Source of the DNA: Thermodesulfobacteriota bacterium | GTDB lineage: Bacteria; Desulfobacterota; Binatia; Bin18 | DNA length: 64,000 nt | Assembly (NCBI GenBank): GCA_964291405.2 | Contig: OZ219926.1 | Coordinates: 2,464,001-2,528,000, forward strand | Direction of reading: 5' to 3' | In this document: one piece after another, positions 1 through 64,000 of the stretch | Numbering within the stretch: position 1 is the stretch's first letter | Layout: each line of letters opens with the position of its first letter | Position numbers and translations under genes: made by a program | Notes under the pieces: model-generated | What the model saw: only the letters and a program-made list of their open reading frames with translations | The model's database searches: none | Told to the model about the DNA's origin: nothing

Positions 1-1
1 G

Positions 2-859
2 CTGACTTTCTTATATCGTCAGCTCCCAGGCATTATCGAAGATGGGTATTTATGTATTGCTCAGCCTCCCCTGTATAGGGCCAGAAAAGGAAAAACCGAT
101 CACTATCTGAAAGATGATGCCGAGCTCGACGATTTTCTGGTCGATCTCGGCGTTGAACATGTCTTAGTGGGGGAACTTGAGGGGGAAGCGCTGAAAACAT
201 GGGTCAAGAATTCCCTCCGTCTGAACGGTATTCTTGATCTCGTTGAACGGAGAGGAAGAGATCGCAATATTGTCTGTTCTCTTCTCTCTCATCCAGACCT
301 CTCTCCTGCTGCTTTTAGTAGTCGGACCCTTCTTGAGTCTCTTCTCTCTACAGTCGAAAAAGAATTGACAGATCACGTCCAGACCTCTTTTTCCACAGAG
401 GAAGACAGAAAACTTGGCGGATATAGGATTATCGTCACTCAGGGGCTGAACGGTTCCGGGCAAAGAGTGGTCTTTGATCGAGACTTTATTGAGTCAGCAG
501 AGGCCGTGGAAGTGAAAAGACTATTGAGCGCGCTTGCGAATATTGGTCCGGCTCCTTTCACTTTCTCTGCGAAAGATACCGCTCTCATCCTGGGAAGTCA
601 GGAGGAAGTCCTTGATGCAATCTTGGCACGCTCCAGAAAAGGGGTTGATATTCAGCGCTATAAAGGTCTTGGGGAGATGAATCCTGAGCAGCTCTGGGAA
701 ACAACCATGAACCCGGAGACACGGACTCTCTTGCAGGTCAGGATTGAGGATGCCTACGAGGCTGACGAGGTCTTTTCTACTCTCATGGGAGGTGAAGTGG
801 AGCCGAGACGAAAATTCATCTCTGAGAACGCACTCTCCGCCAAGAATATTGATATCTAA
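2..859 (+). CDS. gyrB: DNA gyrase subunit B, C-terminal part (5' end outside window)
   Basis: Frame open from nt 2 ([19 protein letters not shown]); C-terminus [26 protein letters not shown]; directly upstream of gyrA. Confidence 0.97.
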
Positions 860-903
860 GCCCACCACGCTCCCTGTTGTAATCAAAAAGGAATCTCCTC
901 TGT

Positions 904-3396
904 ATGGAAGACTATTCTGACTCCCACCCCCTTCCCTCTGTCAATATCGAGCAGGAGATGCGGCAGTCCTATATGGACTACGCCATGAGTGTGATTATTG
1001 GTCGAGCGCTGCCCGATGTCCGTGACGGATTGAAGCCGGTACACCGACGCGTCCTGTACGCCATGCATGACCTCGGGAATGAATGGAATCGTCCATATAA
1101 GAAATCTGCCCGTGTCGTGGGCGACGTAATTGGCAAATACCACCCGCATGGAGATTCGGCCGTCTATGACACCCTTGTGCGTATGGCGCAGGATTTTTCG
1201 TTACGCTATCCGCTCATTGATGGCCAGGGAAACTTTGGCTCTGTTGATGGCGACCCTCCCGCCGCCATGCGGTATACCGAAGTCCGCATGACCCGAATTA
1301 CCTCGGAGTTGCTTGCCGACATTGATCGAGAGACCATTAATTTCATCCCGAACTATGACGATACCAGCCACGAACCAGCTGTTCTCCCAAGTAAATTTCC
1401 CAATCTACTGGTAAACGGCTCTTCTGGAATTGCTGTGGGGATGTCAACCAATATTCCTCCTCACAACCTTGGCGAGGTGATTGATGCCCTCCTGGCTCTG
1501 ATCGAGAACATAGACCTCAAAAACCGTGACCTCATGGAGTACATCCCTGGTCCAGACTTTCCTACTGGAGCCTACATCCACGGACGCTCAGGAGTACGCA
1601 GCGCCTATGAAACTGGGCGGGGCATCATTCAGATGCGGGCTCGGACCTCTATAGAAGAAGATGAGAAGACCGGAAAAAGTCGTATTATTGCACATGAGAT
1701 TCCGTACCAGGTGAATAAGGCCCGTCTGATTGAGCGTATTGCTGATCTGGTCAACGAGAAACGCATTATCGGAATCTCCGACCTGCGTGACGAGTCCGAC
1801 AGGGAGGGCATGCGCATCGTTGTCGAGCTGAAAAGGGATGTTGTCCCACATGTCGTCCTTAATCAGCTGTATAAAATGACCCCTCTTCAGGATTCGTTTG
1901 GGGTCATTCTTCTGGCTATCGTCGATGGCCGCCCTCGCCTCCTGACCCTCAAAGACACTCTCCTGCACTTTCTTGAACATCGCCGAGAGGTGGTCCGCCG
2001 CCGGACTGCCTTTGATCTGCAGAAAGCCAACGAACGCCTCCACCTGCTTGAAGGGCTCAAAAGTGCGCTGGATAATCTCGATCCTGTGCTTCACACCATT
2101 CGTCACGGGCAGAATCCAGCGAGTGTGCGGCAAGCCCTTAAGGACCAATTTGCGCTGACTGAGACACAGGCACAGGCTATTCTTGATATGCGCTTGCAGC
2201 GACTCACCCAACTCGAACAGGAAAAAATTCTCTCCGAGCACAGGGAAACGCTCGGTGTTATTGATTCGCTGCAAAGTATTCTGGCCAGTCCGGAGAAAAT
2301 CGACGGCGTGATCAAAGAAGAGCTGACTGATCTCCGGAGCCGATTTTCCGACGAGCGGAGGACACAGATCCAGTCTGCCAGCGCAGATCTCTCAGACGAA
2401 GACTTGATTGCTGAAGAAGATGTCGTGGTCACCATCTCCCACGCCGGCTACATCAAGAGAAATCCTTTGACCGAATACCGATCGCAGCGGCGGGGAGGAA
2501 AAGGGGTTGTTGGCGCAACAACCCGAGAAGAAGATTTTGTTGAGCATCTCTTTATCTCCTCCACGCATGCCTTCCTGTTATTTTTCTCCTCAATCGGTAA
2601 AGTGTACTGGGTCAAAGTTCATGAAATTCCTCAGGGCAGCCGCATGGCAAAGGGAAAAGCGATAGTCAATCTTCTGCCGCTGCAAGAAGGAGAGAAAATT
2701 TCAGCCTTTCTCCCTATCCGAGAGTTCCGGGACGACGGTTTTATTGTCTTTGCGACCCGTAAAGGGCAGGTCAAGAAAACGAAACTTATGGCCTATGCTA
2801 ATCCTCGTCGCGGTGGAATCATTGCCATTACTCTTGGGGCCGGCGATGAGGTTATAGGCGTCCAACTCACGGACGGTAAACAAGAGATCCTCCTTTCGAC
2901 CAGAAACGGAAAAGCGATTCGATTTGGAGAAGATGAGGTCCGAGCAACCGGCCGCGGCACATCTGGCGTTCGAGGGATGACACTGGAAAAGGGAGACGGC
3001 CTCGTCTCCCTTGAAATCCTCAACCAAGAAGCCACCCTTCTCACAGTGTCGTCCCAAGGGTATGGGAAGCGGAGCAGGATAGAGGACTATCGGCTACAGT
3101 CGCGTGGGGGGAAAGGAATCAGTACAATGCGCACCACGGACAAGACTGGAGCGGTCTGTGGTGCGCGACAGGTGAAGGAGGACGACGACTTGATGCTCGT
3201 GACGGATAGCGGCAAGATAATACGGATTCGGCTTGCTGAGTTGCGGGTGATCGGCAGGAATACCCAAGGTGTTAAACTCTTTAACGTTGGCGCAGATGGA
3301 TACGTCTCCAGTATCGCCTTGGTCGCAGAAGAGGGGAGAGTCGAAAACGGAGAAGCAGTTCTCAATTCACACAGTATGGAGGAGCAACAGCTATGA
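904..3396 (+). CDS. gyrA: DNA gyrase subunit A
   Basis: [44 protein letters not shown], GyrA-box QRRGGKG. Confidence 0.99.
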
Positions 3397-3863
3397 GCAT
3401 TCAGGTAGGCCAAACAGCCCCGGATTTTACACTCAAGACCAATAAGATGCAGGATTTTGCACTCAGTGAGGCGAAGGGGAAGAAGAATACCGTCATCCTT
3501 TTTGTTCCCTTCGCCTTTACCGGTGGGTGAACGAAGGAATTGTGCTCGGTTCGAGACAATATCAACACGTTGCAGAATGACGATACTCAGGTTGTGGCCA
3601 TTAGCGTGGACAGCCCTTTCTCGCTTGACGCATGGGCGGCGAAAGAAGGCTATGATTTTCCACTGCTGAGTGACTTTGGGAAAGAAGTCTCTCAGGCGTA
3701 CGGGTCGTTCTATGAAGACTTGATTGGTTTCAAAGGCGTCTCCAAACGTTCGGCCTTTGTCGTAGACAAGAGCGGGACGGTCCGGTACGCTTGGATTACA
3801 GAAGACGCCAGCCAGCTTCCTGACCTGGACCCCATACGGGACTGTCTCCAGAATTGCGGATAA
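3393..3863 (+). CDS. AhpC/TSA-family peroxiredoxin, predicted selenoprotein (TGA 3528-3530 = Sec46), 156 aa
   Basis: ATG overlaps gyrA stop with GGAGGAG SD; [27 protein letters not shown] continues in frame into ORF 3540..3863; TGA occupies the peroxidatic Cys position; hairpin follows. Confidence 0.9.
3539..3560 (+). promoter_or_regulatory. SECIS-like hairpin of peroxiredoxin
   Basis: ATTGT-G-CTC[GGTTC]GAG-ACAAT; apical loop starts after a 17-nt spacer from the UGA. Confidence 0.7.
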
Positions 3864-3900
3864 GATGACCTCGCATACTGAAGGGCGGGGCTCACTCAGC

Positions 3901-3951
3901 AAAGAGTAAACGTGCCTAGCTTCTTTGAATTGGAGGGCACGTTTACTCTTT
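3901..3951 (-). repeat. Palindromic element copy 1 (51 bp); supplies stop codon of ORF 3943..4197
   Basis: AAAGAGTAAACGTGCC..GGCACGTTTACTCTTT arms; loop contains TCCAAT on - strand. Confidence 0.9.
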
Positions 3952-4197
3952 CTCGCCTTTCCTTCCCTTCCCCCGTATCACCAGGAGAATGAGTAGCGTG
4001 AGGGCCCATATGCCAAACAGCAGCCCACTCACGACCCAGGGGTAGAGTGGCCGGTTATTTCTTTTGGCCATGAGGCCACAGGCAATCCCGTCAAGAAAGT
4101 GAATAAAGAGCGTCGTCCCAACAAGCGCCGGAAAGGTAATGGTCTCGTCGAGGAAACGTAAGCCGGTGAAATACCCAAGAAAGACTGCGAAATCCAC
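3943..4197 (-). CDS. Small membrane protein
   Basis: 84 aa, two to three hydrophobic segments, GGGAG SD upstream. Confidence 0.7.
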   Translation of the reverse strand: MDFAVFLGYFTGLRFLDETITFPALVGTTLFIHFLDGIACGLMAKRNNRPLYPWVVSGLLFGIWALTLLILLVIRGKGRKGEKE

Positions 4198-4265
4198 ATG
4201 ATCTCCCTATTGCTGACCGGGTTGTTCCTGTCGGATTTTCCTGAACAGCATCTTACTCCCTGAGT

Positions 4266-4604
4266 ATGGACGAAGAGAAAACGGTTTTCGAGAAGCTCTA
4301 CGAGGCAAATAGAGAGAACTTTACAAATCTTGTAAAGGACCTCTTGGCACAGGGCTGCATGCACGACGTTATGGAGAAGACGTTTCGGGACACTGTTCAG
4401 GCGAGGGAAGAAGTCGCCCGCAATATGGAGGCGATACTCTCTCTGCTGAATATACCCTCCAGGACAGATTACGAGCATCTAGTGGAAAGGGTTGAAGAAG
4501 TCCAAGGCAATCTGCTCAACCTCAATATGAAGCTTGACCGTTTACTCGCGAAAAAAGACAAGACGCACCGACGTTCCACTGGTAAAAAAAAGAAGAAAAA
4601 ATAG
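4266..4604 (+). CDS. Coiled-coil protein, PhaE/phasin-like
   Basis: LSLLNIPSRTDYEHLVERVEEV resembles the LNLPTR/S-x-D/E motif of PHA granule-associated proteins; basic tail. Confidence 0.5.
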   Translation: MDEEKTVFEKLYEANRENFTNLVKDLLAQGCMHDVMEKTFRDTVQAREEVARNMEAILSLLNIPSRTDYEHLVERVEEVQGNLLNLNMKLDRLLAKKDKTHRRSTGKKKKKK

Positions 4605-4643
4605 GAAAGGCTGCAATCACCGCGTGGTGGTAAGCCCCCAATC

Positions 4644-5336
4644 ATGGCGTCGCCCATCCACACTTGGCCCGAATCTGACCGACCGCGTGAGAAACTGATC
4701 GAGCACGGGGCGGCAGCCCTCTCCAATGCAGAACTCCTTGCTATTATCCTCCGTACCGGCGATGCAAGTTCAGGACAGAGCGCGCTTGACCACGGTCGGG
4801 CGCTTGTCTCCCGTTTTGGGGACTCTTTCCGAAAACTGGAAGAGGCGAGCACGGCCGAACTGTGCGAGGTCAAAGGTATCGGGCCGGCAAAAGCCGCACA
4901 GATAAAAGCCTCATTGGAGATTGCGAAGCGCTTCTCACAAGAAGAAATTCGACGGGGCGATTCGTTTAGCTCAAGTGCTGATGTCTTCAATCACTACCGT
5001 GAACAACTCGGCAGTCTCAAAAAAGAAGAATTTCACGTGCTTCTCCTGGACGCCAAAAACCGAAAACTCAAAGACGTGCGTGTATCGGAGGGCTCTTTGA
5101 CCTCCTCCTTGGTCCACCCCCGTGAGGTTTTTCAGCCCATCATCCGCGAGTCGGCCGCGGCCGCGATCTTGGTGCATAACCACCCCAGTGGCGATCCGAT
5201 GCCGAGCCAGGAAGACCTCAAAATCACCCAGCGCCTCAGGGAGGTCGGAGAAGTGATGGGCATCCACATTCTGGACCACCTGATTATTGGCAAAGGCCGC
5301 TATATTAGTTTTGTCGATGATGGGTACTGGGATTAA
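4644..5336 (+). CDS. radC: RadC/JAB-domain protein
   Basis: DRPREKL..LSNAELLAIILRTG; HhH GIGPAKA; JAB HNHPSGDPMPSQED..LDHLIIG. Confidence 0.95.
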   Translation: MASPIHTWPESDRPREKLIEHGAAALSNAELLAIILRTGDASSGQSALDHGRALVSRFGDSFRKLEEASTAELCEVKGIGPAKAAQIKASLEIAKRFSQEEIRRGDSFSSSADVFNHYREQLGSLKKEEFHVLLLDAKNRKLKDVRVSEGSLTSSLVHPREVFQPIIRESAAAAILVHNHPSGDPMPSQEDLKITQRLREVGEVMGIHILDHLIIGKGRYISFVDDGYWD

Positions 5337-5386
5337 AGAGTAAATGTGTCCTCCAATAAACATGATGCTGGACACGTTTACTCTTT
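5335..5386 (+). repeat. Palindromic element copy 2 (52 bp), overlapping radC stop
   Basis: AAAGAGTAAATGTGTCC-TCCAATAAACATGATGCT-GGACACGTTTACTCTTT. Confidence 0.9.
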
Positions 5387-5393
5387 AGAGGCC

Positions 5394-6240
5394 ATGGGAC
5401 TCAATAGGAGCCTGCTTGGCAAGGAGTACGACCCGCAGTCGTATGTCGTCAGCGCCGAGGCAATCATGGCCTACGCGCGTGCGTATAATGAGGATAACGC
5501 TTGGTTTTTTGACGCAGACAGACCCGAAGGCATTCTTGCGCCACCGATGTTTGGTGCTGTGACAAGCTGGCTCTCGCTGATGATGGTCGTGACTGACGCC
5601 GAGCTGAATGTCGATGTCCTCCGCCTGGTTCACAGTCGGCAAGACATGCGCTTCCTCCATCCGATTGTTCCGGGAGACACTATCAACAGCACGGCACGAA
5701 TTGTCGCTGTTGAGGAGCAGCCTGGAGGGGAGTCTCTTGCCGTTGATATTGACTGTTGTAATCAGACGGGCGAGACCGTTCAGCACATCACATTTACCGC
5801 CTTTATCCGAGACCAGGGACATCGCCCCCGGAAGAGAACAGCGGCCAACGAGACTCCCGATAGCGAACCCCTGTATCGTATCTCCCAGACCATCGACGCG
5901 GATCAAACATTTCGCTATGCGAAAGCGTCAGGAGATCACAATCCCATTCACATCGATGAAAACGTCGCCAAGCTGGCAGGACTGCCGGGCATTATCGTCC
6001 ACGGCCTGTGCACCTTGGCGTTTGCATCCAAAGCCATTATTGACAGCGTATGCGAGAAAGGACCCCCGCCGCCTCAAGCGGCTCAGCGCCGGATTCGCTC
6101 GACCGGTGCTCCCCGGTCAGACGATTACCACAGCCATATGGCCGGATACAAATCCAGGCTCCTATCGATATGAGACGGTCAATCCCAACGGGCGAGCCGT
6201 CATCAAGCCCGGCTATGCGGAGATTAGAGAGGTTTTGTAG
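5394..6240 (+). CDS. Double hot-dog MaoC/PhaJ-like (R)-enoyl-CoA hydratase, +1 frameshift near 6058 (error or pseudogene)
   Basis: YAKASGDHNPIHID..GLPGIIVHGLCT in ORF 5346..6173; expected C-terminus DPRRLKRLSAGFARPVLPGQTI lies in frame of ORF 5608..6240. Confidence 0.8.
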
Positions 6241-6253
6241 AAACCTGAGGTGG

Positions 6254-6692
6254 CTAGAACGGCACGTCATCATCCGGGGGAACTGAGCCCGCCCCAGCAT
6301 CATCAAAACCGCCGCTTGGCCCGTCATCAAACGACTGCCCCGAACGTGCTCCTCCGCCGTCACGACCGCCGAGGAACGTCACGTTGCTGAGCGTTGATCT
6401 CAGTAAAATACCGTTTATTCCCTTCCCTGTCCTCGTAACTGCGTGGACGGATGGACCCCTCAATATACACTTGTCGGCCTTTGGAGAGATATTGGCCGCA
6501 CGTCTCAGCTTGTTTGCCCCACACCACAATATTGTGCCAGTCTGTGCGTTCCTGCCGGTCGCTTTCCCGGCCTGTCCAGGTCTCTGTCGTGGCCACGGTG
6601 AAACTTGCCACGGCCTGCCCACTCTGCGTGTAGCGCACCTCTGGATCTCTGCCGAGATTTCCAACAATAATCGCTTTGTTCACCGAAGCCAT
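6254..6692 (-). CDS. ssb: Single-stranded DNA-binding protein, +1 frameshift near 6386
   Basis: MASVNKAIIVGNLGRDPE..TDWHNIVVWG..TEINAQ then one extra base; NVTFLGG..DDDVPF acidic tail in other frame. Confidence 0.9.
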
Positions 6693-6847
6693 GGCGTTTC
6701 CTCCCTGTCCTGAGCCTATTGAAGGGCCTGACGGGAACCGTACCAACCCCGTCTTTTGAAGTCAATCTGACCGGCCAGAGGGGCATGGGGATTGTTGCTC
6801 TTCTCTTGCTCGCTTATATTCGTTCCCGTCTGCATGAGGAAAACATA

Positions 6848-8626
6848 ATGCTAAAGGCTCGTATTGTCCAAAGAGGAAAGCGTATTCTCTTGTTGCTGGT
6901 CGTACTCATCCCCTTTACCGGAATGGCGTATGGCGCGGATACGCCTGGCCTTGGAGAAAATTCTCCATTCGTCTCAACCTCCCGGCACGGTATGGTCGTT
7001 GCCGCGAACGCGCCAGCGAGCGAAGCCGGTGCCGCCATGCTCCGCCGGGGAGGCAATGCGGTTGATGCGGCGGTTGCCACATCCTTTGCCATCAGCGTGC
7101 TCAGGCCACAGTCAACCGGAATAGGCGGCGGCGGTTTTCTGCTGCTCTATCTGGCGAAGGAAGGAAAAACCCTGGCGATTGATTTCCGCGAGCGGGCGCC
7201 GCTCAAAGCTACCCGAGACATGTTTGTCCGGGACGGAGAAGCCGTCCCCTCCCTGAGCCGCACCGGACCGCTGGCCGTCGCCGTGCCCGGTATCGTTGCC
7301 GGACTGGTGGAGGTCCAGCAACGATACGGCAGCTTATCGCTCGCAGAGGTCATGCAACCCGCCATTCGTCTGGCAGACGAGGGATTTCCGGTCTATCCGC
7401 ATTTGGCCCGCGCCATAGCCTACCGAGCCGAGGTCTTAGGGGAATCCAACGCAACCCGTGCGGTGTATTACCGGAACGATCAACCGCTCAAACAGGACGA
7501 CCTCTTTGTCCAAAAAGACTTGGCCAATACCCTGCGGGCTATTGCCAAGGACGGTAAGGCTGCCTTCTACACCGGCCGGGTGGCAGAGGCAATTGTCACG
7601 GAAATGCAACGGATAGGCGGCTTGCTGACCCAGGAAGATTTGGATCAGTATAGCGTGATTGACCGTACGCCGGTGACGGGAACCTTCCAGGGGGCGCGCA
7701 TCTATTCCATGCCGCTGCCGAGCTCTGGAGGCATTCTGCTTGTCCAGATGCTGAATGTCTTGTCAGGATTTCCTCTGCAAAAGCTCGGATTCCAGACTCC
7801 CGGACCTACGCATATCCTGACAGAAACCATGCGCAGGGCCTTTCGTGACCGAGCCCGTTACCTGGGCGATACGGATTTTGTGTCCGTTCCCGTTGAGCGT
7901 CTCGTCTCTCCCGCATACGCAGAAGACGTACGGGCGAATATAGATGTCTCCAAAGCCACGCCCAGCCAGGGCATTCCGCAAACACCAACAGGCCGGATAG
8001 AGTCGACGAGCACGACTCATCTGTCCGTCACTGACAAAGATGGCAACGCCGTGGCCACAACCCAGACGGTGAACCTGTATTTCGGCAGTGGGGTCATGGT
8101 TCCCGGAACCGGTATTATGCTCAACGACGAGATGGACGATTTCAACGCCCAGCCCGACCATCCCAACGCCTTTGGCCTGATTGGCAATACGGACGCGAAT
8201 GCTATCGCCCCTCGGAAGACGCCACTGAGCAGCATGAGTCCAACCATTGTGGCCCGGGACGGAAAAGTCGAACTCGTAATTGGCGGACCCGGCGGGTCGC
8301 GCATAATCAGCTCGGTTCTGCAAGTCATGCTCAATGTCCTCGCCTACCAGATGTCCTTGCCGGATGCCATGTTTGCCACGCGCATTCATCATCAGTGGTA
8401 TCCGGACCGGCTGAACCTGGAAGTCCAAACGGGCAGTGAACCGAACGGGCTCATCGAAAAGCTTCAGGCTATGGGCCACACTGTGAAGGTCGTGGAATGG
8501 GGCCCCGGCAAGCGTTCCCGCTTTGGTAACATCCAGGCGATTCATGTTGACCAAGAGTCCGGACTGATAACCGGGGTCTCCGATCCCCGCGGAGAAGGAC
8601 AACCGCGCGGCCTGGACGCCGGGTAG
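6848..8626 (+). CDS. ggt: Gamma-glutamyltransferase (exported)
   Basis: Signal peptide; GGNAVDAAVA, IDFRERAP, STTHLSV nucleophile, PLSSMSPT, GGPGGSRI, SDPRGEG. Confidence 0.95.
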   Translation: MLKARIVQRGKRILLLLVVLIPFTGMAYGADTPGLGENSPFVSTSRHGMVVAANAPASEAGAAMLRRGGNAVDAAVATSFAISVLRPQSTGIGGGGFLLLYLAKEGKTLAIDFRERAPLKATRDMFVRDGEAVPSLSRTGPLAVAVPGIVAGLVEVQQRYGSLSLAEVMQPAIRLADEGFPVYPHLARAIAYRAEVLGESNATRAVYYRNDQPLKQDDLFVQKDLANTLRAIAKDGKAAFYTGRVAEAIVTEMQRIGGLLTQEDLDQYSVIDRTPVTGTFQGARIYSMPLPSSGGILLVQMLNVLSGFPLQKLGFQTPGPTHILTETMRRAFRDRARYLGDTDFVSVPVERLVSPAYAEDVRANIDVSKATPSQGIPQTPTGRIESTSTTHLSVTDKDGNAVATTQTVNLYFGSGVMVPGTGIMLNDEMDDFNAQPDHPNAFGLIGNTDANAIAPRKTPLSSMSPTIVARDGKVELVIGGPGGSRIISSVLQVMLNVLAYQMSLPDAMFATRIHHQWYPDRLNLEVQTGSEPNGLIEKLQAMGHTVKVVEWGPGKRSRFGNIQAIHVDQESGLITGVSDPRGEGQPRGLDAG

Positions 8627-8673
8627 CGGAAGGGGCTAGGATCAAGCCAGTTTCTTTGCGAAGGGAGTCTGCC

Positions 8674-9855
8674 GTGGCGGATTTTATAGACACCGATTTC
8701 TATCTCATTGAAGAACTGTTGAGTGAAGAAGAACGCCTGGTACGTGATGTGGCGCGCCGCTTCGTGGATGAGGAGTTCCTACCCAGGGTGCAGCAGTGTT
8801 TCCGCGAAGGCTCTTTTCCCATGGAGCTTGTCCCCCGACTGGCCGAGCTGGGCTTTCTGGGAGTGACGGTGCCAACCGAGTACGGCGGTGCCGGTATGAA
8901 CAGCGTCGTCTACGGCCTGATCAGCCAGGAGCTCGAGCGCGGGGATAGTGGGTTGCGTTCATTCGCCAGCGTGCAGTCGTCCTTGGTGATGTATCCGATT
9001 CTGACGTTTGGCTCGGAGGAGCAAAAGAAATTCTGGCTGCCCCGCCTGGCGCGGGCCGAGGCTATTGGGTGCTTTGGCCTGACCGAACCGGACTTTGGCT
9101 CGAATCCGGGTGGGATGATAACCCGCGCGCGGCGGGAAAACGGGGGTTACCTGCTCAACGGAACCAAGCGCTGGATCACCAACGGCTCAATCTCTGATGT
9201 GGCTGTGGTGTGGGCCAAGCTCGAAGAGGACGGCACGGATGTGATTCGTGGCTTCCTGGTTGAAAAAGAACGCGCAGGTTTCACCCGGCAAAACATTGAC
9301 GGAAAATTCAGTTTTCGGGCGTCCGTGACTTCGGAGTTGATTTTCGAGGATTGCTGGATTCCTGAAGACAATCTGCTGCCGAAGACCGGTGGCCTCAAAT
9401 CCCCGCTCATGTGCCTGACCCAGGCGCGTTACGGAATCTCCTGGGGTGCGACCGGGGCGGCCATAGCCTGCTATGAGTGCGCGGTCGATTACGCCCAAAA
9501 CCGCAAGATGTTCTCGCGCCCGATCGGCGGCTATCAGCTCGTACAGGCCAAACTCGTGACCATGCTGACCGAGATCACGAAAGCGCAGCTTTTGGCCTAC
9601 CGGCTGGGCCGACTCAAGGACGCGGGCAAGATGCGGCCGGACCAAGTCAGTATGGCCAAGATGAATAATGTTTCGACCGCGTTGCACACCACGCGGCTCG
9701 CTCGGGACATTCTCGGCGGGAACGGCATCACGGATGAGTATCCGATTATTCGCCATCTCCTCAACCTTGAGACGGTCAATACCTACGAAGGCACCGAGGA
9801 TATCCACCGCCTGACGCTTGGCCGCTATATTACCGGGTTGAGTGCGTTTGAGTGA
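8674..9855 (+). CDS. Acyl-CoA dehydrogenase, glutaryl-CoA dehydrogenase-like
   Basis: ELERGDSGLRS, GCFGLTEPDFGSNPG, KRWITNG, LGGNGITDEYP, TYEGTEDIH; GTG start with AGGGAG SD. Confidence 0.9.
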   Translation: MADFIDTDFYLIEELLSEEERLVRDVARRFVDEEFLPRVQQCFREGSFPMELVPRLAELGFLGVTVPTEYGGAGMNSVVYGLISQELERGDSGLRSFASVQSSLVMYPILTFGSEEQKKFWLPRLARAEAIGCFGLTEPDFGSNPGGMITRARRENGGYLLNGTKRWITNGSISDVAVVWAKLEEDGTDVIRGFLVEKERAGFTRQNIDGKFSFRASVTSELIFEDCWIPEDNLLPKTGGLKSPLMCLTQARYGISWGATGAAIACYECAVDYAQNRKMFSRPIGGYQLVQAKLVTMLTEITKAQLLAYRLGRLKDAGKMRPDQVSMAKMNNVSTALHTTRLARDILGGNGITDEYPIIRHLLNLETVNTYEGTEDIHRLTLGRYITGLSAFE

Positions 9856-10520
9856 ACGCCTTAGTCTATGAGGTTGAGCCTACCGAGGTGGTCATAGGCT
9901 CACGTTCGCTGACTCTGCTCCGGGTAAAAGATCTTGAGCGGCTGGTTGACCGCGAGGCCCTGCTGCGCGACAACACGGAGGAGCCACCGTACTGGGCGCA
10001 CCTGTGGACCGGGGCGCTGACCCTGGCCCGCTATCTAGATAGTTTTATCGATGTTCGCGATCAGACTGTGCTCGACCTCGGCTGTGGACTTGGGTTGACC
10101 GGTATCGTCGCCGCGCAAAAAGGGGGGCGGGTTACCTTTGCCGACAAGGAAGTTGCCGCGGTGTCTTTTGCGCGGGAGAACGCGCGGTTAAACGGATGTG
10201 CGCGATACGGGGTGCAGCAAATCGACTTTACCCAGGATATATTGGAGACAGATTTCGCGCTCATCCTTGGCGCGGAGATTTTATACGACAGGCCAACCTT
10301 CCCCGCCTTGGTGCGTTTTCTCGCCAGGCACCTCTCCCCCGCTGGGCGGGCTATCCTTGCCGACGCCAAACGGACGAATACCCAAGATTTTTATCAGCGG
10401 CTTGACCAAGCAGGCCTGCAATGGACCCAGGAAGAAGTGCGCGAGCGGGAAGACCACTTGCCCCTGCCCGTCGCTATTGTCACCATACAGAGAGGAGTAG
10501 GGAGGGTAAAGCAGTGGTGA
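9852..10520 (+). CDS. Class I SAM methyltransferase, MTF16/METTL20-like protein lysine methyltransferase
   Basis: PPYWAHLWTGALTLARY, VLDLGCGLGL, LILGAEILY. Confidence 0.75.
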   Translation: MNALVYEVEPTEVVIGSRSLTLLRVKDLERLVDREALLRDNTEEPPYWAHLWTGALTLARYLDSFIDVRDQTVLDLGCGLGLTGIVAAQKGGRVTFADKEVAAVSFARENARLNGCARYGVQQIDFTQDILETDFALILGAEILYDRPTFPALVRFLARHLSPAGRAILADAKRTNTQDFYQRLDQAGLQWTQEEVREREDHLPLPVAIVTIQRGVGRVKQW

Positions 10521-11173
10521 CGAATAGAACAATTTCTCGGGTTATTGGCATCCTGCGTCGCGCATCCGAGGGCTGGAACGCGCCTGTGGTGACGGAAATG
10601 GCGGGGTTTTCACGTGACCCCTACCAGGTGTTGATCGCCTGTCTCCTGAGTTTGCGGACCAAGGATGAAACAACCGGCCCGGCGGCCCGGCGGTTGTTTG
10701 CCCTGGCCGATACGCCTGAAAGAATGGTGACCCTGACAACCGCTCAGGTGAAGAAGGCGATTTATCCGGTTGGGTTTTATAAAACCAAAGCACAAACCGT
10801 ACTCGACGTCTCACAGCGGTTGCTCGATATCTATGCGGGTCGTGTCCCTGACGATATAGACGAACTCCTGACCTTTAAGGGCGTGGGCCGGAAAACCGCA
10901 AACTTGGTTGTGACCTTGGGCTTCCAGAAACCAGGCATCTGTGTAGACACGCACGTCCACCGCATCTCTAACCGTTGGGGCTATGTTGCAACGGAAAACC
11001 CGGAACAGACAGAAATGGCCCTGCGCGAAAGCCTGCCCAAGCGTTTCTGGATCGGCTATAACGACCTGCTGGTCGCGTTTGGACAAACCCTGTGTCATCC
11101 CACCTCACCCAAGTGCAGTGAGTGCCCGATTGAACGGTTTTGCGAAAAAATCGGAGTCGAGCGGAGTCGGTAA
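10517..11173 (+). CDS. nth: Endonuclease III
   Basis: LLSLRTKD, HhH GVGRKTANLV, VDTHVHR, 4Fe-4S C-x6-C-x2-C-x5-C. Confidence 0.95.
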   Translation: MTNRTISRVIGILRRASEGWNAPVVTEMAGFSRDPYQVLIACLLSLRTKDETTGPAARRLFALADTPERMVTLTTAQVKKAIYPVGFYKTKAQTVLDVSQRLLDIYAGRVPDDIDELLTFKGVGRKTANLVVTLGFQKPGICVDTHVHRISNRWGYVATENPEQTEMALRESLPKRFWIGYNDLLVAFGQTLCHPTSPKCSECPIERFCEKIGVERSR

Positions 11174-11179
11174 GCAGGG

Positions 11180-12457
11180 GTGGATCTGAAACCCATCACA
11201 ACCCGAACGAAACTGCTGTGGGTGGCCCTGCTGTATTTTGCCGAGGGTTTTCCATTCGGGCTGCTGTTCGACGCGTTTCCGGTGTATTTCCGGATACATG
11301 GGATGAGCCTGACGGAAATTGGTCTGCTGAGCGTGGTGGGCTTGCCGTGGACGCTGAAATTTCTGTGGGCTCCGTTGGTTGACATATGGGGGTCGCGGCG
11401 AAGCTGGATTGTGACCTGCCAGGGCCTGCTCGCTCTCGACCTGGGCTTACTCCTTTTTCTCGACCCAACCGCGAGCGGCAGTCTGGTCTGGGGCGGACTG
11501 ATTGTGCTTGCCGTACTGGCGGCAACCCAGGATATCGCCATTGACGCCTATACGATTGAACTCCTGGATCAAGAAGAAATGGGACCCGCCAATGGGCTCC
11601 GCGTGAGTACCTATCGGGTCGCACTGATCATTGCCGGGGGAGTGTTTGTTGGAGCGGCCGGTCTCGTCGGTTGGCAGGTGGCATTTCTGACTGCGGCTGG
11701 CCTCTTAGCCATCCTGGCACTGATCTCAAGCCACATGCCTCGGATTGCGCCGGGACCACAACGGGTGCCGGCGACGCAACCCTGGTCCACGGCGCTCGCC
11801 CATGGGTTCCTTAACCCGCTCACAAGCTTGTGGCGGCGGCCGGGTGTTATTGCGGTCCTTCTTTTTGTGTTGCTGTTCAAACTCGGGGACATGGCATTGG
11901 GGCCGATGGTCCGGCCGTTCTGGGTAGACCGGGAGTTTACCCCGCTCCAGATAGGCATCATTCCGGGAACCGTTGGCGTCGTCAGTACGATTCTCGGTGC
12001 GTTGCTCGGCGGTCGTCTGACAAAACAATGGGGACTTTTTCGCGCATTGTGGGTATTGGGCATTGCTCAAGCCAGCTCCAACCTGTTCTACGCCGTGACC
12101 GCCGCCCTCCCCCGTTCCGACCTGCTGATGTATTGCGCTTCGATTGTCGAGTCGTTTTGTGGCGGGTTGGGGACCGCGCCATTCTTAGCTTTTTTGATGA
12201 GTATCTGTGATAAACGCCAAGCCGCCACCCAGTACGCCCTGCTGAGCGCGCTCTTTGGCCTGGGGCGGTCGCTGTCAGGAGCCTTTTCCGGGGTACTCAC
12301 CCAGAGTATCGGCTATGCCACGTATTTCACCCTGACCTTTTTTCTGGCCTGGCCGGCTTTTGTCCTCTTGCCGTGGGTCCGTATGTGGATCGCTCAGGCA
12401 GAGGAGAACCAGTCTGCCCTCCAGACCAAAATAAGTCCTTCAGCCCAGGAAACGTGA
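11180..12457 (+). CDS. AmpG-like MFS muropeptide transporter
   Basis: LPWTLKFLWAPLVD, ATQDIAIDAY, ATQYALLSAL; about 12 TM. Confidence 0.85.
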   Translation: MDLKPITTRTKLLWVALLYFAEGFPFGLLFDAFPVYFRIHGMSLTEIGLLSVVGLPWTLKFLWAPLVDIWGSRRSWIVTCQGLLALDLGLLLFLDPTASGSLVWGGLIVLAVLAATQDIAIDAYTIELLDQEEMGPANGLRVSTYRVALIIAGGVFVGAAGLVGWQVAFLTAAGLLAILALISSHMPRIAPGPQRVPATQPWSTALAHGFLNPLTSLWRRPGVIAVLLFVLLFKLGDMALGPMVRPFWVDREFTPLQIGIIPGTVGVVSTILGALLGGRLTKQWGLFRALWVLGIAQASSNLFYAVTAALPRSDLLMYCASIVESFCGGLGTAPFLAFLMSICDKRQAATQYALLSALFGLGRSLSGAFSGVLTQSIGYATYFTLTFFLAWPAFVLLPWVRMWIAQAEENQSALQTKISPSAQET

Positions 12458-12480
12458 GCGATACGAGAGGCAGTTTTGCC

Positions 12481-13281
12481 CTAGAGCGTGTAGAAGGTGT
12501 AGCGCAGGGATACCCATACTCCGTGGCTCGACAGGTGGGCGCGTGTTTGACCCACATTGAGCGGAACCAGGACATCTCCGGCCCGATTAACGACCCGCGC
12601 GATTCCCTCGTCGGTTTCGACCGAGCCGGAATCCGTGTAGCGATACGCGAGATCAAGCGTCAGTCTATCGGTCAGTGATGTACCGACACCGGCCGTTAGC
12701 ATCCAGGCGAAATTGACCTGGTGTCCACCCGGAACGATAGTCCGCGTTCGCGTGAACTTCATGCGGGTTTTGCCGATATCGATATACGAAGCGCCGGCGC
12801 CACCACCGATGAATGGGCTGAACGGCCCGAGCCGCGGCAGACCCAACTGCGGCAGGTCCACATAGGCGGCAAACATGCCGGACAGGGAGGACACTCTTGC
12901 CGAGACCTCCTGCCGACCTTGAGTTTGCAAAAAGTTGGCGTGACCGGTGAGAGTGAATCTCGGACGGTATTGAACCAGCGCCTCAATTCGCAAGGCAGGC
13001 ATGACGGCGTGGCCGAGCCCGAGCTCGAAGCCGGCCGGTGCGCTGAAATCGCCGTGCGTGCTCAGGGGTGCTCCATCGTTCCCTGGCCCACAGCCATACA
13101 AGGCGTATATGGCTGGCGGGGAGTGGTTCACACAGTCCTTATCCTTGAACCGCGTGTCCTCAGACCAATCAAGACCGACCCCGGCCCGCACATAGACATC
13201 GTTCGCCCAAGCCCCGGCTCCGAAAAGCAAAGATATGGCTGCGGCGACCGCAAAAATCGTGTGGAGTTGCCACCCCTTCAT
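12481..13281 (-). CDS. Outer-membrane beta-barrel protein (opacity/OmpA-like membrane domain)
   Basis: Signal peptide AWA/N; PFIGGGAG, NFAWMLTAGVG, LDLAYRYTDSG, SLRYTF. Confidence 0.8.
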   Translation of the reverse strand: MKGWQLHTIFAVAAAISLLFGAGAWANDVYVRAGVGLDWSEDTRFKDKDCVNHSPPAIYALYGCGPGNDGAPLSTHGDFSAPAGFELGLGHAVMPALRIEALVQYRPRFTLTGHANFLQTQGRQEVSARVSSLSGMFAAYVDLPQLGLPRLGPFSPFIGGGAGASYIDIGKTRMKFTRTRTIVPGGHQVNFAWMLTAGVGTSLTDRLTLDLAYRYTDSGSVETDEGIARVVNRAGDVLVPLNVGQTRAHLSSHGVWVSLRYTFYTL

Positions 13282-13425
13282 GTACGCTTCCGAAACGCTT
13301 GCATCTGCAGGAAGTGTATAGCTATTGGGGGATACGTCAATTCACCTCCAATGGATATTGCGCCGGACAAGGGCGCGGCATAAGACAGGGGGGGTCGCTA
13401 AAACGTTCTTTGGACAGGAGACACT

Positions 13426-14451
13426 ATGGCAACCGACCATGAAACCTGGCTCACACTGACCTCAGAAGAAGCGCTTGATCCGGACCTCCCTATTTGCGAT
13501 CCCCATCATCATCTCTGGGACTATCCCAATAATCGATATTTGCTGGAAGAGTTGCTTCAAGACCTCGGAGGTGGGCATCGGGTGACTCAGACGATTTTTG
13601 TCGAGTGTGTGTCCATGTACCGCAAAGACGGTCCCGAAGAGATGAAGCCGGTCGGGGAGACCGAATTTGTGCAGGGTATTGCCGCCCAGAGTGCCAGTGG
13701 AAACTACGGGCCGACAGCGGTCGCCGCCGGCATTGTCAGCCTGGCCAACCTCGCTCTCGGTCCAGCGGTCGAACCGATCCTCGAAGCGCATATGGCAGCC
13801 AGCCGCAACCGGTTTCGTGGGATTCGACACGCGTCAAGCTGGCATACGCATGAGAAGATCAGGAATGCGCATACGCACCCGCCGGAAGGACTCCTGTTGG
13901 ACGCAACCTTCAGACAAGGATTTGCCTGTTTACACAAGCTTGGCCTGAGTTTTGACGCCTGGATGTATCATACCCAGCTTGCCGACCTGGTTGATCTGGC
14001 CCACGCGTTTCCTGATGCAACCATCATTCTGGATCATATTGGCGGACCGCTCGGTATTGGTCCGTATGCGGGCAAGCAGGACGAAGTCATGCAGGTCTGG
14101 AAAAAGGGCATGGCCGATCTCTCACACTGTCAGAATGTGGTGGTCAAGCTCGGTGGTGTCACCATGCCGATGTGTGGCTTCGGCTGGCACAAGTGGGAAA
14201 AACCGCCGACTTCGGAGGAAGTTGCTCGGGCCACCGCCCCGTATTACCTCTTTTGTATTGAGCAATTCGGCGTAGACCGTTGTATGTTCGAGAGTAATTT
14301 CCCGGTTGATAAAGCGTCGTGCTCTTACACAGTGCTGTGGAATTCGTTTAAGCGCATCGTCCAAGACTTCTCACCTGACGAGCGAGTGGCGCTCTTCCAT
14401 GATACGGCTGCGCGAGCCTATAAAATACAACCCGCCGCCCAACTCCTGTAG
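13426..14451 (+). CDS. Amidohydrolase_2 family protein
   Basis: ICDPHHHLW, FRGIRH, ILDHIG, RCMFESNFPVD. Confidence 0.9.
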   Translation: MATDHETWLTLTSEEALDPDLPICDPHHHLWDYPNNRYLLEELLQDLGGGHRVTQTIFVECVSMYRKDGPEEMKPVGETEFVQGIAAQSASGNYGPTAVAAGIVSLANLALGPAVEPILEAHMAASRNRFRGIRHASSWHTHEKIRNAHTHPPEGLLLDATFRQGFACLHKLGLSFDAWMYHTQLADLVDLAHAFPDATIILDHIGGPLGIGPYAGKQDEVMQVWKKGMADLSHCQNVVVKLGGVTMPMCGFGWHKWEKPPTSEEVARATAPYYLFCIEQFGVDRCMFESNFPVDKASCSYTVLWNSFKRIVQDFSPDERVALFHDTAARAYKIQPAAQLL

Positions 14452-14457
14452 CGGCTC

Positions 14458-15246
14458 TCAGGCCGCTCCCGGCAGGGCCTGGTAAAAGCCATTGGTCTGA
14501 ACCAGCTCGACCGGTGTTTCAAACAGAGCACTGAGCCGTGGGCTGGTGAGGATCTCTTTCTTTTCGCCGTCCGCGATAACCTTGCCCTGTTTCAACAGGA
14601 CAACGCGTGAGACCTCTGGTGGTATTTCGTGAATGTGGTGGGTCACCAGAGCTACCGTCTTACCGGCCTGCATCAGATGCCGAATGGTTGCTATGTATTG
14701 AAAACACGCTTGCAGGTCGAGGCCGCTGGTGGGTTCGTCCAAGACCAGGGTTTCAGGATCGTTAATCAGCGCTCGTCCCAGGAGAAAGCGCCGCTGCTCA
14801 CCCGTAGACATGGTCGCATAGGTTTTCTCTTGCAGCGTGCTGATCCCGAGGGTGTCCAGGACTTTTTGCGCGCGCGCCGTATCGTCGTCACTAAAGCTGT
14901 GGTGCCAGGCGATATCTATGCTCGAATAGAAGCCCGATAAAATAATATTCAACCCGCGGGCATTACCGACATACTGTTGCTGCAAATCGTGGGACACCAG
15001 GCCAAAGCGGGAGCGCAGTTCCCACACATCCCAGCGCTCCTGCCCATACAAACGTACGTAGCTCTCTGCTTGGGCAACCGGATAGAGGTCGCGAGACAGG
15101 AGTTTGAGCAAGGTTGATTTACCTGCGCCATTAGGGCCAAGGATGACCGTGTTTTGGCCCTCGGTCAGGTCGAGGGAGAAATTCTCGAACACGCAGGTTT
15201 GACCACGATAGACGGTTGCATTTTTTATCTCGATAATTTTTTGCAT
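14458..15246 (-). CDS. ABC ATPase (ModF-like)
   Basis: GPNGAGKST, MSTGEQRR, LVLDEP, VTHH. Confidence 0.9.
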   Translation of the reverse strand: MQKIIEIKNATVYRGQTCVFENFSLDLTEGQNTVILGPNGAGKSTLLKLLSRDLYPVAQAESYVRLYGQERWDVWELRSRFGLVSHDLQQQYVGNARGLNIILSGFYSSIDIAWHHSFSDDDTARAQKVLDTLGISTLQEKTYATMSTGEQRRFLLGRALINDPETLVLDEPTSGLDLQACFQYIATIRHLMQAGKTVALVTHHIHEIPPEVSRVVLLKQGKVIADGEKKEILTSPRLSALFETPVELVQTNGFYQALPGAA

Positions 15247-15327
15247 AGAGTTTTCCAGACGGATGCGCAAATGCCTACTAGCTCATCAGGCGGCATAAAT
15301 GAGAAACGGCTCGTACGCAAGGGCAAT

Positions 15328-15669
15328 CTATTCGAGTCGTATCCAGAGGCAGTCCACTCCATCCAGAAACATGTGAATGACCAGTCCCAGGGCGATCAGT
15401 CTCAGCCAGTTTACCCGGGGGATCACGAGCAGGAGCAGATAGACTGCAATGGCCGGGTAGGAATGGAGCGGATGAAAGCCGATGCCACAGCGATTCGGGT
15501 CGTAAATGGGGTCGGCGAGCAGATGATCAATATCAACGATCATCGTTCCGAGCATGATCAGGAAAGCCCACCGCCAGCGATCACCATAGAATGTCCGGGC
15601 GACCAGCGCCGGAACAGCGAAATGGAGAATCATATGAATAAGCGGACGCATGGCGTTGAGGAGACTCAT
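15328..15669 (-). CDS. Small membrane protein, DUF6122-like
   Basis: MIVDIDHLLADPIYDPNRCGIGFHPLHS motif. Confidence 0.75.
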   Translation of the reverse strand: MSLLNAMRPLIHMILHFAVPALVARTFYGDRWRWAFLIMLGTMIVDIDHLLADPIYDPNRCGIGFHPLHSYPAIAVYLLLLVIPRVNWLRLIALGLVIHMFLDGVDCLWIRLE

Positions 15670-15722
15670 ACAGCGGAGAATAGCGTATAGCGTATCGGCG
15701 CTGAGTCTCTAAGCAGAAGGAA

Positions 15723-16826
15723 CTAGGATTTCCCGAGCTTGAGATAGGGACGCGGGGAGTACGGCTCTCTGGCCCCTCGGGTCGCTAGGTCCTGGAGCAG
15801 GGCGTCGCCGAGAATAAGGGCCAGCATGGCCTCGGCCATTGGCACGCCGCGAATGGCAACACAGGGGTCGTGTCTGCCCTTGGTGCTGATTGTCCTGGGC
15901 TGTAACTGCGTGTTGAGCGTCTGTTGCTCGCGGGGTATCGAAGACGTCGGTTTCACCACGACACGAGCCACAATAGGTGCGCCAGACGAAATGCCGCCCA
16001 GAATACCGCCATGATTATTGCTGCGAAAACCATCAACGTCCATTTCGTCGTTCATCTCACTGCCCCGCATGGCCGCGGCGGCAAAACCAGCTCCAATCTC
16101 TACGCCCTTTACTGCGGGAAGAGACATGAGAGCGCTCACAATGGCGGAGTCAAGTTTACCAAAGACCGGCTCGCCCAGACCGGGCGGAACGCCGGTGGCG
16201 ACCACCTCAATAATTCCGCCAACCGAATCACGATCTTTTCGAGCCTGTTCGACTTCCTCGCGCATGGCCGATACAGTGTCCGGGTCAACGCTGCGCAGTT
16301 CATTCCGTTCCACCTGTTCCCACACATAGCGCTGCGCTCGAACGCGGCCGACTTGGACGACACCACCAACTATCGCTATACCAAATTTCGCGAGGAGCTG
16401 TTTTGCCAGGGCCCCGGCAATCACGCGACCCACCGACTCGCGGGCTGATGCCCTCCCCCCACCACGATAATCGCGATGGCCGTATTTGGCAAAATACGTA
16501 AAGTCTGCGTGGCCGGGACGAAAGAGGTCTTTGATATCCGCATAGTCTTTTGAGCGGGTGTCTTCGTTGAAGACCATGATCATCATGGGTGTCCCGGTGG
16601 TTTTGCCTTCATAGACGCCAGAGAAAATTTCAAACTGTTCTCTTTCTTGACGCTGTGTCACTAGCTTGGACTGGCCAGGCCGGCGCCGTTGCAGCTCGGT
16701 ATGAATACCGGCCTCATCGATCTCGAAGTCAGCCGGAAAACCATCGATCACGACGCCGACCGCCCTGCCATGGCTCTCACCAAAGGTTGTGACGCGCAAG
16801 CTGGTGCCGAAAGTATTGCCTGTCAT
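15723..16826 (-). CDS. aroC: Chorismate synthase
   Basis: TTFGESHG, RPGHAD, GGRASARE, GRHDPC. Confidence 0.97.
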   Translation of the reverse strand: MTGNTFGTSLRVTTFGESHGRAVGVVIDGFPADFEIDEAGIHTELQRRRPGQSKLVTQRQEREQFEIFSGVYEGKTTGTPMMIMVFNEDTRSKDYADIKDLFRPGHADFTYFAKYGHRDYRGGGRASARESVGRVIAGALAKQLLAKFGIAIVGGVVQVGRVRAQRYVWEQVERNELRSVDPDTVSAMREEVEQARKDRDSVGGIIEVVATGVPPGLGEPVFGKLDSAIVSALMSLPAVKGVEIGAGFAAAAMRGSEMNDEMDVDGFRSNNHGGILGGISSGAPIVARVVVKPTSSIPREQQTLNTQLQPRTISTKGRHDPCVAIRGVPMAEAMLALILGDALLQDLATRGAREPYSPRPYLKLGKS

Positions 16827-16906
16827 CGATTCACCTTAAAAGAGACGAATATTTCTTCTTCAGCACGCCTCTCATCACAGGTGATACTACCACGTGTGCC
16901 GCAACG

Positions 16907-16933
16907 AAAAAGGGGCCGATCCATCGGCCCCTT
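16907..16933 (-). terminator. Intrinsic terminator after atpC
   Basis: AAGGGGCCGAT-GG-ATCGGCCCCTT followed by T run on - strand. Confidence 0.8.
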
Positions 16934-16969
16934 GTCGAACATACAGCGTTTGAGTGAAGTTGGGCGGTT

Positions 16970-17377
16970 TTATCCGTTAGACGCCACATCCAAACGGGCC
17001 TGAGCAAGACGGAGCGTATTTTGCGCGTCCTCAAAGCTGGCGTCGGTTGGCGAAAGATTGCCGAGGGCGGCTTCTGCCTCGCGAATCGCCTCCTGTGCTT
17101 GCGCCGCGTCAATTTCGTTGGCGTATGCGGCCTCCGTACACAGGACGGTCATCAGGTTGTCCACCACCTCAGCGAAGCCGTCACTCACCGCTAATGACCG
17201 GGTTTGTCCGTTTTGCTTATAGGATAAGCGCCCAGGCTGGAGAGAAGACAGAAACGTGGCGTGGTCGGGGAATACGCCAAACTCCCCTACTGTGCCAGGA
17301 GCGGTGACTTCATCGACCTCCTCGTCAAGCAGGAGCCGCTCTGGGGTGACTAAACGCAGACGCAGGATATCGGCCAT
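16970..17377 (-). CDS. atpC: ATP synthase F1 epsilon
   Basis: LVTPER..GEFGVFPDHA..GFAEV; operon position. Confidence 0.95.
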   Translation of the reverse strand: MADILRLRLVTPERLLLDEEVDEVTAPGTVGEFGVFPDHATFLSSLQPGRLSYKQNGQTRSLAVSDGFAEVVDNLMTVLCTEAAYANEIDAAQAQEAIREAEAALGNLSPTDASFEDAQNTLRLAQARLDVASNG

Positions 17378-17391
17378 AATACTCGTCTTGC

Positions 17392-18846
<1,455 letters not shown>

Positions 18847-19707
18847 TCATCCCTTCAACGATTCGCCAGTCGCAACGATCTCTAATAATTCTCGTGTAAT
18901 CCCGGCTTGACGAGCCCGGTTCATATCCAAGGTCAGGCGGTCAATCATTTCAACGGCGTTAGTGGTCGCATTATCCATAGCCGTCATCCGCGCCCCGTGC
19001 TCGCTCGCAACCGATTCCAGCATGGCCCGATAGATCAGCATGTCGATGTAGCGTTCTAACAGGCTGGCTAATAAGGTCTGTGGAGCGGGTTCATACAGAT
19101 AATCCAAAGCGCTCTGGTCTTCCGTCTGCTGCGTTGACGCAACGGGGAGAATTTTATCCAGGGTCGGGACCTGAACAAGAGCCGACCGAAACTTGGCGTA
19201 CAAGACATAAAAGCTGTCGGTCTCCCCACTCAGGAACTGCTCGCCAACCCGCCGGCCAATATCGTGGGCCAGGTCTGCGGACAACCGCCCGTACAGATTG
19301 ATATGCTCCTCCGCAATGGTGACGTCTCGACGCTTAAAATGGTCATAGGCGCGGCGGCCGACAAGAATCAGACTCACTTTTTGTTCGGAGCGTTGACGCA
19401 TGAAGGCTTCGGCTTCACGGATTAAAGAAGAGTTAAACCCGCCGCACAGCCCGCGATCAGAAGTCATCACAATTAGTGTGATATTGTTTTCTGCGCGTTC
19501 GGTGAGAAAGGGGTGGGCGAGTTCCTCTCCTTGGGCTGCCAGGTTCTGCAAGACGGCTTCCAGCTTCTCCGCGTAGGGACGCGCGGCCAGCGCAGCTTCC
19601 TGCGCCCGTCGCAGCCGCGCCGCTGAGACCATCTTCATGGCCTTGGTAATCTGCTGGATATTTTGGACGGACGAGACGCGTTTCCGGATTTCTTTCAGAG
19701 TCGCCAT
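18847..19707 (-). CDS. atpG: ATP synthase F1 gamma
   Basis: QITKAMKMVS, SDRGLCG, SEHGARMTAM, RQAGITRE. Confidence 0.98.
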   Translation of the reverse strand: MATLKEIRKRVSSVQNIQQITKAMKMVSAARLRRAQEAALAARPYAEKLEAVLQNLAAQGEELAHPFLTERAENNITLIVMTSDRGLCGGFNSSLIREAEAFMRQRSEQKVSLILVGRRAYDHFKRRDVTIAEEHINLYGRLSADLAHDIGRRVGEQFLSGETDSFYVLYAKFRSALVQVPTLDKILPVASTQQTEDQSALDYLYEPAPQTLLASLLERYIDMLIYRAMLESVASEHGARMTAMDNATTNAVEMIDRLTLDMNRARQAGITRELLEIVATGESLKG

Positions 19708-19714
19708 AGTTCAA

Positions 19715-21223
19715 CTATACGGAAAAGCTCCCGTTGAATTCCTTTATCACGGTGTCCAGCCGTCCGGTGAGATCGTCGTCCAGCGCTCCCCTAGCGAGAA
19801 TATCAGCGTAGATGTCAGGGTGAGTATTCTCGATGAAGCGGGCGAGTTCCGGCTCATACTGGGCAATCGCCGTGTCGGGAATATCGTCCAGGTGGCCATT
19901 GGTACCGGCGTAAATAATGGCAATTTGGCGTTCGACCGGAAGCGGCTCGTACTGTCCCTGTTTGAGGACCTCAACCAGGCGCGTGCCGCGGGCCAACATC
20001 CGCTGTGTGGCCACATCCAGGTCAGACCCGAATTGGGCAAAGGCCGCCATCTCACGATACTGCGCCAGGTCAAGGCGTAGCGACCCGGCGACCTGTTTCA
20101 TGGCCTTGATTTGCGCATTGCCACCTACCCGGGAGACCGAGATACCAACGTTGACCGCTGGCCGTACGCCGGAGAAGAAGAGATCTGACTCCAGGAAGAT
20201 CTGTCCGTCGGTAATGGAAATAACGTTGGTCGGAATATAGGCCGAGACGTCGCCGGCCTGGGTTTCAATCACTGGCAGGGCGGTCAACGATCCGCCGCCC
20301 TGAGCGTCACTCATTTTTGCGGCGCGTTCCAACAAGCGGGAATGGAGATAGAACACATCACCGGGAAAGGCTTCACGACCGGGCGGGCGGCGCAGCAGAA
20401 GGGAAAGCTGGCGGTAGGCAACGGCGTGCTTTGACAGGTCGTCATAGACCACTAGGGCGTGCTGCCCGTTATCGCGGAAGTATTCGCCAATGGCAGTCCC
20501 AGAGTAAGGCGCAATAAATTGTAGCGGCGCTGCATCGGAGGCGGACGCGACCACAATGGTCGTATAATCCATTGCTCCGGCCCGGGTCAGTCGCTCCACG
20601 ACCTGAGCAATGGTTGACTGCTTCTGGCCAATGGCGACATAGATACAGGAAACATCGCCACCTTTCTGATTGATAATCGTATCGATAATGATGGCGGTTT
20701 TTCCGGTTTGGCGGTCACCGATAATCAGCTCCCGTTGTCCGCGACCAATCGGGATCATGGAATCAATCGCCTTGATCCCGGTTTGCAACGGTTCCGTGAC
20801 CGGTTGACGGAGGACGATACCCGGCGCTTTGACTTCGATGCGACGCGTTTCCGTTGTTGAAATAGGACCTTTGCCGTCAAGCGGTTGGCCCAAGGAGTTG
20901 ACCACGCGACCCCGCATGGCATCGCCAACAGGAACCTCGGCAATGCGCCCGGTGCGGCGGACCTCGTCGCCTTCTTTAATCGACTGAACCTCACCAAAGA
21001 CGGCAGCACCGACGTTGTCCTCTTCAAGGTTCAGCGCCAGACCATACAAATCGCCCGGAAACTGGAGCAGCTCCCCCGAGGCGACTCGGTCGAGACCGTG
21101 AATGCGAGCGATCCCATCTCCAGCTGAGAGTACGGTGCCTGTCTCGCGTTGCTCAACTTGTTGGTCGTAGCCTTGGATCTGTTGCTTGATGATTTCGCTG
21201 ATTTCAGCGGCGCGTAGTTCCAT
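19715..21223 (-). CDS. atpA: ATP synthase F1 alpha
   Basis: [39 protein letters not shown]. Confidence 0.99.
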
Positions 21224-21268
21224 TCGTTCCTCTCGCAATATTTAATATTATCCTGTAAATTCAAACAC

Positions 21269-21811
21269 TTATGTCTGTTGTGCTAATTGATCGCCTAGCC
21301 GGGCAAGCTGTGTTTTGAGGCTGGCATCATACACCCGACCTTCCACCTCAACGACAACGCCACCTAAGAGTGTCGCGTCTGTCTCAAATGTAGGTTCGAC
21401 CGTCTTCTCCGTGAGTTGGCTGAATGTATTCACAAGAAGCAACTTTTCCTCTTCCTCCAACTCGACCGCCGAGCGAACCCGCGCACGAACCCGCCCCAAA
21501 GCTTTATCAAGCAGTTGTTGGTATGCCTCGTTAATCGCGCCGATGTCCTGGAGTCGGTCACTGTCCGCAAGGACGCGCAGAAACTTCTCAACAATCTCGT
21601 GTGGAGAGCCTTGGGCTACCAACTGGGCTACCATGTGCTGGCGTACGCTGGTCGGAAGCGCCGGAAGTGCAAGTATTTTTGCCAACTCTGGATCGGTAAA
21701 GAACTCGGCGACCTGGCCGAGCTGAGTTCCGATCGTTTCTCCTTCCCCCTGCTCTTGCGCGAGACTCAGGAGGGCTTTGGCATACCGTCTAGCTGCCTGT
21801 GTTCTCGGCAC
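21269..21811 (-). CDS. atpH: ATP synthase delta
   Basis: ARRYAKAL..LLGGVVV..YDASLKTQL. Confidence 0.93.
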   Translation of the reverse strand: MPRTQAARRYAKALLSLAQEQGEGETIGTQLGQVAEFFTDPELAKILALPALPTSVRQHMVAQLVAQGSPHEIVEKFLRVLADSDRLQDIGAINEAYQQLLDKALGRVRARVRSAVELEEEEKLLLVNTFSQLTEKTVEPTFETDATLLGGVVVEVEGRVYDASLKTQLARLGDQLAQQT

Positions 21812-22388
21812 TCCTCACCTCTTGAACCAGTTGTTCCACGAGTCGGTAGTTATCACCTCTCGTCACGCTTTTTTGGATCAGTTCGGTCGCAATCGCTACG
21901 GCCTGTGTTGCGACTTCTTGTCGAAGGAGACGCCGTGCCTCCTCAACCTCACGTTGGGCAATAAGTTGTGCCTCAGTCTTCGCCCTCTCTGCCATCTGTT
22001 GGGCCTCTTCCATCAGGCGCTGGCGCTCGCGTTCGGCTGCCTCAACGGCCTGACTCCGTAATTCTTCTTCCTCGGCGGCGAGGTTGGCCAGCCTGGTATC
22101 ATACTCTTGGCGCAGTGTATCGGCTTCCTCCTTGGCCCTTTTTGCTTCCTCAAGCGCTTGAACGACAGTCTCGTGGCGCTCTTTGAGCTTGCGGCGAATA
22201 AGGTCTCGGGTGAATCTCCGGATGACAAAGGCAAAAATAAGAAAATTAATGGCAAAAAAGCCTAAAGTGAGGAGAGAAGAGCCACCCCCATGCGCGTCAC
22301 TTGCGGCCCACGACAGGTCGGAACAGGAAAGAGAGAGAAAAAGGCTGCTGAGGGTGAAACCTAGGAGGGGAAGTATACGTTGTACCAT
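21789..22388 (-). CDS. atpF: ATP synthase F0 subunit b
   Basis: INFLIF TM then coiled coil; operon position. Confidence 0.88.
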   Translation of the reverse strand: MVQRILPLLGFTLSSLFLSLSCSDLSWAASDAHGGGSSLLTLGFFAINFLIFAFVIRRFTRDLIRRKLKERHETVVQALEEAKRAKEEADTLRQEYDTRLANLAAEEEELRSQAVEAAERERQRLMEEAQQMAERAKTEAQLIAQREVEEARRLLRQEVATQAVAIATELIQKSVTRGDNYRLVEQLVQEVRSAENTGS

Positions 22389-22389
22389 A

Positions 22390-22824
22390 CTAGGAGAGGG
22401 GTCTTTCCAAGAGTTTTTCGCTTATTTCATCGGCAAATTGACCAACCTGCGCTTCAAGGCTTTGGCGGGTGCGCTGTATATCCTCAGAGAGGCTGGCTCG
22501 GACGTTGGCAATGGATTGTTCGGCTTCTTTCCGTGCTGCCTCAACCACTGAACGCGCTTGGTCTTCCGCGTCTTTATAGATAGCGTCGACACGCTGCCGT
22601 GCTTCTGCCCGGGAGGTGGCGAGTCGGGTTTGATACTGTTTGTCCATGGCTTGGGCTTCTGCCTTAACCGTCACCGCTTCTCGCATTGCCCCCTCCGTCC
22701 GCTGTGCCCGCGTTTTGAGTACCGCAAGGTTGGGTTCGAACAGAAAACGGCGTAAACAGACCCAAACAATAAGAAAAAGAATGATTTGGGCTATAAAGGT
22801 CCAGTCTGGCGGGAAAGAAAGCAC
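22390..22824 (-). CDS. ATP synthase F0 subunit b'
   Basis: PDWTFIAQIILFL..LFEP then coiled coil; tandem b'/b. Confidence 0.85.
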   Translation of the reverse strand: MLSFPPDWTFIAQIILFLIVWVCLRRFLFEPNLAVLKTRAQRTEGAMREAVTVKAEAQAMDKQYQTRLATSRAEARQRVDAIYKDAEDQARSVVEAARKEAEQSIANVRASLSEDIQRTRQSLEAQVGQFADEISEKLLERPLS

Positions 22825-22916
22825 TAAAAAAGGTCTCCTATCAATAGAAATTCAAAGTCAAAACTGGATCAAATGCCATGTAGAGGAACAATAGGGATTT
22901 TGCGCTCCTTTTCTTT

Positions 22917-23804
22917 TCATCCTTTTAAGCGCTGTACAAGCCCCTCTAGCTCGTCATTGGAATAATATTCAATTTCTATCTTTCCCCCCTTTTTCCGAGA
23001 AACGAGTCTCACCTTGGTTCCCAGGGCACGGGTCAGGTCTTCTTCAACCGCCTTCAGGTAAACATCCGTCCTTTGGATAACCGTCGGTTTCTCCGGAGCG
23101 GACGACTCAACCGATGGCTCCTCGATAATATTGGACTGTGAGACAAGGGTTTCTGTCGCGCGTACAGAAAGACCATCTGCCATAATACGCCGGGACATTT
23201 CCAGTTGCTGCTCTGGCATATTCAACGCGAGCAGGGCGCGCGCATGGCCCACCGTGAGGGTCCCTTTGTCGACGTTTTCTTTTATTTCCTCAGGAAGATT
23301 CAAAACGCGCAGAAGATTGGTCACGACAGGGCGGCTTTTGCCAACGCGCTGCGCAACCTGCTCTTGAGTGAGATGAAACTCCTCCATAAGCTGCCGGTAG
23401 GCAAGAGCCTCTTCTATAGGGGTGAGTTCCTCGCGCTGAATATTTTCGACCAGCGCCATTTCGAGACTTTCTGCGTCGCTGACCTCCTTAACGATGACTG
23501 GAACACGTTCCAACTGGGCATGCTGTGCTGCACGAAATCGTCTTTCCCCAAGGATTAACTCATATCCCTGCGGTATTTTTCTGACCACCAGCGGTTGCAA
23601 AATGCCTTGGTTGCGGATGGATTCCGAAAGCTCCGCAATCTTCGCTTCATTAAAATAGCGTCGCGGCTGTCTGGGATTCGGTCGGATTTCGGAAATGGGA
23701 ACCTGACGCTCGGCTGGAGTATCGAGTGATGTCCCCTTGGGAATCAGTGCACCCAAACCCCTGCCAAGGGGACGCCTTTTTACGTGTACGGCAACGTCAC
23801 TCAT
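22917..23804 (-). CDS. parB: Chromosome partitioning protein ParB
   Basis: LGRGLGALI, PNPRQPR, GERRFRA, ENIQRE, HTH. Confidence 0.97.
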   Translation of the reverse strand: MSDVAVHVKRRPLGRGLGALIPKGTSLDTPAERQVPISEIRPNPRQPRRYFNEAKIAELSESIRNQGILQPLVVRKIPQGYELILGERRFRAAQHAQLERVPVIVKEVSDAESLEMALVENIQREELTPIEEALAYRQLMEEFHLTQEQVAQRVGKSRPVVTNLLRVLNLPEEIKENVDKGTLTVGHARALLALNMPEQQLEMSRRIMADGLSVRATETLVSQSNIIEEPSVESSAPEKPTVIQRTDVYLKAVEEDLTRALGTKVRLVSRKKGGKIEIEYYSNDELEGLVQRLKG

Positions 23805-24697
23805 CCTTCACCACCCTCTTCCTCTCCCAGTGAGCGAACGCTCATTGTTGTGTGAGTATCTGGTGTTGCTGCAACCGTTGTTGTGGAACCAAAATCTCTC
23901 TCCGCACGAATCCACTCTTCGGGCTCTCGCCTGAGCATCTCCTGAGCAAGGTCCATATAACTCTTCGCACCACGGCAAGATGGATCGTACAAGAGAATAG
24001 GAAGACCGTGGCTGGGACTCTCACTTAACCGGACATTGCGGGGGATAACAGACTCAAAGACGTATTGAGGAAAGAATTCCCGGATTTCTTCGGCGACTTG
24101 GTGGCAGAGCCGATTGCGCGCGTCGAACATTGTCAGCAGGAGACCTTCGATGGCAAGGTCCGGATTGAGTCTCTCACGAATGATGTCGAGTGTCTCTATC
24201 AGTGACCGTAGCCCCTCAAGGGCGTAGTACTCACACTGGAGAGGTATGAGGACGCTATCTGCCGCGGTCAGAGAATTCACAGTGAGGAGGCCGAGCGAGG
24301 GTGGACAATCGAGAAAAATATAGCGATAGGCAGAGCCATATTGCCGAATAAGGGTCCGCAGGCGATATTCTCTGTCTTCGATGTTGAGGAGTTCAACTTC
24401 CGCTCCTATCAGGTCATGATTGGCGGGAAGAACGTCAAGTTTTTCAATGGCTGTCTTCTGAACCACTTCCTGGAGCGTACACTCCCCGAGGAGGAGCTGA
24501 TAAACGGTCGCCGCATTCTCGTCAGGACGAGCACCTACACCACTGGAAGCATTCCCTTGAGGATCACAGTCAATAAGGAGGGTTTTTGCTCCAGATATAC
24601 CTATGGCAGCCGAAAGGTTGATAGCAGTCGTGGTCTTCCCAACCCCACCCTTCCGATTCGCTATACAAATGGTCCTGGCCACAAGGCTCAGTAGCAC
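23801..24697 (-). CDS. parA: ParA/Soj ATPase (start could be GTG 24682)
   Basis: NRKGGVGKTTT, DCDPQGNAS, DCPPSLG, PRNVRLSESPSHG. Confidence 0.96.
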   Translation of the reverse strand: MLLSLVARTICIANRKGGVGKTTTAINLSAAIGISGAKTLLIDCDPQGNASSGVGARPDENAATVYQLLLGECTLQEVVQKTAIEKLDVLPANHDLIGAEVELLNIEDREYRLRTLIRQYGSAYRYIFLDCPPSLGLLTVNSLTAADSVLIPLQCEYYALEGLRSLIETLDIIRERLNPDLAIEGLLLTMFDARNRLCHQVAEEIREFFPQYVFESVIPRNVRLSESPSHGLPILLYDPSCRGAKSYMDLAQEMLRREPEEWIRAERDFGSTTTVAATPDTHTTMSVRSLGEEEGGEG

Positions 24698-24768
24698 ATT
24701 CCCGGAAACAAGGGAAGATTATAGAGAATGTCGTGTATCTTCTGTTGGTTGGGGAAGGATCTGAGCCA

Positions 24769-24784
24769 TGTGTCACGTGAAACA
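24769..24784. promoter_or_regulatory. parS site 1
   Basis: TGTTTCACGTGACACA on - strand, one mismatch to TGTTTCACGTGAAACA; upstream of parA. Confidence 0.85.
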
Positions 24785-24793
24785 TGACGGAAA

Positions 24794-24809
24794 TGTGTCA
24801 CGTGAAACA
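24794..24809. promoter_or_regulatory. parS site 2 (overlaps rsmG stop)
   Basis: Identical 16-mer, 25 bp from site 1. Confidence 0.85.
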
Positions 24810-25466
24810 TTTCTTTCTGAAAAAAAGAGCATATCTGTCTCCTTCACCAAAGGGGAGTTGGTATTTATCTACGGTCTCCTGTACGAAGCCGTCATGAGGG
24901 GAGTGATCTTCTCCTGCGGTTCCGCCGCCTTTCTTGTGGGGACCTCGCATTGCTACCGCATAGCCCCCTTTTTTCACAATCGGAAGGCAGAGGGTCAGGA
25001 AGTGAGCCATATCCCAGGTCGCCCGTGTGACAACAGTATCGAACCAAGCGGGCCTCCTATCCTGTAGAGCGAACTCTTCGGCTCTCCCTTCAAACACGCG
25101 TATATTCTCTACGCCCGTCATTCTGACTACCTGTCTCAGAAAGTTTGCTCTTTTTCTTCGGGCCTCGATGAGAAAAATCTCTCTTTTCTGCCCGGCTACG
25201 CCAAGTACCAATCCTGGAAACCCGGCTCCACTCCCAAGGTCGGCAAAAACACCCTGCCCCGGAAGAATGTACGAAAAGGCAAGAGAGTCAAGAATATGCT
25301 TTCGAATAATTGTTTTTACATCAGGCTGGCCGACGAGATTGAAGACCTGAGCCCAGCGCTGAAGTTCATCTATGTACAGGGATAGAGTGTGGAACGACTG
25401 TGGAGCAAGCGATATTCGTAACGCCCTCGTGCCCTGCTCTAAGAGAGAAAGGCTCTCTTTATCCAT
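24798..25466 (-). CDS. rsmG: 16S rRNA m7G527 methyltransferase
   Basis: KHILDSL, DLGSGAGFPG, RAEE, VTRA. Confidence 0.95.
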   Translation of the reverse strand: MDKESLSLLEQGTRALRISLAPQSFHTLSLYIDELQRWAQVFNLVGQPDVKTIIRKHILDSLAFSYILPGQGVFADLGSGAGFPGLVLGVAGQKREIFLIEARRKRANFLRQVVRMTGVENIRVFEGRAEEFALQDRRPAWFDTVVTRATWDMAHFLTLCLPIVKKGGYAVAMRGPHKKGGGTAGEDHSPHDGFVQETVDKYQLPFGEGDRYALFFRKKCFT

Positions 25467-27385
25467 TACACGGCGGCTCCCGTGCGTTTCAGGTGAATGG
25501 CCAGTAACGATACGGCTGCGGGCGTTACCCCGGGGATACGCGACGCTTGACCCAGCGAGCGGGGGCGCAAGGTCAGGAGTTTTTCTTTGACTTCGTTTGA
25601 GAGACCTTGGACATCCGTGTAATCAATCTCATTCGGAATAAGGGCCTCTTCCATATGCCGGACCCTGTTTACTCCCTCTTCCTGACGGCGTATGTAGCCA
25701 GAATACTTTACTTCTATCTCCACCTCGGCCCCAACTCCTGTGGAGAGGGGAGTGGGTGACAGGCTGATGGACTGGACATCTCCGAAGGACAGTTCAGGGC
25801 GGCGAAGCAATTTTGCAAGCGATGTCGGCGTTTTAATCTCTGCCGTACCTAAAGCCGATAATTGGGTATTCACTGTGTCGTTTGGGGTTAGTATAGTGTC
25901 CTCTAGACGTTGAACCTCCTGTGCAATTTCTTCTTTTTTCCTCAGCGTCCGCTCGGCCAATCTTCCATCTATGAGTCCGATTCTCCGTCCGAATTCGCTC
26001 AGCCTCACATCTGCATTGTCTTCCCTGAGTAACAGCCGATGCTCAGCACGAGAAGTAAACATCCGGTAGGGCTCTCCTCCTACTCCTTTCGTGACCAAAT
26101 CGTCTATAAGAACGCCAATATAGGCTTGATCTCGGGAAAAAATGAGGGGGTTATCACCTTGAACCTTCATTGTGGCGTTAATTCCGGCCATTATTCCTTG
26201 TGCCGCAGCCTCCTCATAGCCCGTTGTCCCGTTAATCTGACCGGCGAAGTAGAGGCCCGATACCAGCTTGGTTTCCAAAGTCTGCGTGAGTTGGGTCGGG
26301 TCGGCATAGTCATATTCAATGGCATAGCCGGGGCGCATGATCTCTGCATCCTCTAACCCTTGTATTGAACGGACCACGGCGAGCTGCACATCCAGTGGCA
26401 GACTTGTCGAAAGGCCATTTGGATAGACTTCGACTGTATCTCGCCCTTCTGGTTCGAGAAAAATCTGGTGACGAGGTTTCTCCTTAAAACGAATGACTTT
26501 ATCCTCAATCGATGGACAATAACGCGGCCCTCTGCCTTCAATCACACCGGAATACAGGGGTGAGCGGTCAAGTCCTGCGGCAATGGTCTGGTGCGTTTTC
26601 TCATTCGTATACGTCATATGACACGGCAATTGTTCCTGGGTGATTGCCTCCGTTGAAAAGGATAAGGCCGGTGGAGGGGTATCCCCGTACTGTGGCTCCA
26701 AAATGTCATAATTGATCGTTCGATTGTCCAAGCGCGGACAGGTGCCGGTTTTGAGCCGACCAATATGAAAACCAAGTTCGCTCAGATGGCTGCTTAATCC
26801 TTCAACGGCAAAGTCCCCCGCTCGTCCTGCTGCGTAATTTTTAAGGCCAACGTGTATGAGACCCTTGAGAAAGGTTCCGGTCGTCAGAATAACGGTCTGT
26901 GCTGAGAAGGACTCACCTATCTGAGTGATCACTCCTCTGACTCTGCTGTTCTGAAGAGGAAACGTGTCCAGCATATCATGTCTATTGGAGGAAACGTTTC
27001 CTCTTTCAACCCTGAGGCGTTCCACACTGCCCTGGCGCAGGGTGAGATTGGGCGTGGTTTCAACCACTCTCTTCATACGCTGCCGATAGAGGGCCTTGTC
27101 CGCTTGCGCACGCGTCGCGCGAACGGCCGGCCCTTTGCGTGTGTTCAAGACACGGAACTGAATGCCTGTCTCATCAATGGCGCGGGCCATTTCCCCACCA
27201 AGCGCATCAATCTCCCGCACCAAATGGCTTTTGCCCATCCCTCCAATAGCCGGATTGCATGACATCTGACCGATGTGATCAAGGTTCAGCGTCAGCATCA
27301 GAGTCTTACTGCCAAGACGTGCCGCCGCCAGAGCCGCCTCGATCCCGGCATGGCCAGCGCCAACAACGATAACATCATAGTCCAT
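25466..27385 (-). CDS. mnmG: tRNA modification enzyme MnmG/GidA with 18-aa repeat-derived insertion
   Basis: [42 protein letters not shown]. Confidence 0.98.
26953..27006 (-). repeat. Palindromic element copy 3 (54 bp), in-frame inside mnmG
   Basis: AAAGAGGAAACGTTTCC-TCCAATAGACATGATATGCT-GGACACGTTTCCTCTTC encodes (E)[17 protein letters not shown]. Confidence 0.92.
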
Positions 27386-27395
27386 GGGTCTTCAC

Positions 27396-28847
27396 CTATT
27401 TCCCGATACAGAAATCTTGAAACACGCGGTCGAGTATCTCCTCGCTGCTGACCTGGCCCGTTATTGCGCCAATATGGTCAAGGCTTGCGCGAAGATCAAC
27501 AGCGATCAGGTCAAGGGGGAGGCCTGCCGCCAACCCCTGCTCTGCACCCTTTAGGCTTTCCACAGCTTTTTCAAGGGCAACTTTATGCCGTATTTTCGTA
27601 ATCATAACACCCCTATACGGACCTTCGCCTTCCCCTCCAGGTTGCTGCTTCCCCAGAGCGACCTCTTGTATTCTGTCTCCCAAGTCGTCAACCCCAGTCC
27701 CGTACAGCGCAGCCATGTGAAGAAGAGGAAACGTGTCAATAGCCTTGTATGATTTGGAGGGCACGCTTCCTCTTTGAGGCGCTTCAGTATCCAGACGGTC
27801 TAACAGATCGGTCACATCAAATTTCTGAGGGAGATCACTCTTATTCCCCACCAGGACAAACTTCTTTCCTTGAATCTTTTCACAGATGAGAGCGTCATCC
27901 GCATCGAACGGTCGGGAGAGGTCGAAAAGTGCTAAAATAATCTCTGCTTGTTCAATGCTGGACAGGCTGCGCTCAATGCCGATCTTCTCAATCTCATCCG
28001 TTGTCCGACGAATCCCAGCGGTGTCCCGCACGACGAGGGGAATCTCGTTCACGAGCACGGATTCCTCGAGCACATCTCGTGTCGTCCCAGGGACCTGGGT
28101 GACAATGGCTCGCTCTGTGTCTGCCAGCAGGTTGAGCAGGCTCGACTTACCGACATTCGGCTTCCCAATAATAGCGGTCACGATCCCGTCGCGATAGACT
28201 TTTCCTTGGGAGAAGGTCGCTGCGAGGGCCTCTATATCGATCCGAATTGAAGAGAAAGCTGAGCTGAGCTCCTTTTGGTTGTGTTCAGGGATATCGTCTT
28301 CAGGGAAATCGATAAACGCTTCCAGGTAGGCCGTCTGGGTAATGAGGCGGTCCCGAATGGCCGAGCACGCCTGGGAGAGTCGGCCTGATAAATCCCTCCA
28401 GGCAAGATGTAAGCCCGTCTCATTATTCGCGTGAATGAGGTCGAGTACAGCCTCAGCCTGTATGAGATCGAGGCGACCGTTGAGAAATGCACGTTTTGTA
28501 AACTCACCTGGCTGGGCGGGACGAGCCCCCTGATTGAGGATCGCTTCCAATATCCGACGAGTCAGGAAACTGCCGCCATGGAGATGTAGCTCAGCGATGT
28601 GTTCCCCAGTATAGCTGTGAGGGGAGCGCATCAGGATCAGGCCGGCGTGGTCAATTGGCTGGCCGTTCGGCTGATCCAGAATCTTGCCAAGATAGAAATG
28701 GTGGGAATGGAGTTTTTCCCAAGACGGCCGGGGGAGAAAAAGCTGTCTAACTATTCTTTCTGCGTCCGCGCCACTGACTCGGATAACGGCGATCCCGCCC
28801 TGGCCTGAGGGAGTCGCAATAGCAGCAATCGTATCATGCTCGTACAC
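27396..28847 (-). CDS. mnmE: tRNA modification GTPase MnmE with 18-aa repeat-derived insertion
   Basis: DTIAAIATP, GKPNVGKSS, GTTRD, DTAG, NKSD, FCIGK. Confidence 0.98.
   Translation of the reverse strand: MYEHDTIAAIATPSGQGGIAVIRVSGADAERIVRQLFLPRPSWEKLHSHHFYLGKILDQPNGQPIDHAGLILMRSPHSYTGEHIAELHLHGGSFLTRRILEAILNQGARPAQPGEFTKRAFLNGRLDLIQAEAVLDLIHANNETGLHLAWRDLSGRLSQACSAIRDRLITQTAYLEAFIDFPEDDIPEHNQKELSSAFSSIRIDIEALAATFSQGKVYRDGIVTAIIGKPNVGKSSLLNLLADTERAIVTQVPGTTRDVLEESVLVNEIPLVVRDTAGIRRTTDEIEKIGIERSLSSIEQAEIILALFDLSRPFDADDALICEKIQGKKFVLVGNKSDLPQKFDVTDLLDRLDTEAPQRGSVPSKSYKAIDTFPLLHMAALYGTGVDDLGDRIQEVALGKQQPGGEGEGPYRGVMITKIRHKVALEKAVESLKGAEQGLAAGLPLDLIAVDLRASLDHIGAITGQVSSEEILDRVFQDFCIGK
27722..27775 (-). 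repeat. Palindromic element copy 4 (54 bp), in-frame inside mnmE
   Basis: AAAGAGGAAGCGTGCCC-TCCAAATCATACAAGGCTAT-TGACACGTTTCCTCTTC encodes (Q)RGSVPSKSYKAIDTFPL. Confidence 0.9.
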
Positions 28848-28855
28848 AACTCTTC

Positions 28856-28908
28856 AAAGAGTAAACATGTCCTCCAATAGATACAAGTTGTTGACACGTT
28901 TACTCTTT
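28856..28908 (+). repeat. Palindromic element copy 5 (53 bp), jag-mnmE intergenic
   Basis: AAAGAGTAAACATGTCC-TCCAATAGATACAAGTTGT-TGACACGTTTACTCTTT. Confidence 0.9.
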
Positions 28909-28918
28909 ATGCCACGGG

Positions 28919-29713
28919 TCACGAGCGAGCCGCCCGCCGGTCTCGATCCCGACGAGGACTGCCGGTTTCCTCAGGAACAATAGAGAGACGACGGAAATAC
29001 CCACGCCCCATGCTTTTTGTCACAACAAGCGGGTCGTCTTCGAGCACCAAATGGACGACACGACGGTCTCGAGGACTCAGCGGATTCAGGGTAACCGTTT
29101 TTCGTCGCCGCTTCGCCCGCTCGCTCAAACGAAGGGCCAAGCTTTCAAGACTCTGGCGGCGACGTTCACGATAGCCCTCGGCGTCCAAGATGATATGCGC
29201 CTCTTCCTCTTCTCCACGGGCGACCATGCGGTTGAGAAGATATTCGAGGGCATCAAGCGTTTGCCCCTTCCGTCCAATGAGTAAGCCATCGACGGTATCT
29301 TCAAGATTAATAACGGCTTCTGTCCCTTGGACGTCGAGTGAGACGGGGGCCTCTACACCCATAAGACGTAGGGTTTCTGAGAGTATCTGACGGGCATTTT
29401 CTCTTGTCTCCTTGGAAACGGGAACGGGCTGGACGACTGATTCTCCAGAAGGAGCACGACGTCGCGCTGTTCTCCCTCTCTCCTGAGGAGATTCATCAAT
29501 ACTGGCCGGAGCCGCAGATGCAGGCTCCTGAACCGAAACAGGATTTCTCAACGTCGCTCGGACGCGCGCCTTCCTCCCGCCAATACCGAGGAAACCCTTT
29601 GTAGCCTGAGCGAGGACTTCTATTTCCACCTGCTCTCTGTCTGCTTGGAGTTGGGTTAGGGCTGCTGCAACCGCCGCTTCTATAGTCGATCCTTCCGCTT
29701 CAATTGCACTCAT
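28919..29713 (-). CDS. jag: Jag/EloR/KhpB RNA-binding protein
   Basis: Jag_N KGFLGIG, KH GLLIGRKGQTLDAL, R3H RRVVH. Confidence 0.93.
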   Translation of the reverse strand: MSAIEAEGSTIEAAVAAALTQLQADREQVEIEVLAQATKGFLGIGGRKARVRATLRNPVSVQEPASAAPASIDESPQERGRTARRRAPSGESVVQPVPVSKETRENARQILSETLRLMGVEAPVSLDVQGTEAVINLEDTVDGLLIGRKGQTLDALEYLLNRMVARGEEEEAHIILDAEGYRERRRQSLESLALRLSERAKRRRKTVTLNPLSPRDRRVVHLVLEDDPLVVTKSMGRGYFRRLSIVPEETGSPRRDRDRRAARS

Positions 29714-29731
29714 TGTGTCTTTCCTCTTTGA

Positions 29732-29785
29732 AAAGAGTAAACGCGTCCTCCAATAACATGCAGATGCTGGACACGTTTACTCTTT
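29732..29785 (+). repeat. Palindromic element copy 6 (54 bp), yidC-jag intergenic
   Basis: AAAGAGTAAACGCGTCC-TCCAATAACATGCAGATGCT-GGACACGTTTACTCTTT. Confidence 0.9.
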
Positions 29786-31471
29786 TTATCCATATGTTCT
29801 CGTATACCAGTGCTGCTGGGCGACACTCAGGACATTATTGATAAGCCAGTACAGCACCAGTCCGGCTGGAAAATTAATGAACATCACCGTAAAGATGACC
29901 GGCATGAGGAGCATCATCTTCTGCTGGATCGGATCTCCGGTGGTTGGCATCATCATCTGCTGGATGATCATCGACCCCCCCATAAGTAAGGTCAGCACCG
30001 GGATACCTGGAGGATCAACGAAAGGAATGGCAAGCGCGCCCAAGCGGTCTGGCTGAGACAGGTCTTCAATCCAGCCGAAAAATGGAGCTTGTCTCAATTC
30101 AATGGCGTACAAAAGCCCCTGATACAGGCCGATGAACACCGGGAGCTGTACAATCATGGGGAGACACCCACCGAGCGGATTCACTTCGTACCGCTTATAC
30201 AGTTCCATCATTTCCTGGTTCAGCTTTTGTCGGTCCTCCTTATATTGCTCACGGAGTCTTTCTATCTGCGGCTGGAGTTTCTTCATCGCTGACATGGACT
30301 TGAAGCTCTTATTACTGAGCGGGAAGAATACCAGTTTAACCAGGACAGTGAGTAAGATAATAGCAATGCCGTAGTTCCCGGTCACCCCATACAGGAGTCT
30401 CAGAAGAGAGACTAACGGCCGGGCAATAAAGTGGGACCAGCCAAAATCGATGGCCCGGTCAAAGGCCGGGTCAACCGCATTCAGGGCATCCGTATCCTTC
30501 GGACCAACATACAGGGTGTAGGAGACCGCCTCCCCGCTCCAGGGAGTCGAGAGGCGTGTTTCTAGGGTCTTGTCTTCATCACGAAAGAAGAGCTGGGCCG
30601 TTTCAATATCTCGAGGCATTATGCCGGCCAAGAAATAACTGTTTGTGAATCCTGCCCAACGAACATCCCCCGGCCCGTATGAGTCTCCGGCTTCCCAATC
30701 CCAGGCGTTTTCATATTCAAAGGTCCGGCCCATCAGCGCAACCGGCCCGTAGACGTCATAATAGGTAGATTTCCCTTCTGAACGTGAGCCTTCGAGCCAG
30801 GATATAGAGAGGGTCGAAGCCTGAAAAGGAACCTGCGTGACATCGACGCTGAGACCTATGCCATACCCTTCGCCGGAAAAAGTAAAGGTTTTGGTAAAAG
30901 TTGCCCCATTCGCCAGCGACCCTCTAAACACGAGATCCTTATCAGATCCCGCCGGCACAAAGAGCCGTTCTCCTGCGGGGACCCCCTTCACGGTATACGG
31001 CAGTGTATCATCACTGAGAGTGATATCTTTGCCGCTCAGGCTCAGGACGAAGGGCAGCTCTCCATAGGTCCCGGCGATGACCATTTCCAATAGCGGACTG
31101 TCTGGACTAAGCGTCACCGGATACTGTTTGAGGCGGAAGCTTTTGATACGTCCGCCCACGGAAGTAAAAACAGCAATATACGTGTCTGTTTCAACTGTTA
31201 TGTCCTGTTCCACGGGAGCGGGGGAAACTCTTGAGGTGGGCTGGGGCATACCGGAAGTCTGTTCTTCTTGTTGTTCAACATCGGTCCGGCGGCGCTCCGA
31301 AAGGAGTTGGGGCTGTTGATCTGAAGGAGTGGCTGATTCCGAGTCGACCAATGGCTGTTGAGTCTGGGGCTGGAGAGGGTCAGGCGGTGGGTAAAGATAG
31401 GAGATCAGTGACTGATACCCGATAAGAATGAGGATACAGAGGACAATAGCGAGGAGACTCTTGTTATCCAT
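29786..31471 (-). CDS. yidC: Membrane protein insertase YidC
   Basis: IDFGW, NYGIAIILLT, NPLGGCLP, PAGLVLYW. Confidence 0.97.
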   Translation of the reverse strand: MDNKSLLAIVLCILILIGYQSLISYLYPPPDPLQPQTQQPLVDSESATPSDQQPQLLSERRRTDVEQQEEQTSGMPQPTSRVSPAPVEQDITVETDTYIAVFTSVGGRIKSFRLKQYPVTLSPDSPLLEMVIAGTYGELPFVLSLSGKDITLSDDTLPYTVKGVPAGERLFVPAGSDKDLVFRGSLANGATFTKTFTFSGEGYGIGLSVDVTQVPFQASTLSISWLEGSRSEGKSTYYDVYGPVALMGRTFEYENAWDWEAGDSYGPGDVRWAGFTNSYFLAGIMPRDIETAQLFFRDEDKTLETRLSTPWSGEAVSYTLYVGPKDTDALNAVDPAFDRAIDFGWSHFIARPLVSLLRLLYGVTGNYGIAIILLTVLVKLVFFPLSNKSFKSMSAMKKLQPQIERLREQYKEDRQKLNQEMMELYKRYEVNPLGGCLPMIVQLPVFIGLYQGLLYAIELRQAPFFGWIEDLSQPDRLGALAIPFVDPPGIPVLTLLMGGSMIIQQMMMPTTGDPIQQKMMLLMPVIFTVMFINFPAGLVLYWLINNVLSVAQQHWYTRTYG

Positions 31472-31498
31472 AGAAACTTCAAATGCCCGCAAAATGAG

Positions 31499-31777
31499 TT
31501 AGGGGACGAGATCGACTCCGCCCGGATGCCATGGGTGGCATTTGGCGAGACGTCGAATCGTGAGAATCAGCCCCCTAAGCGTCCCATGCTTGCGTACGGC
31601 GTGCAGAGCGTACTGAGAGCAGCTGGGATAGAAGCGACAGGCCGGACCGATCAGCGGAGAGATGAAGAGGCGATAGCCCTTGAGTCCGCCCACAACTAAC
31701 AACTGGCCTAGACGAGAGACTGCTGTGACGCATGACGGGCCGGAAAAGTGAGAGATTTCACTGCGTGCGTTGAGCAA
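31499..31777 (-). CDS. yidD: Membrane protein insertion efficiency factor (start uncertain)
   Basis: YRLFISP..CRFYPSCSQYA..KCHPWHPGGVD. Confidence 0.92.
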   Translation of the reverse strand: MLNARSEISHFSGPSCVTAVSRLGQLLVVGGLKGYRLFISPLIGPACRFYPSCSQYALHAVRKHGTLRGLILTIRRLAKCHPWHPGGVDLVP

Positions 31778-32288
31778 TGGGAAGCACCCTCTCTAGTTCG
31801 GTAACGATCTGGGCAAAAGTTAACTCCTGCGCGCGTGATTTGGGAATAATAAGAATATCTCGTGTCGGGGATATACGCGCCTGCCGGACTCGAAAAAACT
31901 CGCGCAACCTTCTCTTCATTTGATTCCGCATGACCGCCTTGCCATAGCGCCGTGAGGCTGTCACCCCAAGGCGCGGACGGGCGGTACGGGCGGGCGAGGT
32001 AATAACAATAAAATTGCGACTATACCGGCGTTCTCCTCGTCTTTGGAGGGCGAGAAATTCTCGGCGAACACGCAGACGTGCTGCTTTGGGAAATGTGTAT
32101 CGGACCGTGCGAGTAGCTAGCGGCGCGCCGGCTTGAGCGGTGTCCGTACACTGAGGAGTTTGCGCCCTTTCGTGCGCCGCCTCTTGATAACCGCACGACC
32201 CCCAGCTGTCCTCATCCGAACGAGAAACCCGTGCGTACGCTTTCGACTGGTATTGCTTGGTTGATAGGTCCTTTTCATCGATATTCAT
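31758..32288 (-). CDS. rnpA: Ribonuclease P protein; only canonical start lies upstream of rpmH, giving an N-terminal extension of about 60 aa
   Basis: [32 protein letters not shown] (RNR-like motif). Confidence 0.9.
32117..32278 (-). CDS. rpmH: 50S ribosomal protein L34 (53 aa, absent from ORF track)
   Basis: [44 protein letters not shown]. Confidence 0.97.
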
Positions 32289-32347
32289 CCGTTCCTAGTG
32301 TGCTGTGCTCAGTTAGCCATCCATATCACCATACCGCTCCCAAGATG

Positions 32348-33373
32348 TCAATTTTCTCCTGGTGGAAACTCGGCTTTGATCTGACGTGCCAACAGGTCTG
32401 TGACCACCTGCATCGGCGGTTTACCAGAATAGACAAGCTCATACATCTGCTCCACAATAGGCATATCAACTCCCAGACGCTGGGCTAAATCCAGAATCGA
32501 GCGGCAGTTCCGGATGCCCTCGGCAATCGTTGTCATGGTCCGCTGAATGGCCTCCAAGGACTCTCCTCTTCCGAGCCGAATACCGACAGTGCGGTTGCGG
32601 CTGAGGTCACTCGTGCATGTAAGAATAAGGTCACCCATGCCAGAGAGGCCTGATAACGTTTGGGGATTTGCTCCCATCCGGGTTGCCAAACGGACAACTT
32701 CAGCCATGCCACGCGTGATTAAGGCCGCCCGCGCGTTATAGCCATAGCCTAAGCCGTCACTCACTCCGACGGCCAAGGCAATCACATTCTTGACTGCACC
32801 GCCAATCTCGGCCCCAATCATGTCCGTCGTTGTGTAGACGCGAAATGTCGGAGCCGCAAACAGTGTCTGGACTCTCTGGGCGATGGCGTGATCTTTCGCT
32901 GCGACCGTTACTGCGGTTGGGAGTCCGCGTACGACTTCCGCGGCAAAGCTGGGACCTGAGAGCACGGCGATCTCGTGGGCGAACCGTGGGGGGAGGGCCT
33001 CGGTGAGCACCCCACTCATCGTTTGGAGAGAATCCTGCTCAATACCTTTACTTGTGCTCACTAGCAGCGGTGTTGTCGTCAACAAAGATCCTAGCGTTGA
33101 GGCAATGGAGCGGACGGCATGGGATGGAACGGCGATAACAAGGACCTCAGCGCCGATGACTGCTGCAGACAGCTCTGGGGTAAAGCAGAGCGTCTCCGGA
33201 AGCCGCACCCCAGGCAAATAGTCCGCATTCTCTCGTGTTCTTTCAATTTTTTGGGCTAAGACCTCACGCCTGACCCACACCTGAGCCTCATGTCCGACCG
33301 AGTCTAAGAGACACGCCAGGGCGGTTCCCCACCCGCCTCCGCCAATAACAGCAACACGCATATTACTAATCAC
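32348..33373 (-). CDS. gpsA: NAD(P)H-dependent glycerol-3-phosphate dehydrogenase
   Basis: GGGGWGTALA, SKGIE, SGPSFA, GGAVKNVIA, GDLILTC..SRNR. Confidence 0.96.
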   Translation of the reverse strand: MISNMRVAVIGGGGWGTALACLLDSVGHEAQVWVRREVLAQKIERTRENADYLPGVRLPETLCFTPELSAAVIGAEVLVIAVPSHAVRSIASTLGSLLTTTPLLVSTSKGIEQDSLQTMSGVLTEALPPRFAHEIAVLSGPSFAAEVVRGLPTAVTVAAKDHAIAQRVQTLFAAPTFRVYTTTDMIGAEIGGAVKNVIALAVGVSDGLGYGYNARAALITRGMAEVVRLATRMGANPQTLSGLSGMGDLILTCTSDLSRNRTVGIRLGRGESLEAIQRTMTTIAEGIRNCRSILDLAQRLGVDMPIVEQMYELVYSGKPPMQVVTDLLARQIKAEFPPGEN

Positions 33374-33390
33374 ACCCTGCAGAGGGTTCT

Positions 33391-34209
33391 TTAATGTGGA
33401 CGCCAGCCGATGACGCTGAGCTGGCGACCGGCTTGCGCTCCTTCTCTTCGGTACGAGGTAAACTCATCTGGATGGCAGAATGTACAGGGTCCAACGCTGT
33501 GAATCTGCGTCTGCGGGACGCCAGCCTGAATCAACTGCATGCGGTTTAGCGCCCGCAGGTCGAGATAGCCCTTGTCTCCCTGCCGATTCCAGGTCGTAGG
33601 CCGTCCATCTCCCCAGCGTTCAAAGAGTGGCTCTCCTACCTCAGAGCCGACTTGATAACAGCATCCCCCAATTGACGGACCCAAGGCGACCCAGAGCTGG
33701 GTGGGGGAAACGTCCCATTGTTCGGCGCATATTTCGACTGCTCGGAGGGCGATTGCCTTCTGCGTACCTCTCCATCCAGCGTGAAGAGCGCCAAGAAGAG
33801 GAAGCGTGTCCAGCTTTTTGTATCTGTTGGAGGACACGTTTCCTCTTTCGCCCCTTTTGTGTGGGGCAACAAGGAGAAGCGGTACGCAATCCGCAGTCTT
33901 GATGCCAAGCAGCACGTTTTGCTCCGTTGTGAGCATCCCGTCTGCTTCTAACCCCGGTTTTGTTTCCCCTCCTTCAATATGCACGATGGTATTCCCATGA
34001 ACCTGTGTGAGGGTATGGAGTGGACAGTCCGGGGCGCCCAAAGAAGCGTCTAATGAAGCTGCTGTGAAGGATTTTGGTAAGCGGCGGGAAAAACCATGGA
34101 TCAGACCAGGAAACGCGCTCCACGCCTCGGCTCGAATCCAGAGCTCCCGCCTGGACGGTTCTTTTGGGTTTGGAGCCGATTTAGGCAGAACTCTTCCCTC
34201 CCTTCTCAA
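33391..34209 (-). CDS. pgeF: PgeF/YfiH family peptidoglycan editing factor with 18-aa repeat-derived insertion (start uncertain)
   Basis: QVHG, TADCVP, HAGWRG, GPSIGGCCY, SYRR. Confidence 0.9.
   Translation of the reverse strand: MRREGRVLPKSAPNPKEPSRRELWIRAEAWSAFPGLIHGFSRRLPKSFTAASLDASLGAPDCPLHTLTQVHGNTIVHIEGGETKPGLEADGMLTTEQNVLLGIKTADCVPLLLVAPHKRGERGNVSSNRYKKLDTLPLLGALHAGWRGTQKAIALRAVEICAEQWDVSPTQLWVALGPSIGGCCYQVGSEVGEPLFERWGDGRPTTWNRQGDKGYLDLRALNRMQLIQAGVPQTQIHSVGPCTFCHPDEFTSYRREGAQAGRQLSVIGWRPH
33795..33848 (-). repeat. Palindromic element copy 7 (54 bp), in-frame inside pgeF
   Basis: AAAGAGGAAACGTGTCC-TCCAACAGATACAAAAAGCT-GGACACGCTTCCTCTTC encodes (E)[17 protein letters not shown]. Confidence 0.92.
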
Positions 34210-35509
34210 TAAGGGCGAGCGTTTCAATCTGGTCTGTTTGCGGAAACATATCGAATGGCTGGACCCGTCCGACGGCATAGCCAGCGTCGGTAAAACGATC
34301 AAGGTCTCGGGCGAGCGTCCGGGGCGAACAGGAGATATAGAGCAGTTTGGGCGCGTTCACTCCTATGACCGAGGAAAACGCCTCGGGGCTCAGTCCTGTC
34401 CGAGGCGGGTTGAGCACAATCCTGTCGATGGATGGGAGGGTGATAGCGATCTCTTCTATCTTCTGCGCTGCATCACCATGAAAGAAACGGGTGTTGTGGT
34501 ATCCGTTACGCCGGGCATTTTCTTTTGCAACATTCACGGCCCGTTCATTTTCCTCAATCCCGACCACAAACTTGGTCTGCGAGGCACAATACAGGGCGAT
34601 AGGACCGATTCCGCAGTACACGTCAAGAACGATTTCTTGTCCGGTCATATTGCTCCACCGGACAGCGGTTTCGTAAATGCGCTTCGCCATAGGTGGATTG
34701 ACCTGAGAAAAAGTATCCACCGGGATACTGAGGCGGACATGCCCTATTTGTTCGAGTAAAGAGTCCCGACCCCGCAAGGGGCGGAAGCGTTTCCCCCAGA
34801 TCACATTGCCCGGCTGGTCGTTGATATTATGGACAATGCCACTCAAAAAGGGAAACCGTCGTTCAAGCTGACGGGTCAAGTCGTGCACCTGGGGGAAGTG
34901 CATATGCCGGGTGACCAGCAGCAGGAGCGCTTTCCGCTGCCAAAAACTATAGCGCAGGTCGATATAGCGGAGTTGGCCGGTATCGCGCGCTTCGTCATAG
35001 GGAATAATATGCAGCCGTTCTATCGCCTGTTTGAGAAAGGCGACGATGCGGTTGACTTCTTTGGGGTGGACGGGACAAGCCGAGATGTCAAAAACCTGAT
35101 GTGTTTCAGGGACATACAGACCGATCAGGGTTTGTCCCTTGGCGCTCTGCACGGCCAGCTTAACGCGGGAGCGGTAGCCAAACTTTTTGGGCGAAGCAAC
35201 AGGCAGGGGAATATTGATCGCCCTGAGCGACGGAAATACGGCAAACGCCTCCCGCACTATGGTTTGTTTTCTTTCAAGCTGTTGATCATAGGGAACGGAG
35301 ACGAAGGGGCAGCCGTAACAGTGGGGCGCATGCGGACAGGGCGGCTTCCAGTCAGGCTTGTCGCCTGAATGGCTGTTTGGGCGCGACAACCCTGAGTTCG
35401 CCTTCTTTTTTCTGTACTGATTGTCCGGCTTTGGGACTTGGCGGGGACGCTGAGAGCCGGCGTGTCTTTTTCGAGATGTGGACGGCCGCGAGGGTTTATG
35501 TTCGGACAC
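34181..35509 (-). CDS. rlmD: 23S rRNA m5U methyltransferase RlmD-like (no obvious TRAM domain)
   Basis: CPHAPHCYGC, FSQVN, DVYCGIG, NPPRTG, YISCS, DMFPQT. Confidence 0.88.
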   Translation of the reverse strand: MSEHKPSRPSTSRKRHAGSQRPRQVPKPDNQYRKKKANSGLSRPNSHSGDKPDWKPPCPHAPHCYGCPFVSVPYDQQLERKQTIVREAFAVFPSLRAINIPLPVASPKKFGYRSRVKLAVQSAKGQTLIGLYVPETHQVFDISACPVHPKEVNRIVAFLKQAIERLHIIPYDEARDTGQLRYIDLRYSFWQRKALLLLVTRHMHFPQVHDLTRQLERRFPFLSGIVHNINDQPGNVIWGKRFRPLRGRDSLLEQIGHVRLSIPVDTFSQVNPPMAKRIYETAVRWSNMTGQEIVLDVYCGIGPIALYCASQTKFVVGIEENERAVNVAKENARRNGYHNTRFFHGDAAQKIEEIAITLPSIDRIVLNPPRTGLSPEAFSSVIGVNAPKLLYISCSPRTLARDLDRFTDAGYAVGRVQPFDMFPQTDQIETLALIEKGGKSSA

Positions 35510-35643
35510 CGTGGCAGACTACAAAGCCTGCTCCTGGGTGTCAACAGAATGAGGCCGGCAGGTGAGTACAGCGTGACCCGATAACACTCTGCCCGGTATC
35601 CTCTGTTATAGAGGGGTGGAGGGTCGTCAGGTGCCTTCGGAAT

Positions 35644-36099
35644 CTAGGGTCCTGAATAGTGCTGCCCTCTCGGTACACGGGAGCGTCGTGTACCGAGCAG
35701 GAATGCGTACAGTATCCAGGTCGGTCCGCTGATGACCAGAGCATAGATCGCGATTGCCACCGGGCCGAGCAGGCCCGCGAACAGAGACGCCACCGCAGTC
35801 ACAGGTGCCAGTACGGCGAAGGCGGTCCAGGCCGTACCCGGATGCCCAATCCGCCAGAGTTTGAAACAGGCCAGGGCGAGCGGTAGGCCGCAAGGTGCCG
35901 TCACGACTAATGAAAGCCAAGCAGATGGCTCCATGGGCCAAGGCATACCACGGACCGGGGCCGTCGCGGCGATACCGGCCGGCAGCCATAATAAGGCAAG
36001 CAGACCGAATGCAAGGCGGCGCGTTATCGTCGGCACGTATCCATGATACACCCCCGTCCGGCATTCGCCAGAAGGTTGATCTGTACGTTTTTGACCCAA
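35644..36099 (-). CDS. Hypothetical membrane protein
   Basis: About four hydrophobic segments; co-oriented with neighbours. Confidence 0.55.
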   Translation of the reverse strand: MGQKRTDQPSGECRTGVYHGYVPTITRRLAFGLLALLWLPAGIAATAPVRGMPWPMEPSAWLSLVVTAPCGLPLALACFKLWRIGHPGTAWTAFAVLAPVTAVASLFAGLLGPVAIAIYALVISGPTWILYAFLLGTRRSRVPRGQHYSGP

Positions 36100-36134
36100 A
36101 GGAGGGAAGGCATGTGAATTCTGAGCCGGCCCGC

Positions 36135-37223
36135 TCAGGAAGCCGACCGGTATAAATGCCCGACAATTTCGGCTGCACTCATAAACTCAAAGCGCGTTTT
36201 GCCAATATCCTCTAGACATACAAATTTGACTTTTCCGGCAGTGACCTTTTTGTCCGCTTCGATCCCTATCCGGAGATGCTCCTGTGCAAGATCCTGTGGG
36301 ATGTCTACTGGTAAGCCAGCCTGTTTGATAAGGCGTACAACACGGTCACGTACCGCCGGCCGACACAAGCCCCGTTGTTGAGACAGGTGGGTGGCGAAAA
36401 CCATACCTAGCGCGACCGCCTCACCATGTAAAAAGCTTTTGTAATTGGTGGCACTTTCAATCGCGTGTCCCATGGTGTGACCGAAATTGAGAATCGCTCG
36501 ATAATCCCCTTCCGTTTCGTCTTCTTCCACGACTAGGGCCTTGAGTTGACAGCATGTTTTGACCACTGAGGTCAGAAGAGCTGGATTGACGCTCAGGAGT
36601 ACTTTGAGTTCTTCTTCAAGCAACCCGAAGAGTTCCGGACTCAGAATAGCGCCATACTTGATGACTTCTGCTATCCCTGACACAAACTCACGCTTTGGGA
36701 GCGTTTTGAGGACGGCGACATCAATCAAGACCATACGGGGCTGGTAGAAGGCGCCGATCAGATTTTTCCCTGCCGGATGGTTGATGGCCGTCTTGCCGCC
36801 GACACTCGCGTCAACCTGAGCAAGGAGAGTGGTCGGGATTTGGATAAATGGAACTCCACGCCGGAAGGTTGCCGCCGCAAAGCCCGTGAGGTCTCCGATG
36901 ACCCCTCCCCCCAAGGCGATTAAAGGCGAACTGCGCTCAATACGCCCCTCAACGAGTTTGTCATACAGAAAGGTCAGCCAGGCCAAGTTTTTGTGTTCTT
37001 CGCCCGCAGGAATCTCAATCACCACCGGCTCGAATCCCTCAGCGGTGAGAATATTGGTCACCGGATTCCGGTAGTGTTTGCCAACATGGGAATCCGTTAT
37101 CACCCCGACTCGGCCAGTGAGGAAATTTTGCTGTCTGAGGAGTTGGCCTAACGTGCCGAGGATGTCTGATCCAATGTGGATAGGGTAGGATCGCGCCCCG
37201 AGATTCAGCGTGAGCGTATCCAT
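36135..37223 (-). CDS. aroB: 3-dehydroquinate synthase
   Basis: GGGVIGD, PTTLLAQVDASVGGKT, LNFGHT, HGEAV. Confidence 0.97.
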   Translation of the reverse strand: MDTLTLNLGARSYPIHIGSDILGTLGQLLRQQNFLTGRVGVITDSHVGKHYRNPVTNILTAEGFEPVVIEIPAGEEHKNLAWLTFLYDKLVEGRIERSSPLIALGGGVIGDLTGFAAATFRRGVPFIQIPTTLLAQVDASVGGKTAINHPAGKNLIGAFYQPRMVLIDVAVLKTLPKREFVSGIAEVIKYGAILSPELFGLLEEELKVLLSVNPALLTSVVKTCCQLKALVVEEDETEGDYRAILNFGHTMGHAIESATNYKSFLHGEAVALGMVFATHLSQQRGLCRPAVRDRVVRLIKQAGLPVDIPQDLAQEHLRIGIEADKKVTAGKVKFVCLEDIGKTRFEFMSAAEIVGHLYRSAS

Positions 37224-37233
37224 AGCGGCTTTT

Positions 37234-37767
37234 CTACACAGTCGAGTCTGCTTGGGTCAAGGCTGTCAGTGTAGCCTCTACAACCGCATCCGGGTCTAAG
37301 CCCGACGTATCAACAGTGATATCCGCGCGGGCGTAGGCTTCTGCTCTGTCTGCCAGTAGTTGTTGGATCTTTTCGAGCGGATTGGGCTCCTGTAGCAACG
37401 GACGAGTGGTATCACCTTTGACACGTTGGAGAATGACTTCGGGACGAGCGGTCAGACAAATGACCGGGCCGCTCGCTTTCATCGTTTTGGCGTTTTCTCT
37501 ATCCACAATGGCTCCGCCACCTGTGGCAATCACCCTCTCTTTTTCTTGACAGACGCGGGCTATGGTTTGTCGCTCTCGTTGACGAAAGGCTGCTTCTCCC
37601 TCAGTGGCGAAGATCTGAGCAATCGACATATCCGCTTCACGCTCAATACAGGCATCCGTGTCAACAAACCTGCGGCCGAGTCGCTTTGCTAGCCGTCTGG
37701 CGACCAGGCTTTTCCCTGTTCCCATAAAGCCAACAAAAATAATGTTGCGTCCACGCCAGGAGGACAT
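37234..37767 (-). CDS. aroK: Shikimate kinase
   Basis: GFMGTGKS, GEAAFR, ATGGG, RPLL. Confidence 0.96.
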   Translation of the reverse strand: MSSWRGRNIIFVGFMGTGKSLVARRLAKRLGRRFVDTDACIEREADMSIAQIFATEGEAAFRQRERQTIARVCQEKERVIATGGGAIVDRENAKTMKASGPVICLTARPEVILQRVKGDTTRPLLQEPNPLEKIQQLLADRAEAYARADITVDTSGLDPDAVVEATLTALTQADSTV

Positions 37768-38295
37768 TACAATGTCTTATACGTTCGAGCGTGCGACTTG
37801 TGTGCTAGCCAGGGAGCTTTGCCGTGGCCAACCAAAACCCCACCACCACTTTCATCGACAGCGACCTGAAGAGCGCCGACCTAAGCAGCCCATTCAGGGC
37901 GCTGTCCCACTAAGCAAAACTCCCTGGCCCTAGCGGCAATAAGGATTGCCGCCTTCACCACCACCCCACCCAAAACGTCGCCCTGTGTGTTGTCTATAAC
38001 GAGCCAGGGCGGAGAAGATTTTCTTGATGGAAGCTTGAGGCCGTCCTATAACCCTCCAATTTTACTGAGTTTTTTGTATAGGGGCGGACGGGGTATGCGC
38101 CCGCCCCTATATTCGTCTCTCCATTTCCACCACCACATCCACATCGTACCCCCACTGATAGAGACGCGCGAAGGCTCGAGGCCAACCTCGACAGCACCGC
38201 ACTACAACCTCAGTATGTTCATACCTGGCTTCCAAGCCTTCGAGTGTCCCTACCACTTCCAACACAGACTCTCCTTGTTCAGATCTTCGATGGGC

Positions 38296-38503
38296 GAGAA
38301 GCCTACAAGTCTGAGAACTCTCCCAACACGTCTTCCACACCGCTACCGCTGGGTTCCCAGGCTTCTAGGTTTTTCGATTTCCCCATCACTCACATCAACC
38401 ACAGCCTCCACAGCTTCGTTCTCATGTATGAGAAGCCCACAAGTCTAAGAACTCTCCCACTCCATCGCCGCTGGGTTCTCAGGCTTCTAGGTTTTTCGAT
38501 TCC
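38296..38503 (+). repeat. Two tandem long imperfect hairpins (38296-38383, 38430-38503)
   Basis: GAGAAGCC(T/C)ACAAGTCT(G/A)AGAACTC ... GGGTTC(C/T)CAGGCTTCTAGGTTTTTC present twice. Confidence 0.8.
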
Positions 38504-38504
38504 A

Positions 38505-39197
38505 CTACCTCCACTCACTTACGGACGCGTTACACCAAAAAGGTTCATTCACACGAGATATCGAAGGAGTTTGGGCTAACTGCGTCAGATCTGCATTCTC
38601 GGCAATGAAAAGAATCTGGGCATCCCTGTGTTTCGAGCTGCCCGTTTTGGTTTTCCGACCAATACGGGCAGTCAGAATCGCCTCATTGGTGTCAACAGAA
38701 ACCGGAGGAGTCTCATCCAGTGCCAACTCGACAACGAGACGCATGCGGCCTGCCGAACTGCTCACTCGGATTTCCTCAATCTGAGGGTCTTCCGCAATAT
38801 ACTTTGCGACCTGAGGCGGCGCCTCAATTGAGTCGGTGACATCAATGGCAAGACGGCTCGGCGCGCTGAGGGGAAAGCAATGCAGGTTTTCCGGGGGGCG
38901 AGAGAAGCGAAACATGACGTTCCGTTGCTCAGCGTCCGTAATTACACGGATCTCGTGAAGCTGAAGTGGCTCAATATGCGCCCTTTTCGGAGTATAAGTC
39001 CTTTTCGGGAGACGTCCGAGGCGAAGCATGACAATGCGTTGCCCGGCATCCTGAATTGTCGGTTCGGGAGGAGGCAAGGTTGAAGGTCCTCCTCTCAAAC
39101 TCCGTGGCTGATGAGTGCAGGCCCCTGCACTCAGGCAGACCCATAACGGGACTGCTATTTTTATGGTGTGTCTGTCTAACAAGCTCCGCATCCTCAC
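38505..39197 (-). CDS. Lipoprotein with AMIN domain
   Basis: Lipobox-like SAGAC; FPLSAPSRLAIDV..IEEIRV..MRLVVEL. Confidence 0.65.
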   Translation of the reverse strand: MRMRSLLDRHTIKIAVPLWVCLSAGACTHQPRSLRGGPSTLPPPEPTIQDAGQRIVMLRLGRLPKRTYTPKRAHIEPLQLHEIRVITDAEQRNVMFRFSRPPENLHCFPLSAPSRLAIDVTDSIEAPPQVAKYIAEDPQIEEIRVSSSAGRMRLVVELALDETPPVSVDTNEAILTARIGRKTKTGSSKHRDAQILFIAENADLTQLAQTPSISRVNEPFWCNASVSEWR

Positions 39198-39433
39198 TCT
39201 ATTTAGGACACTGCGTTCGTGATCTTGAGACGCGATCCCTGCCCACGAACCTCAACCATCTTGATTGAGCTTGAACCGATGTCGAGGCTGAGGTAGCCTT
39301 TATCCAATTCAAATGGAACTAGAGAAGTCAGGGGATTGGCAAGGCGTCCAAGAGTTTCGTTCAGGGTAGCCATGATAATCTTAATCTAAGTATTTCCAGC
39401 ACTTACTATGCAATACAAAAACTAATTTGTCAA

Positions 39434-41809
39434 ATGTTTGACGCGCAATGTTCCACGAATGCCTGCTTTGTTTCTGTCGCCCTTCCACTCCCCATTAGTC
39501 GAAGGAATGAATTGATTTATCGCGTTCCAGACACCCTTCTTTCGAGAGTCCAAGAGGGAGTTCGCGTCGTTGTTCCTGTAAGTAGCCGAAAAATAACAGG
39601 AATTATCGTTGGCCGATCCTCTCATCCTGGTGACATCCATTCTCAAAAGGTAAAGGATATTCTCGATATTATAGATGAAGTCCCTATTTTTACTCAAGGC
39701 ATAAAAAATATTTGGGAATGGCTAGCGCATTATTATTTTTCTTCGCCTGGAACGGCGTTGCAGACTATTCTTCCTCGGACAGTACGTCATCAGAGCACCG
39801 TGTTTGTTACATTGCCAAAAAAGAAAGGGCGCAGAAAAACGGCGGACACAGAGGAAGACGACCGGAGGCAGCAGCTTCTTGTTGGCCGTTTGAAAGGGGA
39901 CGAGAAAGAACTGCTGGCATACGTCACGGAAAAGAAAAGGGTGAGTGTCAAGACCGTGCAGCGGCGCTTCCCTCAGTTATCCATCAGAGACACGCTTCAA
40001 CACCTTGAATCACTAAATCTGATTCGTCTAGCGGAGTCTTTCCCCCGACCTCGGACTATCACTGAAGCCTCTGAATCGATAGCCGAGGTCGGGGCTTACA
40101 CCGAAGAGAGTGCTGATGATTCCGGGGACGATGACGAGCAGGCCCAGTGGGAAACGCTCGCTTTGACATCTGCCCAACAGAACGCGCAAAGCGAGGTGGA
40201 AAATGCCCTAAAAAAGGGAGAATTTCGCGTTTTTCTGCTGCACGGTGTCACCGGAAGCGGGAAAACCGAGATCTATCTCAGGGCAGCTCGCCATGTCGTG
40301 AGTCAAGACAAAAGCGCACTCTTCCTCGTCCCGGAGATCGCCCTAACCCAACAACTCGTCGCTCAGGTCCGACAGCGTTTTGGTAGGAGTGTTGCCGTCC
40401 TCCACAGCGCAATGACCGATAAAGAACGCTGGGACGAGTGGAAGCGGATTGCCCGTCGAGAAGTATCCGTTGTTGTTGGCGCACGCTCGGCGGTCTTCGC
40501 CCCCTTGGTGAATCTAGGCTTGATTATCGTAGATGAGGAACATGAAACGGCATACAAACAGGAAGATGGCATACGCTATAATGCGAGAGATATCGCTATT
40601 GTACGGGGTAAAATGTCGTCCTGTACTGTAATTTTAGGATCTGCGACTCCATCCCTGGAAAGTTATACCCATAGTCAAACGCAGCATTATACGGCCCTGA
40701 CTCTGCCAACTCGTGTGGCCGCGCGTCCATTACCCAAGGTTGAGATTATCGACCTCCGCCGGGAGGCTCGCTCAGGAAAAACCACCCCTATTTTTTCAAC
40801 CCGCCTACAACACGCGCTGCGGGTGAACTATCAAGCCGGCAAGCAAAGTGTCTTATTTCTGAATCGGCGCGGGTATGCGAATTACCTGCAATGTCGCCTG
40901 TGTGGCGAAACGCTCTCGTGCCCGCACTGTAGCGTCAGCCTGACGTTTCATCTCCGGCGAAAGATATTGTGCTGTCATTACTGTGGCTTTACCCGGCGTA
41001 GCATAGAGGTCTGCCCGAGCTGCAAAGAACCTGCGCTCGACGGGAGCGGAATCGGGACAGAGCAGGTCGAGGATGCCCTGAAACATCTGCTGCCTGAGGT
41101 CCGTATTGCCCGGCTGGACCGCGACACCGTGAAGCGTCGCGGAGCGCTTGATCGCGTGCTGCGGGCGTGGCGGGCGCATGAGTTCGACGTGTTAATCGGA
41201 ACGCAAATGGTCGCCAAGGGGCACGATGTCCCGGGCGTGACACTCGTTGGCGTGATTCTGGCCGATGTGACGCTCAACCGGCCGGACTTCCGGGCCGCGG
41301 AACGGACTTTTCAATTACTTACGCAAGTTGCGGGTCGGGCCGGACGTGGGCAAGACCTTGGAACCGTGATTATTCAGACGTATGCCCCGAGGCATTACAG
41401 CATACAATGCGCCGCCCGGCATGACTTCACCGGCTTTGCCGCTCAAGAGCAGCGCTATCGTAAACAGCTTGGCTATCCCCCCTTCACCCGTCTTATTAAT
41501 GTGCGCTTCGAGGGCCGAGACGGACAACAGGTCGAGGCGACGGCTTCCCTCTTTTTACAGAAGGTTGAACAGACCCGACAGGCCGAGGAATTTGCATCTT
41601 CCAGGGCCGCAGGCCTCCAGATACTGGGCCCCGCGCCTGCCCCTATTGAACGCATCAAGGGACGGGAGCGCTGGCAATTGCTGGTCAAGGGTCCCGACCG
41701 TCCACTGCTACACGCCCTCATAGACAAGGCGCACGACGCCTTTGTCCAGGCCAAGCCACCCCGCACCGTGCGAACAATCATTGATGTCGATCCGTATAGC
41801 GTGGTATAG
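39434..41809 (+). CDS. priA: Primosomal protein N' (replication restart helicase)
   Basis: GVTGSGKTE, DEEHE, LNRRGY, four CxxC, GTQMVAKG, QVAGRAGR. Confidence 0.97.
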   Translation: MFDAQCSTNACFVSVALPLPISRRNELIYRVPDTLLSRVQEGVRVVVPVSSRKITGIIVGRSSHPGDIHSQKVKDILDIIDEVPIFTQGIKNIWEWLAHYYFSSPGTALQTILPRTVRHQSTVFVTLPKKKGRRKTADTEEDDRRQQLLVGRLKGDEKELLAYVTEKKRVSVKTVQRRFPQLSIRDTLQHLESLNLIRLAESFPRPRTITEASESIAEVGAYTEESADDSGDDDEQAQWETLALTSAQQNAQSEVENALKKGEFRVFLLHGVTGSGKTEIYLRAARHVVSQDKSALFLVPEIALTQQLVAQVRQRFGRSVAVLHSAMTDKERWDEWKRIARREVSVVVGARSAVFAPLVNLGLIIVDEEHETAYKQEDGIRYNARDIAIVRGKMSSCTVILGSATPSLESYTHSQTQHYTALTLPTRVAARPLPKVEIIDLRREARSGKTTPIFSTRLQHALRVNYQAGKQSVLFLNRRGYANYLQCRLCGETLSCPHCSVSLTFHLRRKILCCHYCGFTRRSIEVCPSCKEPALDGSGIGTEQVEDALKHLLPEVRIARLDRDTVKRRGALDRVLRAWRAHEFDVLIGTQMVAKGHDVPGVTLVGVILADVTLNRPDFRAAERTFQLLTQVAGRAGRGQDLGTVIIQTYAPRHYSIQCAARHDFTGFAAQEQRYRKQLGYPPFTRLINVRFEGRDGQQVEATASLFLQKVEQTRQAEEFASSRAAGLQILGPAPAPIERIKGRERWQLLVKGPDRPLLHALIDKAHDAFVQAKPPRTVRTIIDVDPYSVV

Positions 41810-41818
41810 AGAAAAGCC

Positions 41819-42364
41819 ATGATTCGCGAGATTTTAACCTTTCCGGACCCCCGCCTCAAAAAGGCGGCAAGCGAAGTCAAAAACATGGATGGGGGCTTGG
41901 CGACGCTGGTCGAGGATATGGTCCAGACCATGTATGCCGCCCCAGGTATCGGACTGGCGGCGACCCAGGTCGGCTCACAGGACCGCATTGTGGTCCTTGA
42001 TGTCAATCGTGAAGAAAAAGGCAAAGACCTGCTCAAGCTGGTGAACCCCAGAATTACGGCAAGAGAAGGCTCAATCGTCTGGGAAGAAGGGTGTCTCAGT
42101 GTGGTTGACTACACGGCCGAGGTCAAACGGGCCGCCAAGATCGAAGTGAAAGCCTGGACCCTGGACCAACAGGAGATCACTGTGCAGGCCGAAGAACTCT
42201 TGGCCGTCTGCCTCCAGCACGAACTCGACCACCTCTCGGGCAAGCTCTTTATCGATCGGATCAGTCGGCTCAAACGCGAACTCTACGCGCGGCGGGTCAA
42301 AAAATTGATCCGCGAAGGGCGGCCGCTCGAACGGAGCAAAAATCCGGAGTCTGCCGGAATCTGA
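41819..42364 (+). CDS. def: Peptide deformylase
   Basis: GIGLAATQ, EGCLS, QHELDH. Confidence 0.97.
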   Translation: MIREILTFPDPRLKKAASEVKNMDGGLATLVEDMVQTMYAAPGIGLAATQVGSQDRIVVLDVNREEKGKDLLKLVNPRITAREGSIVWEEGCLSVVDYTAEVKRAAKIEVKAWTLDQQEITVQAEELLAVCLQHELDHLSGKLFIDRISRLKRELYARRVKKLIREGRPLERSKNPESAGI

Positions 42365-42425
42365 GTTCCCTTCACCCCTAACCCTTTATTCCCAGTCCCT
42401 CCCGCAAGCGAGGAACCCGTCCACG

Positions 42426-43400
42426 ATGTTCATACCGCTCTCCCCGTCCCTCCCGGCCCGGCCGTTACGGCTGGTCTTCATGGGGACGCCGGAGTTTGCC
42501 GTGCCGGCGCTCCAAGCCCTGCTTGAGAGCGAGGACACCGTGGTCGGGGTGATGTGTCAGCCGGACAAACCGGCCGGAAGACGGCTGGACCTGCACGCGC
42601 CACCCGTCAAGGACTGTGCCCACACCCATGCCGTGCCGGTCTTTCAGCCGCAAAAGATTCGCACGCCCGAGGCACTGGAACATCTCCACGGCTGGCGGCC
42701 CGACCTCATTGTTGTTGCCGCCTACGGCAAGATCCTGCCCAAGACGATTCTGGATCTGCCGGCCTTTGGCTGCATTAACATTCATGCCTCACTCCTCCCC
42801 AAATATCGTGGCGCCGCGCCCATGCAGTGGGCCATTGCCCAAGGCGAAACGCACTCGGGCGTCACCGTTATGCGGGTGAGCGAGGAGTTGGACGCCGGTG
42901 ATATTCTGCTTCAGAAGTCAGTCGCCCTGAAACCGGACGAAACGGGCGGCAGCCTCCACGACACCCTTGCGGTGCTTGGTGCACAGGCGCTGCTGGAAGC
43001 AATGACTCTGTTCAAACAGGGGAAACTCGTTGCAACGCCCCAAGATAAAGCGGCCGTTACCTACGCTCCGTTACTAAAAAAAGAGGACGGAGAGATCGAC
43101 TGGACCCATAGCGCGGTTAGCATCGAACGCCGCATTCGTGCCTTTCATCCCTGGCCGTCCTCCTTCACCTGGTTGGGAAACAAACGGCTGAAAATCCTGG
43201 CCGCGCGTCTGAGCACGGTCGAGGCTTCCGCCGCTCCCGGCACCATCCTCAACCGGCAAGACAAAGCGCTCACCGTTGCCACCGGCCAAGGCAGCCTCAC
43301 CCTTGACACCGTGCAACTCGAAGGCAAAAAGGCTATGCCCATAGCCGCCTTCCTCGCTGGCCACGACCTCAAGCCCGGCGACCGCCTCGGCCGTCGTTGA
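42426..43400 (+). CDS. fmt: Methionyl-tRNA formyltransferase
   Basis: FMGTPEFA, NIHASLLPKYRGAAP, follows def. Confidence 0.97.
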   Translation: MFIPLSPSLPARPLRLVFMGTPEFAVPALQALLESEDTVVGVMCQPDKPAGRRLDLHAPPVKDCAHTHAVPVFQPQKIRTPEALEHLHGWRPDLIVVAAYGKILPKTILDLPAFGCINIHASLLPKYRGAAPMQWAIAQGETHSGVTVMRVSEELDAGDILLQKSVALKPDETGGSLHDTLAVLGAQALLEAMTLFKQGKLVATPQDKAAVTYAPLLKKEDGEIDWTHSAVSIERRIRAFHPWPSSFTWLGNKRLKILAARLSTVEASAAPGTILNRQDKALTVATGQGSLTLDTVQLEGKKAMPIAAFLAGHDLKPGDRLGRR

Positions 43401-43485
43401 TGGCCTGTTGCCTGTCTCAGAAAATTACGGCCAGCCTTGAGAGACTGCCCGAAGAGAAAGGCGTCCACTCTGTCACACATCAATA

Positions 43486-43524
43486 CATCAGAGGATTGAC
43501 ATCTGATGCGCTCTCTACGATCAT
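43486..43524 (+). promoter_or_regulatory. Putative TA promoter/operator
   Basis: TTGACA at 43496 flanked by inverted CATCAGA/TCTGATG. Confidence 0.5.
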
Positions 43525-43530
43525 CACGTT

Positions 43531-43761
43531 GTGAGAACGACCTTGGATATTGAAGCCCCCATCCTTCACGATCTGAAACGGCTCAAAGCGCGAGAGGGAA
43601 AGTCGCTGGGCCGACTCGTCTCTGACCTGTTGGCGCAAGCCTTAAACGCCCGTGCAGCGGTCAGCGCAGACACCCCTCGGCCCGTGTGGATCGTAAAACC
43701 GATGCGCGCCCGAATCGATCTCGCCGATAAAGAAGCCGTGCATCGTGCTTCGGACCAATAA
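43531..43761 (+). CDS. VapB-type antitoxin (RHH)
   Basis: MRTTLDIE..LK..REGKSLGRLVSDLL..IDLADKEAV. Confidence 0.8.
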   Translation: MRTTLDIEAPILHDLKRLKAREGKSLGRLVSDLLAQALNARAAVSADTPRPVWIVKPMRARIDLADKEAVHRASDQ

Positions 43762-43763
43762 GC

Positions 43764-43826
43764 CATACCCATGACCGAGACTTTCGGAAATTCGATTTCC
43801 TCGAAGTCGTAGATCCGCTCGTGTGA
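43764..43826 (+). pseudogene. C-terminal remnant of VapC PIN toxin
   Basis: HTHDRDFRKFDFLEVVDPLV* directly after antitoxin stop; rest of gene absent. Confidence 0.75.
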
Positions 43827-43905
43827 TATATTCCTTGGGCGTCGCTATTCCCGTCACGTCAAAGGGAGGATTAGGGGGGCGTTTCTCCCCAGCCACCCGA
43901 CAAGA

Positions 43906-43986
43906 CAAGGCAACCTCACCCTTGACCGCGTACAGCTCGAAGGCAAAAAAGCTATGCCCATCGCTGCTTTCCTCGCCGGGCACGAC
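43906..43986 (+). repeat. Diverged duplicate of fmt 3' segment (43287-43367)
   Basis: 70/81 nt identical, QGNLTLDRVQLEGKKAMPIAAFLAGHD. Confidence 0.9.
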
Positions 43987-44037
43987 TTCTGCGGGCGAGG
44001 TGGTAGAGGGTGGAAACGCCGCCACGGGCATGCTGCT

Positions 44038-44976
44038 TCATGCTACGGCTCCTTCGCTTTTTCCGAGCAGCAGATAGCGCTCTTCGAATTTCGAGAGCCA
44101 GTCTCCCGTCAGTGGTCCCCATTTCGACACTACATCGTCCAGCTTGTGCGAAGAGAACGTTGTTTCGTCGTGCAAAAGGGCACGGTACTCGTCGATTATA
44201 CGGCAGCAACGCTTGTCGTCTGGATGGTATACGACTGCCAACCGGCCTTCTGTGTACTTCGAGCTGCCATGCTGAAGCAGAGCCCACGCGAGCAGATGGT
44301 CGCGCCAAAGCTGGTTGTGCGTTTTTCTGGAAACTTTGTCGTGCGCTTCTGATTTCCAGGGACTGTCCGGCGTCATCCACTGTCGATACGCCGGAGTGTC
44401 ATACTCTTTCTGAGAGAACGGCTCGGTCAGCTTAGTCTCGATTCCGACGAACCCAAACTTCCGGTCCTCTTTTTCGTACTCAATAAACGCATCGAACGCT
44501 GTGCGATCATCCAGATACTCGCCGGCAGGCTCTGGAGCCCACTCGAAGTGTACACTCGTCACTTGAGCGATGTGCTCCCCCCACAGGGCACGTGCCAGCC
44601 TAGTCGCGAGCTTCTGGTTGAGGGCGAGCTCGCCAAATAGGTTGAAGCACATTGGCTGACTCGACAGCATATTGCGCAGGAGCCGAAACTTTTCCACCAT
44701 TCCGCCCCCTTTGGCAATCCGTCGCTCTGCCAGCTCGAAAATCCCATGCGTCAAGAAATTGTGCCCGTCCTTTGCTGACGCCTCGGTCAGCATGTTCCCA
44801 TATAGAGATGTGTCTGATTCTTCGGGTCCGGTCCCGTATCGAACCTTGAGGACGTGAGCCCGGTACCAACTCTGATGCAGCCTCATCCTTCGTGTGAAGC
44901 TATCGTCGTTCGGCGATTGCGGACCCAACTCTCCACTACCGTCATTCGATCCTTTGGTGCCTTGTACAATACCCAA
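44038..44976 (-). CDS. PD-(D/E)XK restriction-endonuclease-like protein (PGN_0703-like)
   Basis: NMLSSQPMCFNLF, DRTAFDAFIEY..GIETKLTEPF, NQLWRDHLLA; GGAGG SD before TTG. Confidence 0.7.
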   Translation of the reverse strand: MGIVQGTKGSNDGSGELGPQSPNDDSFTRRMRLHQSWYRAHVLKVRYGTGPEESDTSLYGNMLTEASAKDGHNFLTHGIFELAERRIAKGGGMVEKFRLLRNMLSSQPMCFNLFGELALNQKLATRLARALWGEHIAQVTSVHFEWAPEPAGEYLDDRTAFDAFIEYEKEDRKFGFVGIETKLTEPFSQKEYDTPAYRQWMTPDSPWKSEAHDKVSRKTHNQLWRDHLLAWALLQHGSSKYTEGRLAVVYHPDDKRCCRIIDEYRALLHDETTFSSHKLDDVVSKWGPLTGDWLSKFEERYLLLGKSEGAVA

Positions 44977-44997
44977 ATCCGTTACCTCCCCAACTTT

Positions 44998-45156
44998 TTA
45001 ATAATCCGCAATTGCTGCGGCAGCGGCTTTCCGCCGCCGGTGGTCCGAGAACTTCTCCCCACCTTCCTTATCGGTGGGGAACCCATTGATCTTCCAATGT
45101 TTGCACATTTTGCAGTGCGAACGTCGGGAAATCGGTCGTTTTTTCTTGTAATTCAT
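44998..45156 (-). CDS. Small basic protein with HCxxCxH motif (52 aa, absent from ORF track)
   Basis: MNYKKKRPISRRSHCKMCKHWKINGFPTDKEGGEKFSDHRRRKAAAAAIADY; strong SD; fills the gap between co-oriented genes. Confidence 0.65.
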   Translation of the reverse strand: MNYKKKRPISRRSHCKMCKHWKINGFPTDKEGGEKFSDHRRRKAAAAAIADY

Positions 45157-45178
45157 CTTACTCCCCCTCCCTTGGGCA

Positions 45179-45496
45179 CTACGCCTCTTTCCCCATCGCG
45201 GTCCCGGTGTCGATTTCCCCGTGCAAGTTATCCTCCGTTACCCCAGCCAAAAGATAGAGGTCACGAGCGATCTGCTTCCGAAGGTCGCTGAGTTCTTGTC
45301 TCACAGCGGCGGCAGACTGAGACAGTTTCCCCTCTCGTGCCAAGCGAGCACGGTAGTCTTGGGAAACTTGTTCCAGTATTTCTCGGGTGCTTGCATGGCT
45401 ATCCAGCCCTTCAACAATTAAGCTGTCCAGGAGGTCTTCCATCGGTCGGTGTTCCATACGCGCGGCTTGTACTGACAGGGAGGCATGGGAGTTCAT
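45179..45496 (-). CDS. Chimeric antitoxin-like ORF whose last 24 aa are a MazE C-terminus
   Basis: Ends LLAGVTEDNLHGEIDTGTAMGKEA, matching MazE at 46559-46633. Confidence 0.55.
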   Translation of the reverse strand: MNSHASLSVQAARMEHRPMEDLLDSLIVEGLDSHASTREILEQVSQDYRARLAREGKLSQSAAAVRQELSDLRKQIARDLYLLAGVTEDNLHGEIDTGTAMGKEA

Positions 45497-45525
45497 TAGG
45501 TTCGTCTCTACTCGGCGTAATTAGA

Positions 45526-46197
45526 CTAGCTTTTAATATGCAACAAAAGAACAAAACATTTGTATGGAAAGTACAACCACCATATGGACACGAACAAACT
45601 CAGAAGATTAAAAGAGTCGATAAGCGACAAAAAAGCTTCCCATGAGGGTAGTGTAGACACAAGCGTAAATATCACTGGCAGTCCAAAGAAGACTATCCAG
45701 AAAAACTGGACGTACTTAGGACTCTTCAGGTGGTCAATATTCGCTACATCCTGGTTGGTTTCTGAGTGAAAAATATCTATCCATCTCACACCTAGTTCTC
45801 GCGCCGCTCCTTCAGCGATGCGTTCTTTTATAACTGCACCTAATCCCAAAATTTCGTAATGCTCACGTATATAGAACAGCAGTGCCAGAGAACTGCTGAT
45901 CCAGATCCCTATTACCCAATACGAGACAGTGGGATTGGTGAACGGGGTAGCGAGGGAAATTGCTTTGTCTTGCTTGACGATATTGGAAGCCTCGATGATT
46001 TTCCACGGAGTAATGTGATTGAGGGGACTAAGCTGATCGTCGGCACCTAAATTCGCTTCCTTGAACGTTAGGGCCAGGACGGTTAGGAAACCAACTAATA
46101 CGAAGCGTTGTAGGGTCGAACGCCTTCTGATTTCCTCCTTGAGCGAAGAAAAATCGGCTAACAGGCAGTCGAGATATTTTTTTCCTTCGTCTTCCAT
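45526..46197 (-). CDS. Low-GC membrane protein carrying an in-frame 36-aa cyclase-derived segment
   Basis: About four TM; GADDQLSPLNHITPWKIIEASNIVKQDKAISLATPF matches the cyclase N-terminus. Confidence 0.65.
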   Translation of the reverse strand: MEDEGKKYLDCLLADFSSLKEEIRRRSTLQRFVLVGFLTVLALTFKEANLGADDQLSPLNHITPWKIIEASNIVKQDKAISLATPFTNPTVSYWVIGIWISSSLALLFYIREHYEILGLGAVIKERIAEGAARELGVRWIDIFHSETNQDVANIDHLKSPKYVQFFWIVFFGLPVIFTLVSTLPSWEAFLSLIDSFNLLSLFVSIWWLYFPYKCFVLLLHIKS

Positions 46198-46203
46198 GAT
46201 GCC

Positions 46204-46565
46204 TCATACACCTCCGTCTTCCCACACCAAGAGCGTGTTGGCTTTCCGCAAAACCGAGTCTATAGTCGCCACGGGTAAAGGGCATATCAACGCCACATTT
46301 CTTGCCCGCCAATCCAGGCTTTTAACTTGGTCTGATAAAACAACGCCGCTTACCTTTAACCCGGCAGGAAGGGCGACCTCGAAAGGGTAGCCCTTCATCT
46401 GATTGGTGATTGGACAGAAGATCGCCAGTCCGGTCTTGGCGTTATACCCTCAGGTGAGAGTACGACCGCGGGGCGGTGTCCGGCTTGCTCGTGGCCTGCC
46501 TGGGGGTTGAAGTTCAACCATACGGCATCTCCGCGTTTTGGGATATATCTGACCGACCTTACCAT
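46204..46565 (-). pseudogene. mazF: MazF/PemK toxin with 1-nt deletion near 46448
   Basis: YIPKRGDAVWLNFNPQAGHEQAGHRPAVVLSPE / YNAKTGLAIFCPITNQMKGYPFEV..DQVKSLDWRAR in different frames; 362 nt span. Confidence 0.85.
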
Positions 46566-46801
46566 GTCTCTTTACCTACTGCGGCACCGGTGTCGATTTC
46601 CCCGTGCAAGTTATCCTCCGTCACCCCGGCTAAGAGGTCGGCAAGCTTCAAATCGGGGTGTTTTACCGGGGTTATGACCAACTCCGTGCCACGCAGTGAG
46701 AATTTGACAGACGAGTGATTTGCCAGCCCGAGTTGGGCCGCTATGGGCTTAGGAATGCGCACGGCCAAGCTATTGCCCCATTTCTGTACGCGAGTCTCCA
46801 T
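46559..46801 (-). CDS. mazE: MazE/AbrB-type antitoxin
   Basis: VQKWGNSLAVRIP; GGAGG SD; TTGACG-17 nt-TATCTT promoter upstream. Confidence 0.92.
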   Translation of the reverse strand: METRVQKWGNSLAVRIPKPIAAQLGLANHSSVKFSLRGTELVITPVKHPDLKLADLLAGVTEDNLHGEIDTGAAVGKETW

Positions 46802-46934
46802 ATCTGTAATTCCTCCTTCTTAGCGTAGAGACAATGAAGATACTAAGGGTATCGAAAACCGTCAAGATGAATTGTTTCCACTGTTGACGGGCAGGCAGAG
46901 GATGTGAAAGACAAAAGCCGGAAGGAGAGCGACT

Positions 46935-47888
46935 ATGGCAAAACAATTCTCGATGGACGATGTCAAGGCACTGGCCGAGAAATACAAGAATTGGGGCAAA
47001 TGGGGACCCGACGATCAGATTGGTACCCTGAATTATATTACCCCGCAGAAACTCGTCGACGCCTCCCAGTTGGTCAAGCAGGGCAAGGTGATTTCCCTTG
47101 CCATCCCGTTTGATGACAAGGGTCCTCAGACCGGCTCGTTCGGACGCTTTAACCCGATCCACTTCATGCTCCAAGATGGGGGTGATATCAGCGTCGGCGC
47201 GCAGGACCATATCCCCAATCTTCAATACACGGACGACGCCGTGACCATGCCGCTCCAGTGCGCCACACAGTGGGACGCGCTGGCCCACATCCTGTACCAG
47301 GGCAAAATGTATAACGGCTATGCAGCCAGTGAAATCAACAGCACCGGCGCAAAGAAAAATGGCATGGAAAACGCGAAAGATAAAATCGCCACGCGCGGCG
47401 TGCTGCTCGATATTCCGCGCTACAAAGGAAAGCAGTGGCTCGACCCAGGCGAGGCTATTTATCCCGCGGACCTCGATGGGGCTGCGGAGATGGGCAAGGT
47501 CAGCGTGGGAACGGGTGATATTGTCCTGATTCGGACCGGCCAAATCGGTCAGGTTCGAGCCGAAGGTAGCTGGGGTGAATACAGCGGTGGCTCAGCCCCA
47601 GGACTCGGCGTGGATTGCGCCGCCTGGATTTGTGAAAAAGAAATTGCCGGCTATGCCACGGACACCTGGGGAACAGAGGTGATTCCCAATGAAACATCGG
47701 AAATCTTTCAGCCTCTACATATGATTCTCATTGTCCATGCCGGTGTGCTGGTCGGTGAGATCTTCGATCTGGAAGGGCTGGCCGATGATTGCGCCAACGA
47801 CGGCGTCTACGAGTGTATGTTTGTGGCTCCACCGCTGCCGATTACCGGTGCCGTCGGCTCGCCGATCAATCCGCAGGCCATAAAATAG
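46935..47888 (+). CDS. Cyclase family (kynurenine formamidase-like) metal hydrolase
   Basis: NWGKWGPDDQIGTLN, TQWDALAH, RGVLLDI, GSPINP. Confidence 0.9.
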   Translation: MAKQFSMDDVKALAEKYKNWGKWGPDDQIGTLNYITPQKLVDASQLVKQGKVISLAIPFDDKGPQTGSFGRFNPIHFMLQDGGDISVGAQDHIPNLQYTDDAVTMPLQCATQWDALAHILYQGKMYNGYAASEINSTGAKKNGMENAKDKIATRGVLLDIPRYKGKQWLDPGEAIYPADLDGAAEMGKVSVGTGDIVLIRTGQIGQVRAEGSWGEYSGGSAPGLGVDCAAWICEKEIAGYATDTWGTEVIPNETSEIFQPLHMILIVHAGVLVGEIFDLEGLADDCANDGVYECMFVAPPLPITGAVGSPINPQAIK

Positions 47889-47909
47889 GAATCAACCTGG
47901 AGAATTGTT

Positions 47910-48995
47910 ATGCCAGAAGTGGCTGATTTACACTCCCATCGTATCCAGGCCCAAGATGACCCGGTTGAACTGCTCTACGAGCGTGGGGTCACCGATGGCC
48001 TGCCCGTCGTACCGCCGACAGAAGAGCGTGTCACGCGGATGCTGGCGGCAACGAACCGCGACCCCCAGGAAATCATTGGCGAAATCGGCCCGAACTACGG
48101 CCGGGCCAGCGTCGAGAAGATTGCGATTAATGCGGTCATGGCCGGCTGCCACCCTTCGTATTTCCCGGTGGTGTTGGCCGGGGTTGAGGCCATGTGCGAA
48201 GAGCAGTTCTGCATCCACGGCATCAACGTCACGACCTTCTCGGCCACGCCCATGGCCATTATCAACGGACCCATTCGCCATGAGATCGGCGTCAACTGCG
48301 GCCATAACGCCCTTGGCCACGGCTTCCGGGCCAACGCCACCATAGGCCGGGCGCTGCGGCTGATTATCATCAATATCGGTGGGGCCAAGCCGCACGAGAT
48401 TACCAAGGCGACCATGGGCCATCCGGCACAGTACACATTTTGCGTGGGAGAGAATGAAGAAGACAGCCCGTGGGAGCCCCTCCACGTGGAAAAAGGTTAT
48501 ACCGCCGACCAAAATACGATTACCCTCTTTGGCGGTCACTCACCCATGCAGATCAACGACCACGCCAGCCGCAGCGCGGAACAATTGGCTCTGTCACTCG
48601 GCTGGACCATGTCAGCGCTGTGGAACCATAAAAACTACCCGCTGTTCTCCGATAGTGTTTTAGTAGTAGGCCCTGAACACGCCAAAACGTTTGCCCAAGA
48701 CGGCTGGTCCAAGAACGACCTACGTCAATTTCTGTACGAAAATATTCGGCGACCTTTGCGCGAACTCCGTCCGGGTGTCAACGGCGGCGAAGGTGTTGGA
48801 GTCAGCATGCTGCGCACGCCGAAGAAAGACCGCGAGCCCCCAACCGACGATACGCTCTTTCCAAAGTTCCCTAAAGCGGAGAATATTGTTATTATCGTGG
48901 CCGGTGGCACGGCCGGTCGATTTTCCGCCGCGGTCCAGGGTTGGGCCGGGTTTGACGCTGGCAGCCGGATTACAACTAAAGAGATAAAAGAATAA
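47910..48995 (+). CDS. Conserved uncharacterised protein (DGLPVVPPT family), partner of UGSC-type selenoproteins
   Basis: TDGLPVVPPTEERV, VEKIAINAVMAGC, RANATIGRALRL, ENEEDSPWEPLH. Confidence 0.8.
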   Translation: MPEVADLHSHRIQAQDDPVELLYERGVTDGLPVVPPTEERVTRMLAATNRDPQEIIGEIGPNYGRASVEKIAINAVMAGCHPSYFPVVLAGVEAMCEEQFCIHGINVTTFSATPMAIINGPIRHEIGVNCGHNALGHGFRANATIGRALRLIIINIGGAKPHEITKATMGHPAQYTFCVGENEEDSPWEPLHVEKGYTADQNTITLFGGHSPMQINDHASRSAEQLALSLGWTMSALWNHKNYPLFSDSVLVVGPEHAKTFAQDGWSKNDLRQFLYENIRRPLRELRPGVNGGEGVGVSMLRTPKKDREPPTDDTLFPKFPKAENIVIIVAGGTAGRFSAAVQGWAGFDAGSRITTKEIKE

Positions 48996-49009
48996 AGAGG
49001 AGGTACGCT

Positions 49010-49555
49010 ATGGGCGAAATGTTACTCGATCCGACCGATACGGTCGAACGTTCGCAAAAAGACTTTGCGCCGCGACTCGACTCGCTATCCGGGACAACCA
49101 TCGGCTTGCTCGATATCAGCAAAGCAAAGGGCTCCTTTTTCCTCGATCGTGTCGAGGAGGTACTCCGCGAGCAGTATGGCGTCAAAGAGGTGTTGCGGCG
49201 CATGAAGCCGACGGTCACACGCCCGGCACCCGAGCCGATTCGGGTGGAGTTGCGCGAAAGGTGTGATGCCGTCATTGAAGCCCTCAGCGATTGAGGAGCC
49301 TGCATATCGTGCAGTTCGCACGATGTCATTCACTTTGAAGAAAACGGTATTCCAACGGCAAACGTGACCACCACGGAATTCATTGGTGCGGCCAACGCCC
49401 AGTGCTCCGCGCTGGGGATGGCGCAGTATCAGCCTATTCTGGTTACGCATCCTATTCAGCCCAAGACCGAGGCCGAAGTCAGAGTTTTGGCGGATCAGGT
49501 CATTGACCAGATCATCGGCAAGCTGCTCAAACACAAAGAGCAACAAGCGGCGTAG
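49010..49555 (+). CDS. UGSC-like selenoprotein (TGA 49292-49294 = Sec95), 181 aa
   Basis: ORFs 49010..49294 and 49364..49555 are in frame; readthrough gives ALSD-U-GACISCSSHD..GIPT; hairpin follows UGA. Confidence 0.85.
49304..49326 (+). promoter_or_regulatory. SECIS-like hairpin
   Basis: ATATCGTGC[AGTTC]GCACGATGT; loop starts after an 18-nt spacer from the UGA. Confidence 0.7.
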
Positions 49556-49580
49556 ACTGCGCTCATCGAGCAACCACAAG

Positions 49581-49614
49581 AAAAAAGAGGCAGTCCAAGG
49601 TGGACTGCCTCTTT
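49581..49614. terminator. Bidirectional intrinsic terminator
   Basis: AAAGAGGCAGTCCA-AGG-TGGACTGCCTCTTT between convergent genes. Confidence 0.85.
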
Positions 49615-49639
49615 GTGCATTTTATAAAGAAGGGTCTTG

Positions 49640-50131
49640 TTACGCTGCTTCCTTGAGTCGTGGCCGGACGATAATGGGGTGGCGTAACGCACGTCGTGGA
49701 ATTTCGACCGGTCGCTCGGCCTTCTGCTTGTTGAGGCCACGCCGAATATACTCGGGATCAATCCCGAGGACAGAGCAGATGTTCACAAATGAGAACGGCC
49801 ATTGATAGTCGTCCGTAAAAAACCACTGCTCCGCTTCCCGTGCGATACGATAATCACGAAAACGGGGCGTCCCAAACTGTTTCTGAAAGCACTCAATCGC
49901 GTCCTCCAGAACGGCCTGCATGAGCACAACTTCTCCGCGGCCGTGGTAGTGCTGACGTGGTGAGTTGTGGAACTGTTCGGGTAAAACGGCTGCCGGGACA
50001 ATAGCTTCCCGCTCCGCCAGCCTCCCCCGCTCAAAGAGAAAACGCCCCGCTTTTGCATCGAGGTCCGATGTTCCGTGAGAAGAAGCGGAATCGATTCCGC
50101 GTAAGTCAGTACCGGTAGATGCTGTTTTCAT
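49640..50131 (-). CDS. Conserved hypothetical protein
   Basis: LMQAVLEDAIECF..EAEQWFF..WPFSFVNICSVLGIDPEYIRRGL; GGAGG SD. Confidence 0.75.
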   Translation of the reverse strand: MKTASTGTDLRGIDSASSHGTSDLDAKAGRFLFERGRLAEREAIVPAAVLPEQFHNSPRQHYHGRGEVVLMQAVLEDAIECFQKQFGTPRFRDYRIAREAEQWFFTDDYQWPFSFVNICSVLGIDPEYIRRGLNKQKAERPVEIPRRALRHPIIVRPRLKEAA

Positions 50132-50136
50132 GTATC

Positions 50137-50209
50137 GATCCTCCCTGATTGCCCCTCTATCCCTTGCACAAATATTGATCCTCCCTGATTGCTTTCCTAT
50201 CCTTTGTAC
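50137..50209. repeat. Tandem duplication of about 40 bp including the SD
   Basis: GATCCTCCCTGATTGC at 50137 and 50177 with similar tails. Confidence 0.75.
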
Positions 50210-50377
50210 CCGTTGGCTTCTCATCTTCTTTCCTCTTCTTACTTTCGATAGACGGTTCGTATCTATAGAAATTCACGCTGTATGAATAATCCTCAGGCAT
50301 GCCTGCTCTTGATATCGAGCAGTTCTTGTGTGTACATCGGCACGTCTTGACTCACGCGGTAAGGAGCTTGACACGTA

Positions 50378-50634
50378 TGCCCACATACATCTCTTTTGCT
50401 GATAACGCGGAATGGATCGGCGCCGCTGGGGTTGGCCTATTGCTGGGGGCGTTTTTCCTCAATCTCTTTGGCTGGATGAAGACCGATTCCAGAGTCTACC
50501 AAGCGCTCAACGCCATTGGAGCTGGGATCGCCTGCTATGCCTCATATCTGATCGACTTCCTCCCCTTTGTTGTGCTGGAAGGAACCTGGAGCATGGTTGC
50601 TGTCAGTGCGTTTCTTCACAAACGAAAGTCGTGA
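50378..50634 (+). CDS. Small membrane protein (CBU_0592-like); start approximate
   Basis: WIGAAGVGLLLGAFFL..YQALNAIGA..PFVVLEGTW. Confidence 0.7.
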
Positions 50635-50700
50635 ACACGCCCCCCTTCCTTGCGAAGCCCCGGACTCTTACTCTACCATTTGTACGAAAGAGAACTGCCT

Positions 50701-51444
50701 ATGGATGGAGGAACCGCTGTGAAGCGGAAACGAGCCACATCGCGTTTTGTTCGCAACACCTTCCTGACCGGACTGCTGATTCTTATTCCTCTGGTTGCAA
50801 CGTATTTATTGGTCGCCTTTTTGTTTGACCTCCTCAGCGGAGCGGGCGCGCCCATCATGCGGACCCTGTTTGGTCCGCTCCAGCAGCTTGAGAGCTTTTG
50901 GTGGCTGGAGCCGATTACACCTGTGGCCAACATTGCCTTGGCCCTGGCTATTATCTTTCTCTTGGGTCTGGTGGGAACGAACTTTATCGGACGACAGATT
51001 TTGGATGCCGTGAATACCTTAATCCTACGCCTGCCCCTTGTGAGCAGCGTTTATAGCGCGATCAAACAAATGGTAGAGACCTTTCAGGGACCGTCCGGCA
51101 GCTTTCAGCGCGTCGTCCTCCTCCAATATCCGCGCAAAGAGATGTGGGTGATGGGGCTGGTTGCCACGGAACGGGACGACACGCTGGGCCTCTCCTCTGC
51201 TGCGCAGCTCCTCTCCGTCTTTATTCCCACAACGCCAAATCCAACTTCTGGGTTTCTGGTTATGGTTCCACCGGAGGAGGTTGTTGAAGTCGATTATACC
51301 GTCGAAGAGGCGTTCACATTCATCGTCTCTTCCGGCATTGTTGGCCAGCCCTTCGTCCAGAAAGCACCGCTAAGTACTGACCTAGCGAGCGCGCCAGACT
51401 TGGGCGACGAAAAACAGGAGAGGGTTTACAGATGGACAAGATAG
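50701..51444 (+). CDS. DUF502 membrane protein
   Basis: FLTGLLILIP, RLPLVSSVY, VFIPTTPNPTSGF. Confidence 0.9.
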   Translation: MDGGTAVKRKRATSRFVRNTFLTGLLILIPLVATYLLVAFLFDLLSGAGAPIMRTLFGPLQQLESFWWLEPITPVANIALALAIIFLLGLVGTNFIGRQILDAVNTLILRLPLVSSVYSAIKQMVETFQGPSGSFQRVVLLQYPRKEMWVMGLVATERDDTLGLSSAAQLLSVFIPTTPNPTSGFLVMVPPEEVVEVDYTVEEAFTFIVSSGIVGQPFVQKAPLSTDLASAPDLGDEKQERVYRWTR

Positions 51445-52310
51445 TTATCAAAGCCTGTCTGAATGGTATGCGTGGTCGCGAGCAAAACCGGAACGTCCCG
51501 TGGACGCCCCAAGAAGTCGCGGCCGAGGCCAAGCGTTGTGCGGAGGCGGGCGCATCTATCGTTCATATCCATGCCCGCGCAAATGATGGTGGCATCAGCT
51601 ATGATCCCGAGTGGTATGCGGAAGCCGACCGCCTCATTCGGGAACAGACCGCTCTTATTATCAATCACACCACCGCGCGCCTGCCAGACGCGTCGATTGA
51701 TCAGGTGTTACGCTATCTCCGTGAAACGCCTGACCCGGTTGATATGATTTCCCTCAACACTGGGAGTATCGCTATCAATACGCCGCTGGTGAATGGCACC
51801 CGACAAACGATGGCGCTTCCGAACTCCTATGAGGATATTCGCCAGACCATTCTTGTGTGTCGCGAACGCGGCATAGTACCTGAGCCGACCGTCCTCGATA
51901 CGGGTTTTTTGTCCAATGTCGCCATGCTTGTCGAAGACGGCCTGCTGCCCGCTCCGCGCTATCTCCTGGTTGAGTTCTCAGGACGATTTGGTGCCGGCTT
52001 TCAGATCATGCCGGGCACGCCGCGAAGCTATGCCTATATAACGGACTGCGTCAAAGAGGTCTTTCCGAATGCCACCTGGATTGCCCACGGTATAGAGGAC
52101 AGCGTCTTCACCATTGCCAGTCTGGCGATTACCACCGGTGCACACGTCCGGGTGGGTTTCGAGGATCGGGCCACCCGTATTGATGGCTCTATAGCGAGCA
52201 GCAACGCCGACTACGTTTCGTGGGTGACCGAAGTCGCCCGGGCACACGGACGCGAACCAGCCACGCCTCAGGAAGCGCGGCAGATTCTTGGCGTGCCGCA
52301 CCATCCATAA
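51432..52310 (+). CDS. Beta-keto acid cleavage enzyme (BKACE/Kce family)
   Basis: AGASIVHIHAR, HVRVGFED, GREPATPQEARQIL. Confidence 0.9.
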   Translation: MDKIVIKACLNGMRGREQNRNVPWTPQEVAAEAKRCAEAGASIVHIHARANDGGISYDPEWYAEADRLIREQTALIINHTTARLPDASIDQVLRYLRETPDPVDMISLNTGSIAINTPLVNGTRQTMALPNSYEDIRQTILVCRERGIVPEPTVLDTGFLSNVAMLVEDGLLPAPRYLLVEFSGRFGAGFQIMPGTPRSYAYITDCVKEVFPNATWIAHGIEDSVFTIASLAITTGAHVRVGFEDRATRIDGSIASSNADYVSWVTEVARAHGREPATPQEARQILGVPHHP

Positions 52311-52334
52311 GAAATCGCCCAGAAGGTAAAGCAT

Positions 52335-53132
52335 ATGACGACCCCGTATTATAAACAGCACTGGATTGAAATCGATGCGGCACGCCTGTCGGTCTATGAG
52401 TCTCTATTGCGCTACGAGCCGCGCATGGAGCCGCTACTTGTTCCGCTTGATCTCCAGGCCGGCCTGTCTGTGCTGGATGTCGGCTCCGGTCCCGGCTCGA
52501 CCACACTGGAACTGGGCCGACGGGTCGGTCCTACCGGAAGAGTCGTTGGCGTCGATATTAACGCGGAGTTTGTCGCGCGGGCCGGCGCGAAAGCTCTGGA
52601 GGCCGGTCTACCGCAGGTGAGCTTTCAACAGGCCGATTTTCCTCCCCTCCCTTTTGATTCTGGAACGTTTGATCGGGTCTTGTGCAAAAACGTCCTCGAA
52701 TACGTAGACTCTGCCCAGCAGACCGTCCAGGACATTGCGCGCGTCACTCGGCCGGGTGGAGTCATTGTGCTCATAGATAGTGACTGGGAGATGCTCGCCC
52801 TGGATGTGAGTGACGAGGCGTTACACGACCGCGTGCTCGCAGCGATCACAACCACAGCCATGCGCGAGCCGCGTATCGGACGCAAGCTGCGCCGGTTGTG
52901 TACCCTCGCCAAGCTCCAAGACATCAAGGCAAAGATATTCGCCAGCCCCGATGTCAAGGGGCACGCCATGCGTATGCTGGAGAACAACTGGTACCAGTAC
53001 GCCTGCGACTCGGGCAAAGTGACCCAGGCCCAGGCCGATGCCTGGCGGGAAGACGTTCGTTTACGATTGAAGAACGAAGAATATTGTTTCTGCTTGCCGC
53101 AGTTTGTGGTGTCCGCGCGCAAAGCGGTGTGA
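52335..53132 (+). CDS. SAM-dependent methyltransferase (UbiE-like)
   Basis: VLDVGSGPG, LPFDSGTFD, RVTRPGG. Confidence 0.85.
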   Translation: MTTPYYKQHWIEIDAARLSVYESLLRYEPRMEPLLVPLDLQAGLSVLDVGSGPGSTTLELGRRVGPTGRVVGVDINAEFVARAGAKALEAGLPQVSFQQADFPPLPFDSGTFDRVLCKNVLEYVDSAQQTVQDIARVTRPGGVIVLIDSDWEMLALDVSDEALHDRVLAAITTTAMREPRIGRKLRRLCTLAKLQDIKAKIFASPDVKGHAMRMLENNWYQYACDSGKVTQAQADAWREDVRLRLKNEEYCFCLPQFVVSARKAV

Positions 53133-53201
53133 CGGACAGACCAAGGGAGAAAGCGAGGTAGCCGGGATGCTACCTCAGACTTTCTGACTCAGCGGAACGT
53201 G

Positions 53202-54716
53202 TTATCGTTCTTGCCAGGGCATCTGCTCCTCAAAGGCATGACCGGCACGCAAGAGGGTGGCGTCATCAAAATGGCGTCCGGTCAGCATGAGGCCGACCGG
53301 CAGACCGTCAACCTTCCCACAGGGAACGGTGAGTGAAGGATGACCGGTCATATCAAATGGTGCCGTGTTGCCGAGCATATTCCAGCCGAATTGAAGCGAG
53401 TCGAGCGGTCCCATATTGGGAACATAGCGATGGGCCGTCATCGGCGTCGTGGGCATGACCAGGATGTCGAAGCGTTCGAGGACCTGATCGTATGCGGCCT
53501 GGAGGGCACGGCGTTGGTTTTGGGCCTTGGCGTACAAACGGCCATGATAGGCCTGGTTCAGATAACTGCCGACCAGGGTCACAAATTTGGCTTGATGGGG
53601 CAGGTCCTGGGCCTGGGCTTTGAGCGACTTGCCCAAGGTGTTCATCAGGCTTTCATTGTATAACCCCTTCCAATGATAGCCGACACCGTTGCCATACACC
53701 AAAGCCGTCATCCCTTCAGCAATTAAGGCCCAAGTAATTCCACCGGCTTCAAGATGGGCCGGAATAGAGACTTCTTCCGCCTGCGCCCCAAGGTCCTGCA
53801 AGGCGTTGACGGCCGCGTGGACCTTTGTGTCAACATCCGGCTGTGACACGGGGGTACCAAACCCTTCTTTGACGACACCCAAGCGAAGACCCTGGATGTT
53901 CTGACCCAAGACTTGCGTGTAGGGCTGTACCGGAACCTCGTATTGGCGGGGGTCGAGCGGGTCTTTTCCAGCAATGACCTCAAGCAGCAGGGCCGTGTCT
54001 GCCACAGTCTCCGCCATCGGACCGGTATGGTCGAAGGTGTTATCGATCCCGACGATCCCCGTGTACGGAACGAGGCTATGGGTCGGCTTAAGTCCCACGA
54101 CGCCGCACCAGGAGGCCGGAATACGAATGGAGCCCCCCTGGTCTCCGCCGATAGTCAGGTCAATGTCAGTATACGACAGGGCGGCACCCGAGCCGCCGGA
54201 CGAACCGCCAGCCATATGGTCGGGATTATGCTGATTGCGGGTCGGGCCATAGGCGCTGGTATGGCCACCACCCGAGAAGGCAAAATTGTCCATATTCAGG
54301 ATGGCGGTAATCTCGCCGCCAGCATCAAGGATGCGGGTGATAATAGTGGCATCAATGTCCGGCACATAGCCGCTCAGCACCAGGGAGGCACACGTCATGG
54401 GAATACCGGCAATACTCACGTTGTCCTTAATGCCGAGGCGCTTCCCGGCCAGCTTGCCCGAAGATGCACCCTTGATGGAACAGCGCCGGACTATGGCGTT
54501 GAGCGGGTCGTCCGCACGGCTCGGACGGCTACCGGGCTCGCGCTCACGATAGCTAATCTCCGGCAGGTTTGCCGGCGCTTGGTCGAGCGCGTCCAGGGCG
54601 GCAAACATATCCGGCAGCATGGCCTCATATGCCTCGGCCTCTTCCGCACTCAACTCGAAATGGTTGGCGTGAGCCAAACGGCGGAAATCGTCTCTGGTCG
54701 GTTTGCGCAGTGGCAT
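53202..54716 (-). CDS. Amidase (amidase-signature family)
   Basis: IKDN, GGSSGGSG, GGDQGGSIRIPASWCG; GGAGG SD before ATG 54716. Confidence 0.93.
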   Translation of the reverse strand: MPLRKPTRDDFRRLAHANHFELSAEEAEAYEAMLPDMFAALDALDQAPANLPEISYREREPGSRPSRADDPLNAIVRRCSIKGASSGKLAGKRLGIKDNVSIAGIPMTCASLVLSGYVPDIDATIITRILDAGGEITAILNMDNFAFSGGGHTSAYGPTRNQHNPDHMAGGSSGGSGAALSYTDIDLTIGGDQGGSIRIPASWCGVVGLKPTHSLVPYTGIVGIDNTFDHTGPMAETVADTALLLEVIAGKDPLDPRQYEVPVQPYTQVLGQNIQGLRLGVVKEGFGTPVSQPDVDTKVHAAVNALQDLGAQAEEVSIPAHLEAGGITWALIAEGMTALVYGNGVGYHWKGLYNESLMNTLGKSLKAQAQDLPHQAKFVTLVGSYLNQAYHGRLYAKAQNQRRALQAAYDQVLERFDILVMPTTPMTAHRYVPNMGPLDSLQFGWNMLGNTAPFDMTGHPSLTVPCGKVDGLPVGLMLTGRHFDDATLLRAGHAFEEQMPWQER

Positions 54717-54995
54717 ACTGTCCTCCCTTTCGCGATGTATTCTCTCCTCTGGACATGGCATACCTTTGCGGACTTTGTCCAGTGGAAACGCATGAATCTT
54801 AGCTGCTGAGTTCTCCTCGCTCGGCTTTAGAGAAGAAGCCATCTTAGAAACTTATACCATATAGATGGTCAAGTAGAATGTCAAAAAAACAAAATATCTG
54901 TGAAAAAATAGTTTGATATGTAAAAAAATTAAGTTTATATAATTACTTATAGATCTACTTGGCTGTCAAGTAATACGTCAAATAGCAAGTCAAAT

Positions 54996-56186
54996 ATGGA
55001 CTGGGAAAAATTTACTTTTGAGTATCGGCTCGACACCAACAATCTTTTTGGCAACCTTGTCTCAATTGAGGCTTTTAAGGAAGCCTCTCTGAACTTGGTG
55101 TTTCCGTCCGAATGGCAGCACCAACTCGACGGCTTGAATCGAATCCGTGCTGTTCGTGGGACTACGGCTATAGAAGGTAATCCGCTCTCCGAGGCAGAAG
55201 TTGCCCAACAAATGGAATACCTTGAGCAAGGGTCTAGTGATGATAGAAGGACCGCCACTAAAGAACAATTGCAGATCAGAAACGCTGGCGAGGCTCAGTC
55301 TTGGGTGAGAGAGCGGTTCCTTCCCGACAAACCACCAATTTGTTTGGAAGATATTTGTAAGCTTCACGAGATGGTTACGCGCGATTCGGATACCAGAAAC
55401 AACATACCAGGGAGATTTCGCACATTTCCGGTGACAGTCGGAACCGCGGATCTTGGCGGAGTCCATAGGGGTGCCCCCCATACGGACCTCCTCCGTCTAA
55501 TGGAAGAGTATGTTCGTTTTATCAATACGCGAAGGCTTGAAGAGACTCATCCAGTCATTCGAGCTCTGCTTGCTCATTTTTTCTTGGTTACGATTCATCC
55601 GTTTGGGGACGGAAACGGAAGGGTCTCCCGACTCGTCGAAGCCGGTTTGCTTTTTCAACTCGGATATAACGTCCACGGATTCTATGGATTGTCAAATTAC
55701 TTCTATCGGAACGTACAGGAATACATGGCCGTCCTCCAGAAAAGTCGGGAAAGCCAACCTTTTGACGTGACACCATTTATTCGCTTTGGCGTGGATGGCT
55801 TTGCGAGTGAGTTGAAAGGAATAAACAATTTCATCAAGGCTCGGATCAATCGGCTCGTATATCGAACAATGCTGACGCGTGCTTTCAATAAGAAGATGGG
55901 TGCACGACGACGACTCCTCAACCAAAGAGAATATGCTTTCCTCGACTTTCTGTTGAGTGAAACGGAGCCTTCAGATCCGTTCTCTGACACCCCTTCCCGA
56001 AGGATCACATTATCAGAGCTATTGGAGGCGAGTTATGTTCGTGCCGCGTATCAAAATGTCACCAAGCGAACTTTCCAGAGAGAACTGATAAGGCTAGGGG
56101 AACTTGAGTTTATTAGATTCACGAGGGATATGTCCGTACAGGATTGGATCGTAGAGTTGAATTTTGAAGCAATTTCAAAATACTAA
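54996..56186 (+). CDS. Fic-domain protein
   Basis: TAIEGN; Fic motif HPFGDGNGRVSR; AT-rich upstream region. Confidence 0.9.
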   Translation: MDWEKFTFEYRLDTNNLFGNLVSIEAFKEASLNLVFPSEWQHQLDGLNRIRAVRGTTAIEGNPLSEAEVAQQMEYLEQGSSDDRRTATKEQLQIRNAGEAQSWVRERFLPDKPPICLEDICKLHEMVTRDSDTRNNIPGRFRTFPVTVGTADLGGVHRGAPHTDLLRLMEEYVRFINTRRLEETHPVIRALLAHFFLVTIHPFGDGNGRVSRLVEAGLLFQLGYNVHGFYGLSNYFYRNVQEYMAVLQKSRESQPFDVTPFIRFGVDGFASELKGINNFIKARINRLVYRTMLTRAFNKKMGARRRLLNQREYAFLDFLLSETEPSDPFSDTPSRRITLSELLEASYVRAAYQNVTKRTFQRELIRLGELEFIRFTRDMSVQDWIVELNFEAISKY

Positions 56187-56229
56187 ATAACTAGATTCAA
56201 CTCTCGCTGTATTCAAAAGGAGTCTTGCC

Positions 56230-57384
56230 ATGCCACTGTCCCACATCCGCGTGATTGACCTGACCCGAGCCCGTGCCGGACCGACCTGTGTGCGCCAGTT
56301 GGCCGATATGGGCGCTCAGGTGATAAAAATCGAGCAGCCCCAAGACGATGGCGAATGGGGCCGGCACGGCTTTGATTTTCAAAATCTGCACCGTAATAAG
56401 CGCTGCATGGTGCTCAATCTGAAGGACGAGCGTGGCAAGCGGATTCTGAAACAGCTCGTCAAAAAATCAGACGTGTTGGTGGAGAATTATCGGCCGAATG
56501 TCAAAAAACGTCTTGGTATAGACTACGAATCGCTCAGGCCGCTGAATCCGCGTCTCGTCTACGCCAGCATATCCGGTTTTGGACAGACCGGGCCATATAA
56601 AGATCGCCCTGGCTATGACCAGGTTGCCCAGGGAATGGGAGGGCTGATGAGCGTTACCGGGCAGCCCGGAGGCGGTCCGGTCCGTGCTGGGATTCCGGTG
56701 GCCGACCTGAGCGCCGGGCTGCTGGCCGCCCAGGGTATTTTGGTTGCCCTCCTCGAACGCGAACGGTCCGGCGAAGGCCAGTGGATCCACACCTCACTGC
56801 TGGAAGCCATGGTTGCCATGCTGGACTTTCAGGCCACGCGCTGGCTCATGGGTAAAGAAGTGCCGCCCCAGGCTGGCAATAATCATCCAACCGTGATTCC
56901 TACCGGAACCTTCAAGGTCAAGGACGGCCATATCAATATTGCTACCACCAACCACATGTGGAAGCGGCTGTGTGCAGTACTGGGTGATACCGCCCTGGCC
57001 GAAGACGAACGGTTTTCCTCTCCGGGCAGGCGCTCGAAAAACCGGGATGCGCTGACCCCCATTCTTGAAGAGAAACTCAAAGACCGCACTGTGGACGAAT
57101 GGATTGATACGCTGAATGCGGCTGGCATTCCGTGCGGCCCTATCCTGTCTATTGATAAGGTTTTTGACAATGAACAGGTCCGGCACCTTGGGCTCGCGCA
57201 TGCGGTTGAACACCCAGAGCTTGGGCCTATCCAGATTCTTGGCCTGCCGGTGACGCTGAGTCGGACCCCAGCCAGCATTCGCACGCCGACTGCGGAGAGA
57301 GGCCAGCATACGGACGAAATTTTGAGAGAGCTGGGGGTAGATGAGGCAGAGATCGGGCAGCTTCGCAAAGACGCGGTGATCTAA
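56230..57384 (+). CDS. Family III (CaiB/BaiF) CoA-transferase
   Basis: LADMGAQVIKIE, RNKR, DVLVENYRP, SISGFGQTGP, GQHTDEIL. Confidence 0.93.
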   Translation: MPLSHIRVIDLTRARAGPTCVRQLADMGAQVIKIEQPQDDGEWGRHGFDFQNLHRNKRCMVLNLKDERGKRILKQLVKKSDVLVENYRPNVKKRLGIDYESLRPLNPRLVYASISGFGQTGPYKDRPGYDQVAQGMGGLMSVTGQPGGGPVRAGIPVADLSAGLLAAQGILVALLERERSGEGQWIHTSLLEAMVAMLDFQATRWLMGKEVPPQAGNNHPTVIPTGTFKVKDGHINIATTNHMWKRLCAVLGDTALAEDERFSSPGRRSKNRDALTPILEEKLKDRTVDEWIDTLNAAGIPCGPILSIDKVFDNEQVRHLGLAHAVEHPELGPIQILGLPVTLSRTPASIRTPTAERGQHTDEILRELGVDEAEIGQLRKDAVI

Positions 57385-57393
57385 TCCGTTGTC

Positions 57394-57633
57394 CTACTTA
57401 AAGGCGTGAAAGGTCAGGATGGTGAACGTCTCCCGCACGTGAGGGATCTTCTGGATCTGCTCGGTCACCAAATGTGACAGGTCTTCAAAGTCATCGACAT
57501 ATAACTTGACCAACAGGTCATAGGCTCCCGAGATGGAATACGCCTCAGAGAAGCTTTCCAAATCGGTCACCCGGTCTGCGACCTCGGCCAAGGTACCCGG
57601 TTCAACTTTCATCATTAAGAAGACAGCGCGCAT
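57394..57633 (-). CDS. Stand-alone Lrp/AsnC ligand-binding (RAM) domain
   Basis: AYSISGAYDLLVK..IPHVRETFT. Confidence 0.85.
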   Translation of the reverse strand: MRAVFLMMKVEPGTLAEVADRVTDLESFSEAYSISGAYDLLVKLYVDDFEDLSHLVTEQIQKIPHVRETFTILTFHAFK

Positions 57634-57727
57634 AGCCTTTCTCCCGATAGTGGCCGTCGGTCATGAAAATTGTACCAGGCGAGGCCGCTGAACTACGCCC
57701 CGCCTGGATTCCTTCACACTCTTTGGC

Positions 57728-58159
57728 TTACTGCATGTCGCCCATCAGGTCGAAATGCACTGTGCGGTGTGCGAAAAGCCAGCGATCGCCTTGTTTGACA
57801 AGCCGGTCCTCATAACGACCGGCAATACCGTTGACTAACGCACTCTCGCCTTTGGAGCGGACCACGACGATATAGCTCTTTGCGGTCGCCTGTTCTCCAT
57901 CGACTTTGATGATTTCGTTCATCACACAATGCTTGAGCATGGGCGCACCGTCTTTCATCGCCATCCGACCGGGAACTGTATCAACAAAAGCCCGCAGTGC
58001 CTCTTTGCCCGTATGCACACCGGCGACCTCTCCACCGTCAAAGACGCCATCCTCAGTGAACAAATCGACCCACTGGTTAAACTCGCCACCATCAAAATGA
58101 TAGCAATAGTTTGCGATCGTCTCGTGAATCGCGTCCTTTTCTTCGAGTATAGATGCCAT
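57728..58159 (-). CDS. SnoaL-like/NTF2 family protein
   Basis: IHETIANYCYHFD..LFTEDG..GRYEDRLV..WLF. Confidence 0.85.
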   Translation of the reverse strand: MASILEEKDAIHETIANYCYHFDGGEFNQWVDLFTEDGVFDGGEVAGVHTGKEALRAFVDTVPGRMAMKDGAPMLKHCVMNEIIKVDGEQATAKSYIVVVRSKGESALVNGIAGRYEDRLVKQGDRWLFAHRTVHFDLMGDMQ

Positions 58160-58221
58160 AGCGCACCTCCTTCTGTTGTTTTATTCGTGTGTCTCGTCGG
58201 CTCTGGTCAGCTTCCGTCCCC

Positions 58222-58276
58222 AAAGAGTAGATGTGTCCATCCCGTCTCCAGTGAGCAAGCGGGACATGTTTACTCT
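58222..58276. repeat. Palindromic element copy 8 (diverged loop); supplies stop of ORF 58270
   Basis: AAAGAGTAGATGTGTCC..GGACATGTTTACTCT. Confidence 0.7.
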
Positions 58277-58644
58277 CCGCAACGGTAGCGAATCCAGTAG
58301 TAATTCCTGACTATTTTGGCGTTCTGCTGAACGCCATCTTGCGCTTGGGTCTCATTTTCCTCGGAATTTTCTCCCTCATTGACCACCTGATAATTGGGAC
58401 AGTCGCTCTCGATGCTGGCCAATAATGTTGCTCTCACTTCTTCCTTGGGACGCCTCCCTAGCGGCTTCATGCCGTCCCAATTCAGTTCAAAGCGGGCAAA
58501 TTCCATACGCTTGGCCCGAATTGGCGCGTCGGTCGTGGATTTGGCACTCAAGAACGGCACTGAGAGCGTGGGGGTCTTTGTCGAGCCGCAGGCCAAGCTG
58601 AAAAGGATGCTTGCAGCAAGGACGGACCATATCAGTTTCTGCAT
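58270..58644 (-). CDS. Putative lipoprotein
   Basis: MQKLIWSVLAASILFSLAC lipobox. Confidence 0.65.
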   Translation of the reverse strand: MQKLIWSVLAASILFSLACGSTKTPTLSVPFLSAKSTTDAPIRAKRMEFARFELNWDGMKPLGRRPKEEVRATLLASIESDCPNYQVVNEGENSEENETQAQDGVQQNAKIVRNYYWIRYRCGE

Positions 58645-58810
58645 ACTACTTCTCTCTCGTTGTCCCGTATCGGCCTGCCTCACAAATCATCAACACTAGG
58701 ACAAAGAGCGTAGCATGCGCCGCTACCATTCTGCCAGCGTCTTCCGGGGCGCTATGTCCGGGTACCTTCTCCTCCCCTCTTTTTTATTATAGTGAGAGGG
58801 ACGACAGCCT

Positions 58811-59230
58811 ATGGAAGCAGCGCTCGAAGATCTCCTGAATCGACTGTTGGAAGCGGAACGCGCGGGTCATGCGCTTCTTGATACGTTGATACAGACCACT
58901 GCCGATTCAGGCCTCAAATCTTTATTTACCAGCTTCACCGAAGTTGAGGTCAGCGATGTATCGGTCCTGGAGGGACTCATCCGGCTTCACGGTGGAACGC
59001 CGTCCACGGCAACCGGGGATTTTGCGCAAAAAGTCCTCCAGATTGAGGACCTCCAGGGTCAGATTGACCTCCTGTCACGAGGCCAGGCGTGGGTCGCTCG
59101 CACGGTCGAACAAGCGCTCGATTTACAACCTCCTCCAGATATCGCAGCCTTTCTCAAGGAGATGGCAAATCGTCATCGACACAATGTGGAGTGGGCACGC
59201 GCGGAAGCCATACGGACCCTTGAGCCCTAA
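58811..59230 (+). CDS. Ferritin-like helical protein (DUF6306-like)
   Basis: LNRLLEAERAG..PSTATGDF..RGQAWV..HRHN. Confidence 0.65.
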   Translation: MEAALEDLLNRLLEAERAGHALLDTLIQTTADSGLKSLFTSFTEVEVSDVSVLEGLIRLHGGTPSTATGDFAQKVLQIEDLQGQIDLLSRGQAWVARTVEQALDLQPPPDIAAFLKEMANRHRHNVEWARAEAIRTLEP

Positions 59231-60335
59231 AACGACCCAGCGCCTGCCCCTCTTGCTAGGCAGCTTGGTTCTTGTCCAATTCCTGAGCATGGAGGCGACC
59301 ATTTCCCTGGATGCGGCCGTCTACCAATGGCTACAGTCGGCTCGGTCGTGTCATCTCGTCCACATCGGCATGCAGTGGAAAGACTCTCCCCTCTGGTATC
59401 TGATCTTGTTCGGCGGCCTGGGCGTCTGCGTACTCGGTCTGCAACGGCGTTGGACGGATATCGCTCACGCCTTGCTCATTGTCTTGAGCGGGGCTTTTCT
59501 CTCGGAATTGCTGAAAACCGGGCTGGACCGTGCCCGACCCAGCGCGCTGCCAGCGTGGCTCGTGGGTAATAGTTTTCCCAGCGGGCATGTAATCGGCGCG
59601 GTCCTCATCACTGGCACCCTGATTTTTTTCCTGTCTCGCAAAGATGTTCCTGTGTGGCTCAGGGTGTGGGGCAGTGGGATTGCGATCTGTCTCTCTGGTG
59701 TGATCATCTGGCAGCGGCTCTATCTTGGACATCACTGGGCGACTGATATCATTGGCAGCCTCCTCATTGCCGGTGCGCTGTTGAGTGTGGCCCTGCGCCC
59801 GCCTGCCTTCTTGCAGTCCGCCCGCCATGTCGTCTGCCTGGGCCTCATCTCCCTGCTCTGCTATCAAATGTTCTATTTTTTCCCGCAGACACGGGTGCTT
59901 CTGCCGTCTGTTCGGTCTCTTCAGACTGCCCCACTTGCCGCGTTCTCCTTTGGGGAAAACGCGCCACAGGGAGACCTCAGTGGGGACTGGGGCCGGCATA
60001 CCCAAGAGCCGATTGGTCCAATCTCCTGGGCTCGGCAGGGCGACGCCCGTATTACTCTGACCGTTCCGCAAGGAGAGGGAGCGGCCCTCCACGTTGTTGC
60101 CCGGCCATTTGTGAAATCAAAGGCATATACCTGCTTCCCGCTCGATATCATCGTGAACGGGCAGCTCGCCCAGCGCCTGCTCCTGTATAGAGGCTGGCGT
60201 GAATACCCCGTCCCTCTTCCGAACGGCTGGATTCATCCCGGGGACAATACCATTCTGTTCCGGACCGGAAAGGACTTCCCCATGGATGAAACGGACCGGC
60301 GGACCATAGCTTTCCACTCGGTGCAGCTTTTATAG
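59220..60335 (+). CDS. PAP2-family membrane phosphatase with soluble C-terminal domain
   Basis: KTGLDRARP, SFPSGH, RLYLGHHWATD; TTG start overlapping upstream gene. Confidence 0.85.
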   Translation: MSPKTTQRLPLLLGSLVLVQFLSMEATISLDAAVYQWLQSARSCHLVHIGMQWKDSPLWYLILFGGLGVCVLGLQRRWTDIAHALLIVLSGAFLSELLKTGLDRARPSALPAWLVGNSFPSGHVIGAVLITGTLIFFLSRKDVPVWLRVWGSGIAICLSGVIIWQRLYLGHHWATDIIGSLLIAGALLSVALRPPAFLQSARHVVCLGLISLLCYQMFYFFPQTRVLLPSVRSLQTAPLAAFSFGENAPQGDLSGDWGRHTQEPIGPISWARQGDARITLTVPQGEGAALHVVARPFVKSKAYTCFPLDIIVNGQLAQRLLLYRGWREYPVPLPNGWIHPGDNTILFRTGKDFPMDETDRRTIAFHSVQLL

Positions 60336-60364
60336 GAACGACAAGGAAATAGACGCCCTCAGTC

Positions 60365-60601
60365 TCAGTCGATCTCTCCAAACGGCGCCACGGCTTCTTC
60401 GAATTGCCTGAATTCATCCGCATCCCAGGCTCCGGCCAAGTGGCGAAGTCCGTTGCTGCGGCTTCCGCTCGGCGAGATGCCGAGAGCCTCCTGCATCAAG
60501 GACAGCACGGTCCGGTTCAGGGAGAGCCCCCGGCGGCGCCTTTCCGCATCGAGGGCTGAGGCCAACTCCGCCGGTATGTTACGGATGGTCATGGTCTTCA
60601 C
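60365..60601 (-). CDS. Orphan RHH antitoxin (FitA/VapB-like); no toxin downstream
   Basis: MKTMTIRNIP..GLSLN..LAGAW; GGAGG SD before GTG. Confidence 0.75.
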   Translation of the reverse strand: MKTMTIRNIPAELASALDAERRRRGLSLNRTVLSLMQEALGISPSGSRSNGLRHLAGAWDADEFRQFEEAVAPFGEID

Positions 60602-60704
60602 CGGAGCCTCCTGCGAGCAGTCCAAAATGACAGTGCAGTTTAGTGCAGTCAACAAGATGTCCGAATGGGCAGTGATTCAGTTTCGAGAGGCCGGTCCTGA
60701 GCGT

Positions 60705-60787
60705 CCTTCGACTTCGCCCCTCCGGGGCTACGCTCAGGATGAGCGGCCGACCCGTTCACCCTGAGCGTAGCGGAGCGAAGTCGAAGG
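60705..60787. repeat. REP-like compound palindrome
   Basis: CCTTCGACTTCGC..CTACGCTCAGG..CCTGAGCGTAG..GCGAAGTCGAAGG. Confidence 0.75.
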
Positions 60788-60925
60788 GTCCGGGATGAGG
60801 GAAAAATGCAAACTGAACCATTACCCTCGAACGAGAAAAATTCTTTTTGGTTTATCCGCTCGGAGACTCGTCCCTTGTGCGCTGCCAGACGAATACATAC
60901 AAGAGTATCGTGTGAAGGAATGCGC

Positions 60926-61308
60926 ATGTCTGCCGCTCCCACTGTCAAACCAAAAAACCTGACCGACTACTACGCCGCTCTCGAAGCCTACGAGAAGCAG
61001 GGTATAACGCACGAGGGGGCGCTGCGGTCCGCATTTCAGAATCTGCTGGCCGAAACCGGTCGGCGGACTGGCTGGACGCTTATTCCAGAATTGGCGAGCG
61101 GTTCCATCCGACCGGATGGAACGTTTCGGGATGAGTACTTTCTGAATCGGGGTTACTGGGAGGCCAAGGACACCGACGACAACCTTGAGGCCGAAATCCG
61201 GAAGAAAATCGACAAAGGCTACCCGCTCACCAACATCATCTTTGAAGACACCCAACGCGCTTACCTGTACCAGAACGGGCAGGTTGCCATGCAGGCCGAC
61301 CTGACCCA
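60926..61308 (+). pseudogene. N-terminal fragment of a large restriction-modification (type IIG/ISP-like) enzyme
   Basis: HEGALRSAFQNLL, IRPDG..GYWEAKD, KGYPLTNIIFED; similarity ends at about 61308. Confidence 0.7.
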
Positions 61309-61497
61309 GCGCGTCTCCGCCGCCTGCAAGACTTGCTCACTGCCCAACGCCAACGGAACCTCGCCGAGGGCGAGCAACAGGAAGCGGCAAAGCTTGTTGA
61401 ACAGGAAGACCTGCTGACTCTTCGCAAATCGAAAGCGCTGTTACTCCTCAAGCAGCGAGGCGCTCTTACCCAGGACTTCCACGCCTCCGGCGTATAA
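61309..61497 (+). pseudogene. C-terminal remnant of a helical antitoxin-like partner of HNH nucleases
   Basis: RLRRLQDLL..QRQRNLAEGEQQE..LTLRKSKALLLLKQRG* with no start codon. Confidence 0.55.
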
Positions 61498-61503
61498 GGT
61501 GGA

Positions 61504-61940
61504 ATGGCGTATATCCCTCTGCGTTACGCGAAGAGGTTGTTGAGCGGGCACAACATCGTTGTGAATACTGCAAGAGTCCAGAGTTGGTCACTGGTGGCCC
61601 TTTGCATATAGAACACATTTTCCCGGAAGCCCTTGGCGGTTTGACAATACCTGACAATCTGGCTTTATCCTGTGCTCGCTGCAATCTTCAGAAGGGCATG
61701 CGGACACATCATCGAGACCCGATCAGTGAACGTCTGGTACTCCTCTTCAATCCTCGTACTCAAAAATGGCTACGCCACTTCACTTGGAGGGGTAACGGGA
61801 CACACATTCAAGGGCGAACCCAAGTGGGACGAGCGACAGTGGATGCCCTTAATATGAATCATCCGACTATTGTCCGAGCACGTGGGATGTGGATGAGTCT
61901 GGGAATTCATCCTCCTTCTGAAGGGTCGGCTGAAAGATGA
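61504..61940 (+). pseudogene. HNH endonuclease; ATG 61504 out of frame by 1 nt (deletion near 61515)
   Basis: ALREEVVERAQHRCEYC..IEHIFP..NLALSCARCN..LFNPR..GRATVDALNMN. Confidence 0.75.
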
Positions 61941-62260
61941 TTGATCTCCGCAGCCGAAACGCCCGCTATCCCGACCTCTCTCCTCACCAGCAGTATATGG
62001 TAATCGGGATTGAGGCCGATGCGTTTCGTATCCTCAATGATGAGGGGCGTCCGTATCTATATCCTGCTCGGCTCTTTGAAGTTGTCAATCCAAGCGAACC
62101 AGCCGATTGGGCCACCGAATTTGGGGAAGATGGCGAACGCTACGCCTATCCTCCACCGCTCAATGGTAGTGGCTTTTTCGAGGACTTCTTCGAGGCCGAC
62201 AAGGAAGCAGTCGCAACCTTCTGGCGCGTGCTGAAAGCGTCTTGCCGCGGCATGATGTAA
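61937..62260 (+). CDS. Hypothetical protein
   Basis: 107 aa ORF with ATGA overlap on HNH stop. Confidence 0.55.
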   Translation: MIDLRSRNARYPDLSPHQQYMVIGIEADAFRILNDEGRPYLYPARLFEVVNPSEPADWATEFGEDGERYAYPPPLNGSGFFEDFFEADKEAVATFWRVLKASCRGMM

Positions 62261-62346
62261 GCCACAAAAGGCTAATGCTCTGGGTGACAATATCTTGTCT
62301 TGTCGGCCCCACTGGTGAGATTGATCTGCGAGGGTCAACCTGTCTT

Positions 62347-63492
62347 TCAGACTCCCTGCCGGGTTTCAGCTAACACCAGATCGACGACAGAACGCAGGGC
62401 CTCTTGCTCAGTGTCTCCTTCAAGGAGGCGCAAGCGGAAATGGTCAAGCTGCCGGTCGGCGCTGCTCCCGTAACGAATGATGGCCAGCGCGTGGCGCATC
62501 TCGTCTTCGCAGCCCAGGGCGTGAGCGTCATCGGCGAGGGTTTCGATCAGTTGAGTCGCGTAGTCCTGGATGTCCTGCCGTCCACCCCGGCCTGGGTCGC
62601 CGAGGAAGGCGAGCACACCGTAGCGCTGGGCGAGCCAGCGGTTCTCGGCAATGATCTCGGTGGGCGGTTCGGGGGGTAAACTTCCCTCCCGGTCCTGCCG
62701 CAACAGGTGGCGAATCAGCGCCGCGTAGAGGGCAGCAATGCATACGGCGTCGTCAATGAGTGGGCAGATGTCGCAGATGCGCATTTCCACGGTCGGGTAG
62801 GCTCGTGAGGGGCGGATGTCCCACCATAATTCGCTCGCGCTGGTGATAAACTCCATACGCTGGTAGTCGGCTATGAGCCGGTCGTACTCGGCCTGGGAAT
62901 ACAGTGGACCGGGCAGGCTGGTGCGCGGCAGAGCGCCGAACAGGTTGAGGCGGTAGGACTTGAAGCCGGTCTGGTGGCCTGAATTGAATGGCGATGAGGT
63001 GGACAGGGCGTGGAACAGCGGCAGGTAGCGCCGGAGCGCGGTCATGACCCGGATTCTCTCATCCGGGTCGCCAAAGCCGGCATGAATATGCATGCCGGCG
63101 ATGAGCCCACGTCGTATACTCTCCTGAAACGTGATCTCGAACCGCTCGTAGCGCTCCTTGGGCGTGGTCATCTGTGCCCGCCACTCTGCGAACGGATGGG
63201 TCGAGGCGGCCATGACCGTGGCTCCGTGTGCCTCCGCGGCCTCAATGACCAGCCGGCGAGTTTCGCACAGGGCGGCGCGCACCTCGGCCAGCGAGTGACA
63301 GACCTGGGTGTTGGTCTCGATCTGGGTTCGGAAAAGTTCGTGTACGACTTTGTGCGGTCCACTGTTGCGCTCGCAGGTCTCGAAAATGCCGGGGTCAGGA
63401 TCGGCCAGCAGGTCACGCGAGACGGGGTCTACGAGGAAGAATTCCTCCTCAACGCCCAGCGTGAGGTCGTCCCAGGTCTTATTGCTGCTCAT
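62347..63492 (-). CDS. Carboxylate-amine ligase (YbdK/GCS2 family)
   Basis: TLGVEEEFFLVD, GMHIH, SSPF, WWDIRPS, TVEMRICD. Confidence 0.93.
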   Translation of the reverse strand: MSSNKTWDDLTLGVEEEFFLVDPVSRDLLADPDPGIFETCERNSGPHKVVHELFRTQIETNTQVCHSLAEVRAALCETRRLVIEAAEAHGATVMAASTHPFAEWRAQMTTPKERYERFEITFQESIRRGLIAGMHIHAGFGDPDERIRVMTALRRYLPLFHALSTSSPFNSGHQTGFKSYRLNLFGALPRTSLPGPLYSQAEYDRLIADYQRMEFITSASELWWDIRPSRAYPTVEMRICDICPLIDDAVCIAALYAALIRHLLRQDREGSLPPEPPTEIIAENRWLAQRYGVLAFLGDPGRGGRQDIQDYATQLIETLADDAHALGCEDEMRHALAIIRYGSSADRQLDHFRLRLLEGDTEQEALRSVVDLVLAETRQGV

Positions 63493-63508
63493 ATCATTCC
63501 CCTGTTTT

Positions 63509-64000
63509 CTAATACCCCCCAAACCCCATATCGGTTGTGGCCTGGGCGTCCGGGTCGGTACAGACATTGACTAAGGCCGGCTTGCCGCTGGCAAACGCCC
63601 GTTCAATCGCGGCCTTGATGTCGGCTGGGTTCTCGACATACTCCCCGTAGCCGCCCAGCGCTTCGACCATTTTGTCATAGCGCTGATGGCCAAGCTCGCG
63701 ACCGACATTCTGCCGGCCCTGTTTGTCGCCGGCCGTCATATACCCGGTCTGGCGCGAGGTGAAACCGGCGTTGTTTGAGACCACGACGACGATAGGGATG
63801 TTATGTCGAATGGCCGAGTCCATCTCCATGCCATTCCAGCCGAAGGCGCCATCGCCGGACAGGACTAGGACGGGTTTGTCCGGCGCTGCCACCTTGGCCC
63901 CGATGCCGAACGGCACGCCTACGCCCATGCAACCGTGCGGGCCGGCATTGAGACTACCGCCGATGTCATACACAGGAATGGATTGGCGCGCAAAATTGAG
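63509..64000 (-). CDS. ThDP-dependent enzyme (acetolactate synthase/2-hydroxyacyl-CoA lyase-like), C-terminal part
   Basis: GCMGVGVP, GDGAFG..NN ThDP motif; frame open to window edge. Confidence 0.9.
   Translation of the reverse strand, partial: LNFARQSIPVYDIGGSLNAGPHGCMGVGVPFGIGAKVAAPDKPVLVLSGDGAFGWNGMEMDSAIRHNIPIVVVVSNNAGFTSRQTGYMTAGDKQGRQNVGRELGHQRYDKMVEALGGYGEYVENPADIKAAIERAFASGKPALVNVCTDPDAQATTDMGFGGY

What the first reader, a model, noticed from the sequence alone, without database searches (positions are those of the whole stretch)
3901..58276. Palindromic ~54-bp repeat family that writes an 18-aa peptide into housekeeping proteins (RPE-like)
Seen: 8 copies of AAAGAG(T/G)AAACGTGTCC-TCCAA..-GGACACGTTT(A/C)CTCTT(T/C) at 3901, 5335, 26953, 27722, 28856, 29732, 33795 and 58222. 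Intergenic copies vary in length (51-55 bp). The three copies inside mnmG, mnmE and pgeF are all exactly 54 bp, in the same orientation and reading frame: [51 protein letters not shown]. Known: Rickettsia palindromic elements insert in-frame into surface loops of conserved proteins. Inference: this is an independent, much shorter element doing the same in an unrelated lineage. At this density the genome could hold hundreds of copies. I do not recognise it as a described family.
Basis: partly seen in the sequence, partly recalled or inferred. Interest (0 to 1): 0.9.

Follow-up and report, generated by a model that had tools for sequence, protein, structure and literature searches.

The report
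54-bp hairpin repeat inserted in genes
A small selfish DNA hairpin has spread to about 150 places in the genome of an uncultured sponge- and coral-associated bacterium, and where it landed inside genes it adds a harmless-looking 18-amino-acid loop to essential proteins, much as known palindromic repeats do in Rickettsia.

Summary
All 8 copies lie at the stated coordinates. The family has about 157 copies in this 4.95-Mb Candidatus Binatia genome.

The unit is 54 bp: a 17-bp stem and an asymmetric loop of about 20 nt. It was found in 17 of 24 other species of the same genus. It was found in 0 of 16 other genera of the order/class and 0 of 120 genomes sampled across the phylum.

Orthologue alignments show clean gaps: 54 bp in mnmG and pgeF, and 48-54 bp in mnmE. 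Filled and empty alleles both occur among close species, and none of 5 clean junctions has a target-site duplication.

Genome-wide, about 18 internal coding copies use all three frames and both orientations. A further 22 genes end at the element's own TAA.

No parent insertion sequence was found, and Y1/RAYT, IS110 and TnpB genes do not track the element.

Verdict: a real, undescribed mobile palindromic repeat that behaves like RPEs and intragenic REPs. Such in-frame "decoration", including of DNA-repair genes, is already in print (PMC3733652, PMC10969869). It is therefore a new variant of a known kind, and how it moves is unresolved.

The parts
3901..3951 (-). Repeat copy, 51 bp, T-A subfamily, downstream of ORF 3087-3902
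   Evidence: nhmmer E 4.4e-14
5335..5386 (+). Repeat copy, 52 bp, at the 3' end of radC (4644-5336). The radC stop codon TAA is formed by a flanking T plus the element's first two A
26953..27006 (-). Repeat copy, 54 bp, G-C subfamily, in frame inside mnmG (residues about 127-144, [18 protein letters not shown])
25466..27385 (-). mnmG (GIDA), host gene, 639 aa against 620-621 aa in empty-site relatives
27722..27775 (-). Repeat copy, 54 bp, G-C subfamily, in frame inside the mnmE G domain, in the variable loop between NKxD and the following strand
27396..28847 (-). mnmE (TrmE_N, MMR_HSR1, MnmE_helical), host gene
28856..28908 (+). Repeat copy, 53 bp, intergenic between jag and mnmE. Filled or empty in different species
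29732..29785 (+). Repeat copy, 54 bp, intergenic between yidC and jag. Present in most relatives
33795..33848 (-). Repeat copy, 54 bp, G-C subfamily, in frame inside the pgeF/YfiH-family gene, between the DCVP strand and the HAGWRG motif
33391..34302 (-). pgeF/YfiH-family gene (Pfam Cu-oxidase_4), host gene. The true start is probably downstream of the first TTG
58222..58277 (+). Degenerate repeat copy, 56 bp, with a divergent loop

Best explanation
This is a non-autonomous, selfish DNA hairpin element. It is 54 bp long: 17-bp inverted arms AAAGAG(T/G)AAACGTGTCC around an oriented loop of about 20 nt that begins TCCAAT and ends GCT. It multiplied in the ancestor of part of one sponge/coral-associated Candidatus Binatia genus. 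Filled and empty alleles still differ between species.

Shown: it is inserted as an exact 54-bp unit without duplicating the target.

Inferred: it is moved in trans by an enzyme that acts on the hairpin, in a mode that leaves no target duplication, as HUH-type single-strand transposition does. That enzyme is not identified.

The unit is 18 codons long, and 3 to 5 of its 6 reading frames are open. Insertions into loops of proteins therefore survive as 18-aa peptides. Insertions near a gene's end in phase 0 simply end the protein at the arm's TAA. The peptides are most likely tolerated passengers, not functional modules.

The confidence given is for the reading as a mobile selfish hairpin repeat with tolerated in-frame insertions. 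The specific single-strand, hairpin-recognising mode of movement I would put at only about 0.3.
For: Family and structure:
- About 157 copies. The conserved core spans exactly 54 positions, and the flanks are not conserved.
- 93.9% of stem cells pair. 7 of 17 pairs show changes on both sides, and 0 of 500 shuffles reach the observed value.
- As single-stranded DNA the hairpins fold at -8.7 to -13.6 kcal/mol, z -3.1 to -6.6.

Mobility:
- Occupancy of six sites around mnmE/mnmG differs among 17 related loci.
- One relative (L002) has two extra copies inside mnmG that differ from each other at one base.
- The pgeF site is filled in 8 of 23 genus genomes.
- A metagenome-derived contig skips exactly 33795-33848.

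No target duplication at 5 clean junctions: pgeF, mnmG, the two extra L002 copies, and jag-mnmE in L058 against L025.

Narrow range: 17 of 24 other species in the genus, 0 of 16 other genera, 0 of 120 genomes in a phylum sample, and 0 viral contigs for an exact pattern.

Tolerance in proteins:
- The AlphaFold model of MnmG has mean pLDDT 89.7. Its only long low-confidence stretch, 132-143, lies inside the insert, between strands 121-127 and 147-154.
- Alignments to solved structures show gaps of 18, 18 and 12 residues at the inserts in MnmG, YlmD/PgeF and MnmE.
- 10 copies in 9 genes are spanned or bracketed by Pfam domains.
- Of 36 genes whose 3' end overlaps a copy, 22 stop at the element's TAA.
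Against: - No mobilising enzyme was found. There are no arms in an IS-like arrangement in this genome: only 13 solo arms turned up, and a laxer 12-nt scan gave one 2.4-kb candidate pair that proved to enclose two convergent ordinary ORFs.
- Y1/RAYT genes occur in 13 of 28 genus genomes and do not track the element. IS110 occurs in 1 of 28. TnpB occurs in 8 of 28 and not in this genome.
- The copies are old. The median pairwise difference is 15 of 54 bases, and there is only one identical pair. Current activity in this genome is not shown.
- Stems are 90% conserved and loops 65%. That could mean selection for a host function and not only for mobility.
- Patchy occupancy is partly due to recombination between species. 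The jag-mnmE deletion allele is shared by relatives in a way that conflicts with the locus tree. Apparent precise losses therefore need not be excisions.
- The coding/intergenic tallies rest on my own crude gene caller.
Confidence: 0.7

Rival explanations
1. It is a REP/REPIN-type element mobilised by a RAYT (Y1 HUH) transposase, that is, an ordinary member of the REP world.
For: It is a hairpin repeat that inserts without target duplication. Intragenic REPs, many in repair genes, are documented (PMC3733652). The genome holds one Y1_Tnp gene.
Against: That Y1 gene lies 15 kb from the nearest copy. It is flanked by a different, G+C-rich repeat. Y1 genes are absent from element-rich genomes G002, G004, G006, G010, G011, G015 and G022, and present in element-free G008, G016, G020 and G024. 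The consensus has no terminal GTAG or CGTC tag. The stem is 17 bp, against 5-13 bp in Table 1 of PMC3733652.
Confidence: 0.12
2. It is a classical MITE: an internally deleted derivative of a DDE-type insertion sequence, moved by cut-and-paste with target duplication.
For: It has terminal inverted repeats, small size, many copies, no coding capacity and a patchy distribution within a genus.
Against: None of 5 clean filled/empty junctions has a duplication. No longer element carries the arms. At 54 bp it is well below the sizes quoted for the MITE families I read about: 150-400 bp for the Coxiella QMITEs (PMC5896051) and about 150 bp for RPEs (PMC10969869).
Confidence: 0.08
3. It is mainly a host-selected functional hairpin, such as a regulatory, RNA-stabilising or protein-binding site. 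The coding copies are by-products.
For: Stems are more conserved than loops, and compensatory changes occur. The loop edges TCCAAT and GCT are conserved. Many copies sit within about 100 nt of gene ends. Orthologous copies are retained across species.
Against: Copies lie inside essential genes in all frames. Intergenic copies show no orientation bias relative to transcription: 29 same against 25 opposite in tandem contexts. Copies are under-represented between convergent genes: 5 of 84, where about 12 are expected from intergenic length. Element-free species exist in the same genus. There is no Rfam match.
Confidence: 0.1

Closest known systems
Rickettsia palindromic elements (RPEs)
   Same: Both are palindromic dispersed repeats of a host-associated bacterium that insert in frame into unrelated housekeeping genes and add a peptide compatible with the fold. 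This follows the review PMC10969869 (passages read). Claverie and Ogata's surface-loop argument is recalled, not read.
   Different: RPEs are about 100-150 bp and occur in Rickettsia. According to PMC3733652 the short R. conorii forms end in CGTC. This element is 54 bp, has no such tag, and is confined to part of one Binatia genus. Only about 11% of its copies are internal to genes, whereas the review says nearly half of the RPEs of three families are. Sequence relatedness was not tested, because no RPE sequence was at hand.
Intragenic GTAG/CGTC REPs (Di Nocera, De Gregorio and Rocco 2013, PMC3733652)
   Same: Both are short stem-loop repeats, mostly intergenic, with a minority inside ORFs encoding 20-30 aa. 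Many sit in uvrA, uvrB, recBCD and polymerase genes, and the CGTC type lacks a dedicated transposase. Here the hosts include a UvrA-like protein, an AddB-like nuclease and Mfd, and copies lie just upstream of uvrC and at the end of radC.
   Different: This element has no GTAG or CGTC tag. Its stem is 17 bp against 5-13 bp. It occurs as single units, not head-to-head dimers, and shows no RAYT association. Additional file 3 of that paper, which lists the intragenic REPs, is an old .xls and I did not try to open it.
Bacterial MITEs that overlap gene ends (for example QMITE1/QMITE2 of Coxiella burnetii, PMC5896051)
   Same: Both have copies that supply C-terminal residues and stop codons to functional genes. 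Both show uneven chromosomal distribution with deserts, and neither has an identified transposase. Here 30 of 36 3'-overlapping genes stop in the element or at its junction, and deserts are seen.
   Different: QMITEs are 150-400 bp and have direct repeats of 2-11 nt. This element is 54 bp and has none.
IS200/IS605-derived hairpin elements (PATEs, REPINs)
   Same: Both insert without target duplication and rely on a DNA hairpin (recalled knowledge of the family; the junctions are).
   Different: No TnpA or TnpB partner tracks the element. It has a single symmetric hairpin, not distinct left and right ends. No conserved target motif lies next to the copies.

Membership tests
Rickettsia palindromic elements (RPE) | Length about 100-150 bp and occurrence in Rickettsia | tested here: not met
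   The unit is 54 bp. It was found only in one Binatia genus. The RPE size is from PMC10969869.
Rickettsia palindromic elements (RPE) | In-frame insertion into conserved proteins at positions that leave the fold intact | tested here: met
   Clean gaps of 16-18 aa in MnmG, MnmE and PgeF against orthologues and solved structures. The MnmG insert is a low-confidence loop at a beta-hairpin tip in an otherwise confident model.
Rickettsia palindromic elements (RPE) | Sequence similarity to an RPE family consensus | not tested
   No RPE sequence was available from a tool. Rfam gave no match of any kind.
REP / REPIN (RAYT-associated) | Terminal GTAG (or CGTC) tetranucleotide | tested here: not met
   The consensus AAAGAGTAAACGTGTCC...GGACACGTTTACTCTTT has neither tag at its ends. 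The criterion is from PMC3733652.
REP / REPIN (RAYT-associated) | A RAYT gene flanked by the repeats, or co-occurring with them | tested here: not met
   The one Y1 gene is not flanked by copies. PF01797 presence does not track the element in 28 genus genomes.
MITE | Terminal inverted repeats, small size, no coding capacity, multiple copies | tested here: met
   17-bp arms, 54 bp, about 157 copies.
MITE | Target-site duplication flanking each copy | tested here: not met
   5 of 5 clean filled/empty junctions lack one. The flanking positions of 157 copies show no repeated bases.
MITE | A parent insertion sequence with the same ends | tested here: not met
   This genome has 13 solo arms, none in an IS-like pair. 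The one 2.4-kb candidate pair encloses two convergent ordinary ORFs. Other genomes of the genus were not scanned for this.
IS200/IS605-derived non-autonomous elements | No target duplication, and insertion next to a fixed short target motif | tested here: inconclusive
   There is no duplication. No conserved flanking motif is seen either.
IS200/IS605-derived non-autonomous elements | TnpA (Y1) and/or TnpB present in genomes where the element is active | tested here: not met
   both are absent from several complete, element-rich genomes.

The most novel reading that the evidence does not exclude
The element is a transposase-orphan hairpin transposon of a new mechanistic type. It would be inserted as an exact 54-nt unit without target duplication, by a host or genus-specific enzyme that is not a Y1, IS110 or TnpB protein. 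Its design would be adapted to living inside genes: exactly 18 codons, up to five open frames, and arms that carry TAA to cap an interrupted gene. Its repeated presence in repair genes (UvrA-like, AddB-like, Mfd) would then not be chance but would modulate repair in a symbiont.
Probability: 0.12. Interest if true: 0.8.

Novelty: new variant of a known kind. Interest (0 to 1): 0.5.

Why it matters
It extends in-frame "protein decoration" by palindromic repeats to an uncultured phylum (Binatota) and to an animal-associated lineage. It does so with a very small unit of 18 codons. Close relatives with filled and empty sites give natural with/without pairs for MnmG, MnmE, PgeF, AlaRS, MiaB-like and Mfd.

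The absence of both target duplication and any candidate transposase makes the genus a reasonable place to look for how REP-like hairpins without a RAYT are moved. PMC3733652 leaves that question open for CGTC REPs.

On the practical side, the repeat breaks short-read assemblies at its copies. Its stop codons and ATG-containing loop can also mislead gene callers.

Tried and rejected
- Parent IS. A scan for the 17-nt arm with up to 3 mismatches gave 309 hits, of which 296 lie inside known copies and 13 are solo, none paired. A 12-nt terminal scan gave one pair 2372 nt apart. It encloses two convergent ordinary ORFs and was rejected.
- Transposase profiles across 28 genus genomes showed no correlation: PF01797, PF01548 and PF07282. 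Other families (DDE types, Y2, serine) were not tested.
- Replication-strand bias. GC skew and gene-strand walks were too weak to place the origin, so I make no claim about orientation relative to replication or about enrichment near the origin.
- The AlphaFold model of PgeF, built from 21 genus sequences, was poor (mean pLDDT 45). I use it only for the order of strands.
- Stem decay in coding copies. There is no difference: 15.6 against 15.9 paired positions of 17, p 0.18.
- Precise excision. The L002/L005 mnmE alleles and the L005 mnmG allele look like exact or 1-nt-shifted 54-nt removals. Because allele sharing conflicts with the locus tree, recombination explains them equally well, and I do not claim excision.
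- RNA evidence. Contigs from two RNA libraries cover parts of the region. One spans the mnmE insert and one spans the pgeF insert, but DNA carry-over cannot be excluded, and the mnmG insert was not covered.
- An exact-pattern scan of viral contigs found nothing. Metagenome contigs were not scanned.
Full report
**Observation.**
The arm core is far more frequent than chance: 15 matches against 3.78 expected, and 0 of 100 shuffles reach 15. The window is G000:C3:2464001-2528000 of a 4.95-Mb, 3-contig genome with 57.8% G+C.

A profile built from the eight copies and iterated over the genome converged on 171 loci at E<1, 157 at E<1e-3 and 150 at E<1e-6, all on the main contig. The start and end of that contig duplicate each other at about 98-99% identity, an assembly overlap. 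No copy lies in the duplicated part, so the count is not inflated.

**Anatomy.**
Position counts over 157 copies show conservation from AAAGAG to CTCTTT, exactly 54 model positions. The bases just outside are unconserved.

| Length (bp) | 54 | 55 | 56 | 53 | 57 | 51 | 52 | 48 | 30 |
|---|---|---|---|---|---|---|---|---|---|
| Copies | 87 | 35 | 10 | 8 | 7 | 5 | 3 | 1 | 1 |

- The 17-bp arms pair in 93.9% of cells in a 26-copy alignment. 7 of 17 pairs show changes on both sides, and no shuffle or slid control comes close.
- Stem position 7 covaries with its partner as T-A (97 copies) or G-C (41), with 19 others. This marks two subfamilies.
- The loop is oriented: it begins TCCAAT and ends GCT, with a variable centre. 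152 of 157 loops are distinct.
- Stems are 90% identical to the consensus and loops 65%. The median pairwise difference among the 87 copies of 54 bp is 15 bases, with one identical pair. The family in this genome is therefore old.
- As single-stranded DNA the copies fold at -8.7 to -13.6 kcal/mol, z -3.1 to -6.6.
- Rfam has no matching family.

**Host and range.**
MnmG relatives name the organism as an uncultured Candidatus Binatia bacterium. Public runs that hold the stretch are mostly labelled sponge or coral metagenomes.

A covariance model of the element matched 17 of 24 other species of the genus. Three had only 2, 22 and 26 matches, and seven had none. It matched 0 of 16 genomes from other genera of the order/class and 0 of 120 other genomes drawn across the phylum. 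An exact pattern found nothing in viral contigs.

**The three coding copies.**

*MnmG.* Protein and DNA alignments show an 18-aa, 54-bp block in the window and in five relatives. 17 others, Binatia and non-Binatia, show a clean gap, and one (L004) holds a remnant. The empty site GTTG|AGAACAGC becomes GTTG[AAAGAGG...CCTCTTC]AGAACAGC.

*PgeF.* The site GGGGCG|TTGGCG is filled by exactly 54 bp in 8 of 23 genus genomes and empty in 15.

*MnmE.* The block is +48 nt against most empty alleles and +54 against two. It lies in a length-variable loop of the G domain.

Alignments to solved structures show gaps at the same places:
- 18 residues against E. coli MnmG (3cp2)
- 18 residues against YlmD (6t0y/1t8h), between the DCVP strand and the HAGWRG motif
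- 12 residues against MnmE (3geh)

The AlphaFold model of MnmG, built from 41 sequences, has mean pLDDT 89.7. Its only long low-confidence segment, 132-143, lies inside the insert, between strands 121-127 and 147-154. The PgeF model was too poor to use beyond strand order.

**Mobility and junctions.**
Around mnmE/mnmG, site occupancy differs from species to species. One relative (L002) has two further copies inside mnmG that differ from each other at a single base. They were inserted at CATCCA|CTCCCC and TCACCT|GAAACG as 54-nt units. At jag-mnmE, L058 differs from its sister L025 by exactly 54 nt. None of these five clean junctions has a target duplication.

In-frame decay also occurs. L004 keeps 13 nt of the mnmG copy (net +12) and 6 nt at one L002 site. 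A 22-bp mini-palindrome at C3:2812971-2812992 looks like an internally deleted copy.

Some alleles look like exact removals: mnmE in L002 and L005, and mnmG in L005 with a 1-nt shift. However, the distribution of a 65-nt jag-mnmE deletion allele conflicts with the locus tree. Recombination between species is therefore shuffling these alleles, and excision cannot be claimed.

A contig from a coral RNA library, from a relative 90-95% alike, skips exactly 33795-33848. Other contigs in that library span the pgeF and mnmE inserts without a gap. This is weak support for read-through, because DNA may be present in such libraries.

**Genome-wide relation to genes.**
No gene finder was available. I scored ORFs with a codon log-odds model trained on long ORFs, which gave 4587 calls covering 87.9% of the genome. 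These tallies are approximate.

| Class of copy (of 157) | Number |
|---|---|
| Intergenic | 84 |
| Overlapping a gene end | 49 (36 at the 3' end, 13 at the 5' end) |
| Inside a called gene | 24 |

After inspection I class 18 copies as truly internal.
- 15 are sense (6 in phase 1, 8 in phase 2, 1 in phase 0) and 3 are antisense.
- 10 of them, in 9 genes, are spanned or bracketed by Pfam domains. The genes are mnmG, mnmE, pgeF, a 1938-aa UvrA-like protein, a HEAT protein, alanyl-tRNA synthetase, a MiaB-like enzyme (two copies), Mfd and an FAD monooxygenase.
- Other hosts are an AddB-like nuclease, an APH-family kinase, a histidine kinase, a PMT_2 glycosyltransferase and a TolC-like protein. Three ORFs have no bracketing support: two have no Pfam match at all, and one has only a distant domain.
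- Copies in front of murC-, uvrC-, acyl-CoA dehydrogenase- and mgtE-like genes lie upstream of the first domain. They are probably in leaders.

The consensus T-A subfamily is open in 3 of 6 frames. The G-C subfamily with the CAGACAAAAAAG loop is open in 5 of 6 (read from the consensus). G-C copies are enriched among internal copies, 9 of 18 against 32 of 139, Fisher p 0.022.

Copies that overlap coding sequence are mostly sense (43 against 17). Intergenic copies between tandem genes are not (29 against 25). Only 5 of 84 intergenic copies lie between convergent genes, where about 12 are expected from intergenic length, so these are not terminators.

Of the 36 genes whose 3' end overlaps a copy, 22 stop at the arm's TAA (AAA GAG TAA). 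Ten more stop at a codon formed at the junction. In three cases the former stop codon follows the element directly.

The distribution along the chromosome is uneven. 71 of 157 copies lie between 2.2 and 3.0 Mb, and several 200-kb bins are empty.

**How it moves.**
Not resolved.
- No long element carries the arms.
- The single Y1 transposase gene is 15 kb from any copy and is flanked by a different repeat.
- Y1 (13 of 28 genus genomes), IS110 (1 of 28) and TnpB (8 of 28, with 22 matches in one genome) do not follow the element's distribution.
- Insertion without target duplication and dependence on a hairpin point to a single-strand or hairpin-recognising enzyme acting in trans. That step is inference.

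**Comparison with what is known.**
- The review PMC10969869 (passages read) describes RPEs of about 150 bp that make in-frame fusions at unusual frequency.
- PMC3733652 (abstract and passages read) describes GTAG- and CGTC-tagged REPs inside ORFs in several species. Many are in uvrA, uvrB, recBCD and polymerase genes, and the CGTC type has no dedicated transposase. I did not try to open its Additional file 3, an old .xls.
- PMC5896051 (passages read) describes Coxiella MITEs that supply C-terminal residues and stops.

The present element shares these behaviours. It fails the defining features of each family that I could test: size and host for RPE, tag and RAYT for REP, duplication and parent IS for MITE.

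Three searches found no paper describing a repeat family in Binatia or Binatota: Binatota/Binatia with palindromic/repeat; RPE/in-frame/MITE/coding; and sponge/symbiont/MITE/Binatota.

**Verdict.**
This is a real, well-defined, previously undescribed repeat family that acts like RPEs and intragenic REPs. It is new as a variant: 54 bp, 18 codons, no target duplication, no partner enzyme, and arms that carry stop codons. It is not new in kind.

Noticed in passing
G000:C3:980603-983833 (locus L072): The genome's only Y1 (IS200-like/RAYT-like) transposase gene appears split over two frames. It is flanked on both sides by a different, G+C-rich repeat that translates to ...GWQPALPGG... in antisense ORFs. 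This looks like a separate REP-like family with its own RAYT.
   Followed up: partly
G000:C3:1-29551 and 4860337-4895696: The two ends of the main contig duplicate each other at about 98-99.6% identity over some 30 kb. This is probably an unresolved circular overlap or strain heterogeneity in the assembly.
   Followed up: no
G000:C3:2812971-2812992 (L092:501-522): A 22-bp perfect mini-palindrome made of the outer 11 nt of each arm sits upstream of a gene. It looks like a copy that lost its inner stem and loop.
   Followed up: partly
G000:C3, 200-kb bins: The repeat is very unevenly spread. 71 of 157 copies lie between 2.2 and 3.0 Mb, the region that holds rnpA-yidC-mnmE-mnmG-parAB. None lie in 0.2-0.6, 1.4-1.6 or 4.4-4.6 Mb. 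GC skew and gene-strand bias were too weak to say whether the peak is at the replication origin.
   Followed up: partly
L026:3001-4881 (mnmG of a related species): At the same beta-hairpin of MnmG this species carries an unrelated 21-nt insertion encoding 7 aa. The hairpin tip seems to tolerate insertions in general.
   Followed up: no
window 28847-28919 and loci L001-L020: A 65-nt deletion allele of the jag-mnmE spacer is shared by the window's nearest relatives but not by the window itself. This conflicts with the locus tree and points to homologous recombination between species.
   Followed up: partly
G006 (same genus), whole genome: One species has 22 matches to the TnpB zinc-ribbon domain (PF07282). 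Most relatives, including this genome, have none. This looks like a lineage-specific TnpB expansion.
   Followed up: no
L109-L112 (G006, G015, G018, G011), upstream end of pgeF: These species lack the internal pgeF copy. They carry another copy at the rlmD-pgeF junction, which reads as MQKSKRVLQSDKKAG... at the start of the longest pgeF ORF.
   Followed up: no

Follow-up and report, generated by a model that had tools for sequence, protein, structure and literature searches.

How is the protein component of ribonuclease P translated in a genome in which no start codon lies where the conserved RnpA domain begins? The question is raised by the rpmH-rnpA locus of a Thermodesulfobacteriota bacterium belonging to the Binatia, located in the window analysed here, a stretch of 64,000 nucleotides from contig OZ219926.1 (assembly GCA_964291405.2) whose numbering is used throughout. 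A preliminary description of this DNA had proposed that rpmH, which encodes ribosomal protein L34, is nested completely inside an extended rnpA frame, as in Thermus. The comparisons presented here indicate that rnpA is very probably translated from ATG 32288 through rpmH and a linker into the RNase P domain, giving a 176-aa RnpA.

Organization of the rpmH-rnpA Locus

Both genes are located on the minus strand, where the long form of rnpA was called as an ORF at 31758..32288 (176 codons followed by the stop TGA, 31760-31758; PF00825) and rpmH occupies 32117..32278 (53 codons followed by TAG, 32119-32117; PF00468). Thus placed, rpmH is wholly contained in the rnpA ORF and shares its strand but not its frame, the frame of rnpA being -1 relative to rpmH. 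The rnpA start ATG (32286..32288) stands 10 nt 5' of the rpmH ATG, and the start region of the two genes reads CACTAGGAACGGATGAATATCGATGAAAAGG on the minus strand. Downstream of the rpmH stop, a linker of 23 nt (32094..32116, minus strand; rnpA codons 58-65) leads to the first conserved RnpA codon, F66, from which the core domain recognized by Pfam (aa 66-169) extends over 31782..32093, minus strand. The neighbours identified with Pfam are gpsA on the 5' side and yidD and yidC on the 3' side.

The L34 ORF matched Ribosomal_L34 (PF00468) over aa 1-44 with an E value of 6.8e-23 (80.8 bits, profile positions 1-44 of 44), and the RnpA ORF matched Ribonuclease_P (PF00825) over aa 66-169 with an E value of 4.7e-26 (profile positions 1-105 of 109; 91.4 bits, the curated cut-off being 22.3). 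Homologues of 176 aa have already been called in public collections under the name 'ribonuclease P protein component'. The 53-aa L34 continues past the 44-position Pfam model with a tail of about nine residues (...RTPLKPARR) that lengthens the overlap; of the 38 Binatia loci placed, 37 keep an L34 of 52-53 aa, and that of L026 has 49 aa.

An in-frame TAG (32295..32297, minus strand) closes the rnpA frame three codons 5' of ATG 32288, so no rnpA start is possible further 5'. Upstream of the RnpA domain, ATG 32288 is the sole ATG, GTG or TTG in the rnpA frame, and the in-frame near-cognate codons before or around F66 are limited to ATC 32282, ACG 32147, ACG 32108 and CTG 32075. Within rpmH, a canonical start in the rnpA frame is impossible without a Cys or Trp in L34, because NTG requires TGx as the next codon; L34 of the window contains neither residue, and in L063, the one relative with a GTG of this kind, L34 has a Cys at that position. 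The N-terminal extension of RnpA would exist because the sole usable start codon lies 5' of rpmH. The layout agrees with the preliminary description, which had given the first ATG (32288) and the same rpmH coordinates (32278-32117), had reported the sequence AGGAACGG-ATG-AATATCG-ATG, and had pointed out that ATG, GTG and TTG are absent in frame between codon 1 and F66 (FPKAARL).

Chance Level of an Open Frame in One Genome

We simulated rpmH 20,000 times with the L34 protein fixed and with the codon usage of the genome, taken from its 2143 long ORFs. The rnpA frame was stop-free across rpmH in 19% of these simulations, and in 7.6% when the synonymous codons of rpmH itself were shuffled. An open rnpA frame in one genome is hardly beyond chance, and its significance comes from the relatives.

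This chance level would fit an alternative in which rnpA starts at a non-canonical codon 3' of rpmH (ACG 32108, CTG 32075, or, in relatives, a CTG that overlaps a TGA stop) and the long frame is there by accident, rpmH being rich in Arg and Lys codons and the genome rich in GC. ACG 32108 and CTG 32075 are indeed in frame, and CTGA occurs at the end of rpmH in 7 of 46 loci of the family described below. Likewise, among five outgroup loci with an ordinary start and with the core in an rnpA-type frame, that frame contains stops in three and is open in two.

Conservation of the Nested Arrangement in the Family

By tblastn, rpmH and the RnpA core were located, locus by locus, in 41 relatives and then in 55 genomes of the family, 52 of which gave a match; the three without a match are 74, 84 and 91% complete. 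We excluded L025, a locus of the genus that runs into a contig end, two genomes of the genus with an insertion (G018 and G043), and three loci of genus g21 with a replacement start. The remaining 46 layout loci represent 8 genera and 43 distinct rpmH nucleotide sequences; the pooled counts include kin, so the loci are not independent.

The two features singled out by the preliminary description, an upstream ATG and a stop-free alternate frame over rpmH, recur in every one of the 46 layout loci. The ATG is found at -10 in 45 of them and at -13 in one (L075), and a stop between it and the RnpA core occurs in 0/46. Variable in sequence and stop-free, the linker measures 17, 23 or 29 nt across the layout loci, always 2 mod 3, and it is 23 nt long in all 25 layout loci of the genus. 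In the stretch that takes in the last 60 nt of rpmH and runs up to the core, 45 of the 46 loci have no canonical start; the exception, L063, has a GTG at +125. The RnpA cores are 43-96% identical across the family, and the codons of the F-P-K motif vary synonymously in relatives (TTT/TTC, CCC/CCA/CCG, AAA/AAG), which indicates that translation covers F66 and begins upstream of it.

The non-canonical candidates fare differently in the same loci. The ACG that the preliminary description had named, near 32105, as a competing start is not conserved: within the genus, ACT, CCA and other codons stand in place of ACG 32108. At 32075, a position inside the conserved FPKxxRL motif, relatives have CTA, CTT, CTC, ATC or TTG. 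In 14 of the 46 loci the linker contains none of CTG, ATT, ATC, ATA and ACG, and the commonest near-cognate position is shared by at most 10 of the 46. An NTG start overlapping an rpmH TGA stop, as in CTGA or GTGA coupling, was not found in the window, where the TAG stop of rpmH gives CTA, which is no start; with stops of TAG in 28 layout loci, TAA in 11 and TGA in 7, CTGA is impossible in 39 of the 46.

Avoidance of Stop Codons in the Second Frame

Wherever T is the last base of an rpmH codon and the following codon starts with AA, AG or GA, the rnpA frame acquires a stop. We therefore compared T at the third position between such risk sites and all others, counting only codons at which a T there is synonymous. 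In the 46 layout loci, T was found at 0 of 402 risk sites and at 378 of 1481 sites elsewhere (26%). The three loci of g21 have T at 7/25 risk sites and 24/103 others, and ten outgroup loci with a normal start have it at 8/83 and 66/322, respectively. The same contrast can be followed at single positions, since some rpmH codons are at risk in certain loci and not in others: codon 10 ends in T in 0 of the 25 loci in which it is at risk versus 14 of the 21 in which it is not, and codon 11 in 0 of 5 versus 30 of 41.

Parsimony on the gene tree gave 17 third-position changes at the four sites that are always at risk, a count that is weak alone. Owing to kinship, and with only 17 inferred changes, the risk-site counts overstate the number of events; the argument for stop avoidance is carried by the contrast between risk and non-risk sites together with genus g21. 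On that comparison, the relatives show selection keeping the rnpA frame open and in register.

Loci with a Replacement Start

Genus g21 constitutes a natural control. In all three of its loci rpmH ends in CGG-TGA, so a GTG start overlaps the stop, and the old rnpA frame carries two or three stops, at codons 8, 31, 36 and 39; rpmH codon 8 is AGC in all 46 layout loci. A quick ML tree from L34 and the RnpA core (156 columns) grouped g21 with g24 and g26 (SH-aLRT 94) inside the family (97), and with this position in the tree its ordinary start looks secondary. The preliminary description had set one finding against its own proposal, namely relatives that combine stops in the frame with a normal start downstream; in the family these were encountered only in g21 (3/3 loci), inside the family tree.

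A second control is provided by G018 and G043, in which an insertion of 53 nt in the linker breaks the register and brings AAGAGGAAGC-GTG, a Shine-Dalgarno (SD) motif together with a GTG in frame with the core. The inserted sequence is a dispersed palindromic repeat with arms AAAGAGGAAACGTGTCC and GGACACGTTTCCTCTTT and a variable loop of about 20 nt. Searching for its pattern gave 9-31 hits per genome in five genomes of the genus, and the reversed control gave 0; the copies located in the rnpA linker are those of L021 and L084, in G018 and G043. From their sequences, these two genomes apparently do without the RnpA extension. Together with g21, they indicate that the frame decays once another start exists and that the extension of about 60 residues is dispensable.

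An accidental long frame with a non-canonical start 3' of rpmH leaves unexplained the 0/402 stop-making codons, the linkers of 2 mod 3, and the appearance of stops only alongside a GTGA start. We regard this alternative as improbable, and translation of rnpA from the upstream ATG is the reading followed below.

Nested rnpA Frames Elsewhere in Binatia

Eleven other Binatia families were examined through 13 genomes; in 10 of these genomes an ordinary start (ATG, GTG or TTG) is found at the rpmH stop or close to it. L026, from the sole sampled genome of the window's order outside the family, combines an ordinary start with a stop in the frame. The downstream start is absent in G030, G032 and G036.

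G032 belongs to a large family, f9, comprising 41 genomes of 30 genera, 40 of them with a match. We analysed 29 loci from 29 genera (L092-L121, e.g., L100 at G032:C15; L113, of the unpublished genome G087, was left out). The rnpA frame is open in 29/29 of these loci, and their linkers of 14, 17, 20, 23, 26, 29, 32 or 38 nt are all 2 mod 3. T was found at 0 of 196 risk sites versus 144 of 992 sites elsewhere. A start near the rpmH stop is missing in 23 of the 29 loci, and the other six have a canonical start there. Most loci carry a TTG at -13 within the motif TTGGCC, and this TTG is likely the rnpA start of f9. Nesting is thus widespread among the Binatia, where the rnpA start has two or more designs, and it may have arisen once or twice.

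The results from f9 also bear on a second alternative, in which the ribosome shifts by -1 near the end of rpmH, giving an L34-RnpA fusion, or, once past the rpmH stop, reinitiates with no start codon. The rnpA frame is in fact -1 versus that of rpmH, and a linker of 2 mod 3 would equally be required by a frameshift. A shift close to the 3' end, however, needs no stop-free rpmH, yet the frame is open in 46/46 and 29/29 loci of the two families; nor would it need an upstream ATG or TTG. In addition, no slippery heptamer was seen by eye in the last rpmH codons, and a fusion would tie the amount of RnpA to that of L34. We consider shifting or start-less reinitiation very improbable beside initiation at the upstream codon.

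In two further Binatia families, one locus each, L030 (G030) and L032 (G036), also lacks a canonical start after rpmH, and ATGs are found there 40-49 nt upstream of rpmH. In L033, from G028 of the same family as G036, the core is in another frame, with a TTG at +124. Across the sequences sampled, Binatia differ greatly in how the start of rnpA is laid out.

Translation Initiation Region

The rnpA ATG is part of a conserved element, ACGGATGA (32285..32292, minus strand), in which it sits inside an SD-like GGAUGA located 6 nt 5' of the rpmH ATG. The element is identical in 34 of the 46 layout loci, and GGATG is present in 43; in L068 and L070 the rnpA ATG is kept although the preceding GG has been lost.

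To evaluate SD pairing, we located the 16S tail CACCUCCUUU in the genome. Upstream of the rnpA ATG, the mean pairing energy across the family was -1.9 kcal/mol versus -1.7 kcal/mol for shuffled sequences, and upstream of the rpmH ATG it was -4.35 kcal/mol, due to the GGAUGA or GGAUGG that contains the rnpA ATG. In the window, an SD-like AGGA (32293..32296, minus strand) lies 4 nt 5' of the rnpA ATG. This tetramer is confined to the window's subclade; it is absent in L015-L024 and in the other genera, and in its place other members have TAGAAACGG, TATAAACGG, GCATACGG or AAATTGG. The preliminary description had suggested one ribosome-binding region, acting through AGGAACGG, for both genes: the motif is real in the window, but the AGGA belongs to the subclade only and pairing across the family equals the shuffled baseline. 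A single SD serving both start codons was not found, the SD-like GGAUGA of rpmH itself containing the rnpA ATG. Predicted accessibility was 0.46 at the rnpA ATG versus 0.70 at the rpmH ATG, a small and model-dependent difference. With a conserved SD absent and lower predicted accessibility, initiation at the rnpA ATG would be weak.

The ATG triplet at -10 probably serves both as the rnpA start and as part of the rpmH SD, a dual role suggested by g21, which keeps GGATGG with a dead frame. Its conservation could partly reflect the role in the rpmH SD. The three g21 loci (L073, L078, L081) have retained GGATGG at -10 after gaining the GTGA start, and their -10 ATG opens a frame of 10 to 33 codons that overlaps the rpmH start and ends at a TAA at +23 (L073, L078) or +92 (L081). 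This frame may be a relic, or else a short overlapping ORF with a regulatory role.

As we picture it, ribosomes starting at ATG 32288 would read all of rpmH in the -1 frame, then the 23-nt linker, then the RnpA core, and L34 would be made from ATG 32278 on the same mRNA. A 30S subunit paired at GGAUGA would bring the AUG of rpmH into the P site, masking that of rnpA. The ribosome would use a single one of the two starts, with a strong preference for rpmH, and the rnpA AUG would be used rarely, without SD help. Rare initiation of this kind would suit a low RnpA:L34 ratio of roughly one hundredth; for E. coli, the relevant part of PMC9945441 places RnpA about 130-fold below L34.

The RnpA Product and RNase P

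A third alternative holds that the -10 ATG is only a part of the rpmH ribosome-binding site, or the start of a regulatory overlapping uORF, and that rnpA is not expressed as a functional protein. The pairing of GGAUGA with the anti-SD would fit this account, as would the ATG kept in g21 with a closed frame. On the other hand, the ATG survives the loss of the GG in L068 and L070, the RnpA core is conserved and confidently folded in the model described below, and RNase P RNA is present in the genome, where a full-length type-A molecule was found (290.6 bits). The search for rnpA gave one match in this genome, so a second copy was not found. Of the explanations weighed here, a silent rnpA seems to us the least credible, its chances being very slight.

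The product of translation from ATG 32288 would consist of an N-terminal passenger of about 60 residues, probably disordered, and a normal RnpA core. AlphaFold2 (29-row alignment) gave a pLDDT below 50 for residues 1-60 and of about 90 for residues 66-173, which adopt an alpha-beta fold. In this model the extension resembles a disordered passenger whose sequence is set by the L34 codons, and it is probably not needed for RNase P function. A role as an acidic autoinhibitory tail was considered for the extension and dropped, as its net charge is not conserved and ranges from -2 to +8 among relatives.

Comparison with Thermus and with the Ordinary Arrangement

The nesting of rpmH in rnpA was reported in Thermus by Feltens, Gossringer, Willkomm, Urlaub, and Hartmann (2003), as described in passages of PMC9841429 and bioRxiv 10.1101/520783. 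According to the former, the sequence AUGGAUG places the rnpA start 4 nt 5' of the rpmH start. The relevant passages of these two sources (PMC9841429, from 2022, and bioRxiv 10.1101/520783, from 2019) present the Thermus pair as the sole described case of this nesting. The pair is counted in bioRxiv 10.1101/520783 as one of two known bacterial out-of-frame internal initiations, and in the passages of both sources it is one of only two or three bacterial cases known of starts that are nested out of frame or ambiguous. Our literature search returned no description of rpmH-in-rnpA nesting outside Thermus, and likewise nothing for Binatia combined with RNase P.

As far as the Thermus locus is portrayed there, the two arrangements share a complete inclusion of rpmH in rnpA, on the same strand and out of frame, with an N-terminally extended RnpA. 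In both, the rnpA start lies just 5' of the rpmH start on one mRNA. The offsets of 10 and 4 nt are both 1 mod 3, so the frame relation proposed in the preliminary description stands. Conservation among relatives is found here in 46/46 layout loci of 8 genera, the exceptions having a replacement start. The two differ in phylum (Binatia versus Deinococcota) and in the distance between the starts. In Thermus, the same sources describe a single GGAGG SD for both AUGs and an experimental demonstration of both proteins, whereas the Binatia rnpA AUG lies inside the GGAUGA of rpmH without a conserved SD of its own, and the Binatia case is known from sequence comparison. An origin independent of Thermus, also suggested in the preliminary description, is borne out by the ordinary start at or near the rpmH stop in 10 of the 13 genomes from other Binatia families. 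As its sequence presents it, the Binatia locus is a real, independent, Thermus-like nested gene and not a new kind of system.

The ordinary form, in which rnpA is coupled to rpmH by an ATGA or GTGA start-stop overlap, shares the operon rpmH-rnpA-yidD-yidC and the need for RnpA at a level far below L34. It is present in g21 and in outgroup loci such as L026, L029 and L035. Unlike this form, the window has a TAG stop with no start codon at or after it, so termination-reinitiation coupling is unavailable there.

Binatia would be the second lineage with the nesting, independent and family-wide, and supplied with natural controls in one reverted genus and two repeat-rescued genomes. The set offers a comparative system for how two essential genes share one initiation region, and it shows that such overlaps are kept by selection, not chance. 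It also carries a warning for annotation, as overlap rules can drop rpmH or the true rnpA start in these genomes. A broader proposal, which we put forward tentatively and rate somewhat below an even chance, is that nesting is an old, selectable and recurrent solution and not a Thermus oddity, found in two or more large families of Binatia, of which about 37 genera were sampled. In this proposal, an rnpA start within the SD-like element of rpmH would make initiation mutually exclusive and yield a very low RnpA:L34 ratio without an rnpA SD. The arrangement would be reversible by a point change to GTGA or by a palindromic insertion carrying SD and GTG, after which the second frame would fill with stops.

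Transcripts and Neighbouring Features

A consensus scan of the minus strand returned no promoter or terminator. By eye, a TTGACA that overlaps the gpsA stop (32346..32351, minus strand) is a possible -35 element of an rpmH-rnpA promoter. Two contigs from RNA libraries cover the locus: one of 257 nt, 100% identical, spans 32078-32326 with both ATGs and the rpmH-rnpA junction, and one of 1489 nt, from a relative about 91% identical, spans 31400-32427. Such contigs show neither ends, strand nor translation, DNA carry-over is possible, and the shares are small (0.07-0.14). The end of the first contig at 32326 is a weak hint to the position of the rpmH-rnpA promoter.

At the other end of rnpA, the longest yidD ORF (from TTG 31777, minus strand) overlaps the last 20 nt of rnpA (31758-31777). 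The Pfam match to YidD begins at residue 28, and an in-frame TTG and GTG, seen by eye near codons 25 and 28, are alternative candidates for the yidD start that would remove the overlap.

The palindromic repeat that interrupts the rnpA linker of G018 and G043 has a copy in the window itself, at 33797-33851 (minus strand), inside an ORF of the Cu-oxidase_4 family (pgeF/yfiH-like, 33391-34302). The copy falls between the two halves of the Pfam match and appears to be carried in frame within this coding gene. An in-frame palindromic repeat of this sort is reminiscent of the Rickettsia palindromic elements.
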